Shown piece after piece: positions 1-64,000 of a stretch of 64,000 nt of DNA. The position numbers and the translations under genes are program-made. The stretch spans positions 32,001 to 96,000 of the forward strand of contig DASCPX010000027.1 of assembly GCA_036012755.1 (NCBI GenBank), given 5' to 3'. A model generated the notes under the pieces. The model saw nothing but the letters and a program-made list of their open reading frames with translations. It was not told the origin of the DNA and did not search any database. Every line of letters begins with the position of its first letter. Within the stretch, counting starts at the first letter, position 1. Origin of the DNA: Myxococcota bacterium. GTDB taxonomy: Bacteria; Myxococcota_A; UBA796; CAJQPC01.

Positions 1-195
1 CTTCGAGGCCTCTTCCGCGGCGTCCAGGGCAGGCCCCAACGCATCCTCACCTTCCTCGCGGTGCTGGAGATGGCTCGCCTCGGTCTGCTGGACGTACGCC
101 AGGTCGATCACCTCGGCGTCATCGAGGTCCTTGCCTCCAGCAGCCGCGCGGAGGCCGATCTGTCGGGGCTTCCGGAGCACTGGGAGAACGCATGA
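1..195 (+). CDS. scpA: Segregation and condensation protein A, C-terminal part (truncated by window edge)
   Basis: Frame 1 reads ...RILTFLAVLEMARLGLLDVRQVDHLGVIEV...*, matching the ScpA C-terminal TFLAxLE motif; ATGA overlap with scpB. Confidence 0.85.
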   Translation, partial: LRGLFRGVQGRPQRILTFLAVLEMARLGLLDVRQVDHLGVIEVLASSSRAEADLSGLPEHWENA

Positions 196-863
196 GCGAA
201 GTGATCACCTTTCCGGGTGCATCCAAGGCCGAAGCACCCGGCACACCGGCGGCGAAGGACTCTGCAGAGGTCGTCGAGACGCCGCGGGCGCCCAGGGCGG
301 AGTTCCTCGGCGCCGCGGTCGAGGCCGTGCTCTTTGCGGTGGAGTCTCCCCTCCCCTTCGAGGCCTTGCGCCAGCTCCTCGGTGGCGTCCAGCCCGAGGT
401 GCTCCGCGCGGCCCTGAGCACCCTACGGGACGGCTACCTCCGTCGAGGGGCCGGCATTCGCCTCCACGAGGTCGCTGGCGGCTACCAGCTGCGCACCGCC
501 GCCCAGGCACGTCCCTGGGTCGCAGCGGCCCAAGGCGCTCGGCCCTTCCGCCTGTCAAAGGCCGCCGTCGAGACCCTCTCCATCGTCGCCTACCGCCAGC
601 CGGTCACCCGGGCCGAGGTCGAGGACGTCCGAGGAGTCGACGCCGGGGGCATCCTGCGCTCGCTGCTGGAGAAGCAGCTCCTCGTGGTCACGGGGAGGAA
701 GGACGTACTCGGCCGACCGCTCATCTACGGGACGACGCCGGAGTTCCTCGAGCTCTTCGGCTTGCGCGACCTGAGCGACCTGCCCACGCTCCGCGACCTC
801 CGCGAGCTGGGGCGGGACGACCCCCGAGGAGGCCCGATTCAGTTGGACTTTCCGGACTTCTGA
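192..863 (+). CDS. scpB: SMC-Scp complex subunit ScpB
   Basis: VEAVLF, EVAGGYQLRT, LSKAAVETLSIVAYRQPVTRAEVEDVRGV, GRPLIYGTTPEFLELFGL. Confidence 0.95.
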   Translation: MSEVITFPGASKAEAPGTPAAKDSAEVVETPRAPRAEFLGAAVEAVLFAVESPLPFEALRQLLGGVQPEVLRAALSTLRDGYLRRGAGIRLHEVAGGYQLRTAAQARPWVAAAQGARPFRLSKAAVETLSIVAYRQPVTRAEVEDVRGVDAGGILRSLLEKQLLVVTGRKDVLGRPLIYGTTPEFLELFGLRDLSDLPTLRDLRELGRDDPRGGPIQLDFPDF

Positions 864-866
864 GCC

Positions 867-1709
867 CTACCTCGCGATCAGGAGCGCGATGTCGGCCACG
901 CGCATGACGCGCTCCGTCACGCGTCCGAGCAGCAGGTCCTTCAGCACGGAGCGGCCCCGGAAGCCCAGGACGAGCAGATCGTGGCCCGTCTCCTCGACGT
1001 CGGCGGCGAGCGCTTCGTGTGGCTCCCCTACGAGCCGCCCGGTCTCCACGGTGATGTCGTGGGACTCGAGGCTCCTGACCGCCTCTGGCAAGGGGTCGAA
1101 GTCGGGGCGATGGCGGGCGTCCTCCACGTAGACGACCCGGCATGTCGCGTCCACACGCTCCAGGAGGTGTCGAACCACGCGCAGTGCGCAGCTGGCCCCG
1201 TCCGAGCCGTCGTAGCCCACGGTGATCCCGCGGAACTCCAGCGGCTCTCGTCCGACGCACAGGACACTCACGGGCGAAGCGCGCACGAAGCGCTCGGCGA
1301 GCATGCCACCGCTGCCGGGGTTCGTGAGCTCCCGCTCTCCGAAGGCCCCCATGACGACCAGGTCGGCGGTCGAAGCGCGGTGGACCAGGCGAGCCAGCAC
1401 GGCGCCGGTGTCCAAGAGGCTTCGGCAGCGTACGCCCTCGTCTCGGCAGCGCTCCTCGAAGCGATCCAGCAGCTTGCGCCCCTGCCGCCTGTAGACGAGC
1501 TCGACGTGCTCGGGGACCAGCACGGGCTCGAAGCCCAGCAGGCCGGCGAGGTCGCGGAGCAGATGACCGGAGAGGTGCGTGACGCCCACGACGTGGAGCC
1601 CCACCAGGAGCGTGTCAGCCACCGCCGCTCGAGCGAGGCGCAGGGCGGTCGTCAACGCGGCGTCGGCCCACGGTGACTCGTCAAGCGGAACCAGGATGGT
1701 CGTGCCCAC
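867..1709 (-). CDS. Universal stress protein (tandem USP domains)
   Basis: ILVPLDES, ADLVVMGAFG, ITVGYDGS, DLLVLGFRGRS..LLLGRVTERV; start placed at GTG 1709 (the longer ORF overlaps the divergent gene). Confidence 0.9.
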   Translation of the reverse strand: MGTTILVPLDESPWADAALTTALRLARAAVADTLLVGLHVVGVTHLSGHLLRDLAGLLGFEPVLVPEHVELVYRRQGRKLLDRFEERCRDEGVRCRSLLDTGAVLARLVHRASTADLVVMGAFGERELTNPGSGGMLAERFVRASPVSVLCVGREPLEFRGITVGYDGSDGASCALRVVRHLLERVDATCRVVYVEDARHRPDFDPLPEAVRSLESHDITVETGRLVGEPHEALAADVEETGHDLLVLGFRGRSVLKDLLLGRVTERVMRVADIALLIAR

Positions 1710-1766
1710 GACCAGCAGCGTACCTTGCGTCGCCGAGCGGCCTATACTGCTTGTCCTGGAGGCCCC

Positions 1767-2312
1767 GTGAAGCGCTGGGTTCGCCCTGAAGGGCTCGTCA
1801 TCATCGCCGCGAGCGCGCTCGCCCTGAGTATCGGGTGCGCGCCCAAGCCCTTTCCCGAGGACACGCTGCCGTCCTGGGAGGAGCGCCCGGTCACCGGCAC
1901 CTTCAACGCAGACTTCGACACCGTCTGGGACGCCACGCTGGCCGTCATGGGAGATCACGCCGACCTCGACAAGATCGAGCGCAACACCGGCCGCATCCTC
2001 ACCGGCTGGGTCTTCGACAGCTCCGACTACATCTACAAGACCTACGGCGGGACCAGGGTCCCGGAGCCGATCCGCTGGCGCATGAACGTCGGCGTGGTCC
2101 GGGTGAGCGGGCGGACAGAGGTCGAGATGGTCAACCAGGAACAGGTGGAGAAGGACCTCATCAGCGCCAACCTGGAGTTCACCGGCTCGATCTACAAGTG
2201 GATCGACGTGCCGTCCTCGACGTCGAAGGAGCGCATGCTGCTCGAGGAGATCCTCGCAGTGCTGGAGAACAAGCGGGCGCAGCCGGAGTACGACTACGAC
2301 TACGCCCAGTGA
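1767..2312 (+). CDS. Lipoprotein, BamC/NlpB-like outer-membrane lipoprotein fold
   Basis: GGAGG before GTG 1767; LALSIG-C lipobox; FDTVWDATL...GRILTGW pattern. Confidence 0.6.
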   Translation: MKRWVRPEGLVIIAASALALSIGCAPKPFPEDTLPSWEERPVTGTFNADFDTVWDATLAVMGDHADLDKIERNTGRILTGWVFDSSDYIYKTYGGTRVPEPIRWRMNVGVVRVSGRTEVEMVNQEQVEKDLISANLEFTGSIYKWIDVPSSTSKERMLLEEILAVLENKRAQPEYDYDYAQ

Positions 2313-2334
2313 GGGCAAGCGGGCACTGACCCGG

Positions 2335-3075
2335 TTGCTCGTCATCCAGGTCATCGTGGCCGCCGCGGTGTCTGTGCCGCTGGTCGCGCTCTATGAGACC
2401 GGTCCGCCATCAGAGGAGGCGGCGCTCCGACTGGCGGGGAGCGACCTGGACCACGCGGCGGAGGTCCTCGCCGCGGAGATGGCCCTGACCGACCAGAGCC
2501 TCAGCGCAGCCCTCTGGCCCGAGTACCGGGTGCAGGTCGCGGCGCTCGCCGGACTCCAAGCGCAGGGCGCCGAGCTGATCCTGAACGACCTGATGTGGCG
2601 GACGCTGCCGGTCCAGGGCGTCCTGGCCCCCGTAGAGCTGGACCTCACCGTCACGGGCCAGTACTACGACCTCCCCATCTTCGTCGACGGCATCTACCGC
2701 TCGGCCTGGCCGGTCGAGATCAAGCGCGTCGAGGTCGAGACCCCAAAGCTCAACGCCGCAGCGATCCGGGCCACCGTGCAGGCTCGCTTCCACCGGCCCC
2801 CCACGATCGGCACCCAGTGGCTCGAAGAAGAAGGCGCCGCCTTGTTCCCCGACGATCCCGACGCCGCCGGCCGGGCGCTGTCCGAGGCCGCTCGCCTGCG
2901 GGTGCTGGAGAGCTTCGCCGCCAAGGTCCCCCAGCTGGAAGCGGCGAGCGACCGAAACCGCGACCTCGTCATGATGTACCTGCCCCGCACGCTCCACACC
3001 CTCCCCGAGACGCCGCTGGGCTGGGTCGCGCTCACCGTGGAGGACGATGAGGTCGTGATCCTGCTCGAGCCCTAG
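2335..3075 (+). CDS. Membrane-anchored PilO/GspM-like protein
   Basis: Hydrophobic N-terminus, helical stretch, then PVELDLTVTGQYYDLPIFVDGI...VEIKRVEV resembling the PilO ferredoxin-like domain; start uncertain. Confidence 0.5.
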   Translation: MLVIQVIVAAAVSVPLVALYETGPPSEEAALRLAGSDLDHAAEVLAAEMALTDQSLSAALWPEYRVQVAALAGLQAQGAELILNDLMWRTLPVQGVLAPVELDLTVTGQYYDLPIFVDGIYRSAWPVEIKRVEVETPKLNAAAIRATVQARFHRPPTIGTQWLEEEGAALFPDDPDAAGRALSEAARLRVLESFAAKVPQLEAASDRNRDLVMMYLPRTLHTLPETPLGWVALTVEDDEVVILLEP

Positions 3076-4244
3076 CGGCTCTTGCGCGGCGCCGCTGCCC
3101 CGTAGTGGCGCCAGAGCATCGAGCGCAGCGCCCGGTCCTTGCGCAGGCTGTGCAGCGCGGGGTCCATCGCGAGGTCCCTGCGCAGCTCCACGCGCTCGCC
3201 GTCCGTCATCGCGCTGCGTCCGCTGACCGCGAGCTCCAGCTGGCGGATGGCGTCGGATTCCCGTCCCTCGATGGAGGCGATCAGGCCGGAGTAGACGTTG
3301 AGGTAGGGAGCGTCCTGGCCGGGTGCGCGGTGCATGCGGAGGAGCCACTCCGCCGACGCCTCGTAGTCGCCGAGTCGGGCCAGCGCGACCGCGCCGTTGC
3401 CGATGGAGTCCCTGTGATCGGGCTGTCGCTCGAGGATGCGTTCGTAGGACTCCAGCTCCATCCGGTGCAGCCCGAGACGCTTCTGGCACTGAGCGACGCC
3501 GTAGAGCCAGCGGACATCGTCGGGCTCGGCGTCGGCCAGGGCCTGGTAGTGGACCAGCGCCTCGCGCCAGTTGTCGTTGTCGTAGGCACCCCGAGCGATG
3601 AGCGCGTAGTCCTCTGTCCGGCCCTCTTCGATGCGCAGGCGCGCCAGCTCGGCGCGCAGTGTGCTGGGGACCTCGAGGCGGTACCAGCGGTAGTACTGGT
3701 ACCCCGTCTGACGGTCGTCGTTGGTGGCCTCCCGACCCTCGCCTCGGATGACCACCTTTGGCAGGTGGGCGAGCTCTCCGTTGGGTTGCACGCCGGCTCG
3801 GAAGGCGTCGTCGCCTCGGTGGTCGAAGGGAACGACGGCCTCGGCCGCGTCCACCCAGGCGGCGACCCTGCCCTCTGGTGGGTCCTCGGCGATCGTAGAG
3901 AGCGTGTCGACCCACATGCCGCCCGTCGTCACCGCCAGCGCGACCAGCAGGAAGCGCGCGTCGATGGCGAGCGGTCCCATGCGAGCGACCTCCAGCGGCG
4001 CGAGGTGCTCGAGATCGACGTGGACCGGCCCGAGGGAGAAGCCGGTCTTCTGCCCCTCCGCGAGCCGACGCCCGCGGATGTCCAGGCTCTCTCCCACTCG
4101 ACAGACCGCGACGGAGGCGCCGGGGAAGTGGACGCGGGCGTCGGCGCTCTCGCCGATACGCACGACATCCTTCACCGGGAGGACGCGGTCTTCCACGATG
4201 TAGTCGTTGAAACGAACCGTGACGTGCAGGTCAGCCATGTCCAC
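3072..4244 (-). CDS. Membrane-anchored tetratricopeptide repeat protein
   Basis: N-terminal beta-rich domain, one TM segment (FLLVALAVTTGGMWV), TPRs, C-terminal DPALHSLRKD TPR-end motif. Confidence 0.75.
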   Translation of the reverse strand: MDMADLHVTVRFNDYIVEDRVLPVKDVVRIGESADARVHFPGASVAVCRVGESLDIRGRRLAEGQKTGFSLGPVHVDLEHLAPLEVARMGPLAIDARFLLVALAVTTGGMWVDTLSTIAEDPPEGRVAAWVDAAEAVVPFDHRGDDAFRAGVQPNGELAHLPKVVIRGEGREATNDDRQTGYQYYRWYRLEVPSTLRAELARLRIEEGRTEDYALIARGAYDNDNWREALVHYQALADAEPDDVRWLYGVAQCQKRLGLHRMELESYERILERQPDHRDSIGNGAVALARLGDYEASAEWLLRMHRAPGQDAPYLNVYSGLIASIEGRESDAIRQLELAVSGRSAMTDGERVELRRDLAMDPALHSLRKDRALRSMLWRHYGAAAPRKSR

Positions 4245-5691
4245 CGACGATGCTCATGCCGTGCTCGGGTCCGTAGTAGCGGGTGAGGATGTCGGCGAAG
4301 CGCGCCTCCTGGCGAAGCTCGTCGAAGCTGGGGTCGACGCGGATGTCCTGGCGAAACTCGATCAGGTGCAGTGTATCAAGGGCTGCCATGCCGCTGAGGG
4401 CCTTTTCCAGGTAGTCGTAAGCGGTCTCGGAGTGGCCCATCGCGGCGTGGATCTTGGCGCGATGGAGGTCGGCATATGGCTCCCCGGGCTCCAGCTGGGC
4501 CACCCGGTCCATGATCTCCAGTGCCTCGTCGAAGCGGTCCTGGTGGGCGAGGTTCACCGCCAGGTTGTTCAGCGCGTGGGCGTCCTCTGGGGAGATGGCC
4601 AGCGCGAGGCGGTAGTAGCCCTCCTCCTTGGTGTATTCGCCGGTCCGCTTGAACACGAGGGCGAGGTTGTTGTAGCCAGCGGCGCTGTCCGGGTAGAGCT
4701 CGACGTAGCGCTCGTGTGTGCGCCTGGCGTCGCCGAACTGCTCGCCCAGGTACTGGTAGTAGGCCAGGTTCTGTAGCGCCCACGGGTCGCTCGGGTCGAT
4801 CCTCAGGGCCGCCCGCGACCTCGCGATCTCGGTCTTGATCTCGAGCACGTCCGTGCGGGCGTCCATGGCGCCGTCGTGGTCCCGGAAGCCCCAGCCCTCC
4901 CGATCCGCGGAGACCTGCTGGTCCTCTGGGACGGCCTCTTGCTGGCCGAGGAGCTCCTCGCCGAACTGCTGTGGCGCGGTGACGCCCTCGATGGCCGCCT
5001 CCTCGGAGGCGCGATCGGCCTCCGCGAGGGCTTGTGGGCTGGGCGGGAGCGGCTGGTGCTGCTTGTCCGCCTCCCGACTCTCGTCGAGGTTGCGCTCGGC
5101 GACGACCTCTGCGCCCCCCAGGTTGTCCGTGCTCCCGTCGTCACCCGCTGGCAGGTAGAAGGACTCGACGGTGAGCTGGGTCACCGGGCGGGCCTGCTCC
5201 TCGTAGAGGTAGCCGTCGTCCGCGCCGTCGTAGTCCTCGTCGAGCAGTCGGGCGATGAGCTCCGCGCTGGGCTCGACGGAGGGTGGAGCGCCCCCAGCCG
5301 GCATGAGGAACATCAGGATCTGCTGGAAGAAGATGGCGACCAGCGTCATCGCCGCCATGGCGCCGACGATGAACCAGTCCCCTCCGGCCAGGATCTGCCT
5401 CGGCAGGCGGTGCTGAGGGACGAGGCGGAGCTCGACCTCGATGTCGTCCTGGACGACTCGCGCGACCTGGCCCGGCAGGAGCATCGCTCCAGAAGCAATG
5501 CGCAGCCGGTGCTTGTCGAGCCACTCGAGGTGGCCCAGATCCTCGCCCGAGCTGGACAGCGGGATCGCGAGGACGCCGTCCTCGCCGGAGAGCTTGATCG
5601 CTCCGTTGGTCCAGCGCAGCACGCGGTCCTCGACCACCGCGCCATGGAAGCGCACGAGGAGGTGCAGCGCGAAGCGTCGAGGTTGTCTCAC
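4231..5691 (-). CDS. Membrane-anchored tetratricopeptide repeat protein (paralog of the downstream gene)
   Basis: VRFHGAVVEDRVL N-terminus, TM segment, acidic linker, TPRs (ALQNLA, GYNNLA, ALNNLA), DPSFDELRQEARF end motif. Confidence 0.8.
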   Translation of the reverse strand: MRQPRRFALHLLVRFHGAVVEDRVLRWTNGAIKLSGEDGVLAIPLSSSGEDLGHLEWLDKHRLRIASGAMLLPGQVARVVQDDIEVELRLVPQHRLPRQILAGGDWFIVGAMAAMTLVAIFFQQILMFLMPAGGAPPSVEPSAELIARLLDEDYDGADDGYLYEEQARPVTQLTVESFYLPAGDDGSTDNLGGAEVVAERNLDESREADKQHQPLPPSPQALAEADRASEEAAIEGVTAPQQFGEELLGQQEAVPEDQQVSADREGWGFRDHDGAMDARTDVLEIKTEIARSRAALRIDPSDPWALQNLAYYQYLGEQFGDARRTHERYVELYPDSAAGYNNLALVFKRTGEYTKEEGYYRLALAISPEDAHALNNLAVNLAHQDRFDEALEIMDRVAQLEPGEPYADLHRAKIHAAMGHSETAYDYLEKALSGMAALDTLHLIEFRQDIRVDPSFDELRQEARFADILTRYYGPEHGMSIVGGHG

Positions 5692-5736
5692 TAAAGGCTC
5701 AGAGTATGGGTCGGCCCAAAGGTTCCGGCCCTGAGC

Positions 5737-7227
5737 CTATTGTAGGCGCCGCCGAAGGGGGACGACCACGAGCAATGCAGCGAAGAGGCCGATCCACGTC
5801 GTGCCAGGGCTGCTCGCGCAGCCACAGTTCGGCTCCGGGTCCAGCAGGGGCACCCGATCCTGGATGCGACCGTCGCCGGTGCAGGCCAGCTCCCAGCTCG
5901 CGCCGTCGACGAGCATGTCGTCCGGGTCCGCTCGGACCCACGGTGTCGGGTCTCGCACCTCGAGGACAAGGGTCTCATCGCCGCCGCAACCCTCCAGGGT
6001 GAGCGTTGCGTCCTCCCCCACCACCTCGCCGCTGAGGGTCCACGTGTAGCTGGCTCCATCGTCTGGGCCGAGCACGGACGTGGAGAAGGTGACCGACTCG
6101 CCGACGAGCTCGACGGCGCCCTCGGGAGGCTCGACCTGGACCAGCATGCCCGGCAGCCGCCCGTAGATGGCGAGGACGGCAGCCTCCCGACAGACGGGGC
6201 AGTAGTCGTCCTGCAGGGTGTTCATCATGCAGGCACGTGATGTCGGCCGGTAGTAGTCGACGTACGAGCAAGGCGAAAAGGCGTCCACCGCGCTCCTGTC
6301 GAGCCAGTGGTCCCACGGCAGGTCGTCCACATCCAGGCCACAGTTCGGTCCGTCCGGTCCACGCCAGCTCACGCCGTAGCCGTACTCGTCCCAGAGCCCG
6401 ACGAGGCTGTGTCCGATCTCGTGGGCTGCGACGAGGGAGCCCGTCGGATCCGCCGTGTAGCTGGTGGCGTACTCGAATCCTCCAGCTCCGCCGTAGGTCG
6501 GGTCGTTGACCAGCACCATGACGCCGTCTGCGCCAGGGACGTTCTCCAGGACGGCGTCCAGCACGAGCTCGTCGTCGCAGCAGAGCAGGCGGTCGATCCC
6601 GCTGCAGCCGTAGAAGCAGCCATAGGCGGTGTCGCGGTAGGCGTCCTGCCCGTCGTCGTAGTGGGAGACCCCGCTGTCGTTGCTGGCCTCGGCGATGCGC
6701 CAGATGTTGAACAGCCCGGTGTAGGCGCCGTAGGGCTCGATGGAGAGCAGGTAGCCGCTGATGCGGTCGACGTCCGCCGCGAAGGTGTCGAGCTCGTCTT
6801 CGGTGTAGCCGTCGCCGAGGTAGACGAGGTCGAGGCGCTCGTCATCCGGCCCGGACTCCTGGACGGCGATCGCGCTGGATGGCGGAGCGACCCGCGGGAC
6901 GCGCTCGGAGCCGCCCAGGGTCACGGTGCGGGCCTCATCGGGCCATGGCGCCCAGACCAACGCAAACGCGCGCTCGAGGACCACAGCGTCGCCGACACCG
7001 ATGACCGCCCGGTGCCGGGGATCCGAGAAGGCGACCTCGGCGAGTATGCCGGACTCAGCGTCCCGGATCTCCAGAGTCGCGAGCTGCTGACCCTGTGGAA
7101 CGACACGCGGGCTGTCCTCGACGATCACCGCGTCGCGCAGCAGGAGCCCCTCGTCGCCGACCTCGACCAGGGCCCGGAGCGAGGTGGCTTGTGCGAGTGA
7201 CAGGAGGAGGAGCTGCACGCTGCGCAA
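5737..7227 (-). CDS. Secreted M64 family (IgA peptidase-like) metallopeptidase with MYXO-CTERM-like sorting tail
   Basis: LVYLGDGYT, YGGAG, AAHEIGHS..GLWDEY, YRPT..CMM...YCPVCRE; C-terminal CGCASS-hydrophobic-RRR. Confidence 0.85.
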   Translation of the reverse strand: MRSVQLLLLSLAQATSLRALVEVGDEGLLLRDAVIVEDSPRVVPQGQQLATLEIRDAESGILAEVAFSDPRHRAVIGVGDAVVLERAFALVWAPWPDEARTVTLGGSERVPRVAPPSSAIAVQESGPDDERLDLVYLGDGYTEDELDTFAADVDRISGYLLSIEPYGAYTGLFNIWRIAEASNDSGVSHYDDGQDAYRDTAYGCFYGCSGIDRLLCCDDELVLDAVLENVPGADGVMVLVNDPTYGGAGGFEYATSYTADPTGSLVAAHEIGHSLVGLWDEYGYGVSWRGPDGPNCGLDVDDLPWDHWLDRSAVDAFSPCSYVDYYRPTSRACMMNTLQDDYCPVCREAAVLAIYGRLPGMLVQVEPPEGAVELVGESVTFSTSVLGPDDGASYTWTLSGEVVGEDATLTLEGCGGDETLVLEVRDPTPWVRADPDDMLVDGASWELACTGDGRIQDRVPLLDPEPNCGCASSPGTTWIGLFAALLVVVPLRRRLQ

Positions 7228-7241
7228 GGTACTTTGCCGAG

Positions 7242-7958
7242 GTGAAGACCGCAGCCCTGATCATCATCGGCAACGAGATCCTGACAGCCAAGTTCGCCGA
7301 CGAGAACAGCCCATACCTCCTTCGACGCCTGCGAGAGCTCGGGGTCTCGGTCCGCCGTGTCGCGGTCGTGCCAGATGTGGTCGAGGCCATCGCCGACGAG
7401 GTCCGGCGATGCTCGGCCACCTTCGAACTCGTGTTCACGACCGGCGGCGTCGGACCGACACACGACGACATCACGATGGAGTCGATCGCCGTGGCCTTCG
7501 AGACCGGGTGCGAGGTGCGCGAGGAGCTGGTGGAGACCATGCGGAAGAAGCTCCGGGCTCCGTTGAGCGACGCAGTGCTCCGCATGGCGCGGGTGCCGAA
7601 GGGCGCCGAGCTCTGGTGGGATGGCGAGCTGGCCTTCCCCCTCGTCGTGAAAGGCAACGTGCACATCCTGCCGGGAGTCCCTTCGATCCTGAGGCTGAAG
7701 TTCGAGGCCGTCGCCGATCGCTTCCGCTCGGAGACCACCCTGGCCACCGCTCGCGTCGTGACGCGGGAGCGGGAGAGCGCCATCGCCCCCCGCCTCGAGA
7801 CAGCGCTGGAGAGGTGGCCGTCGATCGAGATCGGCTCGTACCCGCGCCATGACGAGGGCCCCAGGCACGTCATCATCATCGTCGAGTCGCTCGACGGCGA
7901 GGAGGTCGAAGCTGCTGCCAGGTGGCTCGGCTCGGTGCTGGACCCGCTGGAGCCCTGA
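7242..7958 (+). CDS. CinA/MoeA-like molybdopterin-binding domain protein
   Basis: ALIIIGNEIL, DENSPYL, VFTTGGVGPTHDDIT, ILPGVP, IGSYP. Confidence 0.85.
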   Translation: MKTAALIIIGNEILTAKFADENSPYLLRRLRELGVSVRRVAVVPDVVEAIADEVRRCSATFELVFTTGGVGPTHDDITMESIAVAFETGCEVREELVETMRKKLRAPLSDAVLRMARVPKGAELWWDGELAFPLVVKGNVHILPGVPSILRLKFEAVADRFRSETTLATARVVTRERESAIAPRLETALERWPSIEIGSYPRHDEGPRHVIIIVESLDGEEVEAAARWLGSVLDPLEP

Positions 7959-7980
7959 ACCCTTGGCATAGGCTTGGCGT

Positions 7981-9303
7981 GTGTATGGACCGCCGCCAGA
8001 TGCGTCGGAGCAGCTCCTCGACCTGTCATCGCTGAGCTGGTCGTGGCTGGTCTGCGTGGCGATCGGTCTCGGGATCACGGCCATCGCGCTCTACAAGCGC
8101 CTGCCCCACTGGCTGCGGGCTCTGACCTTCGTCGTGGGCCAGGTCGTCGCGCTGACCAGCCCCTTCGCCGCGCTGCTTCGAACCCACGTGCTCGGCTCGT
8201 GGCCGACCGTCGACAAGACTGGCTCCCTGCTCTTCTACACCGACGGCGTCCATCATCGGATGCTCTCCGCGCCGGTGGAGTCACTCTCGGATCCGGCCGC
8301 GCGGCTGATCGGTGTCCACGTGGGCCACCTGTGGCTGGTCGAGTTCTTCGACCTCTTCGTCGAGCCCTTCGCCGCCTACAACCTCCAGGCGATGCTCTGG
8401 ATCATCATCGGCTGGTACGGCGCCGCGCTCTTCGTGAAGGAGGTCGGCACCGGCTGGCGCGACGCGCTCATCCTCGGCTTTCCCTTCGGAATGGGCCTCC
8501 ATGTCTTCCGGGACCTCAACTGGTACACGGTCGAGAAGATGGCGGTGGGGCTGCTGGCGATCTTCGCCTGGACGATGATCAAGTGTCACAAGGAGGGAGG
8601 ACGGTGGTGCTGGGCCGCTGCCCTGACCTTCCTCGGCATGGCCTGGGTCAACTGGTACCTGGGACTGGTCGGGGCCGTGGGCGGGGCCATGCTGCTGGTC
8701 ATGACGCGAAACAAGGGCGTGCTCCGGGCCTGCGTGCTCTGCACGGTCCTGAGTCTGCCGCTGGTCTGCTGGCAGCTCGCCCTTCTCAGCGGTGATGAGA
8801 CCCTCGGCGATCCGGAGGTCTACCTCTACGAGCGGGCGATGCTGGACTCCTTCACCCTCTACCCGCCGACCTGGAACCGGCTGGAGGCCTGGCGCGCCAT
8901 CAACGTACCCATCGTGGGGCTGGCGCTCTTCACCTTCTTCCGTCGAGGGCATCGCTACGTCGCGGCGCTCGGGCTGATGGGCGCCGTCTTCTTTGTCATC
9001 GCTCTTGGCCCGAAGCTCACAGAGGACCTTTGGAATCCCCTCTACATGGCCCTGCACGCGGTCGTGCCCGGCTTCTGGCGGGTGGCAAAGCCCGAGGTCT
9101 TCTTCGAGGGCACCTACCTCTGCCTGCTCGGCCTGGCCGCGCGCGCCGTGGATCGTCCCCTGCCCGGCTGGCTCTACCCGCTCCTCGTGATCGGCTGGCT
9201 CGCGGTCGTCAGGACCCACCCAGCCTTTCCTCCTGTCGCCGAGTACCAGCACTACGAGCTCTCCGAGGACTGGATGAAACGCCTGCCGGGTGATCGTCGG
9301 TAA
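7981..9303 (+). CDS. Polytopic integral membrane protein, function unknown (possibly GT-C-like)
   Basis: About 11-12 hydrophobic segments; codon bias typical of the window. Confidence 0.65.
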   Translation: MYGPPPDASEQLLDLSSLSWSWLVCVAIGLGITAIALYKRLPHWLRALTFVVGQVVALTSPFAALLRTHVLGSWPTVDKTGSLLFYTDGVHHRMLSAPVESLSDPAARLIGVHVGHLWLVEFFDLFVEPFAAYNLQAMLWIIIGWYGAALFVKEVGTGWRDALILGFPFGMGLHVFRDLNWYTVEKMAVGLLAIFAWTMIKCHKEGGRWCWAAALTFLGMAWVNWYLGLVGAVGGAMLLVMTRNKGVLRACVLCTVLSLPLVCWQLALLSGDETLGDPEVYLYERAMLDSFTLYPPTWNRLEAWRAINVPIVGLALFTFFRRGHRYVAALGLMGAVFFVIALGPKLTEDLWNPLYMALHAVVPGFWRVAKPEVFFEGTYLCLLGLAARAVDRPLPGWLYPLLVIGWLAVVRTHPAFPPVAEYQHYELSEDWMKRLPGDRR

Positions 9304-9326
9304 GCTCGGTCGGACCTCGCCGAGAC

Positions 9327-12300
9327 GTGAGAATGCGGAAAAAGGGATGGCCGGCTGCAGCAGCAGCCCTGGTGCTGAATGTCGTGCTCATCGGCTGGTG
9401 CGTGGGAATCCCCTGCATCAGCGCCTGGACGCAGTACGGGATGGTGCTCGACGAGTGCCCCGACGGCGACCCACGCGTGGTCGCGAACGTACATACCTAC
9501 GGGCTGGAGCGGAATCGACCCGGCAACGTGGACATCTACGTCGCCGCCTCGTGGGTCGTCGACGACGACGAGCGCGCGCGACAGGATCCGCTCGGCGACT
9601 TCGACGCCACGCTCTACCTCGTGGACGGTGAGGCGCTGACGGAGCTGGAGTGCGGGCACCCCTGGGACGACAACCGCGGGCAGCTGAGCTGCAGCGTGCG
9701 CCTGGACCTGGAGCTGCCTGACGGCGACTACCTTCTCCGCGCCGCCATCGACACGCCGCTCGAGGACGTGGAGGTCGACGTCGAGCTCCCCCTCTACCGC
9801 CCCGCGCACATCCACGTCCTCTCCGACCGACCGCTGTACGAGCCCGGTGACACGTTGCAGTTCCGCGCGCTGTCGCTCCGCAAGGGCAGCCTCGAGCCCC
9901 TCGACACCCGTCCGGGGACCTGGACCGTCACGGATCCTCGCGGCAACGTGCTGCTGGAAGAGCGGACCGATGGCGGCCCGTGGGGCATCAGCGCGTCCTC
10001 GTTTCCGCTGGCTGACGACGCCCTGGTCGGCGACTGGGTCGTGGGCTTCTCCAGCGGAGACGACGTCGCGGAGACGCGGGTTCGGGTCGAGCCCTTCACG
10101 CTGCCGCGCTTCACCGTCGAGACCCACGCAGAGGACCCCTGGAACGCACCAGGTGAGGCCCCCGAGCTCAGCGGCACCGTGCTCTACAACTCCGGCGCGC
10201 CGGTCGCCGAGGCCTCTGTGAAGGTGAGCCTCTCCAGCGGCGGGTCGTGGCCCCTCCCGAACGCCTGGCTGGACCTCGAGGAGCTCCAGACGGACCGCTA
10301 CGGTCGCTTCCGCCTCCAGCTCGAGACGATCCCCTCCGACCTCGTGGAGCCCACGGACGTGAGCGTCTACGTCGGCGTCACCGACACCGACGGGGACACG
10401 ACCGCTGGCTTCACCTCCCTGAAGCTCTCGCCGGACCCGCTGTTGGCCGAAGCGGTCACCGAGCTCGGCGATGGCCTGATGAGCGACTTCAACAACCGCG
10501 TCTACCTCCGGGTCACGACCCCGGACGGCCGCGCCTTGTCCAACACCGACCTCGGCGTGCGAAACCTCTGGGATCCTCGCGACGCCGGCAAGGTCGTCTC
10601 CACAGACGAGGACGGGGTGGCCGCGTTGCAGCTCGACCCCGGTCAGCCGGTCAACGTCGTGGTCCCGGCCCAGCCCATTCGCCCTGCGCTGGAGGCCCTG
10701 GTCGAGCCCTTCGTGCTCAGCGCGCTCCGCCCCTCCCACCGGGCGAACACCGCGCCGAGCATCGCCGAGCGCCGCGACGCCCAGCGCCTCGTCGAGGAGC
10801 TGGCGCCCTGCTCCCACCTCATCTCGTCCACCTCCTACGACGAGGTCGTCCTGGAGACTCGAAGAGGCCTCGTCAGCCGCGTTCTCGGCTTCGACGGGGC
10901 CCTGGCCAGCTGCGCTGAGGACCGCCTGGAGGGCGCCGTCCTCGGGACCGAGGACGGTCTCTACGACCTCGGGCTGAACCTGGAGCCACCGAAGGACGTG
11001 ACCCGGCTGGAGGCCCTGCTGGTGACGGTCGGAGGCAGCGAGCCAGAGGGCTTCGGCGCGAACCTTCGTGACCGCGCTCGCGTCGCCTCCAGCTGCGTGG
11101 TCGGCGAGACGCTGGAGGGTGACTCCTCCTTCATGGCCATCTGGTTCGCGGACGAGGATGGCTCCGTGTCCCTTCGCTGGCTCGACTGGGAGAACCAGCC
11201 CGTGCCGTGGACTGCGCGACGCTGCATCGAGGGCGCCTACTCCGGTCTCCGCGCCTCCGAGGCCGAGGAGGCCTCGACGGGCACGCTGCGCTTCCGAGCG
11301 ACCCCACCCTACGAGCCGGTGACCACCATCCCGGCCTCGACCACCATGCAGGGCTTCGAGTTCGAGGTCTCTGTCGAGGACATCGGCGCTACGACCTGGC
11401 GCTCGGCTCCGGGCAGCGTGCCCCACTTCCGCCTTCGCCCGGACAAGGTGCTGCTCGAAGGCGGCGAGGAGCTCCGCGTGCAGATGCTCCGGGGCCCCTC
11501 CTTCAGCGGCAGCGTGCCCGACGCCCTGACGCTCTTCGACTCCGACGGCCACATCATGCAGTGCCCCCGCACGCCGAAGGCCCTCAAGGACGAGCCCTAC
11601 GACGACTACTACCACCGGGACTGTCCGAAGCCCGAAGACGACAACGCGGTGGTCTTCGCGATCCCCTCCGGACGCGAGGGCTTCATGAGGACCGAGTCCA
11701 ACGGCGCCCAGGCGATCGTCTACGTACGCCCTTCGGCGACCCTGGACCTCGAGATCACGACCGCAGCGACCAGCTATGCCCCGGGCAGCGAGGCGACCCT
11801 GGACATCCAGGCCTCTCAGCAGGCCGTCGTCAGCCTGCTCGGTGTGGACCAGAGCCTCGGGCAGCTCGCGCCCCTCCCCGGACCGGATGGACTGTCCGAG
11901 CTCGCCGTCGGGGCGAGCTCCTCCCAGCCGGCGTGGCAGTTCATGGACGCCCTCGCCCTCACCAGCGGCGCCGTCAGGGGCGACAACGCCGCGATGGCGG
12001 CGGTCCTGCGGGTCGACGCGCTGACCCAGGAGGATCGCGAGCCCCCCTACCGGAGCGCCTCTGGCGAGACCGTCTTCAACCCGGAAGAGGAGCTCCAGTC
12101 CGCCTTCTGGGAGCTGCTCGGCGATCTCTCGGCTGCTGTGCGCGAGTGGGAGGCCACGAGCCCGGAGGACGAGCTCCTCACCAACGAGCGCCTGGCCGAG
12201 ATCCATGCGGAGGTCCTCGCCGAGCGCGACGACCGAGGAGTCACCACCGTAGACGCGTGGGATCGGCCGCTGGAGCTCTGGCGCCTCCCTGACACCCTGT

Positions 12301-12401
12301 TGTCCCTGTGCGAACCCCGCGTCCTGGTCCTGGACGCGACCCGCGTCCCAGAGGACGTCGATCCCTGGATCCCCTGGGTTCGAGAGGAGATGGAGCGATG
12401 A
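9327..12401 (+). CDS. Alpha-2-macroglobulin family protein, N-terminal half (MG domains)
   Basis: N-terminal TM; SDRPLYEPGDTLQFRAL, VTDPRGNVL, VEPFTLPRFTV, SYAPGSEATL, VSLLGVDQSL. Confidence 0.8.
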   Translation: MRMRKKGWPAAAAALVLNVVLIGWCVGIPCISAWTQYGMVLDECPDGDPRVVANVHTYGLERNRPGNVDIYVAASWVVDDDERARQDPLGDFDATLYLVDGEALTELECGHPWDDNRGQLSCSVRLDLELPDGDYLLRAAIDTPLEDVEVDVELPLYRPAHIHVLSDRPLYEPGDTLQFRALSLRKGSLEPLDTRPGTWTVTDPRGNVLLEERTDGGPWGISASSFPLADDALVGDWVVGFSSGDDVAETRVRVEPFTLPRFTVETHAEDPWNAPGEAPELSGTVLYNSGAPVAEASVKVSLSSGGSWPLPNAWLDLEELQTDRYGRFRLQLETIPSDLVEPTDVSVYVGVTDTDGDTTAGFTSLKLSPDPLLAEAVTELGDGLMSDFNNRVYLRVTTPDGRALSNTDLGVRNLWDPRDAGKVVSTDEDGVAALQLDPGQPVNVVVPAQPIRPALEALVEPFVLSALRPSHRANTAPSIAERRDAQRLVEELAPCSHLISSTSYDEVVLETRRGLVSRVLGFDGALASCAEDRLEGAVLGTEDGLYDLGLNLEPPKDVTRLEALLVTVGGSEPEGFGANLRDRARVASSCVVGETLEGDSSFMAIWFADEDGSVSLRWLDWENQPVPWTARRCIEGAYSGLRASEAEEASTGTLRFRATPPYEPVTTIPASTTMQGFEFEVSVEDIGATTWRSAPGSVPHFRLRPDKVLLEGGEELRVQMLRGPSFSGSVPDALTLFDSDGHIMQCPRTPKALKDEPYDDYYHRDCPKPEDDNAVVFAIPSGREGFMRTESNGAQAIVYVRPSATLDLEITTAATSYAPGSEATLDIQASQQAVVSLLGVDQSLGQLAPLPGPDGLSELAVGASSSQPAWQFMDALALTSGAVRGDNAAMAAVLRVDALTQEDREPPYRSASGETVFNPEEELQSAFWELLGDLSAAVREWEATSPEDELLTNERLAEIHAEVLAERDDRGVTTVDAWDRPLELWRLPDTLLSLCEPRVLVLDATRVPEDVDPWIPWVREEMER

Positions 12402-14626
12402 GGTTGATCTGGTTTCTCAGCTGCTATGGGGCCGAGGCCCCCGACAACCAGGACGCTCAGTCCACGGCCGAGGAACAGCCGATGATGGACATGCCCGCGC
12501 CGGTGATGGCTCCGGGCAGCGGAGGCGCTGCCTCCGAGGACTGGGGCGGGGCGGAGCTGCGGGAGAAGGCGGAGGAGGAAGTGCGACGGGAGGCGAAGGA
12601 GCCCAGCTCGTCGAAGAAGAGCGCTCCCTCTCCGGAGCCGCTCGACGGAGAAACCGACAGTGACGACCGCGAGGCAGCCGTCGAGACGCGCTCCTGGTTC
12701 CCGGAGACCTTCGTCTGGGCCCCCTCGGTGCTCACCGATGAGAGCGGGAGCGCCACCCTCGCCGTGACCGTGCCCGACACGCTCACGACCTGGCGGGTGC
12801 TCGGCCTGGCCGCCTCGCGACAGGGCGCACAGGCCGGCGACGTGCACACCTTCACCTCCACGCTGCCGGTCTACGTCGACCCCCGCGTCCCGGAGAACTT
12901 GCGCCGCGGGGATCGCGTCGAGGTGCCGGTGCGGGTCGTCAACACCACCGACGCAGAGGTCGTCTCCAAGCTGCACGTGCGCGGCTCGGGCCTGGAGGGC
13001 TCCGCCACCGGAGTCGTTCGAGTTCCGGCCGGCGGCAGCATCGTCGAGACCGTCTCCCTGCGGGCGACCCAGCCAGGCCCGGCCTCGCTGGAGGCGGGGC
13101 TCGAAGGGGCCGACGCCATCGTCAAGGCCGTGCGTGTCGAGCCGACCGGGAGACCGCTGAGCCGCTCCTTCAGCGGCGTGCTGGGTACCGAAGACTACGT
13201 AGAGGTCCTGATGCCCGGCGGTGCCGAGTACGCGGAGGCCTCTCTCACCCTGTTCCCCGGCCCGCTGGGAGTGCTCCGCCGCGAGCTGGACGGTGCCGGT
13301 GGTGGCAGGCTCTTCGACGAAGCCTACGCCTTCACCCTGGGCGCTCGTGGCGGGGAGCTCCTCGCAGGACTCGGCGCCCAGCCGGACGCGGACCGCCTCG
13401 ACGCGCTGAGGACGACACGCCTCAGGGCGCAGCAACGGCTGGTCATCGCCTCTTCCTTCCTCGGCCCGGTCGAGCGCGCGACGATCCTCCACGCGGCCGA
13501 CCACGGCGTCGACGACGCCATCGCCGAGAGGCTCAGCAGCCGGTCACGACAGCGTCTTCGCACCGAGCAGCTCGGGGACGGGAGCTGGACGACCCCCTCG
13601 GGTACGACGCTCCAGGAGTTCCTCGTCCGCACCGCGTGGATCTGCGAAGCCGTGGACGACCCCGGAACGACCGTGCGCTGTGGCGCGGTCTTCGAACGCA
13701 ACGCCCAGCACCTCCTCGACGACAAGACGGCGGACGCCTACACGGCCGCGATGGTCCTTCGCAGTGGCGCAGGCAGCGACGACCTCCGCGACCAGCTGAC
13801 GGCGCTCGTCAGCGCCTCCCTCACGGAGCGAGGCGACGGACTCCCCGGAGTCGAGCTCCCAGCGGGCGTCCTCCGCCCGGACGGCGACCTCGCGACCCAG
13901 ACCGACGCCCTGGCCGCCGCCGCTGTCGTGCTCGATGATGACGAGGCCCGGGTGCTGTCCGCCGCGGTCATCGCGGCCTACGCGCCCGGACGCGGCTTTG
14001 GTGACGGCCTGACGAGCCTGCTGGCCCTGGAGGCGCTCGAGAAGCTCGGAGAGGCCGAGGTCCCCGAGGAGCTGGAGGTCCGGCTGCTGATCGACGACGA
14101 GGTCGTCGAGCGTCACGTCCTGAAGAAGTCCGCGCTCGGCGAGACCGCTGTCCTCAGGGCCCCGGCCCCGCTCTCTGGCGAGCATCGCTACGCCATCGAG
14201 GCAGACGGTGTCTGGCCTGGTCTCGCCTGGCACCTCGACGTCGATCTCTTCGTCCCCTGGGACGGTGAGGCAGGACCCGAGGGGTTGGACATCGAGGTCG
14301 AGCATGGCGAGCTCGCCTTCGGCAAGAGCACCAACGTGGCCCTCATCGTGGCGGTCCCGAAGGGCGAGGCCGTCGTGCTTCGCCACGCGCCCCCGGTGGG
14401 CTTCGTCGTCGACGAAGAGAGCATCACCGGCGGCACCGTCATCTCCGTCGACGACGGCGGCGTCACGGTGCGCGTGGAGGCGGGCCACGACGGCTTCGTG
14501 ACCGTGGAGTACCAGGGCGTGCCGACGCTCAGGGGCGAGCTCTCCACCGGGCCGGCCACGGTCGCGCTCTCGAGCGATCCCGACCTCGTCAAGGCCGTGC
14601 CGCCAGAGGTGTGGAGCCTGAGGTGA
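12398..14626 (+). CDS. Alpha-2-macroglobulin family protein, C-terminal half (no thioester motif)
   Basis: ATGA-coupled start; TRSWFPETFVW, VPDTLTTWR, LRRGDRVEVPVRVVN, EQLGDGSW; no CxEQ. Confidence 0.8.
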   Translation: MRLIWFLSCYGAEAPDNQDAQSTAEEQPMMDMPAPVMAPGSGGAASEDWGGAELREKAEEEVRREAKEPSSSKKSAPSPEPLDGETDSDDREAAVETRSWFPETFVWAPSVLTDESGSATLAVTVPDTLTTWRVLGLAASRQGAQAGDVHTFTSTLPVYVDPRVPENLRRGDRVEVPVRVVNTTDAEVVSKLHVRGSGLEGSATGVVRVPAGGSIVETVSLRATQPGPASLEAGLEGADAIVKAVRVEPTGRPLSRSFSGVLGTEDYVEVLMPGGAEYAEASLTLFPGPLGVLRRELDGAGGGRLFDEAYAFTLGARGGELLAGLGAQPDADRLDALRTTRLRAQQRLVIASSFLGPVERATILHAADHGVDDAIAERLSSRSRQRLRTEQLGDGSWTTPSGTTLQEFLVRTAWICEAVDDPGTTVRCGAVFERNAQHLLDDKTADAYTAAMVLRSGAGSDDLRDQLTALVSASLTERGDGLPGVELPAGVLRPDGDLATQTDALAAAAVVLDDDEARVLSAAVIAAYAPGRGFGDGLTSLLALEALEKLGEAEVPEELEVRLLIDDEVVERHVLKKSALGETAVLRAPAPLSGEHRYAIEADGVWPGLAWHLDVDLFVPWDGEAGPEGLDIEVEHGELAFGKSTNVALIVAVPKGEAVVLRHAPPVGFVVDEESITGGTVISVDDGGVTVRVEAGHDGFVTVEYQGVPTLRGELSTGPATVALSSDPDLVKAVPPEVWSLR

Positions 14627-14652
14627 GGCTCCCGGCCCTGTAGAGTCTCGGC

Positions 14653-15900
14653 GTGCTCACTCGCAGGCAGCTCTTCGCGGCGCTCACCGCCACTCCGGCG
14701 CTGTTGGCGCTGCGCTTTCCTGTCGCCTTCGCCACGAGCGACGGCGAGGGCTTCTGGCAGGAGCTGCGCCGTCACTTCCTGATCCCGCCAGACCAGGGCT
14801 TCTTCAACACCGGGACCCTCGGCGCCATGCCCGCCTCCGTGCTGGGGGCGCTCACGGACAGCCTCGTCGACGTCGAGGTCCACCTCGCCGACTGGGCCTA
14901 CCCCAGCGAAGGGCAGCGACCTCCCCTGGCCGGCTACGACCCCGAAGACGCGGTGCGCGCCAAGCTCGGCGAGCTCCTCGGCTGCGAGGGCAGTGACCTC
15001 GCGCTGACGCGAAACGCGACGATGGGGCACAACTTCGTGGCCCTGGGCCTGGAGCTCTCCGAGGGTGACGAGATCCTCATCACCGACCAGGAGCATCCCG
15101 GAGGGCGCTCCGGCTGGGATCTCCGGGCCAGCCGCGATGGCATCCTGGTCACAGAGGTGGGTGTCGACCCAAGGGGCTCCGCCGCCGACGTCCTCGCTGC
15201 CTTCGAAGCCGCGATGAGCGAGCGCACCCGAGTCCTGGCCGTTCCCCACGTGAGCTCCAAGCTGGGCCTGCGGCTGCCGGTGCGGAGGCTCTCGGCCCTG
15301 GCTCGCGAGCGAGGCATCTTCTCGGTGATCGACGGGGCACAGGCTCCCGGGCAGCTCGCCGTGGACCTCTCGGAGATCGGCTGCGACGCCTACTTCAGCT
15401 CTCCCCACAAGTGGCTCCTGGCGCCGAAGGGCAGCGGCCTCCTCTTCATCCGGCCCGAAGCCCAGGACCAGGTCTGGTCCACCATCGCCAGCGCCCAGTG
15501 GGACAACCACGACGACGGGCTCTTCCGCCTCCAGCAGATCGGCACCGGCAACCGCTCGATGATCCATGCCTACGAGGCCTGCATCGACTGGTGGCTCCAG
15601 CTGGGCTTGCAGCGGGGGGCCGACCGGGCCCAGCACATGGCGCGGCTCCTGCGTGCCGGCCTGGCCGACCTCGACGTCGAGCTCCAAAGCGCCGAGCACC
15701 CGGACCTGCAGTGCGCGATCACCACCATCGCGGTCCCGGACCGAGACCACCGGGAGTTGCAGGAGGCCCTCTGGAAGGAGGCGCGAGTGCGGGTGCGCGC
15801 GGTGGGCGATGCCCTGCGCATCAGCACGCACATCTACACGCTGCCTGGCGACATCGAGCGCCTGGTGACCACGCTCGCGGCCCTGTTGCGCGCCGGGTAG
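14653..15900 (+). CDS. Class V PLP aminotransferase (isopenicillin-N epimerase/cysteine desulfurase-like) with Tat signal
   Basis: TRRQLF Tat motif; FNTGTLG, TRNAT, QEHPGG, IDGAQ, SSPHKWLLAPKGSG. Confidence 0.88.
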   Translation: MLTRRQLFAALTATPALLALRFPVAFATSDGEGFWQELRRHFLIPPDQGFFNTGTLGAMPASVLGALTDSLVDVEVHLADWAYPSEGQRPPLAGYDPEDAVRAKLGELLGCEGSDLALTRNATMGHNFVALGLELSEGDEILITDQEHPGGRSGWDLRASRDGILVTEVGVDPRGSAADVLAAFEAAMSERTRVLAVPHVSSKLGLRLPVRRLSALARERGIFSVIDGAQAPGQLAVDLSEIGCDAYFSSPHKWLLAPKGSGLLFIRPEAQDQVWSTIASAQWDNHDDGLFRLQQIGTGNRSMIHAYEACIDWWLQLGLQRGADRAQHMARLLRAGLADLDVELQSAEHPDLQCAITTIAVPDRDHRELQEALWKEARVRVRAVGDALRISTHIYTLPGDIERLVTTLAALLRAG

Positions 15901-15909
15901 GGTGGCGCC

Positions 15910-16680
15910 GTGATCTACTACAGGCCGACCGGAGACGAGGTCTCGCTGTTCCAGACAGCGCACGAAAACCAGCTCCCGGTGCTCCTCAAGGGGCCGACGG
16001 GCTGCGGCAAGACCCGCTTCGTCCGGTTCATGGCCGAGCGCCTGGGGCGACCGCTGGTCACGGTCGCTTGCCAGGAGGACCTCGCCGCTGCCGACCTCAC
16101 GGGCCGCTTCATGCTGGAGGGGGGCTCCACCGTGTGGCGTGACGGGCCGCTCACCACCGCCCTGCGCCGAGGCGCGATCTGCTACCTCGACGAGGTCGTG
16201 GAGGCGCGCAGCGACGTGCTCACCGTGCTCCATCCGCTGACCGACGACCGGCGCATGCTCCCGCTCGAGAGGCTGGGCGAGCAGTTGGAGGCAGCCCCCG
16301 GCTTCCAGGTCGTGATCTCCTACAACCCCGGCTACCAGTCGGTGACCAAGGAGCTCAAGGAGAGCACCCGCCAGCGCTTCGTCTCGATCGCCTTCGACTA
16401 CCCGAGCGAAGACATCGAGATCGAGATCGTGCAGCAGGAGTCGGGCTGCGAACGCGACGTCGCCGAGGAGCTCGTGAAGCTGGGGACGGGCTCTCGCAAG
16501 CTCCGCGCCCACGGGCTCGCCGAGGGGGCCTCGACGCGCCTGTTGGTCTACGCCGGCAAGCTCGTCGTGGCCGGCGTGGGTCTCGAGGAGGCGGCTCGGG
16601 CCACCCTCGTCGGCTCTTTGACGGACGACGCGGAGATGACGCGCGCCTTGAACGAGCTGGTGCGCTCGGTGCTCGGCTGA
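15910..16680 (+). CDS. CbbQ/NirQ/NorQ family MoxR AAA+ ATPase (copy 1)
   Basis: [52 protein letters not shown]. Confidence 0.95.
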
Positions 16681-16681
16681 A

Positions 16682-18598
16682 ATGGGCGGCCCCACCTGGG
16701 AGCCCGATCACGAAGCCACCGACGAGGAGGTCGAGCGAGCGCTGCTGGCGCCCTTCCTCTTCGGCGACCCGGTGCTGCTGGCCAAGGACGGGAGCGTAGC
16801 GGGGACGCCTGTCGGCCATCTCCAGCGGCGCGTCCTGGCGTGGCTGACGATGGTGACGGGCCAGCACCTGAGGCTCGGACACGCGGACCCTGCCTCCACC
16901 GACGGCGTCCACCTGCTGCTCCCCCGCCACGCGCCGGCCCCCGCGGAACCGGCGCAGGACGAGGTGCTCTTCAGGGTGATGGCGCTGCTGCAGGCCGGCC
17001 TGCTGGCGCTTGGCTTCCTCGACCAGCGGGCCCTGCTGGTCGAGCTCCACCGCGACTGGGTCCTTCGATCGACCTGGCACCTGTTGGCCGCTCGGGCGGT
17101 CGCGCGCCACTTCGGCGAGGCCTACCCTGGCATCGCCCGTGACCTCGCCGCTGTCAGCGCGATGGAGAAGGCGACGCGCATGCGCGTGAACCTCACGGAG
17201 GTACCGCGGGAGGGCCTGCCGGAGGCCTTCGTCCCGCTGTACTCGCAGCTGAGCACGAGCTTCGCGCTCCGGACCGGCGGCGCCCCGGCCAAGGAGGCGG
17301 TCGAGGCCGTCGACGGGGCACCGCCCGACGGTCTGCGCCTCGTCGTGCTCGGCCAGGCGCGCAAGCTGAGGGAGCACTTCAGGAGCCAGCGGCTGGGTCC
17401 ACCTCCCCTGCCCTGGTACCTCGGCATCGTGCGCCCCGAGTGGATCCTCGCGGACCTGGAGCCCGACGAGAGCGAGGAGTGGCAAAAGGGCAACAAGCCC
17501 CTTCGGCAGCTGCTCGCTGCCATGGCGCGAGCGGGCAAGGTCGACGTCCCGGAGGTCGAGCAGTCGAAGCGCCGGGGGCTCAGGGCCCGCCTCAAGGCCC
17601 GCTTCGGTGCCGGCGAGGACCAGGACCTCGCCAAGACCCCGGCCTACGGAGTCCTCCGGGACGAGGCCCAGCAGGCATCACGCTCCAGTCGAGAGGAGCC
17701 CATACATGTTCCGGAGATCGTTAGACAAGACGTCCGGGAGTACGACGAGTGGGACCAGACTTCCCAGAGCTGGAAGCTGGCGGAGACGAGGGTCTCGAGC
17801 CCGGTGGCGCCAGCCGGATCGCTGTCCGCCTACGAGCAGGTGTTGGAGGCCAACGCCGCCCAGGTCCGACGGATCCGGCGTCGCTTCGAGGCCCTCCGCC
17901 ATGTCGAGCGCTGGCACACGGGCTTGCCGGACGGACCAGAGATCGACCTCGACCGGCTGATCATCGCCCACTGTGATCTGCTGGCTGGAACCCAACCCAA
18001 GCAGGACTTCCACAAGCGCTGGGTGCGGCGCCGCCAGCCGATCTGCGTGCTCACGCTGGTCGACCTGAGCGGCTCGACCCAGGGCCGCGTCCTGCATGCC
18101 CAGCAAGAGGCGGTCGTGCTCTTCGCAGAGGGCCTCCACGTGCTCGGAGTGCCCCACGCCTTCCACGGCTTCAACGGGCAGCACGCACAGGACATCTCGC
18201 TCTGGCGCCTCAAGGGCTTCGACGAGACCCTCGACGCTCCAGCCAGGAAGCGCCTGGGCAACCTCCGCGCGGCTGGCTCCACGCGCCTCGGGGCGGTCAT
18301 CCGGCACGCGACGTGGATGCTCGACCAGCGCCCGGAGCCACGTCGCGTGTTGCTCCTGCTGTCTGACGGAAAGCCCGAAGACCGTTCGGGATATCGCGGT
18401 GACTACGGAGTCCAGGACAGCGCGGTCGCCGTCCAGCAGGCCTCCAGCGCTGGCCTGTTGCTGCGCTGCATCAGCCTCGACACCCGCGACGGGAGCTACC
18501 TGCCCACGATCTTCGGGGCCAAGGGCTACCTGCAGCTCCAGAGCGTGGAAGAGCTCCCGCAGAGACTGCCGGAGCTCTTCAGGAACACGCTGAGCTGA
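16682..18598 (+). CDS. CbbO/NorD family VWA domain protein (copy 1)
   Basis: EYDEWD, DGPEIDLD, DLSGST MIDAS, STRLGAVIRHA, LLLLSDGKPED..Y.G.YG..D. Confidence 0.88.
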   Translation: MGGPTWEPDHEATDEEVERALLAPFLFGDPVLLAKDGSVAGTPVGHLQRRVLAWLTMVTGQHLRLGHADPASTDGVHLLLPRHAPAPAEPAQDEVLFRVMALLQAGLLALGFLDQRALLVELHRDWVLRSTWHLLAARAVARHFGEAYPGIARDLAAVSAMEKATRMRVNLTEVPREGLPEAFVPLYSQLSTSFALRTGGAPAKEAVEAVDGAPPDGLRLVVLGQARKLREHFRSQRLGPPPLPWYLGIVRPEWILADLEPDESEEWQKGNKPLRQLLAAMARAGKVDVPEVEQSKRRGLRARLKARFGAGEDQDLAKTPAYGVLRDEAQQASRSSREEPIHVPEIVRQDVREYDEWDQTSQSWKLAETRVSSPVAPAGSLSAYEQVLEANAAQVRRIRRRFEALRHVERWHTGLPDGPEIDLDRLIIAHCDLLAGTQPKQDFHKRWVRRRQPICVLTLVDLSGSTQGRVLHAQQEAVVLFAEGLHVLGVPHAFHGFNGQHAQDISLWRLKGFDETLDAPARKRLGNLRAAGSTRLGAVIRHATWMLDQRPEPRRVLLLLSDGKPEDRSGYRGDYGVQDSAVAVQQASSAGLLLRCISLDTRDGSYLPTIFGAKGYLQLQSVEELPQRLPELFRNTLS

Positions 18599-18601
18599 AG
18601 A

Positions 18602-19966
18602 TCAGCTCGGCGCGAAGAGGAAGGGGTAGCTCACGATGACGATGCCGCCGCCCCTGGGCTCGGGGAAGGTGAGCTTCATCATGGTGGAGTTCAGGCAGCT
18701 CTCGACTGCCCGGTTTCCGACCGACGAGGACTTCGTCTGGGCCGCGCTGACCTCGCCCTCGCGGGTGATGGTGAACTTCACGGAGACCTTGCCGCCGATG
18801 GTCGGGTCCTTCGTGAGCTCGCGCTGGTAGCAGTAGCGGAAGCGGTTCAGGTTGCGCTTGATGACCTTGTCGACCTGCGCCTTGTCCAGGCCACCCACGA
18901 TGAGGCCGCCCTCGATGCCCTTGATGGTGCCCTCCGTGCGCTCGCCGAGCGCGCCCTCGCCGAAGTCACGGGCGTCCTGCCCGATGCCTTCGAGGCCGAG
19001 CCCGCCTCCGGAGTAGGCCTTGCCGCCGCCGCCGAGGCCGGAGCCACGGGAGCTGAAGCCGCCGGAGCCCATCATGACCCCCTTGGCTCCGATCAGGCCG
19101 CCGACGCCGTCCATGATGCCAGCGCTCAGCCCCGTGGAGTCCAGACCGGCGGTCGCCCCGATCTCGGACCAGGCCCCCATGAGCCCGGCATCCCGTGCGA
19201 TCTCGCGATCCTGCGTCGAACCTCCGCCGCGGGCCCGCAGCATCTTGCCCCGCTCGTCTCCGCGCTTGCCTGCCTTGCGGATGTGCCGCTCACCCTCGCG
19301 AGTCACTTCCTTGGCCTTGGTGACAGCGGCGGGCTTCGGGACCTCTGGAGCCTGGATCAGCACCTGGGTGAAGCGATCGGGGACCTCGTTGAGATCACTC
19401 GACATCGCTACGGGGCTGGTCAGCGCGACGACCGCAAGCATGGCCGCCGCGAAGAGCGAGAAGGTGACCGTGCCGACGAGCGGCAGGTCGAGATCGGCCT
19501 TGCCCTTGGGGATCTTGGAGCCGGGCGCGGTCAGCCGGGCGACGTAGGTGATCGGACCGACCCGGATCGCGACCTGCTCCTCGCAGGCGAGGGTGACGCG
19601 GCGAATGCCGGTGATGCCCTCGTCGCCGGAGTCCGAGAGGTGCTCGCTGCTCGGCCAGGCCTTCTCGAGGTTCGCGACGAGCCGTCCATCCTCGACGGAG
19701 AAGAGCTCGAAGGGCTCGCTGTCGGGGAGCAGCTCCTCGGGCATGGGGAACTCGGCGGTGCCGAGCATCACGGTGCCCGAGGAGCCGTCGAGGTGCCGCA
19801 CGTCGAGCAGGGTGTCTCCCCAGGCTGTCGCCACCTCCAGGACCAACGGGGCCTGGGTGTCGAGGCCGAGGTCGCCTCGGCCGGCGCCGCTGGTCGTGAT
19901 GACGGCCATCGGGTCCTGAGTACTGAGCAGGTTCGGGCGCAGCTCGCCCTTGAGACGGATCTCCAT
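18602..19966 (-). CDS. AgmX/PglI/GltG-like TonB C-terminal domain protein
   Basis: LEVATAWGDTLLDV N-terminus, TM, Gly-rich linker, GGLDKAQVDKVIKRN..FRYCYQREL..P...GKV.VKF.I...FPEPRGGGIVIVSYPF. Confidence 0.85.
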   Translation of the reverse strand: MEIRLKGELRPNLLSTQDPMAVITTSGAGRGDLGLDTQAPLVLEVATAWGDTLLDVRHLDGSSGTVMLGTAEFPMPEELLPDSEPFELFSVEDGRLVANLEKAWPSSEHLSDSGDEGITGIRRVTLACEEQVAIRVGPITYVARLTAPGSKIPKGKADLDLPLVGTVTFSLFAAAMLAVVALTSPVAMSSDLNEVPDRFTQVLIQAPEVPKPAAVTKAKEVTREGERHIRKAGKRGDERGKMLRARGGGSTQDREIARDAGLMGAWSEIGATAGLDSTGLSAGIMDGVGGLIGAKGVMMGSGGFSSRGSGLGGGGKAYSGGGLGLEGIGQDARDFGEGALGERTEGTIKGIEGGLIVGGLDKAQVDKVIKRNLNRFRYCYQRELTKDPTIGGKVSVKFTITREGEVSAAQTKSSSVGNRAVESCLNSTMMKLTFPEPRGGGIVIVSYPFLFAPS

Positions 19967-20046
19967 GAGTTCCTCCGGGAATCTAGGGTCTTGTGGACGC
20001 CCCTCGCGTCACGTCAACTGGGACCGCAGGCGGCCCTGGAGGTTCG

Positions 20047-22704
20047 TCAAGGCTCCGTGAACATCACCTCGCGCGGTCGTCCGCGGAGGTTGTAGTCGCT
20101 CGACATCGTGAAGCCGTAGGCCCCGGCGTTGCACACCAGCAGCACGTCGGACTCGTGGGTCTCCGGCAGCCGACGGCCCCGGCCGAGGATGTCCCCCGTC
20201 TCGCAGATCGGGCCCACGATGTCGGCGACGATCGCTCCCGGCTCGCCAAGCCGCGTGAGGTTCAGCACCTCGTGGCGGGCTCCATACAGCGCAGGTCGGA
20301 TGAGGCTGTGCATGCCGGCGTCAACGCCGACGTAGCGGCGGTCGCCCTTGGACTTCACCTGGCTCACCCGCGCGAGCAGCACCCCGGCGAGCGAGACCAG
20401 GTAGCGACCCGGCTCGAGCCAGAGCTCATAGGGACTTCCTCGACGGATCTCCGCGAGCGAGGCGTCGACCTCGGCCATGTCCAAGGGGCCTTGACCCGGT
20501 CCCGACTGGACGGGCAGACCACCGCCGAGATCCAGCGCCTGGACCTCTGGGAGCTCTCCGGCGACCTCGACGAGGAACTCGGCGATGTCTCGCCAGCGGG
20601 TCACGGCCTTCATCCCGCTGCCAGCGTGGGCGTGGAGCCCGACGACCCGCACGTCGTGGCGTCGGGAGAGCTCGATGAGGTGCTCGATCTCCTCTGGCGG
20701 GACCCCGAACTTCGAACGATCACCGGCTGTCACGACGTAGCGGTGGTGGCCTCCGCCACGGCCTGGATCGAGCCGGACGAGGATCTCGCGTCCCCGAAAC
20801 AGCGCCGGCCACCGCTGGAGGGGGTAGGTCGAGTCCAGGGTGACGCGACAGCCGGCCTCGAAGCCTGCCTGGTAGTCCCCGGGAGGCGCGAAGTTGGGGG
20901 TGAACAGGATGTCGGCCGAGGGGCAGATCTCCCTGACGCGCCGGATCTCGCCGGGGCTCACGCACTCCATGCCCAGCCCGCGGTCGTGGAGGCGGCGAAC
21001 CACCTCTGCGTTGGTGTTGGCCTTCACGGCGTAGAAGATCCGGTCGACGCTCTCCAGCCCCAGGAGCTCGTCGGCGGCCCGGTCCAACTCCGAGGCGGAG
21101 TAGACGTACACCGGCGTCCCCCTGTCGGCCTCTGCGAGGAGCTCGGCGCGACGCGCGGTCCACCATCCCGAGAAGATGGCCGGCGCAGCGCGAGGCTGGA
21201 AGACCTCTTCCCAGGAGGGGCCGAAGACCGGGTCAGAGGTGTCGGAGAAGAGCTGGGCGTGCAGGTCGCGCATCAGGGGGTCGGCGTCGGCCTCGTCGAC
21301 CACGAAGCTCAGGTTCAGGTCGCTGGCCGCCTGGCTCATGAGGTGGATCTCACGGTCGGCGAAGCGCTCGAAGGCGCCGCCGAGGCGGTGGAGGGTCGCC
21401 CGGATCCTCCGACCAACCACGGAGACGCTGGCCGCGGGGGCGATGAGCTTCGGGCGGCACACGGCCGCGAGATCCTCGAGCAGGCCGTCCAGGGTGGGCT
21501 TGGCCAGCGTGTTCGCGGCCGGGTCGAGGGAGACCGTGACGTTGGTCTCGCTGGTGGCGACGAGATCGATGGACAGCCCGTGCCTCGCGAAGATGGCGAA
21601 GGCCTCTGCCAGGAAGCCCACTTGCTGCCACATGCCGACGGTGTCCATCGACACCAGCGCGATGCCCTTCCGTGTCGACAGCGCCTTGACCTGCGCCCTC
21701 CCGCTCGAGGCCCGCGCGGTGACGACCGTGCCCTCCATCTCCGGCGCCTTCGTGCAGCAGATGTGAAGCGGGATGCCCTGCTCCTTCACCGGTCGCAGGC
21801 AGCGGGGATGGAGCACCTTGGCGCCCATGGTCGCGAGCTCCCGGGCTTCGTCGTAGTCCAGACGACGCAACAGCCGAGCGGAGGGGATCCGGTGTGGATC
21901 GGCCGTGAACATGCCCGGCACGTCGGTCCAGATCTCCAGGCGCCGGGCCTGAAGGCGAGCGGCCAGGTAGGCCGCCGAGGTGTCCGATCCACCACGGCCC
22001 AGCAGCACGGTGTGGCCCTCTGAGTCGGCGGCGATGAAGCCCTGCGTGAGCACGACCTCGCCGTCGAGGGCGTCGAAGGAGTCCATCAGCTGCGGATCCG
22101 GCTCGTAGCTGCACCGAGCGCTCCCGAAGCGGCGCTCCAGCTCGGACTCCGGCAGTGACGACAGCAGCTCGCGCGCGTCCTGCCAGGATGTCGCCACTTC
22201 CGCTCTGGAGAGCCAGGCCGCCCCGAGGCGCGTCGACATCAGCTCCCCCGCCGAGAGGATGCGAGCGCGCAGGCGCGGGCTCACCTCGCCGATGTCACGG
22301 CCACCGCGGGCAAGGCGGGACAGATCCTCGAACAGCTCGCCTAGGTGCTCCTCGTCGTCCAGACCCATCGCCTCGGCCTGCTCGACATGCAGCGCGCGAA
22401 TCGCTCCCAGCTCGGCGTCGATGTCGCCACCGGCGGCGGCCACCTCCGCCAGTCCTCTCAGGCGGTCGCTGGCCCCTGACAGGGCCGAGCAGACGACCAC
22501 GGGCCGAAGCCCCTCGTCCAGGCGCGTGCGCAGGATGCGGCGGATGGTCTCCCAGCTCTGGAGGCCGGTGACGCTGGTGCCGCCGAACTTGAGCACGACC
22601 CAGGAGTCCGCTCCAGGCCAGCGGGGATCGGGGTCGGCGTCGGCTGCTCGGTCCCAGCCCTGGTCGTCCTCGTCCCAGGAGGGATCCCGGGACCTGGGTA
22701 TCAC
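20047..22704 (-). CDS. lysAC: Bifunctional aspartate kinase/diaminopimelate decarboxylase
   Basis: VLKFGGTSV, LGRGGSDTSA, ACT domains, then FYAVKAN, SKFG, HAHAGSG, EPGRYLV, GPICETGD; GTGA-coupled start. Confidence 0.93.
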   Translation of the reverse strand: MIPRSRDPSWDEDDQGWDRAADADPDPRWPGADSWVVLKFGGTSVTGLQSWETIRRILRTRLDEGLRPVVVCSALSGASDRLRGLAEVAAAGGDIDAELGAIRALHVEQAEAMGLDDEEHLGELFEDLSRLARGGRDIGEVSPRLRARILSAGELMSTRLGAAWLSRAEVATSWQDARELLSSLPESELERRFGSARCSYEPDPQLMDSFDALDGEVVLTQGFIAADSEGHTVLLGRGGSDTSAAYLAARLQARRLEIWTDVPGMFTADPHRIPSARLLRRLDYDEARELATMGAKVLHPRCLRPVKEQGIPLHICCTKAPEMEGTVVTARASSGRAQVKALSTRKGIALVSMDTVGMWQQVGFLAEAFAIFARHGLSIDLVATSETNVTVSLDPAANTLAKPTLDGLLEDLAAVCRPKLIAPAASVSVVGRRIRATLHRLGGAFERFADREIHLMSQAASDLNLSFVVDEADADPLMRDLHAQLFSDTSDPVFGPSWEEVFQPRAAPAIFSGWWTARRAELLAEADRGTPVYVYSASELDRAADELLGLESVDRIFYAVKANTNAEVVRRLHDRGLGMECVSPGEIRRVREICPSADILFTPNFAPPGDYQAGFEAGCRVTLDSTYPLQRWPALFRGREILVRLDPGRGGGHHRYVVTAGDRSKFGVPPEEIEHLIELSRRHDVRVVGLHAHAGSGMKAVTRWRDIAEFLVEVAGELPEVQALDLGGGLPVQSGPGQGPLDMAEVDASLAEIRRGSPYELWLEPGRYLVSLAGVLLARVSQVKSKGDRRYVGVDAGMHSLIRPALYGARHEVLNLTRLGEPGAIVADIVGPICETGDILGRGRRLPETHESDVLLVCNAGAYGFTMSSDYNLRGRPREVMFTEP

Positions 22705-23363
22705 TGGCCTCCGGCGGCGCCGACCTCGCCCAGCTGGATGTCCACCCTGACCTGGACCGCATCGGAGATCGACTCGTGCTGGCACTCGGCGACCAGGGCC
22801 GCGAGCTGCTCGCCGAGCCCGAAGGCCTCGATGGAGAGCTCCGCGCTCTCAGAGCTGACGAAGTGCCAGCCGCTGTCGTGACGGGTGGTGCGCACCGGGA
22901 ACCGGGCCTCGACGGTGGCTCCGGACAGCAACATCTCGCCCACGAAGACCGTGGAGTCGGATGAGGCTCCGACCTCGAGGCCATCCTCCGGCCAACCCTC
23001 GAGGTCGGTGATCACGAAGCTCGACGTCCTGTTGTCGGCCACCTCGAAGAAGATCCGCTCGATGCGCTCGTCGCGCTCGGGGTCCTCGCTGTCCCAGCTC
23101 TCCATGTCCACGTCGACTCGTCCCCTGAGCCCGGTGAGCGTGCCGTCCACCGGGACGTCCCACTTGCCGGCGAGGGCCGAGAAGCTGCCCGGCACCGCGA
23201 CGCTCCCGTTCTTCATCGTGACCACGTCGACCCTGCCGCGGATTCGCATTCCCCCGGCCTCCGTCGACGGTTCGGGCAGGGGCTCGACCGTTGGCTGGAG
23301 ATCTGGCTCGGGGACGGTCTCGTCGCCCGCGCAGGCGAGGAGGGCGAGCAGTGGGGACATCAT
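22701..23363 (-). CDS. YceI-like lipoprotein
   Basis: LLALLA-C; VPGSFSALAG, VDMESWDS..PERDERI...FF, final strand VQVRVDI; TGATG-coupled start. Confidence 0.75.
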   Translation of the reverse strand: MMSPLLALLACAGDETVPEPDLQPTVEPLPEPSTEAGGMRIRGRVDVVTMKNGSVAVPGSFSALAGKWDVPVDGTLTGLRGRVDVDMESWDSEDPERDERIERIFFEVADNRTSSFVITDLEGWPEDGLEVGASSDSTVFVGEMLLSGATVEARFPVRTTRHDSGWHFVSSESAELSIEAFGLGEQLAALVAECQHESISDAVQVRVDIQLGEVGAAGGQ

Positions 23364-25840
23364 CACCTCGTCAGCCGGCGGTAGATCGTAGGGAGGCGCC
23401 TCGGCAGGGACTCGACCTCGTCGATGACGATGTAACCGACCTCTCCGTAGAGCTCTTCGAGGTACTTCCGCGCCCGCGGGTCCACTGTGATGCAGAAGGG
23501 GTGGATGCCCCCCTTTCGGGCCTCGCGCAGCGCGACGCGCGTGTCCTCGTTGGCGTAGCGGTCGTAGTAGTGGTCGCAGCCGCAGTCGAGCGGGCGTCCG
23601 TCGGAGAGCAGGATCAGGAGCTTCGTCCTCGCGGGGTGCTCCCTGAGGCGGGCGGTGGCGTGGCGGATCGCGGCCCCGTCGCGGTTCTCCATCTTCCACG
23701 TGATGCGCCCGATGCGCTCGCGCACCCGGTCGTCGTAGGAGTCGTCGAAGTCCTTGGCCACGTAGAAGGCGACGTGCTCGCGGCCGTAGCCGGAGAAGCC
23801 CCAGATCGCGCAGGCGTCCCCGATGGCGTCGACGGCCTCTGCGATCATCACGAGGGCCTCCTTCTCCACCTGGATGATGCGCTTGCCCCCCATGCCAGCG
23901 TGGGACTCGTTCGTCGAGCTGCTCATGTCCAGCAGGAAGGCGACGGCGACGTCGCGCCGGTTGCGCAGGTGACGCTCGTAGATGCGCTCCGGAGGAGTGA
24001 CACCGGCCCGGCGCGCCACCCGCGCCTCGACGACCCGCTCGATGTCGAGCTCGTCGCCGTGCAGCTGCCGTCGCATGCGCCTGAGCTCCTCTGGTCTGAG
24101 GGCCTGGAAGCGGCGCCGTAGCCAGCGGATCTCGGCGCCGTACTCGTCGAGCACGTCGTTGACGAAGCCGCGCTCCCCTGGGGCCAGGGTGTGCTCCTTG
24201 ACGCGGACCCAGGCGGGCTTGTGGTCCTCGATTCCGACGTCCCACTCCGGGTAGTGGAAGACGAGGGCGTCCGGGTCCTCCTCGAGCTCCAGCGGGCCTG
24301 AGAACTGGGCGCGCAGTGGCACGTGCTCGGTCTGTTCCTCCTCCTCGTCGACGATGGCTCCCTCCGGCGCCGGCATGCGCTCCAAGAAAGCGATCATGTC
24401 GTCGTAGGACCGGTCCTCGGTCCGTCCCTGCTGGTGCTGGCGAAGGGCCTTGCGGATCTCGGAGATGCTGGCCTCCAACCCCTCCTCTTCCATCGCCTCC
24501 CGCAGCTCGCGGGCCCTGTCGTCCTCCTCCCGCTCGCCCGCGCCGCGCGCCTCTGGACGGATGCTGGCTCCCATCGACGACTCCTCGAGGGTCCGGTAGT
24601 CGTCCTGCGAGGCCCAGTCGGGGCCCTCGCCGAGCTGGGGCATCGCGTCGCGACCCTGGCGCTCGCCGGGCTTGCCGAGGTCCTCTGATCCCACCTTCCT
24701 CAACAGCGCATCGGCCACCGGGTAGACCCGGGGGAGCATCGCGGCCACGTCCTCGACCTCAGCGTCGAGGACCTCGCTCATCAGCTTCCAGACCCTGTCG
24801 TGGGGGTCGACGAGCTCGGGTGGGAGCTGTGGCCTGTGGCCCCAGCTGGTCTGTAGCAGGGCCTCTACCAGGGCCTCTACCGGGGCGAGTTCCTCGATGG
24901 CGGGCCGCTCCAGGAGCTCGTCGGGGCGCAGGGTCGCGACGTCCCGAGCGAGGCCTGGGTAGGTCGCGACCATCCTCCGCTCGACACGAGCAGCCTCGGC
25001 GACGTGGAAGAGATCTCGGGCGAGGGAACGGTTCTGGAAGGCACGCAACAGGCGCTCGATGTCGGACTCGCCGTCGCGGTGCTCGGGCCAGGACCCTCCT
25101 ACCTTGCGGAGGTCGAGGTCGAAGGTGCCGAACTCCAGGGTGGCGGCCGTCCGCGCGGTGAGGACCCTGTAGACGACGAAGTCACGCTCGTCTCCGTAGC
25201 GATCGACGCGCTCCGGCAGGTGCAGGTGACGCCCCTCCGAGAACGCGCTCACCTTCTGGCCGGCGGGGATGGAGCGAACCTGGACATCCTCGCCGCAGTG
25301 GGCCCGTGCATAGAGCGACAGGGTGCGGGCGATGTCCTTCAGCGGCAAGCCGAGCACGAGACGGGAGAGCTCCGCCTGGCCCTGTCGCGACTCCCGGCGA
25401 AGGAAGGACTCCGCCGTGGCTTCGCTGTCCCCATGCAGATCGAGGCCGCTGCCCAGGAAACGCGCCAGCGCCGGACCGCTGAGGTTCTCCATCAGCTCGG
25501 GCAGGGTTCGGGCGACCATGGTCGCGGCCTGCGGGCGCTGCCTCACGACGATGCCCAGCAGTCGCAGGTACTCGGCCCGATGCTCCTCTGGCACCCGCGC
25601 CAGGTCGTCGGGCATGTTCCCGGCGAGGACCCGGCCAAGGCGCCCCTCCGCCCGCGCCGCCGCCAGGACGAGCTCGGTGTACAGCGTGCTGATCTCCGGC
25701 CCCAGGGCGAGCTCGACCGGACCGACGTGCCGCATCCAGGAGCGCAGCGTCGACCGGTCGGCCGCGCCGATCTCGGCGGCGCCTCGAGCGCGAGCGCCCA
25801 GGACTCCCACCCGCGCCATCAGCCGGCGACGCCAGCTCAC
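23363..25840 (-). CDS. CbbO/NorD family VWA domain protein (copy 2, long form)
   Basis: YPEWD, GDELDIE, DMSSST MIDAS, ENRDGAAIRHA, LSDGRPLDCGCDHY, FCITVD; start GTG overlaps the TAG of the upstream AAA+ gene (ATG 25819 is an alternative). Confidence 0.88.
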   Translation of the reverse strand: MSWRRRLMARVGVLGARARGAAEIGAADRSTLRSWMRHVGPVELALGPEISTLYTELVLAAARAEGRLGRVLAGNMPDDLARVPEEHRAEYLRLLGIVVRQRPQAATMVARTLPELMENLSGPALARFLGSGLDLHGDSEATAESFLRRESRQGQAELSRLVLGLPLKDIARTLSLYARAHCGEDVQVRSIPAGQKVSAFSEGRHLHLPERVDRYGDERDFVVYRVLTARTAATLEFGTFDLDLRKVGGSWPEHRDGESDIERLLRAFQNRSLARDLFHVAEAARVERRMVATYPGLARDVATLRPDELLERPAIEELAPVEALVEALLQTSWGHRPQLPPELVDPHDRVWKLMSEVLDAEVEDVAAMLPRVYPVADALLRKVGSEDLGKPGERQGRDAMPQLGEGPDWASQDDYRTLEESSMGASIRPEARGAGEREEDDRARELREAMEEEGLEASISEIRKALRQHQQGRTEDRSYDDMIAFLERMPAPEGAIVDEEEEQTEHVPLRAQFSGPLELEEDPDALVFHYPEWDVGIEDHKPAWVRVKEHTLAPGERGFVNDVLDEYGAEIRWLRRRFQALRPEELRRMRRQLHGDELDIERVVEARVARRAGVTPPERIYERHLRNRRDVAVAFLLDMSSSTNESHAGMGGKRIIQVEKEALVMIAEAVDAIGDACAIWGFSGYGREHVAFYVAKDFDDSYDDRVRERIGRITWKMENRDGAAIRHATARLREHPARTKLLILLSDGRPLDCGCDHYYDRYANEDTRVALREARKGGIHPFCITVDPRARKYLEELYGEVGYIVIDEVESLPRRLPTIYRRLTR

Positions 25841-26652
25841 TAGAAGAAGTCCTTCACGACCTCGAAGACCGAGCGCTGGAGGTCGGGATCGTCGGTCAGG
25901 GTGCGAGCGAAGGCGACCTCGCATGCGCGGCGGGACTCGACGCCCCGCTTCATGAGCTTGCCGGCGTGGATGAGGAGGCGGGTGCTCACGCCCTCTTCCA
26001 ACCCGCGATCGGTGAGGTTGCGCACCTTGGCGGCGACCGCGACGAGGCTCCTCGCGTTGTCCTGGTCGATGCCGGACTCGCGGCGGACGACCTCGAGCTC
26101 GACCTCTGAAGCCGGGTAGCTGAAGTCCAGGCTGATGAAGCGCTGGCGGGTCGACTGCTTGAGCTCCTTGAGCACCGACTGGTAGCCGGGGTTGTAGCTG
26201 ACCACGAGCATGAAGCCGGGAGGTGCCGAGAGCATCGCGCCGAGCTTGTCGATGGGCAGAAGCCGCCTGTCGTCCGTGAGGGGATGGATGACGACCAGGG
26301 TGTCGTTCCGCGCCTCGACGACCTCGTCGAGGTAGACGATGCCGCCGTGACGCACCGCTGTGGTGAGCGGGCCATCGCACCAGACGGTCTCGTCTCCGAG
26401 GATCAGGAAGCGGCCGACGAGGTCTGCAGCCGTGAGGTCCTCGTGGCAGGCGACCGTCACGAGCGGGCGGCCGAGCCTGTGTGCCATGTGCGCGACGAAG
26501 CGTGTCTTTCCGCATCCGGTCGGCCCCTTGAGGATGACGGGAAGCTGGGCGTCGTAGGCGGTCTCGAAGACCTGGACCTCGTCATCGACTGGGAGGTACC
26601 AGGGCGCCTCGTCCTGCTCGAAGTCGCTCGCCGGGGGCGTGATGATGCGCAT
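25840..26652 (-). CDS. CbbQ/NirQ/NorQ family MoxR AAA+ ATPase (copy 2)
   Basis: [52 protein letters not shown]. Confidence 0.95.
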
Positions 26653-26692
26653 TGCAAAGTTCTACCCGGTTAGGCCCACCGCTGGAGGATGT

Positions 26693-27955
26693 GTGCCGGA
26701 AGCCGAGGAACTCAACGCCACGCTCGCTAGCGCACACGGCGCCGCGCACGCCTGCCTGTCCCCGCTCGGGCGGGCCGCACGCTTCCCGACCGGGATCCCG
26801 GCGCAGGCTGGAGAGGCACGCGGCGCGGAGCTCCAAGCCACCATCGGCCAGCTCACGGATGGCCGCGGTCGGGCCATCGTGCCCGACTCGCTGGAGAGCC
26901 TGGCCCGCGGCGACGGGAGCACGGCCTACCTCTACTCCCCCGTCGCCGGTCACCCGCGACTGCGCGAGCTCTGGCGGCGCCGCCTCGCCCGGGAAGGGGG
27001 CGCGACGGAGTGCTCCCTGCCGATGGTCACCCTGGGGCTCACCCATGGGTTGAGTCTCTGCGCCGACCTGTTCTCCGACCCTGGCACCGACGTCCTGTTT
27101 CCCAGGCCTTGTTGGGGGAACTACCGCCTGATCTTCGGCCTCCGGCGCCAGGCGCGGCTGAAGGGCTGGGACTTCTACTCGCCCTCCGGTGGCTTGAACA
27201 CCGGAGCCTTCCGCGCGGCCCTGCAGGGTGTCCGTGACAAGGGCGTCGTGCTCTTGAACTTCCCCGGCAACCCCACGGGCTACTCGCCGAGCCAGGCCGA
27301 GGCCGAGGAGATCCTCGACGCCCTCGCCTCGCATCGGGGCGCTCCGATCGTCGTGATCTTCGACGACGCGTACCACGGCTTCGTGTTCGAGGACGGCGTC
27401 GTCAGGCGCTCGCTGTTCTGGGAGGCCGCCCAGCGCTGCTCCTCGGACCACGTGCTGCCCGTGAAGGTCGACGGTTGCACCAAGGAGCTGCTCTTCTTCG
27501 GTGGGCGCGTCGGGTTCTTGACCTTCGGGACCAGCGAGTTGGCGAGCGTCCCGCTGGTGGACAAGGCGATGACGCTGACCCGCGGCACGGTGAACTGCCC
27601 ACCGGGGCCCTCCCAGGTGATGGCGGCGGAGGCCCTGGCGAGCCCCTTCGTCGACGCGCAGCTCGCCGAGGTCTTCGAGCGGGTGCGGGGTCGCTACCAG
27701 GTCTTGAAGGAGTCCCTGGTGGGGCTGGAAGGCACCGGCCTGAGTCCCCTGCCCTTCAACTCCGGCTTCTTCGCGCTGCTGCAGGCGCCCGAGGGGGTGG
27801 ACGTACACGCCCTCCGTCGCAAGATCCTGTTCGAGCAGTCCGCCGGAGTCATCGCACTCCCAGAGGTCCGCGCCCTGCGCCTGGCCTTCTGCAGCATCTC
27901 CAAGAGTGACATTCCCGAGCTCATCGCTCGCATAAGGCGGGCAATGGAGGAGTGA
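26693..27955 (+). CDS. Class I/II PLP-dependent aminotransferase
   Basis: [47 protein letters not shown]. Confidence 0.88.
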
Positions 27956-28917
27956 TGGAAGCGTTGGACGCCAAGGTCGAAGCGATCGACCCCGAACTGG
28001 AGATGCTGGAGGAGATCGAGCGGCTCCGCCGTGAGCGGAACGCGGTGATCCTCGCCCACTACTACCAGGAGGGCGAGATCCAGGACCTCGCCGACTTCAT
28101 CGGTGATTCCTTGCAGCTGGCCCAGGCTGCGCGGGACACGGAGGCGGACGTCATCCTCTTCTGCGGTGTCCACTTCATGGCGGAGACAGCGAAGATCGTG
28201 AACCCGGACAAGGTCGTCGTGCTGCCGGATCTCAGGGCGGGATGCTCCCTGGCCGAGTCCTGCCCTGCCGACAAGCTCCGGGCCTGGAAGTCGCTGCACC
28301 CGGAGCACGTCGTCGTCTCGTACATCAACTGCACGGCGCAGACGAAGGCGGAGAGCGACTGGATCTGCACCTCCAGCAATGCCCGTCGGGTCATCGAGGC
28401 GATCCCCGCCGATCGCCCCATCCTGTTCGCCCCGGACAGGAACCTCGGCAGCTGGCTGGTGCGCGAGACCAACCGCGACATGAAGCTGTGGCAAGGGACC
28501 TGCATCGTGCACGAGACCTTCTCGGAGCGGAAGCTGGTCGAGCTGAAGAGCCAGCACCCAGAGGCCCAGGTGCTCGCCCATCCGGAGTGCGAGCCAGAGG
28601 TCCTCCAGCACGCCGACCACATCGGGTCGACCTCGAGCCTGCTGAAGTACACCCACGGCAAGCCGGGCCAGACCTTCATCGTCGCGACCGAGCCCGGGAT
28701 CCTCCACCAGATGGAGAAGGCCAACCCCGAAGGTGTCTACATCCCGCTCCCGCCGAAGGGCGAGACCTGCGCCTGCAACGAGTGCCCCTACATGCGCCTG
28801 AACACCCTCGAGAAGATCTACCTGGCGCTGCGAGATCTGGAGCCCCGGATCGAGATGTCGGAGGACCTCCGCCAGCGCGCCTTGAAGCCGCTGGAGATGA
28901 TGCTCTCGCTGGGCTGA
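27952..28917 (+). CDS. nadA: Quinolinate synthase
   Basis: [53 protein letters not shown]. Confidence 0.96.
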
Positions 28918-28918
28918 C

Positions 28919-29572
28919 TCAGAAGCCCAGCGTCAGGCCGAAGCCGTCGTTGGGACCGGTGGCCATGATCCGACGGGACCAGGACAGGCCGAAGTGGAAG
29001 CGGCCGGCCGTGACCATCATGCCGAGGCGGTACTCGAACTCGTGGCCGACGCCGAAGTACTGGTTGCGGTCCCAGTCCACACGACGAGCAGGGTTGGCCA
29101 GCCAGGTCGTCGTGATGCCGCCCAGCGCATAGATCTCCTGGGGGCCGACGGTCGCAACGATCGGGAAGTCGATGCCCGGCGAGGCGGGCAGGCCGACGAA
29201 CCGGTACTCGTTGTAGAAGACGTCGCCGCCGCCGAGCACCGACCAGTACTCGGTCACGGGGCCCACGAAGGTGCCGGCCCGCACGTCGTAGCCGCCGCCA
29301 AGGAGCAGCGTGCCCCGCGTCCGGCTCTTCCCGGCGAGGATGGTCTGCAGATCCGCGTAGGTCACGCCAGCCTCGAGGCCGATGTTGAAGCCGAGGACGG
29401 GAGTGCCGTTGACCCGGAAGACGCTGAGGTTCGCGACCGGGTCGATGTAGGGCTGGTACTGCACGCGCCCCGCGATGGGTTCACGCGGCTTGTCGAGGGG
29501 GCCAGCCAGGGCGATGCCCGAGAGCAGCAATACGGTCACGAGTCCTCCAGGTTGGAATAATGACCTCAACAT
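28919..29572 (-). CDS. Hypothetical exported protein, probable outer-membrane beta-barrel
   Basis: Signal-like LLLSGIALA, amphipathic beta strands, C-terminal GLTLGF; start could also be GTG 29539. Confidence 0.55.
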   Translation of the reverse strand: MLRSLFQPGGLVTVLLLSGIALAGPLDKPREPIAGRVQYQPYIDPVANLSVFRVNGTPVLGFNIGLEAGVTYADLQTILAGKSRTRGTLLLGGGYDVRAGTFVGPVTEYWSVLGGGDVFYNEYRFVGLPASPGIDFPIVATVGPQEIYALGGITTTWLANPARRVDWDRNQYFGVGHEFEYRLGMMVTAGRFHFGLSWSRRIMATGPNDGFGLTLGF

Positions 29573-31064
29573 GAGCGACCGGCCCGTCATCGGCCCCTAC
29601 AAAGGGCTGCGCTCCCTCGGTGGGGGCGCTGCAGGGCATGTGTGGCTGGCGATGAGCCCCGCCGGACCCGTGGCGCTGAAGACGGCGCGAACGGAGGAGG
29701 GACGCAGCTGGCTGCGGCGCGAGGCCGGCATCCTCTCGCGGCTCGATCACAAGTACGTCGTCCAGTTGGTGGACTCCGACCTCGACGGGCGTTGGCTCGC
29801 GCTGGAGTACATCGACGGACCCACCCTGGACGCCTGGGGTCGCGGGCAGCCGATCGCGACGATGGTGGAGCTCGGCGCGAGGCTCTGCGAGGCCGTCGCC
29901 CACCTCCACAACCGGGGCATCCTCCACGGTGATCTGAAGCCCTCGAACGTGATGGTCGACGAGTACGGATGCCCCCGGATCATCGACCTCGGAACGGCGC
30001 GGTTGCTCGCCGACGTGCGCGTCCCGCGGGGCTTTCACGGGACCCTCGGCTACGCGGCGCCAGAGCTGCTCAAGGCCGAGATCGCCGGGCCCGCCGCGGA
30101 CATCTACTCGCTGGGCGCCCTGCTCTACCGCCTGTTGACCGGGTCCGCGCCCTTCCGCAGCGCAGACCCGGCAGCGCTCGCCTACCTGCCCCTGTCATCG
30201 CTCCCCGAGCCCCCGAGCGCCGCCGTCCCCCGGATGCCCGCCGACCTCGACAACCTCATCCTCCAGATGATGGCGCGTCTGCCCGAGCGCCGTCCGATCC
30301 CCGCGGACGCACTCCCCGGACGCCTGCGCGCCGCCCTGCGAAGCGCCCCGGCTCCCCCGCTCGTCGGCATGACCCGGGAGCGCGAGGTGCTTCGCAAGAC
30401 GGTCGCCGCGGCTGTCGACGGCAAGCCCGGCCTCGTCGTCATTCACGGCCCCACGGGGAGCGGTCGTCACACCCTCATCCGAGAGGCCCTCTCCGCGGGA
30501 CGCCGCGAGGGGGCCGGAGTCATAGAGGGCATCCCCGACCCGCGTGGGCTGCTCGATCACCTCCGACACGCCAGCCGACCGACTCTCGTCGCGACCAGGT
30601 CAGAGGGACGCGCCACCACCGATGTCGCCGCGCGCATCCTCGGAGAGCGACTGCCCGCCCTGCTGCTCGTTCGGGCGGACCGGCCGCTGATGACCCTGAG
30701 CGCCCTGGGGGCGCGCCACCTGTCGCCCTCGACCCTCACCCCCGCGCAGGTCGCCTTGATCCTGGAGGCCTTCGGTCTCGACCCGGGTCGGGCTGTCGAG
30801 ATCCGCCGACGGACGCGTGGGCTGCCAGGTGCAGTGCTCGGCTACGCCCAGCCTCCCGCCGAGGGGATCAGCGGGCTGTCGGAAGAGCAGCGGGGGCTGC
30901 TGGAGGCCACGGCCAGCGGAAAGGTCGGCGTGGCCGAGCTGGCCAGGATGCTCGGCGTGAGCGAGCACACCATCATCGACTGGGCCGAGCCCCTGCTCGA
31001 TCTCGGCTTGCTCGAAGAGCTCGACGATGGCTCCGCGCTGCAGGCGGTCCGCGCGGGCTCGTGA
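29571..31064 (+). CDS. Ser/Thr protein kinase with degenerate P-loop domain and C-terminal wHTH-like region
   Basis: LGGGAAGHVW, VALK, HGDLKPSN, DLG, GTLGYAAPE, DIYSLG; later LVGMTRE..GPTGSGRH. Confidence 0.88.
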   Translation: MSDRPVIGPYKGLRSLGGGAAGHVWLAMSPAGPVALKTARTEEGRSWLRREAGILSRLDHKYVVQLVDSDLDGRWLALEYIDGPTLDAWGRGQPIATMVELGARLCEAVAHLHNRGILHGDLKPSNVMVDEYGCPRIIDLGTARLLADVRVPRGFHGTLGYAAPELLKAEIAGPAADIYSLGALLYRLLTGSAPFRSADPAALAYLPLSSLPEPPSAAVPRMPADLDNLILQMMARLPERRPIPADALPGRLRAALRSAPAPPLVGMTREREVLRKTVAAAVDGKPGLVVIHGPTGSGRHTLIREALSAGRREGAGVIEGIPDPRGLLDHLRHASRPTLVATRSEGRATTDVAARILGERLPALLLVRADRPLMTLSALGARHLSPSTLTPAQVALILEAFGLDPGRAVEIRRRTRGLPGAVLGYAQPPAEGISGLSEEQRGLLEATASGKVGVAELARMLGVSEHTIIDWAEPLLDLGLLEELDDGSALQAVRAGS

Positions 31065-31091
31065 TAGCAGGCGGCCTTGCCAGAGGGCGCC

Positions 31092-31619
31092 ATGCGCATC
31101 CACAGCGAGTCGATAATCAACCACTCCCGCGATGCCGTCTTCGAGGCCTATCGAGACCGCTTGACAGAGATCGCTCCATACATCCCCGACATCGGGCAGA
31201 TCGTCGTCGAGAGCCGATCCGATCACCCGGACAAGGTCGAGCTCCACAACGTCTGGATCGCAGAGCGCGAGGTCCCGGCCTACGCGAGGGCGTTCATCCG
31301 ACCCGACATGCTGCGCTGGGACGACTTCGCCACCTGGCACGAGACCACGAAGAAGTGCAGCTGGCGGCTGAGGATCCGCGCCTTCCCGGACAGCGTCAGG
31401 TGCTCCGGCACCAACACCTTCTCGGAGCTGGGTCCCAACCGGACCAGGGTCCTGCTCGAGGGCGACCTCCAGATCGACGTGAAGAAGATCCCAGGCGTGC
31501 CGCGCCTCGTCGCCGGCCGCGTGGGGCCGAAGGTCGAGCAGTTCATCGTCAGCCTCATCACGCCCAACCTGGAGCGCGTGAACTCCAGCCTGGGGCGCTT
31601 CCTGGACGACCAGGGTTGA
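31092..31619 (+). CDS. START/SRPBCC-like (DUF2505-like) protein
   Basis: MRIHSESIINHSRDAVFEAYRD, beta-sheet core, long C-terminal helix. Confidence 0.65.
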   Translation: MRIHSESIINHSRDAVFEAYRDRLTEIAPYIPDIGQIVVESRSDHPDKVELHNVWIAEREVPAYARAFIRPDMLRWDDFATWHETTKKCSWRLRIRAFPDSVRCSGTNTFSELGPNRTRVLLEGDLQIDVKKIPGVPRLVAGRVGPKVEQFIVSLITPNLERVNSSLGRFLDDQG

Positions 31620-32749
31620 AGACCTCCGGCTGGCTGCCGGTCTCGGACATCGAGGTCCAGGGCGACCCGGCGCTCGCGGAGGCGCTCGCGGAGGCGCTGT
31701 CGCAAGCGGGCAGCTGGGACCGCCTCACTCATGGCTTCCACACCTACCCGGCCGGCATGCACCCCCAGTGCGCGCGGATCCTGGTGGAGCTCTCGCAGGG
31801 TCCGGTGCACGACCCCTTCTGCGGCGGAGGGACCACCCTGGTCGAGGCCCTGGCCGCCGGACGCAGGACCAGCGGTGCGGATCTGAGCCCCGTGGCGGTG
31901 ATGGTCGCGGCGGGCCGGACGGCCCTGTGCTCACCGGAGCGCATCCGTCGCTTTCGCGGAGCCGGCCGCCGCATCTGCGAGGACGCCAAGCGCTGGCAGA
32001 CGCTGCCGCGTGACTCTGCCACCAGAGCGCACTCGACCTGGTACGAGCGGCACGTGGCGATGGAGCTGGAGGGCATCCGCCAGGGCATCCGCCACGCCCC
32101 GGCCGAGGTGCGCGATCTCCTGCGACTGTCGCTGTCGTCCATCCTCGTGAAGGTCAGCCACCGGCGGAGTGACACGAGCAGCAAGCGGGACCCGCGCCAT
32201 CGCGCCCCCGGGACGACCGCCATCCTCTTCCACAAGAAGGTGCGTGAGCTGGGGCGGCGCCTCGAAGGGCTCGCCTCGGCGGTGCCCGAGGGGACCCGGG
32301 CTGCCGTCATCGACTGCGCCGATGCGAAAGACCACGGGCCCGCGGAGCCGGTGGGCGCGCTCATCACCTCGCCCCCCTACCCGGCCGTCTACGACTACCT
32401 TCCGCTGCAGCGTCTGCGCTGCGCCTGGCTGGCGATGGAGCCACGCCTCGCGGCCGAGATGGGCTCCCGGAGGGCCTTCGCCGCGGACCCGAAGAAGGCC
32501 TGGCACCGCTGGCGGCAGGATCTCCAGACCTGGATGGACCGTGTGCCTGGCCAGCTCGGCGCCGGTGGAACGCTGAGCGTCGTCATCGGCGACGGCTTCG
32601 CCAAGGGCAAGGTGATCGACGCCAGGCTCCCACTGGAAGAGGCCGCGCGAGCTGCGGGACTTCACCTGTTGGCCCGAGCCTCCGGCGGCCGCGTCGATGA
32701 CGGGCCCGGTGTTATCCGCCGCGAACACATCCTGACTCTCGGACGCTGA
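31616..32749 (+). CDS. SAM-dependent DNA amino-methyltransferase (probable N4-cytosine)
   Basis: THGFHTYPA, DPFCGGGTT (motif I), ITSPPY (motif IV); TTGA-coupled start. Confidence 0.8.
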   Translation: MKTSGWLPVSDIEVQGDPALAEALAEALSQAGSWDRLTHGFHTYPAGMHPQCARILVELSQGPVHDPFCGGGTTLVEALAAGRRTSGADLSPVAVMVAAGRTALCSPERIRRFRGAGRRICEDAKRWQTLPRDSATRAHSTWYERHVAMELEGIRQGIRHAPAEVRDLLRLSLSSILVKVSHRRSDTSSKRDPRHRAPGTTAILFHKKVRELGRRLEGLASAVPEGTRAAVIDCADAKDHGPAEPVGALITSPPYPAVYDYLPLQRLRCAWLAMEPRLAAEMGSRRAFAADPKKAWHRWRQDLQTWMDRVPGQLGAGGTLSVVIGDGFAKGKVIDARLPLEEAARAAGLHLLARASGGRVDDGPGVIRREHILTLGR

Positions 32750-32751
32750 TC

Positions 32752-33102
32752 ATGAACGATCTCCATGACCTGCAGGCCAAGGTGCGAGCCTTCTCCGAGG
32801 AACGCGACTGGGCCAGGTACCACTGCCCCCGCAACCTCGCGATGGCGGTCTCCGTCGAATCCAACGAGCTACTCGAGCTCTACCTGTGGTCCACGGACGA
32901 GGGCCCCCAGCCCGCCGTCGAGGGACGCAAGGCTCGGGTCGCATCAGAGATGGCGGACGTGCTCATCTGTCTCCTCGGCCTCGCGGAGGCCACGGGCGTC
33001 GACCTCGGCGAAGCGGTGGTGGCCAAGCTCGCGCGGAACGCGGAGAAGTACCCGGCTGACAAGGTGCGTGGCCGCATGGAGAAGTACGACGAGTACGACT
33101 GA
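32752..33102 (+). CDS. MazG-like/dCTP pyrophosphatase-type nucleotide pyrophosphohydrolase
   Basis: FSEERDW..YH.PRNL..VESNELLE, EMADV, KLARNAEKYP. Confidence 0.9.
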   Translation: MNDLHDLQAKVRAFSEERDWARYHCPRNLAMAVSVESNELLELYLWSTDEGPQPAVEGRKARVASEMADVLICLLGLAEATGVDLGEAVVAKLARNAEKYPADKVRGRMEKYDEYD

Positions 33103-33123
33103 CCCAGGCGCCTGGGCGTCTCG

Positions 33124-33924
33124 CTAGGAGCGCGCGGCCTGCTCGTGGTCCTCGATCTGGAGCTGCGAGAAACCAAACTTCACCTTGAGCGTGACGTACT
33201 CCTCGTTGATGTCCAGGATGATGTCCGTCACGCGCATCTGGAGCTTCAGCGCCGATGTGGCGCCACCGATGGCCTCGTCCACCTGCTTCTTCGGCAGCAC
33301 GGTGAGGGGGTTCACCTGCGGCAGTCCCTTGGCCTCGATGACCTTGCCGATGATGTCGTTGGCGATGCGCAGCAGGATGTTCTCGCCGAGATCGATGCCG
33401 ACGTCCTTGACGTTGCCGACGATGGCCTCCTGTTGCGGGTCGTAGTGGATGTCTCCGAGCCCCACCTCCGCGCCGACGCGCTTCTCGATGCGGAAGGGGA
33501 CCTCGATGTTCTGGTCCAGCAGCGTCGCGGTGCCGTGGGCGACGAGCACGGCGTGGGCTTCCAGCGCCAGCTTCTGGTGGGCGAACTTGAACTCGCTGCC
33601 CTTGTCGTCGATGTGGATCTCCCAGTCCCCTTCGACGCGGACGAGGCGATCGAGGGTGTCGTAGACCTGCTCACGGCGGTTTCCCCAGGCATCGCGCGCC
33701 CGGTCCTTCACACGGACGAGGGCCTCGTTCTGCGGGCCCTCCAGCAGCCCGGCGACCTTCTCCTTCACTTGGAGCTGCCGGGCAGCGTCGCGCAGGTTCT
33801 CGGTGAGGTTGAAGGGCCCCTTCTTGACCTCCATCGGCAGCGCCTCGCCGAGGAGCTTCGTGAAGAGGCTGTTCCCGATGGACATCGAGAAGTCGTAGCT
33901 CTCGCCGATCTGCCGCTGCGTCAT
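33124..33924 (-). CDS. Hypothetical protein
   Basis: GGAGG RBS, strong codon bias, no recognised motif. Confidence 0.7.
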   Translation of the reverse strand: MTQRQIGESYDFSMSIGNSLFTKLLGEALPMEVKKGPFNLTENLRDAARQLQVKEKVAGLLEGPQNEALVRVKDRARDAWGNRREQVYDTLDRLVRVEGDWEIHIDDKGSEFKFAHQKLALEAHAVLVAHGTATLLDQNIEVPFRIEKRVGAEVGLGDIHYDPQQEAIVGNVKDVGIDLGENILLRIANDIIGKVIEAKGLPQVNPLTVLPKKQVDEAIGGATSALKLQMRVTDIILDINEEYVTLKVKFGFSQLQIEDHEQAARS

Positions 33925-33973
33925 GCCGCCTCCACCTGGGCTCTGAATAGTACAGCGGGGTGTCGGCGTTGCC

Positions 33974-34756
33974 TCAATCGGACCAGCTCAACAGCTCTGC
34001 AGACTCGCCGATGTAGACAGTGCCGGCGTGCTTGTCGGCGAGGCTGCTCGAGACCGAGCCGTCGTTGTCGGAGATGATCTCCAGGGTGTCGGTGAAGGTC
34101 CCCGCGGGGGTGTCCACGTCGCCACCCTCTGCGATCTCGTAGCTCAGCGACCAGGTGTAGTCCTGCTGTTGGTCGGGTCCGGAGGAGCTGGAAGTGGCGG
34201 TGGTGCCGCTGACCGTGTTGGACCAGGTGTCGCCCGCGGCGGGATCCTCGGGCAGCACCATCCACCCGCCACCGGCGTAGGTGGTGACGGACTCGGACCA
34301 GTAGACGGTCCCGGAGATGGAGTAGTCAGCGCGGGTCTCGGAACCCACCAGGTACATCCCGCCGTCGCAGCGGTAGGTCGAGGTGCCCCCATAGGTGTAG
34401 TAGTCGAAGCTGCCGTTTTCGATCTCTCCCTCGTATTCGACGACGACGTTGGAGCCGTTGATGCTCCTGACCTCGGACCACCAGGCGGCGTCCTGGCCGA
34501 CCTCGGCGACGTACTCGTCCGTGTATTGCCAGCTCCAGCTCGCCCCCTCCTTCATGCCGCTGTACTTCGGGCAAGGCGAGCCCCACCCTCCCCCTTGTTC
34601 GCTGTCATCGCTCCAGGTGCTGTCGTCGCTCTCGCCCCCGCCTCCACCGGGCCGCTCTGTCACGCCGCTGTCGGCGGGTGTGCGCCCTCCCCCACAGGCG
34701 AGGACGGCGGCGCCGACGCAGGCGACGTACAACAGGTGTCTACGGCGATGTCTCAT
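33974..34756 (-). CDS. Hypothetical lipoprotein (beta-rich)
   Basis: Basic n-region, AAVLA-C lipobox, VDTPAGTF motif. Confidence 0.7.
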   Translation of the reverse strand: MRHRRRHLLYVACVGAAVLACGGGRTPADSGVTERPGGGGGESDDSTWSDDSEQGGGWGSPCPKYSGMKEGASWSWQYTDEYVAEVGQDAAWWSEVRSINGSNVVVEYEGEIENGSFDYYTYGGTSTYRCDGGMYLVGSETRADYSISGTVYWSESVTTYAGGGWMVLPEDPAAGDTWSNTVSGTTATSSSSGPDQQQDYTWSLSYEIAEGGDVDTPAGTFTDTLEIISDNDGSVSSSLADKHAGTVYIGESAELLSWSD

Positions 34757-34814
34757 GGCCCTGCCTCGATCCGCGTGCTAGTGGCGCCGCCACCGTAATC
34801 CTCAGGGGCACGCC

Positions 34815-35228
34815 ATGCAGCGAACTCTCAGCATCATCAAGCCGGACGCTACCGCCAAGGGTGTGATCGGCCCCATCATCGCTCGCTTCGAGGAGGAGGG
34901 CCTCCGCGTGTGCGCGATGAAGAAGATCCACATGAGCAAGCGGGTGGCCGAGGGCTTCTACGCCGTCCACCGGGGACGCCCCTTCTACGGTGAGCTGACC
35001 GACTTCATGTCCAGCGGCCCCTGCGTGGTGATGGTCCTCGAAGGTGACGACGCCATCCAGCGAAACCGCACCATCATGGGCGCGACCAACCCCGCGGACG
35101 CTGCGCCGGGCACCCTCCGCCGGCTCTACGCATCCAGCATCGGCGAGAACGCAGTGCACGGCTCGGACGCTCCAGAGACCGCGGCCACCGAGATCGCGTA
35201 CTTCTTCGCCGGAACCGAGCTCCACTGA
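34815..35228 (+). CDS. ndk: Nucleoside diphosphate kinase
   Basis: [38 protein letters not shown]. Confidence 0.97.
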
Positions 35229-35357
35229 GCAGATCACGGCGAGCGGGTGCGACCTGGAGATCCCAGTGCCGCGACGCGGGCACCCCACGTCGGGCGTTCA
35301 AACACTTGAAATCTGGTCTCTCGGCTTGGCCCGGCTCTTGCTAATGTGCGAGATACG

Positions 35358-35801
35358 GTGACCTTTATCCTCGCCCTCATTGCGTGCGCTGGCTTCGGCC
35401 TCGACCAGTACGAGGCTGACGCAGGCGTCGCGGGCGCCCTCGCCGAGCTGACGCCACAGGAGTCGGTGCAGTTCCCGCCGACCTCCGCCTACAGCAACTA
35501 TGGGGGCGAATCCGAGATCGTCATCTACAGCGCCGGCGACATGCCGCTCGCGGTTCACGGCATCTTCATCGATGGCCTCGACTCGGAGAACTTCGAGCTC
35601 CCCGACCTCCCGCTCCCGATCATGCTGGAGCCGGGCTTCGAGTTCCCCGCGCGCATCTACTTCCTCCCAGATGCCCAGGGCTCGTACTCGGCCGACATCA
35701 CCGTCGTGACGGCTGGCAACCTCGAGGAGGTCACCGTCACCCGGCGGCTCATCGGCGACGGCTGCTACGATCGCGAGCCCGACGGCATCTGCGACGACTG
35801 A
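35358..35801 (+). CDS. Hypothetical lipoprotein with Ig-like (ASH/choice-of-anchor D-like) domain
   Basis: LALIA-C; GDMPLAV, LEPG, F.P...G.YSA.I.V...LIGDG. Confidence 0.6.
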   Translation: MTFILALIACAGFGLDQYEADAGVAGALAELTPQESVQFPPTSAYSNYGGESEIVIYSAGDMPLAVHGIFIDGLDSENFELPDLPLPIMLEPGFEFPARIYFLPDAQGSYSADITVVTAGNLEEVTVTRRLIGDGCYDREPDGICDD

Positions 35802-35843
35802 GCCAGCGACCTCGGTTCGCTGTAGTCTTCGGCCACCGAAGCC

Positions 35844-37421
35844 GTGACCGACTACCCCGCCATCTTCCGCTCACCATCGATCCCGGCGGTCGCGGACGCG
35901 CTCGTCGGGCGCTGGGAGATGAGAGCCGAGGACATGGACGTGGTGGCGCTCGCCGAGCTCCTGGCGGACACCGTCTACCTCGAGCGGCTGCGCTTCGAGG
36001 AGGAGGTGGGACACGAGGAGGAGGTCGCAGATATCGACGCGGCGGCGCGGGCCGTGGCCCAGGGCAGTCGCGGGGCGCTGACGACCTCTCTTCGGCGGCT
36101 CGTGCGGGCCTATGCAGAGGAGATCCACCATCCCTTCTCGAGTCGGGCCTATGGGCTCGTCACCCGGGTCCTGCCGACAGCCCTGACCAACCTGGTGACC
36201 GCTGGCGACCCCCGGCGCTTGCTGCTCAGACAGACCGATCCGGGCTCTCGCATCGCCATCGGCGGAGACGTCGAAGCCGTGAAGGCGCTCGCCGAGAAGG
36301 GGACGCTGATCCTGGCCCCGACCCACCTGTCGAACCTGGACTCACCGCTCATCGGGTACGTCCTGTTCCGCTCCGGTCTGCCCCCCTTCGCCTACGGTGC
36401 GGGGCTGAACCTGTTCAACAACCCGATGATGGCCTTCTGGATGAGCAGGCTCGGCGCCTACACGGTGGACCGACGGAAGCGGGGGCGGATCTACAAGCAG
36501 ACGCTCAAGGACTACTCGGTCGAGATCCTCGGCCGGGGCTGTCACAGCCTGTTCTTTCCAGGCGGCACCCGGTCTCGCAGCGGGCGCATCGAGTCCAAGC
36601 TCAAGAAGGGGCTGCTCGGCACCGGACTCCTGGCCTGGCAGGAGAGCATCGCCGCCGGCGCCGGGAGGGATGTCTTCGTCGTGCCGTTGACGCTCTCCAC
36701 GTCGCTCGTGCTGGAGGCGGAGACCCTCGTGCGCGACAGCCTCTGTCGCGAGGGCAAGCAGCGCTTCATCATCGCGGACGACGAGTTCAGTCAGCCTGGG
36801 CGCGTCGCCAGCTACCTCTCCCGGGTCGCCAACCTCGACGAGTCCGTCCACGTCACCTTCGGGACGGTGCTCGACCCGGTCGGCAACCCTGTCGACCGCG
36901 AGGGCAGGAGCCTGGGACCCTCGGGCGAGGTGATCGAGCGGTCTCGCTTCGTGGTCGACGCCGACGGTCGGGTCGAGTGGGATGCGCAACGAGACCGCGT
37001 CTATACCGAGCGGCTGTCGCGTGCGCTCGTCAAGGCCTACCACAGGGACAGCGTCGCCCTGCCGACCCATGTGGCCGCCCTCGCGGCGTGGCGCCTGCTG
37101 CAGCGGGCCAACCCCGAGCTCGGCACCTTCCAGCTGGTGCGTATCGCGCGCTCCGGCCGCCAGCTGGAGCGGACAACGCTGGTCCGGGAGATCGAAGAGG
37201 TGAGCAACGAGGTGGCCACGCTCAGGCAGCGCCGGCGCATCCGCAGCGCGCTGCCCCGCGACGCAGACTCGCTGTTGGACCTCGCGATCCAGCGCTTCGC
37301 CAGCTACCACACACGCAAGGCCCTCGCGGCGACGGGCCCCCGAATCACGATCGACCCCGAGCTGTTGCTGTTCTACCGGAACCGGCTGCACGGCTACGGT
37401 CTCGAGGGCGCCCAGCCGTGA
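35844..37421 (+). CDS. Glycerol-3-phosphate acyltransferase (PlsB/GPAT-like)
   Basis: PTHLSNLD (HX4D), GAGLNL, LGAYTVDR, FFPGGTRSRSG. Confidence 0.88.
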   Translation: MTDYPAIFRSPSIPAVADALVGRWEMRAEDMDVVALAELLADTVYLERLRFEEEVGHEEEVADIDAAARAVAQGSRGALTTSLRRLVRAYAEEIHHPFSSRAYGLVTRVLPTALTNLVTAGDPRRLLLRQTDPGSRIAIGGDVEAVKALAEKGTLILAPTHLSNLDSPLIGYVLFRSGLPPFAYGAGLNLFNNPMMAFWMSRLGAYTVDRRKRGRIYKQTLKDYSVEILGRGCHSLFFPGGTRSRSGRIESKLKKGLLGTGLLAWQESIAAGAGRDVFVVPLTLSTSLVLEAETLVRDSLCREGKQRFIIADDEFSQPGRVASYLSRVANLDESVHVTFGTVLDPVGNPVDREGRSLGPSGEVIERSRFVVDADGRVEWDAQRDRVYTERLSRALVKAYHRDSVALPTHVAALAAWRLLQRANPELGTFQLVRIARSGRQLERTTLVREIEEVSNEVATLRQRRRIRSALPRDADSLLDLAIQRFASYHTRKALAATGPRITIDPELLLFYRNRLHGYGLEGAQP

Positions 37422-38317
37422 AGGTCGGTGTCGTCGGCGGCGGACCCATCGCCCAGGCGCTCACTGCGCTTGCCCTCGAGGCAGGCAACGATGCGCTCCT
37501 CGCCGGCAAGCGCGTGCGCCGGAGGCTGCCGCTCTGCGATGACGTTGCGGAGATCGGCGCCTTCTCGGATCTCGTCCTGATCGCCCTGCCCGCCTGGGAG
37601 ATCCGGCGGACACTGGAGCTGCTGCGACTGGAGCCTCGCCACCGCTGCGTGCTCTTCACCCGGGGCCTCGACAGCGAGACCGGCCGCTGGCTCACCCACA
37701 TCGTGCCCAAGCTCAGCCCCTGTGTCCGCGTCGGCGTGATGGCCGGTCCGCTCGTCGCCGCAGAGGTCTTCAAGGGCATCCCCACGGCGGTCGTCGCCGC
37801 GAGCGAGTACCGCGACGTCGGTCGCATGACGCAGGACGGCCTCCACAGTCCGCGCTGCCGCGTCTACACCTCTCTCGATCCCTACGCGGTCGAGCTCGCC
37901 GCGACCATGGTCGCCGTCCTGGCAGTCGCGGTCGGGATCTCCGACGGCATGGGCCTGGGAGTTGGGACGCGCGGAATAGTCGTCGCGCGTGGACTGGCCG
38001 AGGCGAGTCGGCTCGCGGGTGCCCTTGCCGTCGATCCCGGGGGGCTGATGGGCCTCGCTGGCTTGGGCGAACTCTTCGCTGCCACCTCCCACCCCAAGCA
38101 CCCGGCCTACCTCGACGGCCGCGCCATCCTCGATGGACAGGACCGAAAGAAGTCCGAGCCCATTCGAGCGGCCGCGACCGCGCTGGCGGTGGCCAGGGCA
38201 AACGGCGTTGAACTCCCGCTGACCGCGGCGATCCACGCCATCGCCCACGGCAAGCTCGGAGCACATGACGCTCTCACCATGCTCATGGAACGGCCTGCCC
38301 AGGAGGGCGAGCTCTGA
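37418..38317 (+). CDS. GpsA-like NAD(P)H glycerol-3-phosphate dehydrogenase homolog (degenerate active site)
   Basis: KVGVVGGG, AGP..A.EV..G.PTAVV, RVYTSLD, GISDGMGLG, GLAEASRL, ELPLT; GTGA-coupled start. Confidence 0.8.
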   Translation: MKVGVVGGGPIAQALTALALEAGNDALLAGKRVRRRLPLCDDVAEIGAFSDLVLIALPAWEIRRTLELLRLEPRHRCVLFTRGLDSETGRWLTHIVPKLSPCVRVGVMAGPLVAAEVFKGIPTAVVAASEYRDVGRMTQDGLHSPRCRVYTSLDPYAVELAATMVAVLAVAVGISDGMGLGVGTRGIVVARGLAEASRLAGALAVDPGGLMGLAGLGELFAATSHPKHPAYLDGRAILDGQDRKKSEPIRAAATALAVARANGVELPLTAAIHAIAHGKLGAHDALTMLMERPAQEGEL

Positions 38318-38319
38318 GG

Positions 38320-38487
38320 CTGGCCGAGGTGGACATGCCCAGCGGCGACATCGTCTGGCAGGCGGAATTCACCAGCCAGGCATGGGTCTACCGAGCGGAC
38401 CGCCTCGGCGGCTGCGAGGCCTTTGCCAACGAGCGCTACTGCCCCGAACTGGTCGACGAATTGCGGGGGGGGCCGGTACTGCCTTGA
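38320..38487 (+). pseudogene. C-terminal gene remnant, possibly arylsulfotransferase-like beta-propeller
   Basis: Reads LAEVDMPSGDIVWQAEFTSQAWVYRADRLGGCEAFANERYCPELVDELRGGPVLP* with no matching 5' part; EV...VW...YRAxR resembles ASST C-termini. Confidence 0.45.
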
Positions 38488-40913
38488 GCCTCGGACAGGG
38501 GCGCCCCCCCAAAACGGGAGATGACCTCGACGTGCCGTGACCCCTTGCCCGGCAGCTCCCGGACCACGCGCAACGCCAACTCGGTGTTGGCGCTCAGACA
38601 GCCGTCCACCAGCAGGCACTTCGCGTCCTGGGGGGCGCCCTCACACAGGCAGCTGTGCAGGCCTGAGAGCAAGTCGCCCAGGTCCTCCACCGGGCGATCG
38701 CCCACCGCGATGATCCGGTCTCCCGCAAGCAACGGCTCGGGAGCTTCCAGGACCACAGGGGCGATCTCCGTCCCCGTCACCTCCAGCACCACATCGGGCA
38801 ACGTCCAGGCGACGGACTGAGCCAGGTACGCGGGCACAATCCGTTTCGCGGTGGCGGCCTGTTGCTGTCGCGCAAAGGCGTAGACCCCCCCCATGAAAAT
38901 CAAGAGACCCACGAGGGCCAGCCATTTCCGGGGGCCCAGGCCCTTGCCACCCGAGATCCCTCGGCCGCCTGCCGAGGAGATCCAGACCAGCGCACAGGCG
39001 GCCAGTACCCAGCCCGCCACCATTCCCACGACGTCCGTGGACAACAACTCCGAGGCACGAAGAGCCGCCAACAACGCATCAGAGGGCATCTGGTCTTGCA
39101 GGATGTTGAAGATCCTCCGCTGATGGGCCACATGAACGCCCAACGCCGCACAGGTGGTCGCACCGATGCCGGCGACCCAGATCGTGGCCTTGGCACTCAC
39201 CGCGGACCGGTCGTCTGCTGGCGAAGGCACGGAGATCAGGGAATAGCACCCCGCCATGAACACCAGCACCAACAACACAAGGAAGGGTGCAGGCGCATCC
39301 TCGCGCAGCACGCCATCCGTGGCCCACAACAAGGTTCCAGCCCCCAGCGAAATTGCCGCAAGCGGCCCGATGCGATCGGGCGGACCCGGGCAGCGGGAGC
39401 GATGCACCAGGGTCGCTGCAGCCGCCGCGAACAGCAGAAGCAGTGTCCCCATGCCGTAGCCCGCACCCTCCGCCGAGAGTGCCACCCAGATCCCGACGGC
39501 CGTCAGCATTCCCTTGATCTCTGGCGCAGCCCCATCCACCCCCTCCTGGACATTCACGAAGCCCGCAGCCGAACCCACGAGTCCAGCGACGACCACGAGG
39601 CATGGAAAGAGAAGCCAGAAGGCGGGTCCCCTGGCCCTCCCCTCCCGCTGCCGAAGGGTCACACGCACCACCGAACCGACCGCCAGGATGGAAAACAGGA
39701 GGATCAGGAAAGCAAACGGCCCCAGCATCTGGAAGCTCCTGACCCCACCGGCCATCCAGACCATCACGCCCACCACCAGTGGCGTCGATGCCAGACAGGC
39801 GATGGGTCCGGCCCAGCGCAGCCCGCCCGGCCTGACAGGATCGGCCGTCGACTCGAAAGCGTCTTCGTAGAGCTTCAGTTCGACCCGGCAGGGCGCACAG
39901 CCCGCCAGGTGAGCCTCGATGGTGGCCTCTCCTCGACCCTCCAACAGGGTCTCCAGCGAGGGGTGATGCTCCGGCTCCAAAAGGCTGGGAGCCAGGGTCG
40001 AGACCTCCTCGTGCCCTTGCCAGGTCTGCACGGGGGACGGGGTCTCCTGCGGCGAGGCCGGGGACCAGGATCGGGAGGATGAAGACTGGCCTGTCCAGAC
40101 AACCTCCAGTGCCGAGCAGTCCTCGAATCGCTCCTCCCGGGCCGGGTTCAGCGACCCCTTGATGGCCAGGATCATCCGTTCCGGGGCCTGGCATGACGCC
40201 AGGTCGTCAACCCCGTACCGCCCTTCCTTGGTGGCCTGGAGGACCTCGACCAGGTCCTCTCCCTGAAACGCGCACTGGCCCGTCAGCATCTCGTAGAGCA
40301 TGGCGCCCAGGGCAAAGACATCCGTTCGCGCATCCACCGTCGATGCATCGACGATCTGCTCGGGAGCCATGTAGCCAGGGGTTCCCATGGTCAGGCCCGT
40401 CCGGGTCCGGGAAGGCATGCTGCTTTCCCCATGCAGGGCCTTGACCAGCCCAAAGTCCGCGACCTTGGCCATCGGAAAATCTCCGGCCATCGAGAGCAAC
40501 ACATTGGACGGCTTCAGATCCCGGTGAACGAGTCCATGCCCATGAGCAGCCCGCATGCCTGCCAGGATCTGTCGGGCCAGTTGATCGACCTCCTCGATGT
40601 CCAGGCGACGGCTGGCCAGGTGCTCGGCCAGGGTGGGGCCATCGACGAATTCGAGGACCAGCCCGGGGGAGCCGTCCACATCCACCAGGTCGGTGACGGT
40701 CAGGACGTTGGGGTGCTGCAATGAGCCCTGACTGCGACCTTCCAGCAAGAGCCGCTGTCGAAGGTCCGACGAGGCTGAGTTGACCACCTTGATGGCATGC
40801 ACGGTCCCCAATTCCGTGTGCCGGGCCCGGTACACGGTCGCCATGCCCCCCTGGCCAATGAGGGTCTCGATTCGGTAACGACCCCCCAGGAGGGCGCCGG
40901 ATGGTAGGGACAT
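38436..40913 (-). CDS. Membrane Ser/Thr kinase fused to ZAS zinc finger, multi-TM region and PDZ-like domain
   Basis: IGQGGMATVY, AIK, HRDLKPSN, DFG, GTPGYMAPE; HLAGCAPC; about 10 TM segments; LLAGDRIIAVGDRPV. Confidence 0.88.
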   Translation of the reverse strand: MSLPSGALLGGRYRIETLIGQGGMATVYRARHTELGTVHAIKVVNSASSDLRQRLLLEGRSQGSLQHPNVLTVTDLVDVDGSPGLVLEFVDGPTLAEHLASRRLDIEEVDQLARQILAGMRAAHGHGLVHRDLKPSNVLLSMAGDFPMAKVADFGLVKALHGESSMPSRTRTGLTMGTPGYMAPEQIVDASTVDARTDVFALGAMLYEMLTGQCAFQGEDLVEVLQATKEGRYGVDDLASCQAPERMILAIKGSLNPAREERFEDCSALEVVWTGQSSSSRSWSPASPQETPSPVQTWQGHEEVSTLAPSLLEPEHHPSLETLLEGRGEATIEAHLAGCAPCRVELKLYEDAFESTADPVRPGGLRWAGPIACLASTPLVVGVMVWMAGGVRSFQMLGPFAFLILLFSILAVGSVVRVTLRQREGRARGPAFWLLFPCLVVVAGLVGSAAGFVNVQEGVDGAAPEIKGMLTAVGIWVALSAEGAGYGMGTLLLLFAAAAATLVHRSRCPGPPDRIGPLAAISLGAGTLLWATDGVLREDAPAPFLVLLVLVFMAGCYSLISVPSPADDRSAVSAKATIWVAGIGATTCAALGVHVAHQRRIFNILQDQMPSDALLAALRASELLSTDVVGMVAGWVLAACALVWISSAGGRGISGGKGLGPRKWLALVGLLIFMGGVYAFARQQQAATAKRIVPAYLAQSVAWTLPDVVLEVTGTEIAPVVLEAPEPLLAGDRIIAVGDRPVEDLGDLLSGLHSCLCEGAPQDAKCLLVDGCLSANTELALRVVRELPGKGSRHVEVISRFGGAPLSEAQGSTGPPRNSSTSSGQ

Positions 40914-40977
40914 TTCGACGCGATTATGCCGCGGCCATCCCGACAAGGACAGCCGCGGCACAACCACACCGAGAGGT

Positions 40978-41322
40978 TCAGTCGCTGGAACGGACCTGGA
41001 GGACACCCCAGAGAATGGCGTTCAGTGCGCCCCAGAACGCCCCGGTGGTCGTGGCGGTTCGCGCGATGGTGGTGCCACGAATCCAGAGGCCTGCGCGGGC
41101 GGACTGTTCAGCCTGCTCGATGGCATTCATGGCCATGTACATGCCCTGCCCCTCTCCCACCACACCGACCAGGACGGCCGCCACCGCCAGGCCAATGGCC
41201 AATCCTGTCGTACGGCTCTTGCCGGACCGGAGAAGTGCGTACCCCTGCAGGATGAGCGCGGTGATTCCCAGAATCGTGGACAGGCCACCGAAAGGGCCGG
41301 CCATTGCAATGATCGTGAACAT
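40978..41322 (-). CDS. Small 3-TM membrane protein (mini MotA/TolQ/ExbB-like)
   Basis: GGAGA RBS; three hydrophobic helices with GP near the N-terminus and a GxxGxxxG motif. Confidence 0.6.
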   Translation of the reverse strand: MFTIIAMAGPFGGLSTILGITALILQGYALLRSGKSRTTGLAIGLAVAAVLVGVVGEGQGMYMAMNAIEQAEQSARAGLWIRGTTIARTATTTGAFWGALNAILWGVLQVRSSD

Positions 41323-41477
41323 CTGATTCTCCGTGTGTGTGTGGAAGGATCTGGGACAGGCACCGCCGGGTGGCTCTCCAAGGGGCGATGAGTTCGCCTC
41401 TCAACCCTTGCTTGTGTTGTCGCCACCAAAGATCACAGGCGACCCCAATTTTTCTTGTGATCGGTAGACTGAGCGAG

Positions 41478-42116
41478 ATGTCCTCCGACCGAAAAGGACG
41501 CCCAGGGGCTGCCACAGAAATGGGCATCGCCGCACGGGAACGGGCCGCTCGTGAAGAGGAGCGACCACGCAGCCCCAGCCTTGTCCAGGATCTCGATCGG
41601 CTCTTCGAGAGCAATCGATCCCAGGTCCAGCGCCTCTGCATGCGGCTCACGGGCAGTTCGGAGCGGGCCGAGGAACTCGTTCAGGAAACACTGGTGGTCG
41701 CCTACACCAAGCTCCCGGAGTTTCACGGGGCAGCGCGGTTCAGCACCTGGATCTATGGCATCGCCCGCAACCTGGGCCTCAACGCCATCCGAAAGCGACA
41801 AGAGGTCCTTTCAGAAGACGGGGTGCTCGAGACGGAGGAACCCGCTGCGGACGCCCTGCGCCTGCTGCGGAGGGAGGAACGACAGCGCCTTCTCCGGGTC
41901 GCCTCCGAGGCGTCACTCGATCCAGGGGAACAGGAGGCTGTTCACATGCGCTACGTCCTGGAGCTTCCCCTGGACCGCATCGAGGCGGTGCTGGGAATCG
42001 GGTCCGGAGAGGCGCGAGTGCTGCTCCAGCGCAGCAAGCGCAAGCTAGGCCGCGAATTGCGGAGCCAGCTGGCACAACTCGGCCAGGGACCGTCCCTGTT
42101 TCACAGTCAGAGCTGA
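41478..42116 (+). CDS. ECF RNA polymerase sigma factor
   Basis: AEELVQET..AY.KL..F.G.ARFSTWIYGIARN (region 2); region 4 HTH IEAVLGIGSGEARVLLQR; start uncertain. Confidence 0.88.
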   Translation: MSSDRKGRPGAATEMGIAARERAAREEERPRSPSLVQDLDRLFESNRSQVQRLCMRLTGSSERAEELVQETLVVAYTKLPEFHGAARFSTWIYGIARNLGLNAIRKRQEVLSEDGVLETEEPAADALRLLRREERQRLLRVASEASLDPGEQEAVHMRYVLELPLDRIEAVLGIGSGEARVLLQRSKRKLGRELRSQLAQLGQGPSLFHSQS

Positions 42117-42223
42117 AGCCCCGCACTGCGCCGGGTGAGCACCTCCAGGTCCAAGGCCAGGCCCCCATCAACCCCCAGGCGGAAAGCGGAGAGGACTCAA
42201 CTCCGAGGCCGTTCTGAGAGCCG

Positions 42224-43246
42224 CTACCAGGCCCCGATGACCCCGGGCCAGGCGAGATCGACCGCGAGTCCGAGACCGATCTCCCCTGGCGCCTCGTAGG
42301 TGACCAGCCACCGCAGCGCGCTGCCCCCGAACTCGAGGCGCGCCTGGGCTGCCGGCGCGACCTGTGGAAGGCCAGGCACCAGGCGAATGGCATCGGTCTC
42401 CACGCTCCCGGCGAGCAGCCCGGTGACGACAGCTCCACCCCCGACGTCGAGGCTGGTCGACCACTTGCCGCGGCCGACGCGGACCCGCCCGGAGAGGAAG
42501 GCGCTGCTCATGACGTACCGGCTCTCTCCTCGGGAGACCGCCTGCCAGCGCTGGCCGACGGGGATGTCCACTCCGGCACTGAGGACCAGCGAGTCCCTCA
42601 GGCCCAGGTTGCCGTAGATCCCGACCGAGGTCGCCGTGGCGAGCGAGGTCGGTAGCTGCAGCTCCAGACCCAGTCCGTACTGACCACCGGCGGTGCGGCG
42701 CTCGGGCTCGTCGACGAGCGCGGCCAACAGCGCGCTCGGCACGACGAAGCCGATGTTGTCGGCGCGGAGCTTGCGTGAGGCGATGCCCACCACCCTGCCC
42801 TGCTCGTCCACGATCGGACCGCCGCTGTTTCCCGGGTTCAGCGCTGCATCGACCTGCACGAGGCGCGGCCCCACGGCGGACACGATGCCCTTGCTGACGG
42901 ACCACTCGAGCGTGCCCTCGTATGCCTTGCCCTCCCCCGCCGTGGCGAAGGGATGGCCGATGGCCCAGATGTCCTCGCCGGTGACCGCTTCGGTGGCCCG
43001 AACCTCGAGCCACGGTCGACCGGCGAGCTCCGGGACGCGGATCAACGCCAGGTCGTTCTTCGGGTCGGAGGCCACTGTGCGGCCGACAGCGACGAAGCCG
43101 TCGTGGGTTCGGACCTCTGGCCGACGTCCGCTCGCGACGCAGTGGTAGGCCGTGGCGACCGTGCCCTGGTCGTCGACGAGGACCCCCGCACAGATTCCAG
43201 GACCGGTCGTGAGGAACACGACGCTCGCGAGGGCCTGCTCCAGCAT
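42224..43246 (-). CDS. Trypsin-like (S1C) serine protease with beta-rich C-terminal domain
   Basis: TAYHCV, NDLAL, AIGHPF, DAALNPGNSGGP. Confidence 0.88.
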   Translation of the reverse strand: MLEQALASVVFLTTGPGICAGVLVDDQGTVATAYHCVASGRRPEVRTHDGFVAVGRTVASDPKNDLALIRVPELAGRPWLEVRATEAVTGEDIWAIGHPFATAGEGKAYEGTLEWSVSKGIVSAVGPRLVQVDAALNPGNSGGPIVDEQGRVVGIASRKLRADNIGFVVPSALLAALVDEPERRTAGGQYGLGLELQLPTSLATATSVGIYGNLGLRDSLVLSAGVDIPVGQRWQAVSRGESRYVMSSAFLSGRVRVGRGKWSTSLDVGGGAVVTGLLAGSVETDAIRLVPGLPQVAPAAQARLEFGGSALRWLVTYEAPGEIGLGLAVDLAWPGVIGAW

Positions 43247-43281
43247 GGCGGACAGGGTATCGGTGGTGACCTGGAGGCGCC

Positions 43282-45633
43282 ATGACCCTGCTCTTGTCCC
43301 TGGCCTGCAATGGCCCGGACACCGACACCCCGGTTCTGGACGACAGCGCCAGCGACGACACATCGACGCCGCTTGGCGACGAGCTCATCACCCATGGACC
43401 GCAGCTCCCTGACTGCAGCCCCACAACCGTGGACGGTGGCCGCGTTGCGCTCTCCGGTGTCGTGCTCACCCCGACGGGCCCCGTCGCGGGGCACGTTGTC
43501 TACGCCGACGGCGAGATCCTCTGCGCCGGCGACTGCGACGTCGACGCCGCCTCGGTCGTCTGCACCGAAGGGGTGATCAGTCCCGGGCTGATCAACGCCC
43601 ACGACCACATGCAGTACAACAGCCTGCCCCCGTGGCAGGTCGAGGCCCGCTTCGAGGACCGCTACGAGTGGCGGAGCGACGGCGACTACTGGGACTACCG
43701 GACGGCATACGACGCCATCAACGGCAGCTACTCCTGCGAGATCATGCGCTTCTCGGAGACGCGAAATCTCATCGCCGGGACAACGGCTGTCGTCGGCAGC
43801 TATGGCAACGACTGCATCCACGGCGGTATCCGGAACCTCGACGAGGAGGAGGAGGCCCACGGGCTCGATGGCTGGGCGATGTCCTACTCGGCTCGCACGG
43901 TCACCGATCTCGACGATGACGACGGCGCCTACCTCGCCAGCGAGCTCGCCAGCGGAGATCTCGAGTGCGCGCTGGACCACGTCAGCGAGGGTGTGGGTGG
44001 CAGCGTCCGGGCAGAAGCCGAGCACATGCTCGCGATCGGAGCAGCCGGAGAGGGCTTCGGTTGGGTCCACTCCACCGACGCCGACACCGCCCTGTTGGCC
44101 CAGATGGCCCAGAGCGGCACGGCGATGATCTGGTCGCCGCGGTCGAACCTGGCGCTCTACGGGGCGACCTCGCGCGCGACGGTCGCCAGGACCCTCGGCG
44201 TGCCCATCGCCGTCGGGCCGGACTGGACCCCGAGCGGCTCGATGACGCCTCGGGCCGAGCTGGCATGCGTCGACACCTGGCTGAGCTCCACCGGCGCTCC
44301 CGTGCCAGACCACGTCGTCTGGAGCTGGGCCACCTCGGAGGCCTCGGAGGTCCTGGGTCTCCAGGGGCGCCTGGGTCGACTCGAGCCCGGTTACCGCGCC
44401 GATCTCTTCGTCGTCGCCTGGTCGGAGACCCCGTACCGGGCCGTGCTCGATGCGCCAGAGGACGACATCAGGCTGGTCCTGGTCGACGGGGACGCGCTCT
44501 TTGGACTCCGAGACTACGTCGAGCCGCTGTCCTCTGTGGCGGACTGGTGCGAGGAGCTCGACGTCTGCGGCCAGAGTCGCTCGGTGTGCCTGAAGCGGGA
44601 CGAGGCCGACGACGGCCTCGCAGAGGTGCAGGCCGCACTCGAGGCAGCGCTGTCGGTCGTGCAGATGCCCGAGCAGGAGCTGGACTACGCGAAGGAGCTC
44701 TTGCCCCTCACCTCCTGCGAGGATCTGCGAGACGCTTGCGACCTCGCCGTCGTGGTGGAGGGAGACGCCGACGGCGATGGCATCGCGGACGAAAGCGACC
44801 TCTGCCGCGATGTCTATGACCCGGAGCAGGAGGACTTCGACGGCGACGGCATTGGTGATACCTGCGACGTGTGCCCGCTGGTGCCCGAGAGCGAGGACTG
44901 CAGACACGCCCCAGAGGACATCGATGACGACAACGCGATGGCCGATGACGACAACTGCCCGGTCCACTACAACCCGGCACAGGAGGACACCGACGAAGAC
45001 GGTGTCGGCGACGCCTGCGACAGCTGCCCTGAGTCGGCGAACCAGGACGGCGCCTGCCCGGTCAGCGTCGATGTCATCGCCGACGAGGGCCACCCGGAGC
45101 ACCCGGACGAGTACGACCTCGTTGCGCTCAGTGGCCTGGTGGTCACCGGCGTCAATGAAGGCGGCGGCTACTTCGCCCAGGATCCGGACCTGAGCGAGTA
45201 CGCGGGTGTCTATGTCTACGATGGTGGCAGCGCGACGGTCGCCGTCGGCGAGATGGTCGATGTCACCGGGACCTACCAGGAGTACTACGGGCTCGTGGAG
45301 ATCAGCTCTCCGACCACGACCACGACCGGGAGCGGCACCATCGAGCCGCTCGAGATGGACCCCTGCGAGCTGGGAACCGACGGAGCTGACAGCGAGAAGT
45401 ACGAGGCGATGCTGGTCACGGTCGCAGATCTCACCGTCACCGACGACAACCCGGACGAAGAGGACTACGGCGCCTTCGTTGTGAACGACTGCCTCTGGGT
45501 CACGGACTCGCTGTTCGATGACTACGACAGGCACCCGTCTGTCGGGACCACCTTCGAGAGGATCACCGGGCCGATGACCTACTCCTACTCACAGCGCCGC
45601 ATCCTCCCGCGCTCCGCCGAGGATCTCCAATGA
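43282..45633 (+). CDS. Amidohydrolase-family lipoprotein with thrombospondin type-3 repeats and OB-fold-like C-terminal domains
   Basis: PGLINAHDH, HVSEG, WSPRSNL.LYG, GPDW, G.LEPG..ADL; DxDGDGIGDxCD repeats; EKYEAMLV. Confidence 0.85.
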   Translation: MTLLLSLACNGPDTDTPVLDDSASDDTSTPLGDELITHGPQLPDCSPTTVDGGRVALSGVVLTPTGPVAGHVVYADGEILCAGDCDVDAASVVCTEGVISPGLINAHDHMQYNSLPPWQVEARFEDRYEWRSDGDYWDYRTAYDAINGSYSCEIMRFSETRNLIAGTTAVVGSYGNDCIHGGIRNLDEEEEAHGLDGWAMSYSARTVTDLDDDDGAYLASELASGDLECALDHVSEGVGGSVRAEAEHMLAIGAAGEGFGWVHSTDADTALLAQMAQSGTAMIWSPRSNLALYGATSRATVARTLGVPIAVGPDWTPSGSMTPRAELACVDTWLSSTGAPVPDHVVWSWATSEASEVLGLQGRLGRLEPGYRADLFVVAWSETPYRAVLDAPEDDIRLVLVDGDALFGLRDYVEPLSSVADWCEELDVCGQSRSVCLKRDEADDGLAEVQAALEAALSVVQMPEQELDYAKELLPLTSCEDLRDACDLAVVVEGDADGDGIADESDLCRDVYDPEQEDFDGDGIGDTCDVCPLVPESEDCRHAPEDIDDDNAMADDDNCPVHYNPAQEDTDEDGVGDACDSCPESANQDGACPVSVDVIADEGHPEHPDEYDLVALSGLVVTGVNEGGGYFAQDPDLSEYAGVYVYDGGSATVAVGEMVDVTGTYQEYYGLVEISSPTTTTTGSGTIEPLEMDPCELGTDGADSEKYEAMLVTVADLTVTDDNPDEEDYGAFVVNDCLWVTDSLFDDYDRHPSVGTTFERITGPMTYSYSQRRILPRSAEDLQ

Positions 45634-46385
45634 TCTGGCTGTTGTGGGCATGCACCGGCGAGCTCGACGAGCCCGTCACCAGCCTCCCGAACGAGGACCC
45701 GCTCGAGCCCGCCGTCGTCCCGGACGGGGGCGAGCCTCTCGAGGAGATCGCTGCATCGCACATCCTCGTCAAGTACGAGGGCGCCTCTGGGTCCGTCGGC
45801 ATCACCCGCTCCCGTGGGCAAGCCTTGGAGATGATCGAGGAGGCCCGCGCGCGGATTGTCGCTGGCGAGGACTTCAGGGTGGTCGCCTCGGAGGTCAGCA
45901 ACGACAGCAGCTCCGTCCGGGGGGGCTGGATCGGCGTCGGGGACTACTCCACCTGGGTCCCCGAGTTCTCCGACGTCGCCTTCGCGCTCGAGGTCGGCGA
46001 GCTGAGCGCGGTGGTCGAGACGCCCTTCGGCTTCCACATCATCCGGAGGGAGCCGCGCGATCCCGTGGCGCTCAAGCACATCGTCATCCGCCATGGGGGC
46101 TCCCCCGGTTCAAGCGACGCAGAGGTCAGCGCACGGACTCGGGGGGACGCCCGCGCGTTGGCGAACCAGGCGCGAGAGCGTGTCCATGGTGGCGAGGACT
46201 TCGAAGAGGTCGCCAAGGATCTCTCGGATGGAACCTACGGGCCACGGGGTGGGGACCTCGGCGAGTTCCTCGGCGGCCAGCTGGGCGTCGAGTTCGACGA
46301 GGCGGTCGACGAGCTGGAGCCGGGCGAGCTCAGCGAGGTCTTCGAGACCCGCCACGGCTACCACGTCATCCTTCGCTACGAGTGA
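45630..46385 (+). CDS. Tandem parvulin-type peptidyl-prolyl isomerase, probable lipoprotein
   Basis: ASHILV, ETPFGFHII, KHIVI, GGDLG, ETRHGYHVI. Confidence 0.92.
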   Translation: MIWLLWACTGELDEPVTSLPNEDPLEPAVVPDGGEPLEEIAASHILVKYEGASGSVGITRSRGQALEMIEEARARIVAGEDFRVVASEVSNDSSSVRGGWIGVGDYSTWVPEFSDVAFALEVGELSAVVETPFGFHIIRREPRDPVALKHIVIRHGGSPGSSDAEVSARTRGDARALANQARERVHGGEDFEEVAKDLSDGTYGPRGGDLGEFLGGQLGVEFDEAVDELEPGELSEVFETRHGYHVILRYE

Positions 46386-46795
46386 TCCTCACGCTCGCCT
46401 GTACGACCTCTGCCCCGGCGCTCTGCCTGCCGGAGGAGTGCGTGCTCTTCGAGGCTCGCGAGCTCGCCAAGGCCGGGTCGAGGCAAGAGGCCAAGGCGCT
46501 CTGCGGCACCCTCGAGGGGATCTGGGAGGACGAGTGCTGGTTCCTCGTGTCCGACACACTGGACCTGGTGGGCGAAGAGGCCTTCGCGACCTGCCGGATG
46601 GCGCGCTCCTTCGAGCGTCACTGTCTCGGTCACGCGCTGACCCGCCAGGCCGAGATCCTCATGGCCGAGCCGGGGAACGAGGCCGCGGCACTGCGAATCC
46701 TCACCGATGGCTTCGCGAGGCACTATCCCCTCCCTCGCGCCAAAGCCGAGGCCCAGCACCTCGTCGACGCGGAACTCTCCCGGCGGGACGACTGA
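46382..46795 (+). CDS. Hypothetical Cys-rich lipoprotein
   Basis: GTGA-coupled start; MILTLA-C; C..L...W.DECWF pattern. Confidence 0.6.
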   Translation: MILTLACTTSAPALCLPEECVLFEARELAKAGSRQEAKALCGTLEGIWEDECWFLVSDTLDLVGEEAFATCRMARSFERHCLGHALTRQAEILMAEPGNEAAALRILTDGFARHYPLPRAKAEAQHLVDAELSRRDD

Positions 46796-46807
46796 GGGCC
46801 TGCTGGC

Positions 46808-47356
46808 TCAGAGGCAGCCGTCGATGGCGTCGCGTAGAGCCGCGTCCTTGGCCTCGATGTCCCGTGTGCAGACCCGGAGGTCCGGGTACAGGACCATGAT
46901 CTGGGGAAATGACTGGTCAGGGCTGGCACCCAGCCACCACTCCACCTGGTCGCCGATCACGGGCGCCGAGATGCCGAACTCGTCCGCCCAGAACTGGAGG
47001 TCGTCTACCTCGGGAGGCTGGCCGTCCAGGTCCTGGGCCAGCACCGTGACGTACATCACGTCGTCATCGGCGTAGACCTCGTAGGTCTCTTGCGTGGTTC
47101 GAGCGAGCTCCTGGCACGGCCCACACCAGATCGTCGAGATGTCGACGACCGTGACGAGCCCGTAGAACTGCCAGAGGCTGACGTCGTCGCCGTATTGGTC
47201 GGGGCCGACCAGCTCGGGGATGATCTCTCCGACTCCAAAGCCCTCCCCGACTGTCTCCACGGGCACCTCGCCGGCCGGCCAGCCGTTCGCTGGCGCAATC
47301 CAGACCTCAGCGTCGCTGTAGAGGTGGGGGACACAAGCAAGGACCAGAGAAACCAC
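46808..47356 (-). CDS. TlpA-like thioredoxin/redoxin lipoprotein
   Basis: DQYGDDVSLWQFYG..VVDISTIWCGPC, cis-Pro motif SFP; start inferred. Confidence 0.8.
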   Translation of the reverse strand: MVSLVLACVPHLYSDAEVWIAPANGWPAGEVPVETVGEGFGVGEIIPELVGPDQYGDDVSLWQFYGLVTVVDISTIWCGPCQELARTTQETYEVYADDDVMYVTVLAQDLDGQPPEVDDLQFWADEFGISAPVIGDQVEWWLGASPDQSFPQIMVLYPDLRVCTRDIEAKDAALRDAIDGCL

Positions 47357-47396
47357 GATGCGCTGAGGGTATCTCCCCCTCACACCGCTCGCAGGA

Positions 47397-47502
47397 GGGA
47401 CCCGCAGGATGCGATTGACGAGGGACGCGCTGATCGCCCTTCGCTGCCACGGTGAGAGCCCGGCAGTGGCGGTTCGACGCACCTTCTCGGAGTGCGGGTC
47501 CC
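47397..47502. ncRNA. Candidate structured intergenic RNA element (unclassified)
   Basis: Perfect 10-bp inverted repeat gggacccgca/tgcgggtccc enclosing further potential stems. Confidence 0.35.
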
Positions 47503-47583
47503 CAGAACGGTGTCTCGAGCGCGTCCTCTACTGAGTCGTGTATGATGAAGGCCCAAAACTGAGTTGAAAATTTTTCGGGATGG

Positions 47584-48750
47584 ATGATGCCGGGTTCCCG
47601 CCCAGTTCGAACAGCACTGCTCGGCCTCCCACTGGACGTCGCTGACGGCCTCCGGCGGCTCATCGGCCCCCTGCTCGAGGCGGTGATCGACCGTCGCGAC
47701 GCCCGCGAGGGAATCCCACAGCTGATCGCACTTCAGCCCCAGTGCGTGGTGTTGTGGGTGGACCACGACCCGAACCTCTCCCTCCAGATCGCGCGCCGCA
47801 TCCGGCATGACCTGCCCGACTCGAGCCTGGTCCTGTTGTGCGGCGATGACGACGTCACCGTCACCCGTGAGGCCATGCGCCTGGGCTGTCGGGCACTCGC
47901 GGTGCTGGGCGAGGACGAGCAGGATCTCGCCGGAGTCTTCCAGCAGATGTCCGGCGAGGAGCACCGCACTTCGGACGACGGCATCGTCGTGGCCCTGCTC
48001 GGCGCGAAGGGTGGCATGGGGACGACATCCCTCGCCATCAACCTGGCGGGCATCCTTGCCGAGGACCCCACGCGGCGCGTCGTCCTCATCGACCTTGCCC
48101 TGTTCATCGGTGAGGTGGCGGTCTACCTCGACATGCGCACCCCCTATGCGCTCGGGGAGCTGGTCCGGGATCTGCATCGGATCGACGACACCTGGATCGA
48201 CGCGAACATCCCGCGGCACCGGTCCGGGTTCTTCGTGCTCTCCCAGCCTGAGCAGGTCGATGACGTCGACGCCATGTCGGTCCAGGATGTCGTCCAGTCA
48301 CTGGTGGTCCTCAAGCGCCACTTCACGCACATCATCCTGGACGCCGGCGCCCAGCTCTCCGATGTCGGCCTCAGCGGCGTCCACGCGGCAGACCAGACCC
48401 TGGTGGTCTGCACGCAGGAGCTCCCGTCCCTCGTCTCGACCAGGCGCCGGGTTGGTCTCCTGACCCAGCTGGAGGGCGGCCGGAGCCGCACGCGCATCGT
48501 GGTGAACCGCTGGAACGACCAGTCCCCCTATGGTCGAGGTCAGATCGAGTCCTACATCGGCCACGCCGTCAACGGCACGGTGCGGAACGACTACGCGAAC
48601 TCCAGCGCCTGCATCGAGGCAGGCAAGCTCTTGCCCGAGCTCGCGCCGGAGGCGGAGATCACCATGGACCTCCGGAACCTGATCCCACTCTTCGACGAGT
48701 CGGTCAGCACCGCCGACAAAGTCAGGAAGAAGCTCTTCGGTCTCTTCTGA
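47584..48750 (+). CDS. CpaE/TadZ-like receiver + MinD/ParA ATPase protein
   Basis: Degenerate receiver domain; GAKGGMGTTSLAINLA, VVLIDL, IILDAG, IVVNR, C-terminal KKLFGLF. Confidence 0.85.
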   Translation: MMPGSRPVRTALLGLPLDVADGLRRLIGPLLEAVIDRRDAREGIPQLIALQPQCVVLWVDHDPNLSLQIARRIRHDLPDSSLVLLCGDDDVTVTREAMRLGCRALAVLGEDEQDLAGVFQQMSGEEHRTSDDGIVVALLGAKGGMGTTSLAINLAGILAEDPTRRVVLIDLALFIGEVAVYLDMRTPYALGELVRDLHRIDDTWIDANIPRHRSGFFVLSQPEQVDDVDAMSVQDVVQSLVVLKRHFTHIILDAGAQLSDVGLSGVHAADQTLVVCTQELPSLVSTRRRVGLLTQLEGGRSRTRIVVNRWNDQSPYGRGQIESYIGHAVNGTVRNDYANSSACIEAGKLLPELAPEAEITMDLRNLIPLFDESVSTADKVRKKLFGLF

Positions 48751-49471
48751 GCTGGCGCTCTCGCTCGAACATCAGGACCGCGGCGGTGACCGAGACGTTG
48801 AGGGACTCGAGCCCTCCTTGGAGCGGAACGCTCACGATGTGGTCGCAGCGCTTGCGCAGGGTCTCCGAAACCCCCTTGGACTCGCCCCCAAGGACGAGGG
48901 CGAGCGGCCCGGTGAGATCGACGTCCCAGCAAGGCTGACCGTCCATGTCCGCTCCCACGACGAGCAGGCCCTCCTTGCGGCACCTCTTCTGCGCGGCGGG
49001 GATGCCCTCGCGCACGAGCGCCACCTCCTCTGCAGCACCCATCGCCACTCGCTGGACCACCGGCGTGAGCCCCTTTCCCCGGCGCACCGGCACGACGACC
49101 CCATGCACCCCGGCGCCCAGCGCCGAGCGCAAGATCGCGCCGAGGTTGTGCTCGTAGGAGACCTCGTCTGCCAGCAGGAGGAAGGGGTCCTCCCCGCGCC
49201 CCCGGATCTCGGCGAGCAGGCTGTTCACCGAGTGCCTGGGCAGGGGCTCGGCCTGCGCGACAACCCCGTTGTGTACGTCACCGCGGGCCAAGCGGTCCAG
49301 CTTGCGCCGCGGCACGCGCTCGACGGGGACCCCTTGCTCGCGAGCCAGCTCGAGGATGGTGTCGATCTTGCCGCCAGGCCGCGCGCGCTCGTCGAGGAGG
49401 ATCCTGGCGACACGCCGTCGCCGACGCGCGAGCGCCTCGAAGACCGGGTTCCTACCTTCCAGCTGGTCCAT
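48722..49471 (-). CDS. rlmB: 23S rRNA (Gm2251) 2'-O-methyltransferase, TrmH/SPOUT family
   Basis: EGRNPVFEAL, HNGVVA, HNLGAILRS, VLGGESKG, ESLNVSV. Confidence 0.9.
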   Translation of the reverse strand: MDQLEGRNPVFEALARRRRRVARILLDERARPGGKIDTILELAREQGVPVERVPRRKLDRLARGDVHNGVVAQAEPLPRHSVNSLLAEIRGRGEDPFLLLADEVSYEHNLGAILRSALGAGVHGVVVPVRRGKGLTPVVQRVAMGAAEEVALVREGIPAAQKRCRKEGLLVVGADMDGQPCWDVDLTGPLALVLGGESKGVSETLRKRCDHIVSVPLQGGLESLNVSVTAAVLMFERERQLRRDRRASS

Positions 49472-49486
49472 TGGGCTCCGGGTGTA

Positions 49487-50845
49487 TCAGAGCAGCTCTG
49501 CAGCGCGCTCGGCGAGCTCTGAGCGCTCTCCCTTTCGCAGGGTGATGTGTCCAGCGATGGGCGTCCCCTTGAAGCGCTCGACGACGTAGGTCAGGCCGTT
49601 CGAGGTCGCGTCCACGTAGGGGTTGTCGATCTGGTTGGGGTCTCCGGTCAGGACCACCTTGGTGCCCTCGCCGGCCCGGGTGATGACGGTCTTGACCTCG
49701 TGGGGCGTGAGGTTCTGGGCTTCATCGACGATGAAGTACTGGCGCGGCATGGAGCGCCCGCGGATGTAGGTGAGCGGCTCGATCTCGATGATCCCCTGGT
49801 CCAACAGCGGCTGGTAGCTGGGCACGCGTCCGCCGCGGGAGGCGCCCTCGTCCTGGCTCCCGAGCAAGAGCTCGAGGTTGTCGAAGATGGGCTTCATCCA
49901 GGGGTTCAGCTTCTCGTTGAGATCACCTGGGAGGTAGCCGAGGTCGCGCCCGAGGGGGAAGATGGGGCGGCTCACGACCAGGCGGCGGAAGGTGCGCTCG
50001 TCCGCGGTCTTGCGGAGCCCGCAGGCGATGGCGAGCAGGGTCTTGCCGGTGCCCGCCACGCCGTCGAGGGTGACGAGGTTGACGCTGTCGTCGAGCAGGA
50101 GCTCCAACGCGAAGAGCTGCTCCTTGTTCCGCGCGAAGATGCCCCAGATGCCTTCCTTGTAGCGGCCGACCAGCTTCAGCCGACCGTTGCGTCCGTCGAA
50201 GCGTGCCATCGCGCTCTGGTTCGGCTGGTCCTCGGCGAGGAGGATGACGAACTGGTTGGCGTGGAGGCCCGGGTCGTCCTCCCACGCGATCCAGCCCTTG
50301 TTGTAGAGGGCGTCGATGAGCTCGCCGGGGACCTTGCGCTCGGTGACGCCGCGGTACTGCTCGCCGTCGAAGTCGATGTGGGCGTTCTCGTAGTCCTCTG
50401 CCCGGATTCCGAGGGCGTCCGCCTTGATGCGCATGTTCGTGTCGCGAGTGACGAACACGACCTCGCAGTCGCTCTGGGCGTGGAGGCTCTTGACGGTCGA
50501 GAGGATGGTGTTGTCGTTGCTCCGACGCCCGAAACCGGGAGGCAGGACGCCCTCCTCCGGCGCGAGGCAGATGCGGAGCGTGCCGCCTGCGTCGGTCAGA
50601 TCGATGCCCTCTGACAGCGAACCCTTCGCGCGCAGCGAGTCCAGGTGGCGCGACACGTGGCGCGCGTTCCTCCCGGTCTCCGAGAGCTCCTTCTTGAAGC
50701 CATCGACCTCTTCGATGACCGTGATGGGGATCGCGACGTCGTGCTCCTTGAAGACGAACAGGGAGTTCGGGTCGTACAGCAGGACGTTGGTGTCCAGGAC
50801 GAAGAGACGGCGTTGGCCGTCCGGCTTGGCGAGTGAGTCGACCAC
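49487..50845 (-). CDS. PhoH family protein (PIN + PhoH ATPase, PhoH2-type)
   Basis: FVLDTNVLLYDP, G.AGTGKT, LGYLPG, YIRGRS, DEAQN, TGDP.QID. Confidence 0.93.
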   Translation of the reverse strand: MVDSLAKPDGQRRLFVLDTNVLLYDPNSLFVFKEHDVAIPITVIEEVDGFKKELSETGRNARHVSRHLDSLRAKGSLSEGIDLTDAGGTLRICLAPEEGVLPPGFGRRSNDNTILSTVKSLHAQSDCEVVFVTRDTNMRIKADALGIRAEDYENAHIDFDGEQYRGVTERKVPGELIDALYNKGWIAWEDDPGLHANQFVILLAEDQPNQSAMARFDGRNGRLKLVGRYKEGIWGIFARNKEQLFALELLLDDSVNLVTLDGVAGTGKTLLAIACGLRKTADERTFRRLVVSRPIFPLGRDLGYLPGDLNEKLNPWMKPIFDNLELLLGSQDEGASRGGRVPSYQPLLDQGIIEIEPLTYIRGRSMPRQYFIVDEAQNLTPHEVKTVITRAGEGTKVVLTGDPNQIDNPYVDATSNGLTYVVERFKGTPIAGHITLRKGERSELAERAAELL

Positions 50846-50906
50846 GGGATGGGCCTCTGGGTTCCTCGGGACGAGGAGACCGCCGGGGGACGGCGGTGAG
50901 GGGGGT

Positions 50907-51581
50907 TCAGGGCACGCTCAGCGTGAACTGCTGGGCGGTCCCGGCGGGATCGTCGCTGGCGCGACGGCTGAAGGTGATGGAAGGGGGGGCTAGCTCCAGG
51001 GTACCGGCGACGTTGTTGCCCGCTCCAATGTAGAGCTCCAGCAGACCGCCGCCAGGTTCTCCCGGACGAGCGTTGAAGTTGACGACGTTGTCGCCAGGCA
51101 GGAGGAAGGCGCTGATGTCGAGCATCAGCTGGGCATCACCGGAGACGACGGTCGCCACTGGCTGACCGCCGATGAACACGTCCACTGCCTGTCCGGTGGA
51201 GCCGTTGTCCTGGCTGACCAGCCACCAGCTCTCCGGCGGGATCGCCTGCTGCGGTGGAGCCACGACCGGTGCGATCTCCGGGGTGAGCTCGGCGACCGGC
51301 GCGCTGACGGGCGACTCGGGCTCGACAGGCTCGACAGGCTCGACAGGCTCGACAGGCTCGACAGGCTCGGGGGCCGGTGGCTCAGGCGCTGCCGGCCGGG
51401 ATGCCGCTGGCTCCGTGGAGATGATCTCGATGCTGTAGCGGGGCGCGTCGATGTACACGTCCCCGTTTCCGTCGATCCTGACGTCCACGCTCGACAGCTC
51501 GAAGTTGGTCAGGCCATTGGCCTGGACTCCGTTGATGTAGACGTTGCCGGCAGAAGCCAGCGATGCCGCGAGGAGCAGCAT
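50907..51581 (-). CDS. Hypothetical secreted protein with Pro/Glu-rich linker
   Basis: MLLLAASLASA signal; two beta-rich domains joined by (EPV)n. Confidence 0.7.
   Translation of the reverse strand: MLLLAASLASAGNVYINGVQANGLTNFELSSVDVRIDGNGDVYIDAPRYSIEIISTEPAASRPAAPEPPAPEPVEPVEPVEPVEPVEPESPVSAPVAELTPEIAPVVAPPQQAIPPESWWLVSQDNGSTGQAVDVFIGGQPVATVVSGDAQLMLDISAFLLPGDNVVNFNARPGEPGGGLLELYIGAGNNVAGTLELAPPSITFSRRASDDPAGTAQQFTLSVP
51319..51369. repeat. 9-bp tandem repeat (ggctcgaca x5.7) encoding EPV repeats
   Basis: Exact tandem copies read directly from the sequence. Confidence 0.95.
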
Positions 51582-51587
51582 CAGGGA

Positions 51588-51869
51588 CTACGTCTCACCG
51601 TTGACGCGGAGACGCAGCTCCTTCCCGACCTTGAAGACCGGGAGGATCTTCGGGCGCACCTCGATCGACGCGCTCGTCTTGGGGTTTCGTCCCGTGTAGC
51701 CGCCGTAGTGGCGCGTCTTGAAGGTGCCGAAGCCACGGATCTCGATGCGCTCGCCGTTGCAGAGGGCGTCGCGCATCCCGTCGAAAATCAGATTCACGAC
51801 CTCTTCGGCCGTGCGGCGCGGGAGGCTCCGGGTGGCGGCCACCCTGTCGATCAACTCAGACTTGGTCAT
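51588..51869 (-). CDS. ihfB: Integration host factor beta/HU family protein
   Basis: MTKSELI, RIEIRGFGTF, GRNPKT, FKVGKELR.RVN. Confidence 0.9.
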   Translation of the reverse strand: MTKSELIDRVAATRSLPRRTAEEVVNLIFDGMRDALCNGERIEIRGFGTFKTRHYGGYTGRNPKTSASIEVRPKILPVFKVGKELRLRVNGET

Positions 51870-51919
51870 GTTCCCTTCTGGGCGGCTGGATGTACTTGGA
51901 ATCCTACACCAAATATCAA

Positions 51920-53113
51920 TCAGCCGCTGTCGGCAGCGCCCTCGACGGGGGCCCCGTCCTCTGGCCCGACACTTGGCGCGAGCCAGCGGAAGAGCACCGG
52001 CTTCACCCTCTCCATCACGAGGATGCTCGGTGTGGCGATGAAGATGGTGCTGTAGGTACCGACGAAAACGCCGATGAGGAGCGCCAGCGCGAAGGTCCTG
52101 ATCACGGGCCCGCCCAGGAAGAGCAGCGGGAGGATGGCCAGGCCCGTGGTGATCGAGGTGGCGAGCGTGCGGCCGAGGGTCTCGTTGATCGAGTCGTTGA
52201 TCAACTTCACCGTCTCCGACTTTCGGTAGCGCTTCATGTTCTCGCGCACCCTGTCGTAGATGACGATGGTGTCGTTGAGCGAGTACCCGATGATGGTCAA
52301 CAGCGCGCCGATCATCGACAGGTTCAACTCCTCCCCGATCAAGGTGAAGATGCCGACCGTGATGGCCACGTCGTGGACCAGGGCGAGCACCGCACCCGGC
52401 GCGAAGACCAGGTCGAAGCGGAAGGCGATGTAGAGGAGGATGAAGGCGATGGTGGCGCCCATCGCGAGGAGACCCTGGGTGCGCAGGTCCCCACCGACCT
52501 TGGGACCGACGGCGTCGACCTTGGGCACGGTGAAGGTCTTGCCAACGAACTCGCTGGCGATGCTCTCCTTCACCTGAGAGGACAGGTTCGTGAGCTTCAC
52601 CTGGAAGGTGTTGTCCTCTGCGAAGGTGGTCGCCTCGGCGCCGTCTACGACGCCGGCGAGGGCCGCGTTGAGCGCCGTGAGGTCGACCTCCACACCTGGC
52701 GTGTGTTCGACGATCACTCGGGCCCCGACCTGGGCGTCCATGCGCGATGCCTGGATGAAGTCCCCACCGTAGCGCTCGCCGATGACGTGCTCGACCTCGC
52801 TCTTGAGCTCCTCTGTACCGAAGGTCGCGTCGCGGACGCGGATGCTGTAGGTGTAGTCCTCTTCGGCGTTGATCTGCTGCACCGAGTCGTCGGAGAGGCC
52901 GAGCTTGCCAACGGCCGAGCGAACCTCTGCGATGTCGGTCGGCTCCTCGAAGTCGACGACGATCTCCATTCCGCCGGTGAAGTCGATGCCCCAGTTCGGC
53001 TCCATGAAGATGAATGTGACGACGGAGAGCGAGACGAGCAACAGCGAGAGAGCGCCGAAGATGTAGCGCTTGCCTAGGAAGTCGACGTCGCTCTTGGGCT
53101 TCAGGAAGTTCAT
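51920..53113 (-). CDS. secF: Protein translocase subunit SecF
   Basis: GIDFTGG, VGPKVG, HDV, IGYSLNDTIVIYDRVREN, GTYSTIFIA. Confidence 0.96.
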   Translation of the reverse strand: MNFLKPKSDVDFLGKRYIFGALSLLLVSLSVVTFIFMEPNWGIDFTGGMEIVVDFEEPTDIAEVRSAVGKLGLSDDSVQQINAEEDYTYSIRVRDATFGTEELKSEVEHVIGERYGGDFIQASRMDAQVGARVIVEHTPGVEVDLTALNAALAGVVDGAEATTFAEDNTFQVKLTNLSSQVKESIASEFVGKTFTVPKVDAVGPKVGGDLRTQGLLAMGATIAFILLYIAFRFDLVFAPGAVLALVHDVAITVGIFTLIGEELNLSMIGALLTIIGYSLNDTIVIYDRVRENMKRYRKSETVKLINDSINETLGRTLATSITTGLAILPLLFLGGPVIRTFALALLIGVFVGTYSTIFIATPSILVMERVKPVLFRWLAPSVGPEDGAPVEGAADSG

Positions 53114-53122
53114 CGCGCTTTC

Positions 53123-54883
53123 CTAGAACGCCAGCTTCGCCGTGGACTTCCGGACGACGAAGTCCATGAAGGTCCGAGAGACGAAGATCGCGGTGAAGAG
53201 GGTCGTCAGGATGCCGATGAGCAGCGTGACCGCGAAGCCCTTGATGGGTCCCGTGCCGTAGCTGTAGAGCACCACCCCGGCGATGCCGGTGGTGATGTTG
53301 GCGTCGAGGACGGCGGAGAGCGCGTGCTGGTAGCCGGCGTCGACGGCGGAGCGCGCGTTCTTGCCGACCGCCAGCTCCTCCCGGATGCGCTCGTAGATGA
53401 TGATGTTCGCGTCGACGGCCATACCGACCGTCAGCACGATGCCGGCGATGCCAGGCAGGGTCAGCGTCGCGCCGAAGGCCGCGAGCATGGCCATGACGAA
53501 GAAGACGTTCAGGATGAGCGCCATGTTCGCGACGATGCCGGGCTTTCGGTAGTAGAAGAGCATCGCGAAGATGACCAACAGGCCGCCGATGAGCGTGGCG
53601 TTCCGGCCAGCCTCGATGCTGTCCTGACCCAGCTGCGGTCCGACGAGACGTACATCGCCCATGCTGACCGGGGCTGGCAGAGCCCCCGTCCGCAAGACCA
53701 TGGCCAGCACTCGGGCATCGTCCTGAGCGGAGCCACCGGAGGCCCCCATCGAGATCTGGGCCCTGCCGCCACCGATGCGCTCGTTGATGGTGGGCGCCGA
53801 GCGGACCTTGCGGTCGAGCACGATGGCGAAGCGCTTGCCGACGTTGTCGCCGGTGAGGTCGCCGAAGCGCTGCGCGCCGGCAGGCTTGAACTGCAACAGC
53901 ACGACCGGGCGGTTGAACTGGTCCCAGCCGGTCTGGGCGTCGTTGACGTCGTCGCCTTCCAGCTCGACCCGGTCCAGCAGCACCAAGGGCCGGGAGCGCA
54001 CGAGGTTGCCCTCCTGGTCCTCCTCGTACTCCCAGAGGACTCGGTTGTTCCTTCCGATCCGTCCAGAAACCGACAGCCACTCGTTCAACAGCTCGTCGTC
54101 GAGAAAGTCCTCTTCGGTCATCGCGTCCTGCGCGTCGAGGACGGCGTCCTCCAGAGCGGCCTGCTCGAAGTCTTCGTCGACCATGAAGAACTCGAGCTTC
54201 GCGGTCGTCCCGATGGCCTGCTTGGCCATGTCGAGGTCGGCGACTCCGGGAAGCTGCACGTTGATCCGCCGGTCGCCCTTGCGGACGATGCTCGGCTCCT
54301 TCACGCCGGTCTCGTTCACCCGGTTGCGGAGCGTCTCGAGGGCCTGCTCGAGCGCTTGGTTCTTGATCTCGTCCGCCCGCTCGTCCGTGAGCCGGAAGGT
54401 GTGGGCGCCGGTCTCCTGGGAGACGCTGTACTTGTACTGGGGCAGCCCTCGCGTCGTGCGGAAGCGCGTGGACATCAAGTCCTGGAGGGTGGCCAGGTTC
54501 TCCTCGCTGACCATGACCTCCAGCTCGGGCTCGCCGCGGACGCGCCGAACGTCCTCGATCTCGAGGCCTTCGCGCTCGGCGACGTCCCAGACCGACTGCA
54601 CGTCGCGGCTGACGGTGGCGAGGATGGCCTCGTCGACGTCGACATCGAGGGTCAGGTCGATGCCGCCTTGGAGATCGAGGCCGAGGACCAGGACCGTGTC
54701 GGGCAACAGCGCCCGCCATCCGGTCTCCTCGACCTCCTCGGAGGTCCCCTCGTCGAAGCTCTGCGCCGCGTCGGCGGCGGCTTGGTCCGCGTCCTGCAGG
54801 AAGGTCGGCAGCAGGCTGTAGATCGACCCGAGCAGGGCAAGGATGATCACTCCCATGCGAATCCACCAGGAACCGCCCATCAC
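53123..54883 (-). CDS. secD: Protein translocase subunit SecD
   Basis: LGLDLQGG, RVNETGVKEP, VQLPG, LR.GALP, TLTLPGIAG, GMAVDANIIIYERIREE. Confidence 0.97.
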   Translation of the reverse strand: MMGGSWWIRMGVIILALLGSIYSLLPTFLQDADQAAADAAQSFDEGTSEEVEETGWRALLPDTVLVLGLDLQGGIDLTLDVDVDEAILATVSRDVQSVWDVAEREGLEIEDVRRVRGEPELEVMVSEENLATLQDLMSTRFRTTRGLPQYKYSVSQETGAHTFRLTDERADEIKNQALEQALETLRNRVNETGVKEPSIVRKGDRRINVQLPGVADLDMAKQAIGTTAKLEFFMVDEDFEQAALEDAVLDAQDAMTEEDFLDDELLNEWLSVSGRIGRNNRVLWEYEEDQEGNLVRSRPLVLLDRVELEGDDVNDAQTGWDQFNRPVVLLQFKPAGAQRFGDLTGDNVGKRFAIVLDRKVRSAPTINERIGGGRAQISMGASGGSAQDDARVLAMVLRTGALPAPVSMGDVRLVGPQLGQDSIEAGRNATLIGGLLVIFAMLFYYRKPGIVANMALILNVFFVMAMLAAFGATLTLPGIAGIVLTVGMAVDANIIIYERIREELAVGKNARSAVDAGYQHALSAVLDANITTGIAGVVLYSYGTGPIKGFAVTLLIGILTTLFTAIFVSRTFMDFVVRKSTAKLAF

Positions 54884-55236
54884 TTCCCTCCCTTGCTCGA
54901 AGCCTCGTCCTCGTCCGAGCGGTCCACCGCCTGGATCGACTCCTTCTTGAACCGGATGCGGGTCCTCTCCGAGACCTGCACCACGACCTCCGACTCGCGG
55001 ACCTCGTGGACGACGCCGCAGATGCCGCCCTCGCTGACGACGTCATCCCCCTTCTTCATGGTGGCGAGGAGCTGCTCGTGCTCCTTGCGCGCCTTGGTCT
55101 GTGGGCGGATGACGAGGAGGTAGAAGACGCCGACGATGAGGGCGAGCAGGCCGATGCTGCTGTAGTCGCAGCCCCCGCCAGAGCTGCCTGCTGCCGCTGC
55201 GTCCTGGGCCCAGGCTTGGGTGAACAACCACATCAT
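54880..55236 (-). CDS. yajC: Preprotein translocase subunit YajC
   Basis: FYLLVIRPQ.K..K.H, KKGDDVV..GGICG; position in operon. Confidence 0.93.
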   Translation of the reverse strand: MMWLFTQAWAQDAAAAGSSGGGCDYSSIGLLALIVGVFYLLVIRPQTKARKEHEQLLATMKKGDDVVSEGGICGVVHEVRESEVVVQVSERTRIRFKKESIQAVDRSDEDEASSKGGK

Positions 55237-56345
55237 CCGTCGGTCTCCCGGTACGGGCCGGACCAGCGCTCTGCGTCAGCCCGGAGCGCCACGAGCGCTG
55301 CGGGACCGGCATCGATGGCGTCTCTGATTCGGCGCATCAGTCGCTGGTAGAAGGCCAGGTTGTGAAGAGTGAAGAGCCTCGGCGCCAGCATGTCCTTCGA
55401 CCGATGCAGGTGCCTCAGGTAGGCCCGTGAGAAATGCCGGAGCGTGTAACACGGGTCCACGTCGACGGGGCGCGGATCTTCCTTGAATCGCGCGTGCTTG
55501 ATGGCCATGCGTCCGTGGTCCGTGAAGAGGTAGCCGAAGCGGGCGGTCCGGCTGGGCAGCACGCAGTCGAAGAGGTCCACTCCACTCATCACCGCGTCGA
55601 CGATGTCAACCGGGTAGCCCACACCCATGAGGTACCGGACCCGGTCCGAGGGCAGCTCCGAGGTGGTCACGTCCACCATCTCGAGGAGGCGCTCCCTCGG
55701 CTCGCCGACCGAGAGTCCGCCGATCGCGTAGCCGTCCAGGTCGAGCTCGACGAGCTCTCGAGCGTGATCTCGGCGGAGGTCCTCGTGGAAGCCCCCCTGC
55801 ACGATGCCGAAGAGCGCCGTGCGCTCGGGCTGTTTGCGGGCTGCCAGGCATCGCTTCAGCCACCGGGTGGTCCGTGCCGTCGAGCGCTCGACCCTGCGGC
55901 GCTTTGCCGGGTACTCGATGCACTCGTCCAGCGCCATCGCGACGTCGACGCCGAGGCTCTCCTGGATCTCGACGCACACCTCCGGCGTCATGAAGCGCCA
56001 CTGGCGGTCATAGGAGCTCAGGAACCGGACCCCGTCTTCCTTTGCCTTCGCCTTGTCCTTGAAGCTGAAGGCCTGGAAGCCGCCGCTGTCAGTGAGGATG
56101 GGCCCGTCCCAGCCCATCATGCGGTGCAGGCCGCCCAGGCGAGCCACGCGCTCGTGCCCGGGACGGACCCACAGGTGGAAGGTGTTCGCGAGCACCATCT
56201 CCGCGCCGATCTCGCCGCGCAGCTCGTCAGGGGTGATGCCCCTCACGAACCCGGCGGTGCCTACCGGCATGAAGGCGGGGGTCCGGACCTCACCGTGGGG
56301 GAGGCTCAGCACCCCCCGGCGAGCGCTGGCGGCCACGGCCTCCAC
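55233..56345 (-). CDS. tgt: tRNA-guanine transglycosylase (start uncertain)
   Basis: TPAFMPVGT, ILTDSGGFQ, FGIVQGG, GGLSVGE, YLMGVG, DLFDCV. Confidence 0.92.
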   Translation of the reverse strand: MEAVAASARRGVLSLPHGEVRTPAFMPVGTAGFVRGITPDELRGEIGAEMVLANTFHLWVRPGHERVARLGGLHRMMGWDGPILTDSGGFQAFSFKDKAKAKEDGVRFLSSYDRQWRFMTPEVCVEIQESLGVDVAMALDECIEYPAKRRRVERSTARTTRWLKRCLAARKQPERTALFGIVQGGFHEDLRRDHARELVELDLDGYAIGGLSVGEPRERLLEMVDVTTSELPSDRVRYLMGVGYPVDIVDAVMSGVDLFDCVLPSRTARFGYLFTDHGRMAIKHARFKEDPRPVDVDPCYTLRHFSRAYLRHLHRSKDMLAPRLFTLHNLAFYQRLMRRIRDAIDAGPAALVALRADAERWSGPYRETDG

Positions 56346-57327
56346 GCGGAAGGAGGAGCATCGCGTCGCCGTAGCTGTAGAAGCGGTAGGCATGGCGGAT
56401 GGCCTCGGCATATGCCCGAAGGACGCGCTCCCGGCCCCCGAACGCGCAGACCAGCAACAAGAGGCTGGAGCGCGGGAGGTGGAAGTTGGTCAGCAGCGCA
56501 TCGACGAGGCGGAAGCTGTGTCCGGGTCGAATCAACAGGCGGGTAACGCCGGAGGTCGCCCGGAGCACGCCGTCGACACAGGCGCTCTCCAGGGTGCGCG
56601 TCACGGTGGTTCCGACAGCCACGACACGACCGCGACAGCTGTTGACCTTGTCCGCCGTCTCCTCTGGGACCACGAAGCGCTCGGGATGGAGCTCGCCCCG
56701 CTCGAGGTCCTCTGGGCGCAGGTTCCGGAAGGTGCCGGCTCCGACGTGCAGGGTGACGCGAGCGAGATCGACCTGGCGGTCCGCGAGCTGGGCGAGGACG
56801 TCCTCGCTGAGGTGCAGTCCGGCGGTCGGGGCCGCCACCGCGCCCGGATGCTCGGCGAAGACGGTCTGGTAGCGCTCGCGGTCGGCGGGCTCGGCGGGCC
56901 TGCCCAGATAGGGCGGCAGTGGGACCTCTCCGTGTTCGGCCATGAGCACCTCCGCGGAGGGTTCACAGCGCACCTCGAAGAACTCCTCGTCTCGCCCGAT
57001 CAGCTCGATGACCCCTCGCTCGCCGACGCGGAGGACCTCTCCTCTTCGGAGCTTTCGGGCAGGCCGGCACATCGCCCTGTGCTCGCCGAGCAGGAAGACC
57101 TCGACGCGGCCGCCGGTCGCCCGGCGCGCCAACAACCGCGCGTGGTCGACCCTGGTGTCGTTCACGACGAGGAGATCTCCCGGTCCGAGCAGCGCAGCCA
57201 GGTCGCAAACGGTGCGGTGGCGAAGCCCCTCGTCGAGGACAAGCAGTCGGCCGCCATCGCGTCGCTCGGGCGGATGCGTGGCGACGAGCCCCGGGGGCAG
57301 TTCGTAGTTGGGAAGATCGGTGAGCAC
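56290..57327 (-). CDS. queA: S-adenosylmethionine:tRNA ribosyltransferase-isomerase
   Basis: PLPPYL, RYQTVFA, AAPTAGLH, TLHVGAGTF, TNFHLPRSSL, YRFYSYGDAM. Confidence 0.95.
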   Translation of the reverse strand: MLTDLPNYELPPGLVATHPPERRDGGRLLVLDEGLRHRTVCDLAALLGPGDLLVVNDTRVDHARLLARRATGGRVEVFLLGEHRAMCRPARKLRRGEVLRVGERGVIELIGRDEEFFEVRCEPSAEVLMAEHGEVPLPPYLGRPAEPADRERYQTVFAEHPGAVAAPTAGLHLSEDVLAQLADRQVDLARVTLHVGAGTFRNLRPEDLERGELHPERFVVPEETADKVNSCRGRVVAVGTTVTRTLESACVDGVLRATSGVTRLLIRPGHSFRLVDALLTNFHLPRSSLLLLVCAFGGRERVLRAYAEAIRHAYRFYSYGDAMLLLPRGGRGRQRSPGGAEPPPR

Positions 57328-57350
57328 GAGCCTGCACCAGAGACGACGAA

Positions 57351-57367
57351 GGGCCCCGGCGGGGCCC
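57351..57367 (-). terminator. GC-rich hairpin between csrA-like gene and queA (possible weak terminator or regulatory stem)
   Basis: gggcccc-ggc-ggggccc 7-bp stem; only a short U-tract on the minus strand. Confidence 0.3.
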
Positions 57368-57392
57368 ACTGCTCACTGGTAGCGCGACAGCG

Positions 57393-57602
57393 TCAGCGGC
57401 GGCGACGCATCCGCACGAACTGGGTGTCCTTCTCCGAGTCGCGGTCGGCCTGGCGTGGGGGCGCGGGGATCCGGCGAAGCTCGACGGACTGCGGCGCGTC
57501 GATGCAGAGTCGCACCCAGTTGCCCTTGATGCGCTTGATGTAGATGCGAACGTCGTCTCCGACCTGCAGGATCTCGCCTTCTTTCTGTGTGAGAACGAGC
57601 AT
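57393..57602 (-). CDS. csrA: CsrA/RsmA-like carbon storage regulator (divergent)
   Basis: MLVLTQKEGE.L.VGDDV......KGNWVRL.IDAP.SV..RR; GGGAGA RBS. Confidence 0.75.
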   Translation of the reverse strand: MLVLTQKEGEILQVGDDVRIYIKRIKGNWVRLCIDAPQSVELRRIPAPPRQADRDSEKDTQFVRMRRRR

Positions 57603-57700
57603 TCGGATCTCCCTGTTCGCAGGCTGGGCCAACTGCACATTACATCGGAATATGGGGTAGCCCGCATTAGACAGTCAAAATTCTCCAAGCTGGAGAGGGT

Positions 57701-58687
57701 ATGAAGCCAACACGGGTGGTGCGGAGAGCACGAAAGAAGGCCGAAGAGCCCGTTGCCGACGACGTGTCCGAGGTCGAAGAGGTTCCAGCGGCGCCGCTCC
57801 CGGGTCAGGACCCTGTAAGGGAACCCACGATCGACGCTGGCGCGCTGGAGCAGCTGGCCGCCATGGATGACGACGCCTTCGCCCGCGCCATGGCTGGACT
57901 GGCGCCCCCACCTTCCCGTCGTCAGCTCGCGCCCGGTGACGAGGTCGAGGGCCACATCGTCGGTTTCTCGGACACTGACGCCTTCATCGACATCGGCGCC
58001 AAGTCAGAGGCCAGCATCGCTCGCGAGGACATCGGTGATGCTGCCCTCGGCGACTCCGTGACAGCGACGGTCCTGGAGATCACGTCGCGAGGGGTTCGAA
58101 TCGGCAAGCGACTCCGCGGCGGCGATGCGCTCTTGCACCTCGAAGCCGCGATGGCCTCCGGCGTCCCAGTGGAGGGGCGCGTCGTAGAGAGGAACAAGGG
58201 GGGCTTCGTGGTGGCGATCGGGAGCCTGCGCGCGTTCTGCCCCGTGTCACGCATCGCTGTGCGCCCGGGCGACGATCTCGACGCCTGGTTGGGCCGAACC
58301 CTCGACTTCCGCGTGGTCGAGCTCGACGGAAGAGACGTCGTGCTCGACCGGCGCGCCATCGCGGAGGAGGAAGAGAAGGAGCAGGCGCTCGCCCTCTGGC
58401 GCGAGCTGGCACCAGGTCAACGGCGCAACGGCGTCGTGGAGAGTCTCCACGACTTCGGCCTGTTCGTGGACCTCGGGGGCGTACGGGGCCTCGTGCCGCG
58501 CGGCGAGCTGGGAGAGGAGACGCCTCCCGCCGGCGAGGAGGTCGAGGTGCGCGTCGTGCGCGTCGACCAGGCGCGCGAGCGCGTCACCCTGGCGCTGCGC
58601 GGTGAGCGCCCGGTGGGCGATGGCCCGGCCGTGAGCCTCGGGAGCATGGCGGAGGCCTTCGCTCGGGCGAAGACCAGGAAGAGCTAG
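57701..58687 (+). CDS. S1 RNA-binding domain protein (three S1 domains, short RpsA-like)
   Basis: AFIDIGAKSEA, NKGGFVV..LRAFCP.S, DFGLFVDLGGV.GLVP..EL. Confidence 0.88.
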   Translation: MKPTRVVRRARKKAEEPVADDVSEVEEVPAAPLPGQDPVREPTIDAGALEQLAAMDDDAFARAMAGLAPPPSRRQLAPGDEVEGHIVGFSDTDAFIDIGAKSEASIAREDIGDAALGDSVTATVLEITSRGVRIGKRLRGGDALLHLEAAMASGVPVEGRVVERNKGGFVVAIGSLRAFCPVSRIAVRPGDDLDAWLGRTLDFRVVELDGRDVVLDRRAIAEEEEKEQALALWRELAPGQRRNGVVESLHDFGLFVDLGGVRGLVPRGELGEETPPAGEEVEVRVVRVDQARERVTLALRGERPVGDGPAVSLGSMAEAFARAKTRKS

Positions 58688-59052
58688 GGACTTGCTGGAG
58701 TTCCGGGCCTGGGCTCGAGGCTTTGCTCCAGGTGCAGCTGGAGACCCTCGATGTCGGCTGAGTTGACGGCGAGGGGCTCGGGCCAGATGGTCTGGGCGTC
58801 GGTCTCGCTGACGCCGTCGCGGTCCGGGTCGTGGGCAGCGCGCACGCTCACGGTTCCGATGCGCGCCCTGACCTGCACCTCGAAGGGGCCGTTTCCGCTC
58901 TCTACGACCGCACTGCCGGCGAGCAACGGCGGGCCGGAACTCTCGATGAGCAGCACCTCGACGACGACAGGGCCGACACCGGAGTAGCGCACGTCACCCC
59001 GGATGGACACGGTGTCCTGGGCAAGCGCCTGCGCCAACAGCAAGTGCATCAT
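58684..59052 (-). CDS. Hypothetical secreted protein
   Basis: ATGA-coupled to udg; MMHLLLAQALA signal; DPDRDG Ca-binding-like motif. Confidence 0.6.
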   Translation of the reverse strand: MMHLLLAQALAQDTVSIRGDVRYSGVGPVVVEVLLIESSGPPLLAGSAVVESGNGPFEVQVRARIGTVSVRAAHDPDRDGVSETDAQTIWPEPLAVNSADIEGLQLHLEQSLEPRPGTPASP

Positions 59053-59945
59053 CGAAGCCCCCCCAGCTCGTCGTAGCGCGACTTGACGGCCTTGAGGTCG
59101 TCGAAGGTGTAGCGCTTGTCCTGGGGCTGTCTCAGCAGGTAGGCGGGATGGAATGTCGGCATCACGGGCACGTTTCGCCAGAGGTGCCAGCTGCCTCGCA
59201 TGGTGGTGATGCCGCGGTTCGTCTTCAGGAGCGTCTTCACCGCTGGACTCCCGAGAGTCAGGATCACCTTCGGTCCGATGGCCTCGAGCTGCTTCTCGAG
59301 GAAGGGCAAGCAGGATGCTATCTCGTCGGGCTGCGGGCTCCGGTTCTTCGGCGGACGGCACTTGACGACGTTGAGGATGTAGACCTTGGCCCGTGAGAGG
59401 CCCAGCACGCGCTCGAGCATCTTGTCGAGCATCTCCCCTGCCGCTCCGACGAAGGGCAGGCCGAGGCGGTCCTCGTTGGCGCCGGGACCCTCGCCGAGCA
59501 CCACGAGGTCCGCGTTCGGATGTCCCATGCCGAAGGCCACCTTCTGTCGCTGCTCGCAGAGGCGACAGCGGGCGCACTCCCCGAGCTCCGCGCGGATGGC
59601 GACGAGTCTCTCCGCAGCCGCCCGTGCGGCCGAGCCCTCCGGGAGCGGGGGCAGGTCGTCCTGGCTGAAACCCCAAGCGCCGACAGCATGATCGAGCCCG
59701 TAGACCGGCGGTCTCTCTTCGAGCTGGTCGTCCCACGACTCCTTGGGCGGGGCCTGGCGCTCCGGCTCGGTCGCCCCGGTCGGCGGGGCCTGGCGCTCCG
59801 GCTCGGTCGCCCCGGTCGGCGGGGCCTGGCGCTTCGGCTCCTGGCTGGAGGCCGTCCGATGTGTCGCGCCCATCGCCCTGTCCGCACGGAGCCTCTCGTG
59901 AACGTCCGCCACGAGGTCCGCAAGTTCCTGGCGTGGGTCACTCAT
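59049..59945 (-). CDS. Uracil-DNA glycosylase family 4 (Fe-S)
   Basis: CARCRLC, GEGPGANED..G.PFVG.AG, NVVKCRPP.NR.P, TFHPAYLLR. Confidence 0.93.
   Translation of the reverse strand: MSDPRQELADLVADVHERLRADRAMGATHRTASSQEPKRQAPPTGATEPERQAPPTGATEPERQAPPKESWDDQLEERPPVYGLDHAVGAWGFSQDDLPPLPEGSAARAAAERLVAIRAELGECARCRLCEQRQKVAFGMGHPNADLVVLGEGPGANEDRLGLPFVGAAGEMLDKMLERVLGLSRAKVYILNVVKCRPPKNRSPQPDEIASCLPFLEKQLEAIGPKVILTLGSPAVKTLLKTNRGITTMRGSWHLWRNVPVMPTFHPAYLLRQPQDKRYTFDDLKAVKSRYDELGGLR
59746..59840. repeat. 36-bp tandem repeat (about 2.6 copies) encoding (E/K)RQAPPTGATEP in the UDG linker
   Basis: Units start at 59746, 59782 and 59818. Confidence 0.92.
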
Positions 59946-60513
59946 CAGGGAGTCTCCAGCCGAGCGCGCGAAGCTCGGAGATCACTCGCAGCACCGGCAG
60001 GCCGACGACGTTGAACCAGCTGCCATCGATCGACTCGCAGAGCCACGCCCCTCGTCCTTCGATCTCGTAGCCCCCCGCGCAAGCGCGTCCCTCGCCGCTG
60101 GCGACGTAGGAGGCGAGCTCCTCGTCGCTGAGATCGCCCCGAAAGCGGAGACGGGTGGTCTCGTGAAAGACACGCTCGACCCCCTCCCCCACCAGCGCCA
60201 CTCCGGTCACCAGGTCGTGGGTCCGTCCAGCGAGCTCGCCGAGCGTCGCGCGGTGCTCCGCGGCGTCCCGGGGTTTGTGGAAGATGCGTCCGTCGAGGTG
60301 GACCACGCAGTCGGCGCCGAGGACGAGGGCGCCCGGACGTTGCTCTGCCACGGAGCGAGCCTTCCAGAGGGCCAGCGTCTCCGCGAGCTCGACCGGCTCT
60401 GTGACCCCGCATGCGCGCTCGTCGACGCTAGGCGCGACGCCTTCGCTGGGCACTCCGGCGCGCTCCAACAGAGCCCGTCTCCAGGGGCTCGTGGACGCGA
60501 GGACAAGCGGCAT
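59938..60513 (-). CDS. maf: Maf family nucleotide pyrophosphatase
   Basis: LVLASTSPWR, KARSV, VLGAD, KP, AGGY.IEG.G, G..FNVVGLP. Confidence 0.9.
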   Translation of the reverse strand: MPLVLASTSPWRRALLERAGVPSEGVAPSVDERACGVTEPVELAETLALWKARSVAEQRPGALVLGADCVVHLDGRIFHKPRDAAEHRATLGELAGRTHDLVTGVALVGEGVERVFHETTRLRFRGDLSDEELASYVASGEGRACAGGYEIEGRGAWLCESIDGSWFNVVGLPVLRVISELRALGWRLPDE

Positions 60514-60630
60514 CGAGGGGCTCCGACGCGGGGCTCGCCCCGTGCATTCGGTGGGTCGATAGAGTAACCTGCGCCCGTTCTGCGAGTCCCGTGACACGGG
60601 GCGTCAACTGCGATCGTGAGGCCCTGAGGA

Positions 60631-62631
60631 ATGAGTTCAAGCCGCGCCGTCGGCATCGACCTGGGGACTACCTTTTCGGCGATCGCGCACGTGAACCGAC
60701 ACGGCGTCCCCGAGATCCTTCACAACGCCGAAGGTGATCGCATCACCCCCTCGGTCGTCCTGTTCGATGGCGACGAAGTCATTGTCGGCAACTACGCCAA
60801 ACAGAGCGCGGTCGTGTACCCGGAGCAGGTGGTCGAGTTCATCAAGCGCCACATCGGGGATGCCGACTTCTACTTCGAGTATCGCAACGAGAACTACTCG
60901 CCCGAGCGCATCTCCAGCTTCATCCTCGCGAAGCTCAAGCACGACGCAGAGCTGCGCCTCGGCCACCGCATCGACCAGGCCGTGGTCACGGTCCCGGCCT
61001 ACTTCAACGACCACCAGCGTCAGGCGACCCTGAAGGCGGGTGAGCTCGCTGGCTTGCGGGTGCTGAAGCTCATCAACGAGCCCACCGCCGCGGCCTTCGC
61101 CTACGGCCTGAACAACGCCGACAGCAACAAGCGTGTCCTGGTCTTCGACCTCGGCGGCGGTACCTTCGACGTCACGATCTGCCAGATCGACGGCCGTGAC
61201 ATCAACGTCAACGCGACCAACGGCGACCACCAGCTCGGCGGGAAGGACTGGGACGACGCGCTCATCCGCTATGCCGCGGAGTGCTTCGAGGAGAAGCACG
61301 GCATGGATCCGCTAGAGGACCTCGCCGCCTACCACGACCTCCGCCAGAAGTGCGTCTCGGCGAAGATCAGCCTCACCCGCCGCCCCAAGGTCAACCTCTT
61401 CTACGACTACAAGGGCAAGATCATGCGGCTGGAGGTCACGCGCTCGAAGTTCGAGGACCTCACCAGCGGCCTGATGCGACGGGCGGAGCTCCTGACCGAC
61501 GACGTCCTGCTCGACGCCAGCTTGGACCGAAACGCCATCGACACCGTGCTCCTCGCCGGCGGCTCGACCCGCATGCCCATGGTCCGGGCGATGTTGAAGA
61601 AGATGTTCGCCCGGGCACCGGCGACGGACATCAACCCCGATGAGTGCGTCGCCCTCGGGGCCGCGCTCACGGCAGCGCTCGAGGCGGCGAGGCTCTCTGG
61701 AGAGAAGCCCGACATCGACATCCGCACGCACGATGTCACCTCCCACAGCCTGGGCATGGTCGTCTTCCGGGAGAGCCAGCTCCACAACTCCCGCATCATC
61801 TCGAAGAACACTCGAATCCCCTGCGAGCAGACCAGGGACAACTACGTCACGACCCACGATGGGCAGACGACGATGGACCTTTGGCTGGTCCAGGGAGAGA
61901 ACGAGGATCCGCTGGAGTGCAACGTCCTCGGTCACTTCGAGTTCTACGGCATCCCACCACGCCCGGCCGGCGAGTCTCGTCTCGCGGTCACCTACCGCTA
62001 CAACGCCAACGGCATCGTGGAGGTGGAGGCGATGGACCTTCGGAGCGGACAGACCCTGGCGCACCGCCTCGCGGCTGGCCACATCACCCTCGAGGATCTG
62101 GCCCGGAACCGGATCCCGATGCAGATGGCGCTGATCATGGACTGCTCCGGCTCCATGTACGGCCAGTCGATCGACGACGCCAAGACGGCAGCCAGGTCAT
62201 TCGTGGAGCGCAGCCTCCAGCCGGGTCGTCAGCTCGCGATCGTCGCCTTCCCCGGTGGGGTGCTGGCTCCCCCCACCTCCGACATCCGTCGGCTCACGGG
62301 CGCCATCGACCAGCTCACGCCGATCGGTTCCACTCCCATGGCGGACGGGCTCCGCCACGGGCGTGACCTCCTCCGCCCACGGGCGGGCGTCCAGCGCGTG
62401 TTCGTGGTCATGACCGACGGTCACCCGGATGACCCGGACGCCGTCAGCGCCGAGATTCACCGCATTCGCAGCACGGGCGGCCGAGTGGTGGCGATCGGCG
62501 TCGGTCCCCAGGTCCGGCAGGAGTTCCTGAAGGGCCTTGCCTCCAGCCCCAACGACTACCACTTCTGCAGTGAGTCGGTTGAGCTCGAGGGGACGTTCAT
62601 CAACCTTGCGACCGAGCTCGGCGCGACCTGA
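60631..62631 (+). CDS. Hsp70 family protein fused to C-terminal VWA domain
   Basis: GIDLGTT, TVPAYF, INEPTAAA, DLGGGTFD, GGSTRMP, NPDECVA, SBD-beta; then DCSGS..GSTPM..MTDG..AIGVG. Confidence 0.92.
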   Translation: MSSSRAVGIDLGTTFSAIAHVNRHGVPEILHNAEGDRITPSVVLFDGDEVIVGNYAKQSAVVYPEQVVEFIKRHIGDADFYFEYRNENYSPERISSFILAKLKHDAELRLGHRIDQAVVTVPAYFNDHQRQATLKAGELAGLRVLKLINEPTAAAFAYGLNNADSNKRVLVFDLGGGTFDVTICQIDGRDINVNATNGDHQLGGKDWDDALIRYAAECFEEKHGMDPLEDLAAYHDLRQKCVSAKISLTRRPKVNLFYDYKGKIMRLEVTRSKFEDLTSGLMRRAELLTDDVLLDASLDRNAIDTVLLAGGSTRMPMVRAMLKKMFARAPATDINPDECVALGAALTAALEAARLSGEKPDIDIRTHDVTSHSLGMVVFRESQLHNSRIISKNTRIPCEQTRDNYVTTHDGQTTMDLWLVQGENEDPLECNVLGHFEFYGIPPRPAGESRLAVTYRYNANGIVEVEAMDLRSGQTLAHRLAAGHITLEDLARNRIPMQMALIMDCSGSMYGQSIDDAKTAARSFVERSLQPGRQLAIVAFPGGVLAPPTSDIRRLTGAIDQLTPIGSTPMADGLRHGRDLLRPRAGVQRVFVVMTDGHPDDPDAVSAEIHRIRSTGGRVVAIGVGPQVRQEFLKGLASSPNDYHFCSESVELEGTFINLATELGAT

Positions 62632-62641
62632 AGGACTGCAC

Positions 62642-63148
62642 ATGAGTACCGAGGCCGAAGTCGAGGCCCTGCGGCAGGAAGTCCGCGAGCTCCGAGAGAT
62701 CCTGACGGCGCGGAACGAGGGCGAGATCACCCAGCAGAAGGCCTTCGACTCGCTGTACGAAGAGCTCCGGCAGTACAAGGACGACTTCATCTTCCAGGCT
62801 GAGAAGCCGCTGCTATTGGACCTGCTGCTCTTCTACGACTCCCTGAACTGGTTCCAGGAGTCCCTGGTCAAGAAGGAGATGTCGATGGACGTCATCTCCG
62901 ACAGCTTCCAGTACTTGATCGACGAGTTCCTCGAGGTCCTCTACCGGCGGGACGTGCTGCCGATGGAGAGCCAGCAGAAGTTCGATCCGAAGAGCCAGAA
63001 GGTCGTGAAGGTCGTTGCCCCCGACGAAGCTGGCAAGGACCAGATCGTCGCCCAGGTCCTCAAGCGCGGCTTCAACCGCGCGGAGCGCGTCCTGCGGTCG
63101 GAAGAGGTCGTCATCTACCGGGACACGGCAAAGACGGGCCGGGACTGA
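62642..63148 (+). CDS. GrpE-like nucleotide exchange factor (divergent)
   Basis: Coiled coil, LLLDLL..DSL, FDPK, VLKRGF...RVLR...V. Confidence 0.8.
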   Translation: MSTEAEVEALRQEVRELREILTARNEGEITQQKAFDSLYEELRQYKDDFIFQAEKPLLLDLLLFYDSLNWFQESLVKKEMSMDVISDSFQYLIDEFLEVLYRRDVLPMESQQKFDPKSQKVVKVVAPDEAGKDQIVAQVLKRGFNRAERVLRSEEVVIYRDTAKTGRD

Positions 63149-63152
63149 CTGG

Positions 63153-64000
63153 ATGGTCGCTGAGGGTCAGATCATCCTGGGCATCGATCTTGGGACGACG
63201 TTCTCGGCGATGGCCTATGTCGATCGCTTCGGCAAGCCGAACATCATCCCCAACGGCGATGGCCACTCCACGACGGCTTCCGTCATCCACTTCTACGACC
63301 GCAACGCCTGCGTCGTCGGAGAGGAGGCGGTGAAGATGGTCGTGGTCGATCCGACCAACGTCGTGCGGTTCATCAAGCGCTCCATGGGCGACACGGACTT
63401 CGTCCTGGACTTCTTCGGCGTCAGCTACACGCCCCAGGAGCTCTCGGCGTTCATCCTCAAGAAGCTGAAGAACGACGCCGAGGAGGCACTCGGAAAGCCA
63501 GTCGATCACTGCGTGATCACGGTGCCGGCCTACTTCAACAGCTCCCAGCGTGGGGCGACCGCCGAAGCTGGGAAGATCGCCGGCTTCAACGTGCTGTCCA
63601 TCATCAACGAGCCGACCGCCGCGGCCATCGCCCTCGGCCTCGCTCACCTCGGAAAGAACCGCCGGATGCTGGTCTTCGACCTCGGCGGTGGCACCTTCGA
63701 CGTGACGGTGATGGAGATCCGAGGGACCACGCTGCGGACGCTGGCCAGCGACGGCAACGCGGAGCTTGGCGGCAAGGACTGGGACGATCGGCTGCTCAGC
63801 CACGTCGCCGAGCAGTTCCGTGACAAGTTCGGACTGGACCCGCGGGACGACCCGCTGCCCTACCAGGAGCTCTACGAGCGCTGTCTCCACGCCAAGATCT
63901 CGTTGTCGACCAAGCCACGAGCCGTGATCCCGGTGAACTTCCGCGGACACCGCATGGTCGTCCAGGTCACCCGGGCCGAGTTCGAGGAGATGTGCAGCGA
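63153..64000 (+). CDS. Second Hsp70 family protein (truncated by window edge)
   Basis: MVAEGQIILGIDLGTTFS, ITVPAYFN, INEPTAAA, DLGGGTFDVT, LGGKDWD; open to the end of the window. Confidence 0.92.
   Translation, partial: MVAEGQIILGIDLGTTFSAMAYVDRFGKPNIIPNGDGHSTTASVIHFYDRNACVVGEEAVKMVVVDPTNVVRFIKRSMGDTDFVLDFFGVSYTPQELSAFILKKLKNDAEEALGKPVDHCVITVPAYFNSSQRGATAEAGKIAGFNVLSIINEPTAAAIALGLAHLGKNRRMLVFDLGGGTFDVTVMEIRGTTLRTLASDGNAELGGKDWDDRLLSHVAEQFRDKFGLDPRDDPLPYQELYERCLHAKISLSTKPRAVIPVNFRGHRMVVQVTRAEFEEMCS

Follow-up and report, generated by a model that had tools for sequence, protein, structure and literature searches.

Probable Sec signals of 6-12 mostly uncharged residues across a Myxococcota genome, and SecY and SecA substitutions that may have made them viable

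The 64-kb stretch of DNA analysed here (the window) encodes ten proteins with very short N-terminal leaders, all of which read as an earlier sequence-only reading had listed them. On the plus strand, an A2M-domain protein (12398-14626) begins with eight residues before Cys9 (12398..12424, MRLIWFLS-C), with GAGGAG upstream and a start that overlaps the stop of the gene at 9327-12401. A protein without a Pfam family starts ambiguously with nine residues before Cys10 (35358..35387, MTFILALIA-C). An amidohydrolase/TSP3-repeat protein (43282-45633), preceded by a GGAGG site, has eight residues before Cys9 (43282..43308, MTLLLSLA-C), and a two-domain parvulin PPIase (45630-46385), assigned by Pfam, has seven before Cys8 (45630..45653, MIWLLWA-C). 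The stop of the PPIase gene is overlapped by the GTG of the gene at 46382-46795, whose product belongs to no known family and has six residues before Cys7 (46382..46402, MILTLA-C). The other five leaders (23363, 47356, 51581, 55236 and 59052) lie on the minus strand. These belong to a YceI-like protein (22701-23363; 10 or 11 residues before the Cys, 23331..23366, MMSPLLALLA-C), a thioredoxin-fold protein (46808-47356; seven residues before Cys8, 47333..47356, MVSLVLA-C), YajC (an N-terminus of ten residues, 55207..55236, MMWLFTQAWA), and two proteins with 11-residue leaders that end in A-x-A and are predicted to be of SPase I type, one uncharged (51549..51581, MLLLAASLASA) and one with His3 and Gln8 but no Lys/Arg (59020..59052, MMHLLLAQALA). 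Three of the ten start with GTG (35358, 46382 and 47356). Downstream of yajC on the minus strand are what we take, from characteristic motifs and the tgt-yajC-secD arrangement shared with E. coli, to be secD and secF-like genes of the Sec accessory complex (51920..54883). By translation, the same window also contains a canonical lipoprotein leader of 23 residues bearing Lys/Arg (1767..1838, plus strand), which served as a control.

The starts of most of these genes are firmly placed. Stop/start overlap was verified at 12398, 23363 (as ATG, or GTG one codon earlier), 45630, 46382, 55236 and 59052, and there is no upstream in-frame ATG, GTG or TTG at 43282, 45630, 51581 and 55236, with stops in the same frame 5, 37, 3 and 14 codons before the respective starts. 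A public protein collection holds a 251-aa PPIase and a 118-aa YajC with exactly the window starts. Alternatives exist at 35358, where a GTG four codons upstream (35346) would give a 13-residue leader with Arg, and at 47356, where a GTG nine codons upstream would give a 16-residue Arg-rich leader; the L006 ortholog of the latter has an ATG at the same place as the short start. The earlier statement that almost all of these leaders lack a basic n-region has weak points, in that 12398 has Arg at position 2 and the two alternative starts would add Arg. The extracytoplasmic domains said to follow the leaders were recovered above Pfam cut-offs for A2M, YceI, Rotamase (PPIase) and TSP_3, as well as YajC, while the supposed TlpA gave only a marginal AhpC-TSA/Redoxin match. 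Among orthologs of the window genes, the Cys and the short length are kept while the leader sequence changes: the YceI-like ortholog in the same genus (L078) has a different leader, also of ten residues, and in L006 the ortholog of 51581 is short too and that of 59052 has nine residues. Family-level orthologs include Arg-bearing leaders of 16 and 22 residues, the latter on the thioredoxin-fold protein (L092). Among the PPIase homologs listed, query included, leaders were ten residues or fewer in 24/120 and a lipobox Cys was present in 82/120. YajC is not lineage evidence, because E. coli YajC starts with a similar stretch of ten residues without Lys/Arg, ending in A-x-A and followed by a polar linker. 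The E. coli case differs in being just one membrane protein, which has an internal helix of its own and Asp in its N-terminus; that N-terminus is not known to be a cleaved signal.

The short-leader trait is real across the genome of this uncultured, myxobacterium-like organism, where hundreds of genes start with 6-12 apolar, mostly uncharged residues. A genome-wide tabulation of Cys position, the check that had been proposed, bears this out: unfiltered Cys at positions 7-10 numbered 138, 214, 150 and 110 against about 42 expected, and A/G/S preceded 492 of these 612. With a filter that demanded A/G/S at -1 and, positions 2-3 apart, barred charges within seven residues of the Cys, a lipobox Cys fell at residue 6-13 in 526 of 3,572 high-confidence starts (14.7%) and at 176 of 74,476 internal start codons (0.24%). 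Short A-x-A leaders, whose ends are most frequent at positions 9-11, occurred at 233 of the 3,572 starts compared with 0.87% of internal start codons. Among the 1,286 stop/start-coupled genes, 194 have short lipoprotein leaders (six residues in 59, seven in 61, eight in 43, nine in 17 and 10-12 in 14, with the Cys most often at 7-8) and 18 have canonical, Lys/Arg-bearing ones. The minimal signal grammar suggested for this lineage is therefore supported genome-wide, and in relatives, but it is not exclusive, since canonical leaders co-exist with it.

We consider it very improbable that these genes are merely mis-called, with translation starting upstream via rare codons or recoding to give normal signals. 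An alternative upstream start does exist in 363 genes, 43 of them with an apolar stretch upstream, and two of the ten leaders in the window have an ambiguous start. However, 516 of the 5,814 genes whose 5' ends are closed lack any ATG, GTG or TTG able to place the Cys beyond residue 13, and a further 113 short-leader genes are fixed by stop/start overlap (629 fixed-start leaders altogether), the overlap-fixed set being dominated by short leaders as described above. For 216 genes, a stop in frame at most 16 codons ahead of the Cys means that no codon, whichever is used as the start, could give a longer signal; this contradicts the outcome named in the sequence-only reading as fatal to it, that true starts lie upstream. 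Ribosome-binding sites peak at the short start, with Shine-Dalgarno-like sites at 4-10 nt in 160/416 short starts, compared with 668/1,873 among the other genes and 581/5,483 at internal codons. In-frame sequence 5' of short starts is no more basic or apolar than at other genes, and CTG, ATT, ATC and ATA codons are not enriched upstream of them (159/629 versus 905/3,572 elsewhere). Together, in-frame stops, overlap-fixed starts, ribosome-binding sites and upstream codon counts lead us to reject upstream or non-standard starts.

A textbook bacterial signal, with its basic n-region and membrane-length core, is about twice as long as these leaders, which also fall outside the PROSITE lipoprotein rule that places the Cys at about residue 15-35. 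The short lipobox is Leu-rich at -3/-2, with Ala (71%), Gly (16%) or Ser (13%) at -1 and Cys at +1, and is followed by a polar tether rich in Pro, Gly, Asp and Glu. Lys/Arg is present in 25 of 630 short lipobox leaders, and at position 2 in 14 of 630, even though the filter allows Arg/Lys at positions 2-3. Leaders of six residues seldom have a small residue at position 2 (7 of 112), a scarcity that the filter itself partly produces and that is not used as evidence. The twin-arginine motif is absent and there is almost no Arg, and we reject a Tat signal for the short leaders. Compared with Sec/SPase II signals, as described in PMC9360617, the short leaders share an apolar core that leads into a lipobox whose Cys is at +1, a polar tether and encoded lgt, lspA, lnt and lolA; they differ in having no basic n-region, a whole length of 6-12 residues, and mostly Leu-Leu rather than Leu-Ala/Ser at -3/-2, with mostly Ala at -1. 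Those ending in A-x-A share with Sec/SPase I signals, as covered in PMC5875014, an apolar core, small residues at -3/-1, a polar acidic mature start, barrel and periplasmic cargo and LepB-like genes, but in place of the tripartite n-h-c plan they have no n-region and merged h- and c-regions, with predicted cleavage after residue 8-11 where the usual leader is much longer. Literature searches limited to open-licence PMC and bioRxiv texts turned up no description of leaders of this kind.

The cargo speaks to function. The best Omp85 match (BamA) has an uncharged 13-residue leader fixed by overlap, and TolC-like and TonB-dependent receptor proteins have uncharged 11-residue leaders; all of these open directly with the apolar core instead of a basic n-region. 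Short leaders are also found on a LolA and many OmpA-domain proteins. As such proteins function only outside the inner membrane, it is hardly credible that they stay unexported, with leaders that are vestigial or that anchor them on the cytoplasmic side of the membrane. In our judgement the short leaders are very probably real, functional Sec-type signals.

The machinery to handle them is encoded, comprising one SecY, one SecA, one Ffh, one SRP RNA and three LepB-like genes, together with five Lgt, two LspA, one Lnt, two LolA and two deformylase genes. SRP loss is rejected, as Ffh was found in 29/30 genomes and SRP RNA in this one; in Ffh itself just three columns are order-specific, and the M-domain core contains none of them. 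Nor is deformylase missing. Adapted Lgt and LspA recognition, which had been proposed alongside an adapted Sec, was not borne out. Both LspA proteins retain the two conserved Asp motifs of E. coli LspA, nothing order-specific was apparent by eye among 30 sequences plus E. coli, and a periplasmic insertion is common to other orders of the class. For Lgt, one divergent paralog type was tested, and it occurs in 60/121 phylum genomes, including long-leader lineages, so it is not an order-specific paralog. These results bear on the idea of a separate route. Two examples are lipid-first targeting, where acylation of the Cys by one of the five Lgt paralogs would provide the hydrophobicity that the leader lacks, and delivery by SRP/YidC that would leave the leader in place. 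Such a route would suit the wealth of Lgt and LspA genes, four of which are clustered, the shorter length of lipoprotein leaders (mode 6-8) than of A-x-A leaders (mode 8-11), and the fact that six residues are too short for a textbook transmembrane helix. We nonetheless think it improbable: three to six Lgt matches are seen throughout the order, the divergent type extends to long-leader lineages, and BamA and other non-lipidated barrels have short leaders too, so lipid-first targeting cannot be the general answer.

The proposed adaptation of Sec fared better. All 29 of 29 order genomes have Ala/Ser at SecY 187, as do all 120 of the nearest homologs listed, while among 40 sequences outside the order the residue is Ile in 36, Met in 3 and Ser in 1. 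SecA 372 is Tyr in 20/20 order genomes versus 0/9 outside (L372Y), and SecA N369S is also order-wide. At the family level, SecA 488 is Gly in 8/10 genomes and Ala in all 19 others (A488G), and SecY 411S is a further family-level change. According to the respective papers, prl mutations map to the pore ring, gate and plug (PMC3164448), SecA A488 is a hotspot for PrlD mutations, Prl phenotypes also arising from substitutions at A373 or L187 (10.1101/2021.08.31.458331), and E. coli SecY V411S raises translocation 1.66 log2 above wild type in a cell-free screen (PMC13537251). The natural changes fall at or next to sites mapped for the laboratory prlA (SecY) and prlD (SecA) suppressors of these three sources: SecA 488 is itself a mapped site with a different residue here, SecA 372 and 369 lie next to 373, SecY 187 is one turn from ring residue 191, and SecY 411 is the position of the super-active V411S. 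They differ in being natural and fixed across the order or family, with a wild-type core ring, and I187A/S, L372Y and A488G were not among the tested alleles that we found. The changes are predicted to lower the barrier to channel opening and so possibly to relax signal checking.

Alternatively, the short leaders may be Sec signals that an ordinary translocase accepts, five to eight Leu-rich residues and an acidic mature region being sufficient and the SecY/SecA changes being unrelated lineage markers. We regard this as rather unlikely, but several observations favour it: one SecY and one SecA serve canonical and short leaders alike; the short leaders are somewhat more hydrophobic (mean Kyte-Doolittle 2.95 versus 2.68); and core ring residues 86, 191, 278 and 408, which do not include 187, are unchanged. 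SecY 187 also varies in other bacteria and is the loosest ring-associated position (Ala/Ser in 17 and Thr in 9 of 147 diverse representatives, a set biased to query-like proteins), and in that set 411 is Ser in 22/140. The genome G178, outside the order, has I187S but keeps normal leaders in the nine OmpA-domain genes sampled: those readable, in eight of the nine, all bear Lys/Arg and have about 11 to >20 residues, a negative outcome for convergence that limits the support for an adapted Sec. The genome G004 combines SecY 187S and 411S with SecA 488G, yet only 2/13 of its leaders are short. Against an ordinary translocase, model bacteria export less when the n-region loses its charge or the h-region is short (PMC5875014), and forced short leaders share their boundary with the SecY/SecA changes. 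In samples of 14-100 kb per genome, leaders of ten residues or fewer made up 43/55 here, 52/101 at the family level, 23/96 elsewhere in the order and 7/56 outside the order, where none of the seven was forced (0 among 56 candidates). The order represents one evolutionary event, and its members are not independent.

The account that we prefer, short Sec signals combined with a permissive translocase, has in our estimate about an even chance of being correct as a whole. A stretch of Met and 5-11 apolar residues, closed by a lipobox Cys or by A-x-A, would act as a complete Sec signal, processed by ordinary Lgt/LspA/Lnt and LepB enzymes, and would likely be tolerated because the lineage substitutions in SecY and SecA are predicted to ease channel opening. 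SecA or SRP would bind the Leu-rich stretch alone, and the acidic early mature region, not a basic n-region, would set orientation. This region has a mean charge of about -3 over 20 residues, much the same behind both kinds of leader (-3.3 versus -3.15); since canonical lipoproteins are equally acidic, we reject it as a specific compensation in short ones. Short signals may have become viable through a prl-like state shared across the order, with SecY I187A/S next to the pore ring and SecA L372Y/N369S next to A373, and SecA A488G and SecY 411S would have accompanied their spread in the family. A 6-8-residue leader is too short to span the bilayer as a helix, so the N-terminus, uncharged and possibly still formylated, would be drawn into the membrane, allowing the cleavage site to reach outer-leaflet enzymes; deformylation is blocked by SRP binding, according to PMC5454389. 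Leaders would then have been eroded gene by gene.

The most far-reaching form of this account, which we find plausible but somewhat short of an even bet, is an order-wide, naturally fixed 'prl' translocase in which stepwise SecY/SecA suppressor changes removed the need for the n-region and most of the h-region, such that roughly a quarter of the proteome of this genus would be exported with 6-11-residue signals that sink in N-terminus first rather than spanning the membrane. If true, it would set the natural lower limit for signal peptides in bacteria and show a thousand client genes co-evolving with the export machinery. With about 900 candidate lipoproteins and several hundred further exported proteins that lack both textbook features, the genome offers a natural library for studying minimal signal size, orientation and cleavage-site access to Lgt, LspA and LepB, and the few single substitutions in SecY and SecA could be tried one by one in E. 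coli K-12 or in a cell-free system. Protein secretion engineering could use minimal signals. Rule-based lipoprotein predictors with a requirement for Lys/Arg and for a Cys beyond residue 15 would under-call the surface proteome of this lineage. Tat-like starts, at 9 of the 3,572, form a set separate from the short leaders.

All ten short leaders that the sequence-only reading had picked out, starting at 12398, 23363, 35358, 43282, 45630, 46382, 47356, 51581, 55236 and 59052, were found in the window as described, with six starts coupled by overlap and four lacking any upstream start, as it had claimed. The start is ambiguous at two sites (35358 and 47356), and the leader at 12398 carries Arg at position 2. 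In orthologs at L006, whose SecD is 77% identical, and at L078, the short leader length is kept and the sequence differs. For two window genes, the orthologs in L092, a family member at greater distance, have Arg-bearing leaders of 16 and 22 residues. For the parvulin-type PPIase at 45630-46385, a lipobox Cys is present in 82 of 120 proteins (the query and 119 listed matches); among these 82, the leader has ≤10 residues in 24, 11-13 in 28 and ≥14 in 30, and therefore one protein family occurs with both long and short leaders. The N-terminus of window YajC (54880-55236) is similar to that of its E. coli ortholog (L332), which has ten residues without Lys/Arg and an A-x-A end, like the short leaders, and is possibly an overlooked precedent. 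At 9327-14626 (+), an alpha-2-macroglobulin is apparently split over two overlapping genes, the first with MG2 and bait-region domains and the second with the A2M domain and its own lipobox leader.

The source genome (6.73 Mb, 68% G+C, 96% complete) is treated here as Myxococcota-like: its nearest named SecY homologs bear the labels Myxococcota, Deltaproteobacteria and, inconsistently, those of other groups, and the window has a gene for a GltG-like gliding protein whose match is below the family cut-off. It was searched using our own hexamer model, which called 5,951 genes, 5,814 of them with closed 5' ends; 3,572 starts were high-confidence, being either set by a stop/start overlap or the earliest start available. 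Tabulating Cys positions, as the earlier reading had suggested, gave unfiltered counts at positions 7, 8, 9 and 10 of these starts (138, 214, 150 and 110) far above the ~42 expected, with depletion at positions 2-4. With a lipobox filter, 516 genes have no start that would place Cys past residue 13, another 113 short-leader genes are fixed by stop/start overlap, 363 permit a short and a longer start alike, and 132 permit only a long one. Since chance predicts ~55 short and ~143 long calls over the 22,751 start codons examined, ~900 short candidates are real, and there are few long ones; clearly canonical lipoprotein leaders number 57 among high-confidence starts. Lipoprotein candidates, ~900-1,000 of ~5,900 genes, are an unusually large share of the genome. 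In 216 genes, ≤16 open codons separate the upstream stop from the Cys. A ribosome-binding motif lies ahead of 38% of short starts, compared with 36% for other genes and 11% for internal codons; in the ambiguous class, the shares are 30% for short starts and 17% for longer ones. Of the 1,286 starts fixed by overlap, 194 begin short lipoprotein leaders, most often of 6-7 residues, and 18 begin canonical ones; another 76 begin short leaders of the A-x-A type. Over the whole genome, a short A-x-A leader lies close to the best start of 531 genes, where chance would give ~149, and canonical-looking SPase I signals occur at 43 of 3,572 high-confidence starts.

We infer that these leaders are functional export signals mainly because their cargo needs export. 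In the best Omp85 match, the leader has 13 residues, no Lys/Arg and a start fixed by overlap. By eye, leaders of this kind were read in each of the six Omp85 matches, in three TolC-like genes out of five, in three TonB-receptor matches out of eight, in roughly half of the 19 OmpA-domain genes that could be read, and in one of two LolA genes; others retain canonical leaders. One 1,506-residue frame in the source genome (G000:C43:83311-84564) carries two TolC-type OEP domains behind an N-terminus that, by eye, looks like an inner-membrane efflux transporter. BamD is as a rule a lipoprotein; among its orthologs in the order (BamD/YfiO; 30 loci, L028-L057, including G000:C149:39926-40537), none of 23 readable N-termini, all from order genomes, ends in a lipobox Cys; they carry A-x-A leaders.

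Relatives were compared with one scoring heuristic on samples of 14-100 kb per genome; these samples are small and their starts were chosen heuristically. Leaders of ≤10 residues make up 43/55 in a 300 kb sample of the source genome, 11/11 in the same genus, 52/101 in the family (genus included), 23/96 across six further families of the order, 6/38 in class members from other orders and 1/18 in a pool of 17 genomes from the phylum. No upstream stop forces any of the seven outside the order, and most appear to be false calls. The other families of the order have chiefly leaders of 11-16 residues with one Arg.

The short leaders probably work like Sec/SPII and Sec/SPI signals, yet they lack two defining features of these, the basic n-region and the usual length, as set out in parts of PMC9360617 and PMC5875014. 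SignalP 6 training labels presuppose an n-region of ≥2 residues (PMC9287161, in part). According to one survey, predicted secretomes of Myxococcota are very large, and the portion consulted holds nothing on short signals (PMC11495043). No description of such leaders was found in the open-access literature searched; they are real and would be a variation on these two known signal types.

The source genome encodes one SecY, one SecA, Ffh, SRP RNA, three LepB-like proteins, five Lgt, two LspA, Lnt, two LolA and two deformylases. An lspA-lspA-lgt-lgt cluster lies at G000:C59:100000-102591 (L001); of the three lgt genes elsewhere, two are of a divergent type present in roughly every second phylum genome searched. 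The proposed adaptation of Lgt and LspA found no support: several Lgt copies are common to the whole order, the divergent type tested is phylum-wide, and nothing order-specific was seen by eye in the LspA alignment. For Sec, the proposal held in part, in that order- and family-specific residues exist. SecY has five order-specific columns (E. coli numbering), among them 187, which we take to be a member of the six-isoleucine ring of E. coli. In an ungapped block of the alignment, position 187 is Ala/Ser in 29/29 order genomes, against Ile in 36, Met in three and Ser in one of 40 genomes outside the order; it is also Ala/Ser in all 120 nearest homologs listed. Position 187 lies one turn ahead of ring residue 191; the core ring (86, 191, 278, 408; PMC13537251, in part) is unchanged at all four positions. 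A passage of PMC8082313 mentions a ring of six isoleucines in E. coli, and PMC11186639, in part, counts the mammalian residue four positions ahead of a ring residue among those that enlarge the apolar patch of the ring; that residue would correspond to SecY 187. Relative to wild type, E. coli SecY I187M scores +0.47 log2 and V411S +1.66 log2 (PMC13537251 Data S1), with no I187A/S row among those listed. SecY 411 is Ser in 7/9 family genomes; comparison with V411S is indirect because most outgroups have Gly there. In SecA, 372 is Tyr (20/20 order genomes versus 0/9 outside), 369 is Ser (20/20 versus 1/9) and 488 is Gly (8/10 family genomes versus 0/19 others). Parts of 10.1101/2021.08.31.458331 describe A488 as a PrlD hotspot and attribute Prl phenotypes to altered packing at A373.

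Several observations weigh against a link between these Sec changes and short leaders. The compared genome G004 has every family SecY/SecA change, yet short leaders in only 2 of 13 cases. G178, outside the order with Ser at SecY 187, has Lys/Arg in all eight readable leaders (nine OmpA-domain genes fetched). Its SecY (G178:C62:9358-10374, L320) acquired this Ser independently, and two of its Lys/Arg-bearing leaders have only ~11-13 residues. Across 147 diverse SecY representatives with a residue there, position 187 is Ile in 84, Val in 23, Met in 13, Ala in 10, Thr in nine, Ser in seven and Phe in one. The order counts as one single evolutionary event. The SecY/SecA changes can be at most permissive for short leaders.

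Every step of a mechanism beyond these sequence facts is our reconstruction. SecA or SRP would most likely read the Leu-rich leader as a bare h-region, and it would be accepted by a translocase whose barrier to opening is lowered. Charge asymmetry would be kept not by the leader but by the acidic beginning of the mature protein (-3 across 20 residues, as in canonical lipoproteins). By geometry, a helix of six to eight residues should be too short to cross the bilayer; therefore the leader N-terminus would leave the cytoplasm, which would be cheap only when uncharged. Binding by SRP can keep the formyl group in place (PMC5454389, in part). Processing would follow as usual, by Lgt, LspA, which cleaves inside the membrane (PMC9360617, in part), and Lnt, or by LepB. 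Asp at +2 is rare (19/629 fixed-start short lipoprotein leaders). In E. coli, Asp at +2 governs lipoprotein sorting; under that rule, most short-leader lipoproteins would therefore reach the outer membrane.

Elsewhere in the window, two similar pairs (15910-18598, +; 23363-26652, -) each combine a MoxR-like AAA+ ATPase, whose GvpN-like match is below cut-off, with a large protein of no NCBIfam family. At 18602-19966 (-) and 3072-5655 (-) lie a GltG-like gliding-motility protein (match below family cut-off) and two TPR proteins whose N-termini are similar by eye.

Follow-up and report, generated by a model that had tools for sequence, protein, structure and literature searches.

A conserved myxobacterial operon encoding two lidless Hsp70s, their own GrpE-like protein and a membrane anchor, with ties to predicted GAP1-N2 conflict systems

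GAP1-N2-type DO-GTPase conflict systems with an HSP70/GrpE theme are known as a computational prediction (Kaur, Burroughs, Iyer and Aravind 2020, PMC7159879), in which multimeric assemblies are suggested for both the tubulin and the HSP70 components; section 29 of the main text and the passages that accompany it make no mention of an HSP70-fused vWA domain. The Hsp70-like domains of CoCoNuT represent a different, degenerate family (PMC10542128). Among better-described partners of Hsp70, the regulators Hip, BAG, Hsp110 and GrpE target subdomain IIB of the NBD (PMC4753570). Within the literature searched, which left subscription journals mostly uncovered, no paper on an Hsp70-vWA fusion and no experiment on a GAP1-N2 system was found. 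Here we describe a real and unstudied operon in which two lidless Hsp70s are accompanied by a GrpE of their own and by a membrane anchor, and which is kept like a core gene across a whole uncultured order of Myxococcota.

The stretch of DNA analyzed (the window, 64,000 nucleotides) ends inside this operon. Gene A (60631..62631, + strand, 666 aa) encodes an Hsp70-VWA fusion composed of an NBD, a hydrophilic linker, SBD-beta and a VWA domain, with the lid absent. It is followed by gene B (62642..63148, + strand, 168 aa when translated from its ATG at 62642), a divergent GrpE-like nucleotide exchange factor (Pfam GrpE, E 2.1e-14), and by gene C (5' part at 63153..64000, + strand, ATG at 63153), a second lidless Hsp70 of 544 aa (Pfam HSP70) that ends past the window at C27:96787 of the same contig. 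An earlier reading from the sequence alone had described three co-directional, tightly spaced genes in an operon continuing beyond the window. ORFs A, B and C are arranged in this way, with spacings of 10 nt (A-B) and 4 nt (B-C), and the operon runs on along C27 through the remainder of gene C to genes D and E. That reading pointed downstream for J-domain or TPR genes, and both kinds are present outside the window: gene D (C27:96870-98846, 658 aa), 3' of gene C, is J-like, and gene E (C27:98843-99679, 278 aa) combines TPR with Zincin_1 (HEVGH). A maf-like gene (59938..60510, - strand) lies outside the system and marks a fixed chromosomal address, being immediately upstream in 67/67 loci with room. 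Conservation of the neighborhood extends to the other side, where gene B is directly 3' of gene A in 75/76 loci with room, gene C is at its place in 61/61, and genes D and E are present in 52/56 and 42/51 loci, respectively; the earlier proposal of a dedicated machine built on two Hsp70s and a GrpE reserved for them is supported. Speculatively, the part played by gene E may be to trim some component or set it free. PADLOC places a weak, irrelevant PrimPol match on its TPR portion.

The lid of the first Hsp70 was proposed to be replaced by a VWA domain from about position 62119, and Pfam, AlphaFold and Foldseek agree. Pfam assigns residues 6-475 of gene A to HSP70 (E 1e-138) and residues 500-646 to VWA (E 5.9e-16, over cut-off). 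In the AlphaFold model of residues 362-666 (pLDDT 87.9), the SBD-beta sandwich is followed by a single 5-residue helix at the position where a lid would start and then by the VWA domain (62119..62628, + strand), the first strand of which begins at residue 497, i.e. nt 62119. By Foldseek, the SBD part matches DnaK SBD-beta and the VWA part matches VWA structures, with an rmsd of 2.0 A across 160 columns for CMG2/ANTXR2. An assembly chimera is ruled out by the architecture search, in which all of the best 120 of 323 homologues carry HSP70 and VWA together. The MIDAS is intact, as had been noted from the letters: D504-x-S-x-S starts at nt 62140, T568 at 62332 and D596 at 62416, and D504, S506, S508, T568 and D596 are each found in 74/74 close homologues; among 12 members that have diverged further, the threonine is kept in 3 and is S in 8 and G in 1. 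Standing in the place of the lid, this domain would use Mg2+ to hold one particular partner by an acidic residue, with the ATP state gating capture or assembly. An intact MIDAS would also suit an adaptor that passes Hsp70-bound clients on to the genome's MoxR AAA+ ATPase, and a MoxR gene does follow a canonical dnaK-dnaJ pair on another contig. However, a DUF58/VWA partner is already encoded next to that MoxR, and no MoxR was recognized among the inspected genes of the operon or of the distant loci. The MoxR analogy drawn in the sequence-only reading is not supported, and we regard such an adaptor as very improbable indeed.

Gene A is not a housekeeping dnaK, as had been surmised. It falls below the cut-offs for DnaK and HscA, with NCBIfam equivalog scores of 451.9 vs 648 and 444.9 vs 822.55, and gene C scores lower still and is under cut-off as well. 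Elsewhere the genome has hscA and two loci at which a canonical dnaK is paired with dnaJ, one of them also including grpE, which rules out the gene A locus as its sole DnaK. Like DnaK-DnaJ-GrpE and HscA-HscB, the operon pairs an NBD bearing all catalytic residues and an SBD-beta with a GrpE-family partner; unlike DnaK and HscA, both of its Hsp70s are lidless. Equivalents of the catalytic residues D8, T11, K70, E171, D194 and T199 are invariant in gene A (74/74) and gene C (66/66). The ATPase domain of gene A, previously described as full, is thus complete in its catalytic set but not in its extent, as the NBD is missing a subdomain-IB insertion of ~22 residues that is present in the genome's other DnaK-like proteins. 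The roles of several DnaK residues used for comparison (DnaK numbering) were taken from PMC4595643. The interdomain linker of gene A, I364-R-T-H-D368 (61720..61734, + strand; R in 66/74, T in 69/74, H in 71/74), replaces V389-L-L-L-D393 of DnaK, and further replacements affect K155 (to L/I/M), R167 (to K/S/A), Q378 (to T) and R261 (to D). The SBD-beta pocket is conserved yet altered (V436 to M/I, M404 to Y/F, A429 to T). In gene C, the NBD is separated from SBD-beta by an insert that varies, followed by V-x-I-x-D as against the hydrophobic DVLLLD linker of DnaK, along with replacements of D148 (to S), K414 (to E), N415 (to G/F) and Q442 (to E), and the protein stops shortly after the first lid helix. 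Since the catalytic set is intact while the lid, hydrophobic linker and J-contact residues are gone, A and C would be expected to bind and hydrolyze ATP without DnaK-like refolding of clients, and gene B, judging by its GrpE homology, would reset the nucleotide. The same losses make the general stress role suggested earlier unlikely.

Among known systems, the operon comes closest to those of GAP1-N2 type. Distant Hsp70-VWA fusions from other phyla sit in GAP1-N2 operons, with a DO-GTPase Pfam match in 7/14 metagenome loci examined and in G202. In a quick tree, a branch with a support of 99 separates the Hsp70s of the operon and of GAP1-N2 systems from 8 DnaK/HscA rows; the outgroup is without Gram-positive-type DnaK, so that the split from DnaK may partly reflect sampling. 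Like the HSP70 theme, the operon has a pair of non-canonical Hsp70s, a GrpE dedicated to them and a J-like protein whose N-terminal module is homologous; residues 20-139 of gene D resemble the N-terminus of a ~1000-aa J-like/ZnR/FNIII protein of GAP1-N2 systems (hhalign 90.8%, E 1.2e-6). The operon differs in that no DO-GTPase or GAP1 was found, in having an added TPR-zincin, and in the J2-BACON-TM-periplasmic tail that gene D carries instead of FNIII repeats and zinc ribbons. Neither PF19993 (DO-GTPase) nor PF20013 (GAP1-N2) was found in this genome, which is 96% complete, and the DO-GTPase profile matches 1/121 genomes of the order, unlinked, vs 2/2 fusion carriers outside it. The explanation that we tentatively favor, at somewhat less than an even chance, is that the operon encodes a private, inner-membrane-tethered Hsp70 ATP/ADP switch derived from a GAP1-N2 HSP70/GrpE module, and that its domestication followed the disappearance of GTPase and GAP1.

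Kinship with a theme for which Kaur et al. propose multimeric tubulin and HSP70 components (PMC7159879) also lends itself to another reading, that of a polymer or scaffold built from A and C under nucleotide control, which D would nucleate at the membrane and the VWA domain would cross-link. Its role would be cytoskeleton-like, comparable to that of tubulin in the sister theme, with no remodeling of clients. Both Hsp70s are lidless and have lost much of the substrate-to-ATPase allostery, and vWA becomes common to all three GAP1-N2 themes once the Hsp70-VWA fusion is counted. Nevertheless, gene A retains R151, D148, D393, N415, Q442 and L454 together with its SBD-beta pocket, consistent with coupled peptide binding, and a GrpE is retained beside it; a polymer is accordingly improbable.

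The domesticated, membrane-tethered switch that we favor depends on gene D for its tether. Gene D consists of a J-like module with a QxxQxNPK loop (residues 1-148), a second J-like domain without HPD (166-226), a Pro-rich linker, a BACON-like domain, a membrane helix (437-455) and an optional periplasmic PEGA-like and AgmX/PglI tail. The membrane helix is found in 50/50 gene D proteins. No FNIII match was obtained for gene D, and its single BACON-like domain has an E value of 0.051. Assignment of the J-like fold draws on the loop motif, on a Pfam DnaJ match to the second domain (30.2 bits, over cut-off) and on weak structural ties: the first module compares with several J domains at Z 6.0-6.6 (Ydj1, for instance, at Z 6.0 with an rmsd of 2.3 over 63 aligned positions) but equally well with helical bundles that are unrelated, and a fold search of the module returned nothing at Z >= 8. 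The first J loop is QxxQxNPK with HPD in 0/50 proteins, and the second has HPD in 2/50, though not in the gene D of this genome.

These loops bear on whether the operon is instead a specialized conventional foldase, HscA-like and devoted to one client, whose J-like domains stimulate hydrolysis at the normal site while the VWA domain only adds affinity for the client. The conserved, if altered, peptide pocket would suit such a role, as would the rare HPD of the second loop, which is also kept in this genome's soluble paralogue. Against it, the linker leucines, R167 and Q378 used by canonical J domains are replaced in gene A, the first loop is devoid of HPD throughout, and, in a departure from DnaK-DnaJ, the operon's J partner is modelled at another site on the Hsp70. 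We consider a conventional foldase quite improbable.

Gene A folded together with residues 1-148 of gene D gave a complex with a score of 0.67, compared with 0.00 for the best of 3 controls; the score mark for complexes is reached by 116/157 solved complexes and 2/215 mismatched pairs, counts that hold only roughly, with their own alignments and with ligands present. Runs share at least 87% of contacts, with a partner pLDDT of at least 86. In this predicted complex the invariant QxxQxNPK loop lies across subdomains IB and IIB of the Hsp70, off the J site, and the VWA domain, whose MIDAS the sequence-only reading had proposed as a selector of clients, makes no contacts. The predicted docking site has two halves, A residues 64-83 in subdomain IB (60820..60879, + strand), where the DnaK insertion is missing, and residues 205-238 in subdomain IIB (61243..61344, + strand), bearing K-D-W-D...D-P-L-E-D. 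The contact residues of gene D are its most conserved (mean 0.78 vs 0.51; 0/5000 random sets equally high), while those predicted in gene A are conserved as the NBD overall and not more (0.80 vs 0.79). Modelled contact pairs are mostly invariant and hence uninformative for covariation. Gene C carries the same patch, and as only A was folded with D, the true partner of D may be C or both. The D-P motif of IIB recurs in 31/38 distant fusions (in a loose window), 8/10 fusion loci and 2/10 lidless partners. In mobile GAP1-N2 systems, the Hsp70-VWA proteins retain the IIB D-P signature, and several FNIII proteins have NHP/NNP in the equivalent loop.

A J-like anchor predicted to grip Hsp70 off the usual J site is new here. 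The modelled site spans IB and IIB, including the helix with DnaK 256-263, and in this resembles the sites of IIB regulators; presumably it adjoins the GrpE contacts on Hsp70. In distinction from Hip, BAG, Hsp110 and GrpE, gene D would use a J-like fold. Binding of the D module to the NBD of A would anchor A at the membrane and would probably hold one nucleotide state, an action more like that of Hip or an NEF than of a J protein. The docking site would be free solely in Hsp70s that are without the IB insertion, and the system may thereby be insulated from housekeeping DnaK.

Fusions of the gene D module with methyltransferases and with soluble J proteins also occur, and for this reason the module looks like a portable docking tag; one soluble paralogue lies directly after imuB-dnaE2 in this genome and in one congener. 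Speculatively, the methyltransferase fusions and soluble J proteins plug into the same Hsp70 hub. A broader and doubtful proposal is that the J fold serves as a portable tag clamping IB/IIB of insertion-less Hsp70s with no HPD stimulation, connecting the private Hsp70-VWA switch with a membrane sensor, with methyltransferases and with soluble J proteins and so turning an ancestral immune module into core machinery of the order, with the same docking in mobile GAP1-N2 systems. If the interface holds, it would constitute a second mode of recognition between J fold and Hsp70, explain how paralogous Hsp70 networks are insulated from DnaK, and provide a role for HPD-less J-like proteins, which are usually deemed inactive. 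The vWA absent from the HSP70 theme, as that theme is described in the sections considered here, would now be supplied by the Hsp70-VWA fusion, and a comparative-genomics prediction becomes testable in vitro, given that A, B, C and D 1-148 are four soluble pieces and that the interface is specified down to residues.

Gene A occurs in 116/121 genomes of the order, as a single copy in 115, and in 59/61 high-quality genomes. Its tree requires 7 family changes, with a minimum of 6 and a shuffled mean of 22.8. Compared with the copy in the window, the A-NBD has a median identity of 72.5%, the VWA domain one of 67% and Maf one of 50%. The order's operon is vertical, single-copy and slowly evolving, whereas GAP1-N2 neighborhoods are mobile and patchy with fast-changing parts. 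Seven genomes from three genera of family f5 (59-93% complete) keep gene A with no C or D module seen, and in two of these C-D-E are absent at the locus itself; gene D is therefore not always needed.

This distribution weighs on the role in biological conflict suggested by the sequence-only reading, which fits the ancestry of the operon but not its present occurrence. The system could still be one of immunity or conflict, in which D is the envelope sensor for an invader (phage, predator or competitor), the threshold is set by the Hsp70 switch, and gene E or a module-tagged enzyme acts as effector, the whole being retained vertically. Vertical retention is compatible with such a role, as are the GAP1-N2 ancestry (PMC7159879), the soluble paralogue right behind imuB-dnaE2, the spread of the module over different cargoes in the manner of an effector-associated domain, and the outer parts of gene D, which change fastest (median identity 29-41% vs 67-72% for gene A). 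A single copy at a fixed maf address, near-universal in the order and with a family-following tree, speaks against it; PADLOC returned no match for genes A-D, 0/314 matched records of the plasmid collection cover 80% of a distant fusion query, the parent GTPase/GAP1 switch was not found, and no toxic effector domain was recognized. We judge a present-day immune role unlikely, and take the operon as a candidate example of domestication, in which a conflict system would have acquired a core function in this uncultured order of myxobacteria.

For the domesticated switch, the most likely role is to assemble or survey, constitutively, one specific complex linked to the envelope, a candidate role that rests on one optional tail of gene D. 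The myxobacterial inner-membrane proteins GltG and GltJ (PglI/AgmX) are coupled to the outer membrane, and gene D resembles them in having a cytoplasmic adaptor, a single membrane helix and a periplasmic AgmX/PglI tail. It differs in that the tail, which matches NF033768 (E 1.7e-7) and GltG (E 0.005), scores 31.3, below the NCBIfam cut-off of 40, and is missing in some D proteins, with 9/50 stopping within 14 residues past the membrane helix. The tail of this gene D is one of 17 of the AgmX/PglI type in the genome. Speculatively, this TonB-C-like periplasmic tail, where present, couples the switch to outer-membrane proteins. A scan of the operon with the sigma-70 consensus gave 0 promoters, terminators were at chance level, and a hairpin over the gene D ribosome site is not conserved; a possible internal promoter motif lies in the gap between genes C and D.

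Gene A (window 60631-62631) encodes a 666-residue Hsp70-VWA fusion, and the genes after it on the same strand are B, a GrpE gene (62642-63148; Pfam, E 2.1e-14), and C, a lidless Hsp70 of 544 residues that starts at 63153 and ends past the window (contig C27:95153-96787), with the tight spacing described in the sequence-only reading (gaps of 10 and 4 nt). Pfam assigns residues 6-475 of A to HSP70 and 500-646 to VWA (E 5.9e-16). The predicted structure of residues 362-666 (pLDDT 87.9) comprises the substrate-binding sandwich (SBD-beta), one short helix and a VWA domain from residue 497, or nucleotide 62119, where that reading had placed it; Foldseek matched this model to DnaK SBD-beta and to CMG2-type VWA structures. 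The metal site (MIDAS), claimed to be intact, has all five residues invariant in 74/74 complete close homologues; that the domain is a MoxR adaptor is extremely unlikely. The best 120 of 323 homologues of A are all HSP70+VWA, so the fusion is not a one-off chimera. As also anticipated, the source genome (6.7 Mb, 96% complete) has other DnaK loci, its approximately ten Hsp70 genes including dnaK-dnaJ (contig C47), grpE-dnaK-dnaJ (C127) and hscA. C and the distant lidless partners (L001:6720-6784, L140, L141, L147 and L148) all stop soon after lid helix 1, and the few hydrophobic residues at their C-termini might occupy a substrate pocket.

The expectation that the operon continues beyond the window held: the contig supplies the 3' part of C, then D (C27:96870-98846, 658 aa, beginning 82 nt after C) and E (C27:98843-99679), which overlaps the stop of D and encodes a TPR and Zincin_1 protein with HEVGH. 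D begins with a helical module, followed by a Pfam DnaJ domain lacking HPD, a Pro-rich linker, a BACON-like domain (E 0.051), a single membrane helix and a tail of AgmX/PglI type that scores under the cut-off. The first J-like loop reads QxxQxNPK, with R44, Q48, Q51, N53, P54 and K55 invariant in 48 rows; HPD occurs there in 0/50 sequences and in the second loop in 2/50. A set of 80 related loci was compared, each gene being scored only where the sequence extends far enough: B comes after A in 75/76, C in 61/61, D in 52/56 and E in 42/51, and maf lies directly upstream of A in 67/67. TTGAC is enriched upstream of D only (22/50 loci; shuffled mean 2.0, maximum 6; C27:96800-96869, or L001:6800-6869, past the window end), and this motif therefore suggests an internal promoter for D-E. 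The E family is more widespread (26/131 genomes outside the order), and E may be a recruit to the operon.

Gene A was found in 116 of 121 sampled genomes of this uncultured Myxococcota order, including 59/61 high-quality ones, and is single-copy in 115; in the same sample C occurs in 101 and the D module in 97. Outside the order, neither the close query for A nor the D module profile matched any of 173 genomes of the phylum. A broader profile recovered full-length fusions in 42/43 order genomes and 2/257 others. On the tree of A the family label has to change 7 times, where 6 is the minimum and shuffled labels average 22.8. Median identity is 72.5% for the ATPase domain (NBD) of A, 67% for its VWA domain and 50% for the neighboring Maf, with D the most variable at 29-41%. 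Core genes passed on vertically show such a pattern, though kin are not independent. Seven genomes from three genera of family f5 (59-93% complete) keep A with neither C nor D seen, and in two of these B is directly followed by the gene that normally comes after E; the operon has decayed in some small genomes, probably through one deletion event. One order genome has an additional copy of A, more divergent than the first, on a short contig (G038:C68, L143).

In E. coli numbering, every catalytic residue is kept in both A and C, with N13 replaced by F/Y. The allosteric network of A is partly kept (D148, R151, D393, N415, Q442, L454), but the linker reads IRTHD and there are replacements at K155, R167 and Q378, the last of these a residue that canonical J domains use. 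R261, one of the GrpE contact positions on DnaK, has become D in A and E in C, a change in line with a private GrpE. According to PMC4595643 and PMC13580251, allostery and J stimulation involve the linker, K155 and R167. C has further losses (D148S, D326K, K414E, N415G/F, Q442E) and a variable insert ahead of SBD-beta. Both A and C lack the subdomain-IB insertion, which was measured in 7/8 DnaK-like controls, the eighth being mis-parsed.

A complex predicted for A and D(1-148) in the presence of ATP and Mg scored 0.67, the best of three controls reaching 0.00; the score mark is attained by 116/157 solved complexes and 2/215 mismatched pairs, counts that are only rough for this case. Runs share at least 87% of contacts with partner pLDDT of at least 86. 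The predicted complex supports binding of D(1-148) to A. In the model, D 44-56 and 61-67 contact A 64-83 (subdomain IB) and 205-238 (IIB), corresponding to DnaK 62-68, 98-104 and 230-263, while the VWA domain is uncontacted. This modeled site differs from the linker-centered surface of canonical J domains described in PMC13580251; resemblance to solved J-DnaK complexes therefore probably does not explain the prediction. Contact residues are the most conserved of D (0.78 vs 0.51); those of A (0.80 vs 0.79) are average for a very conserved NBD. With a loose window, a D-P signature in IIB occurs in 73/74 A, 66/66 C, 31/38 distant fusions and 2/10 distant lidless partners. IIB is where nucleotide exchange factors act, and the site of Hip overlaps with theirs (PMC4753570), so D as modeled may compete with B and either lock the cleft or open it.

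A fusion profile was searched against 1.84 billion representative sequences; among the best 150 matches, 42 proteins (657-797 aa) were selected as matching both SBD-beta and VWA, 41 of which contain DxSxS by pattern. Planctomycetota, Bacillota, Actinomycetota and Myxococcota contribute most of the HSP70+VWA clusters in the Atlas. From 80 metagenome loci, the 14 whose match extends past the VWA alone were examined, leaving aside one short locus; they usually have the order GrpE, lidless Hsp70, Hsp70-VWA, a J-like/zinc-ribbon/FNIII protein of ~1000 aa, a zinc-ribbon GTPase and GAP1. Pfam scans of 31 proteins found DO-GTPase in 7/14 loci, mostly near or below cut-off, and GAP1-N2 in 2. These operons are the HSP70/GrpE theme of the GAP1-N2 conflict systems predicted by Kaur et al. 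2020 (PMC7159879), whose text describes vWA in the two sister themes and not fused to HSP70. Residues 20-139 of D are homologous to the start of the ~1000-aa protein: hhalign pairs the two (90.8%, E 1.2e-6), and the top hmmsearch score is 16.3 bits, where none of 550 shuffles exceeds 11.5. In a quick tree with short branches within the order, A, C and distant Hsp70s group together, a 99-support branch away from eight DnaK/HscA rows, a split that may partly reflect sampling as the outgroup omits Gram-positive-type DnaK. G202, a genome outside the order, has both DO-GTPase and GAP1-N2 ~20 kb from its Hsp70 triad; the parent system can thus split into an Hsp70 triad and a J-like/GTPase/GAP1 half. 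Its GrpE-Hsp70-Hsp70/VWA triad adjoins an AAA_21/DUF3696 ATPase gene (L141:5205-12751, L229:2887-9606).

The operon works like the HSP70/GrpE theme and descends from it, yet falls outside it, since GAP1-N2 and DO-GTPase2 have no match in the 96%-complete source genome and the GTPase profile matched 1/121 order genomes, unlinked, versus 2/2 fusion carriers outside the order. The data establish how the operon is built, its conservation, vertical inheritance and ancestry, and the loss of the GTPase. Retained immunity, which would accord with this ancestry and sits less easily with the lost GTPase, is a rather doubtful explanation; a polymer scaffold is improbable, and an HscA-like foldase slightly more so. 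We tentatively favor, as a possibility somewhat short of even, a membrane-tethered switch: D would dock on A, as in the predicted complex, holding it at the membrane as an ATP switch insulated from DnaK; B would reset the switch; the VWA domain would capture a specific partner; and the whole would help to assemble or survey some complex linked to the envelope. Our literature search returned neither a description of an Hsp70-VWA fusion nor experimental work on the parent GAP1-N2 system, which is known from prediction.

The J-like module of D looks like a portable tag on different carriers. Sixteen further loci bearing it were retrieved; each keeps some version of the loop, and they comprise nine methyltransferase-like fusions (domain confirmed by Pfam in 4/4 scanned), three soluble helical+J proteins, one second D-like membrane protein and three short forms. 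The fusions, from nine genomes of family f2 (L234-L241, L245), are class I SAM methyltransferase-like, and the second half of their module gave a weak TerB score in 2/4 scanned. The soluble paralogue in the source genome (C47:124634-125827, within C47:119894-125827, L228) carries HPD in the J-like region at its C-terminus and lies directly downstream of imuB-dnaE2, as in one congener (L230); in L231 dnaE2 is ~4 kb away. Among structure neighbors in the Atlas, as leads only, proteins from other phyla combine a similar module with FGE-sulfatase, Lcl_C or zinc ribbons.

Elsewhere in the genome, MoxR and DUF58/VWA genes lie downstream of canonical dnaK-dnaJ on the same strand, and groEL is divergent upstream (C47:2458-8167, L246), a second, separate Hsp70-vWA juxtaposition. 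Further non-canonical Hsp70 paralogues (C27:165386-167986, C27:116715-118529, C127:82315-84555, C160:96424-97986) include one with a long acidic linker and, by eye, a PilZ-like C-terminus, and two that are lidless. Within the window, a small CsrA-family gene (57393-57638, minus strand; Pfam) lies between an S1-domain gene and a queA-tgt-yajC-secD-secF-ihf-phoH run, neighbors named by eye, and a uracil-DNA glycosylase-like gene (59049-59945, minus strand) is extended at the N-terminus by a stretch that contains a short tandem repeat.
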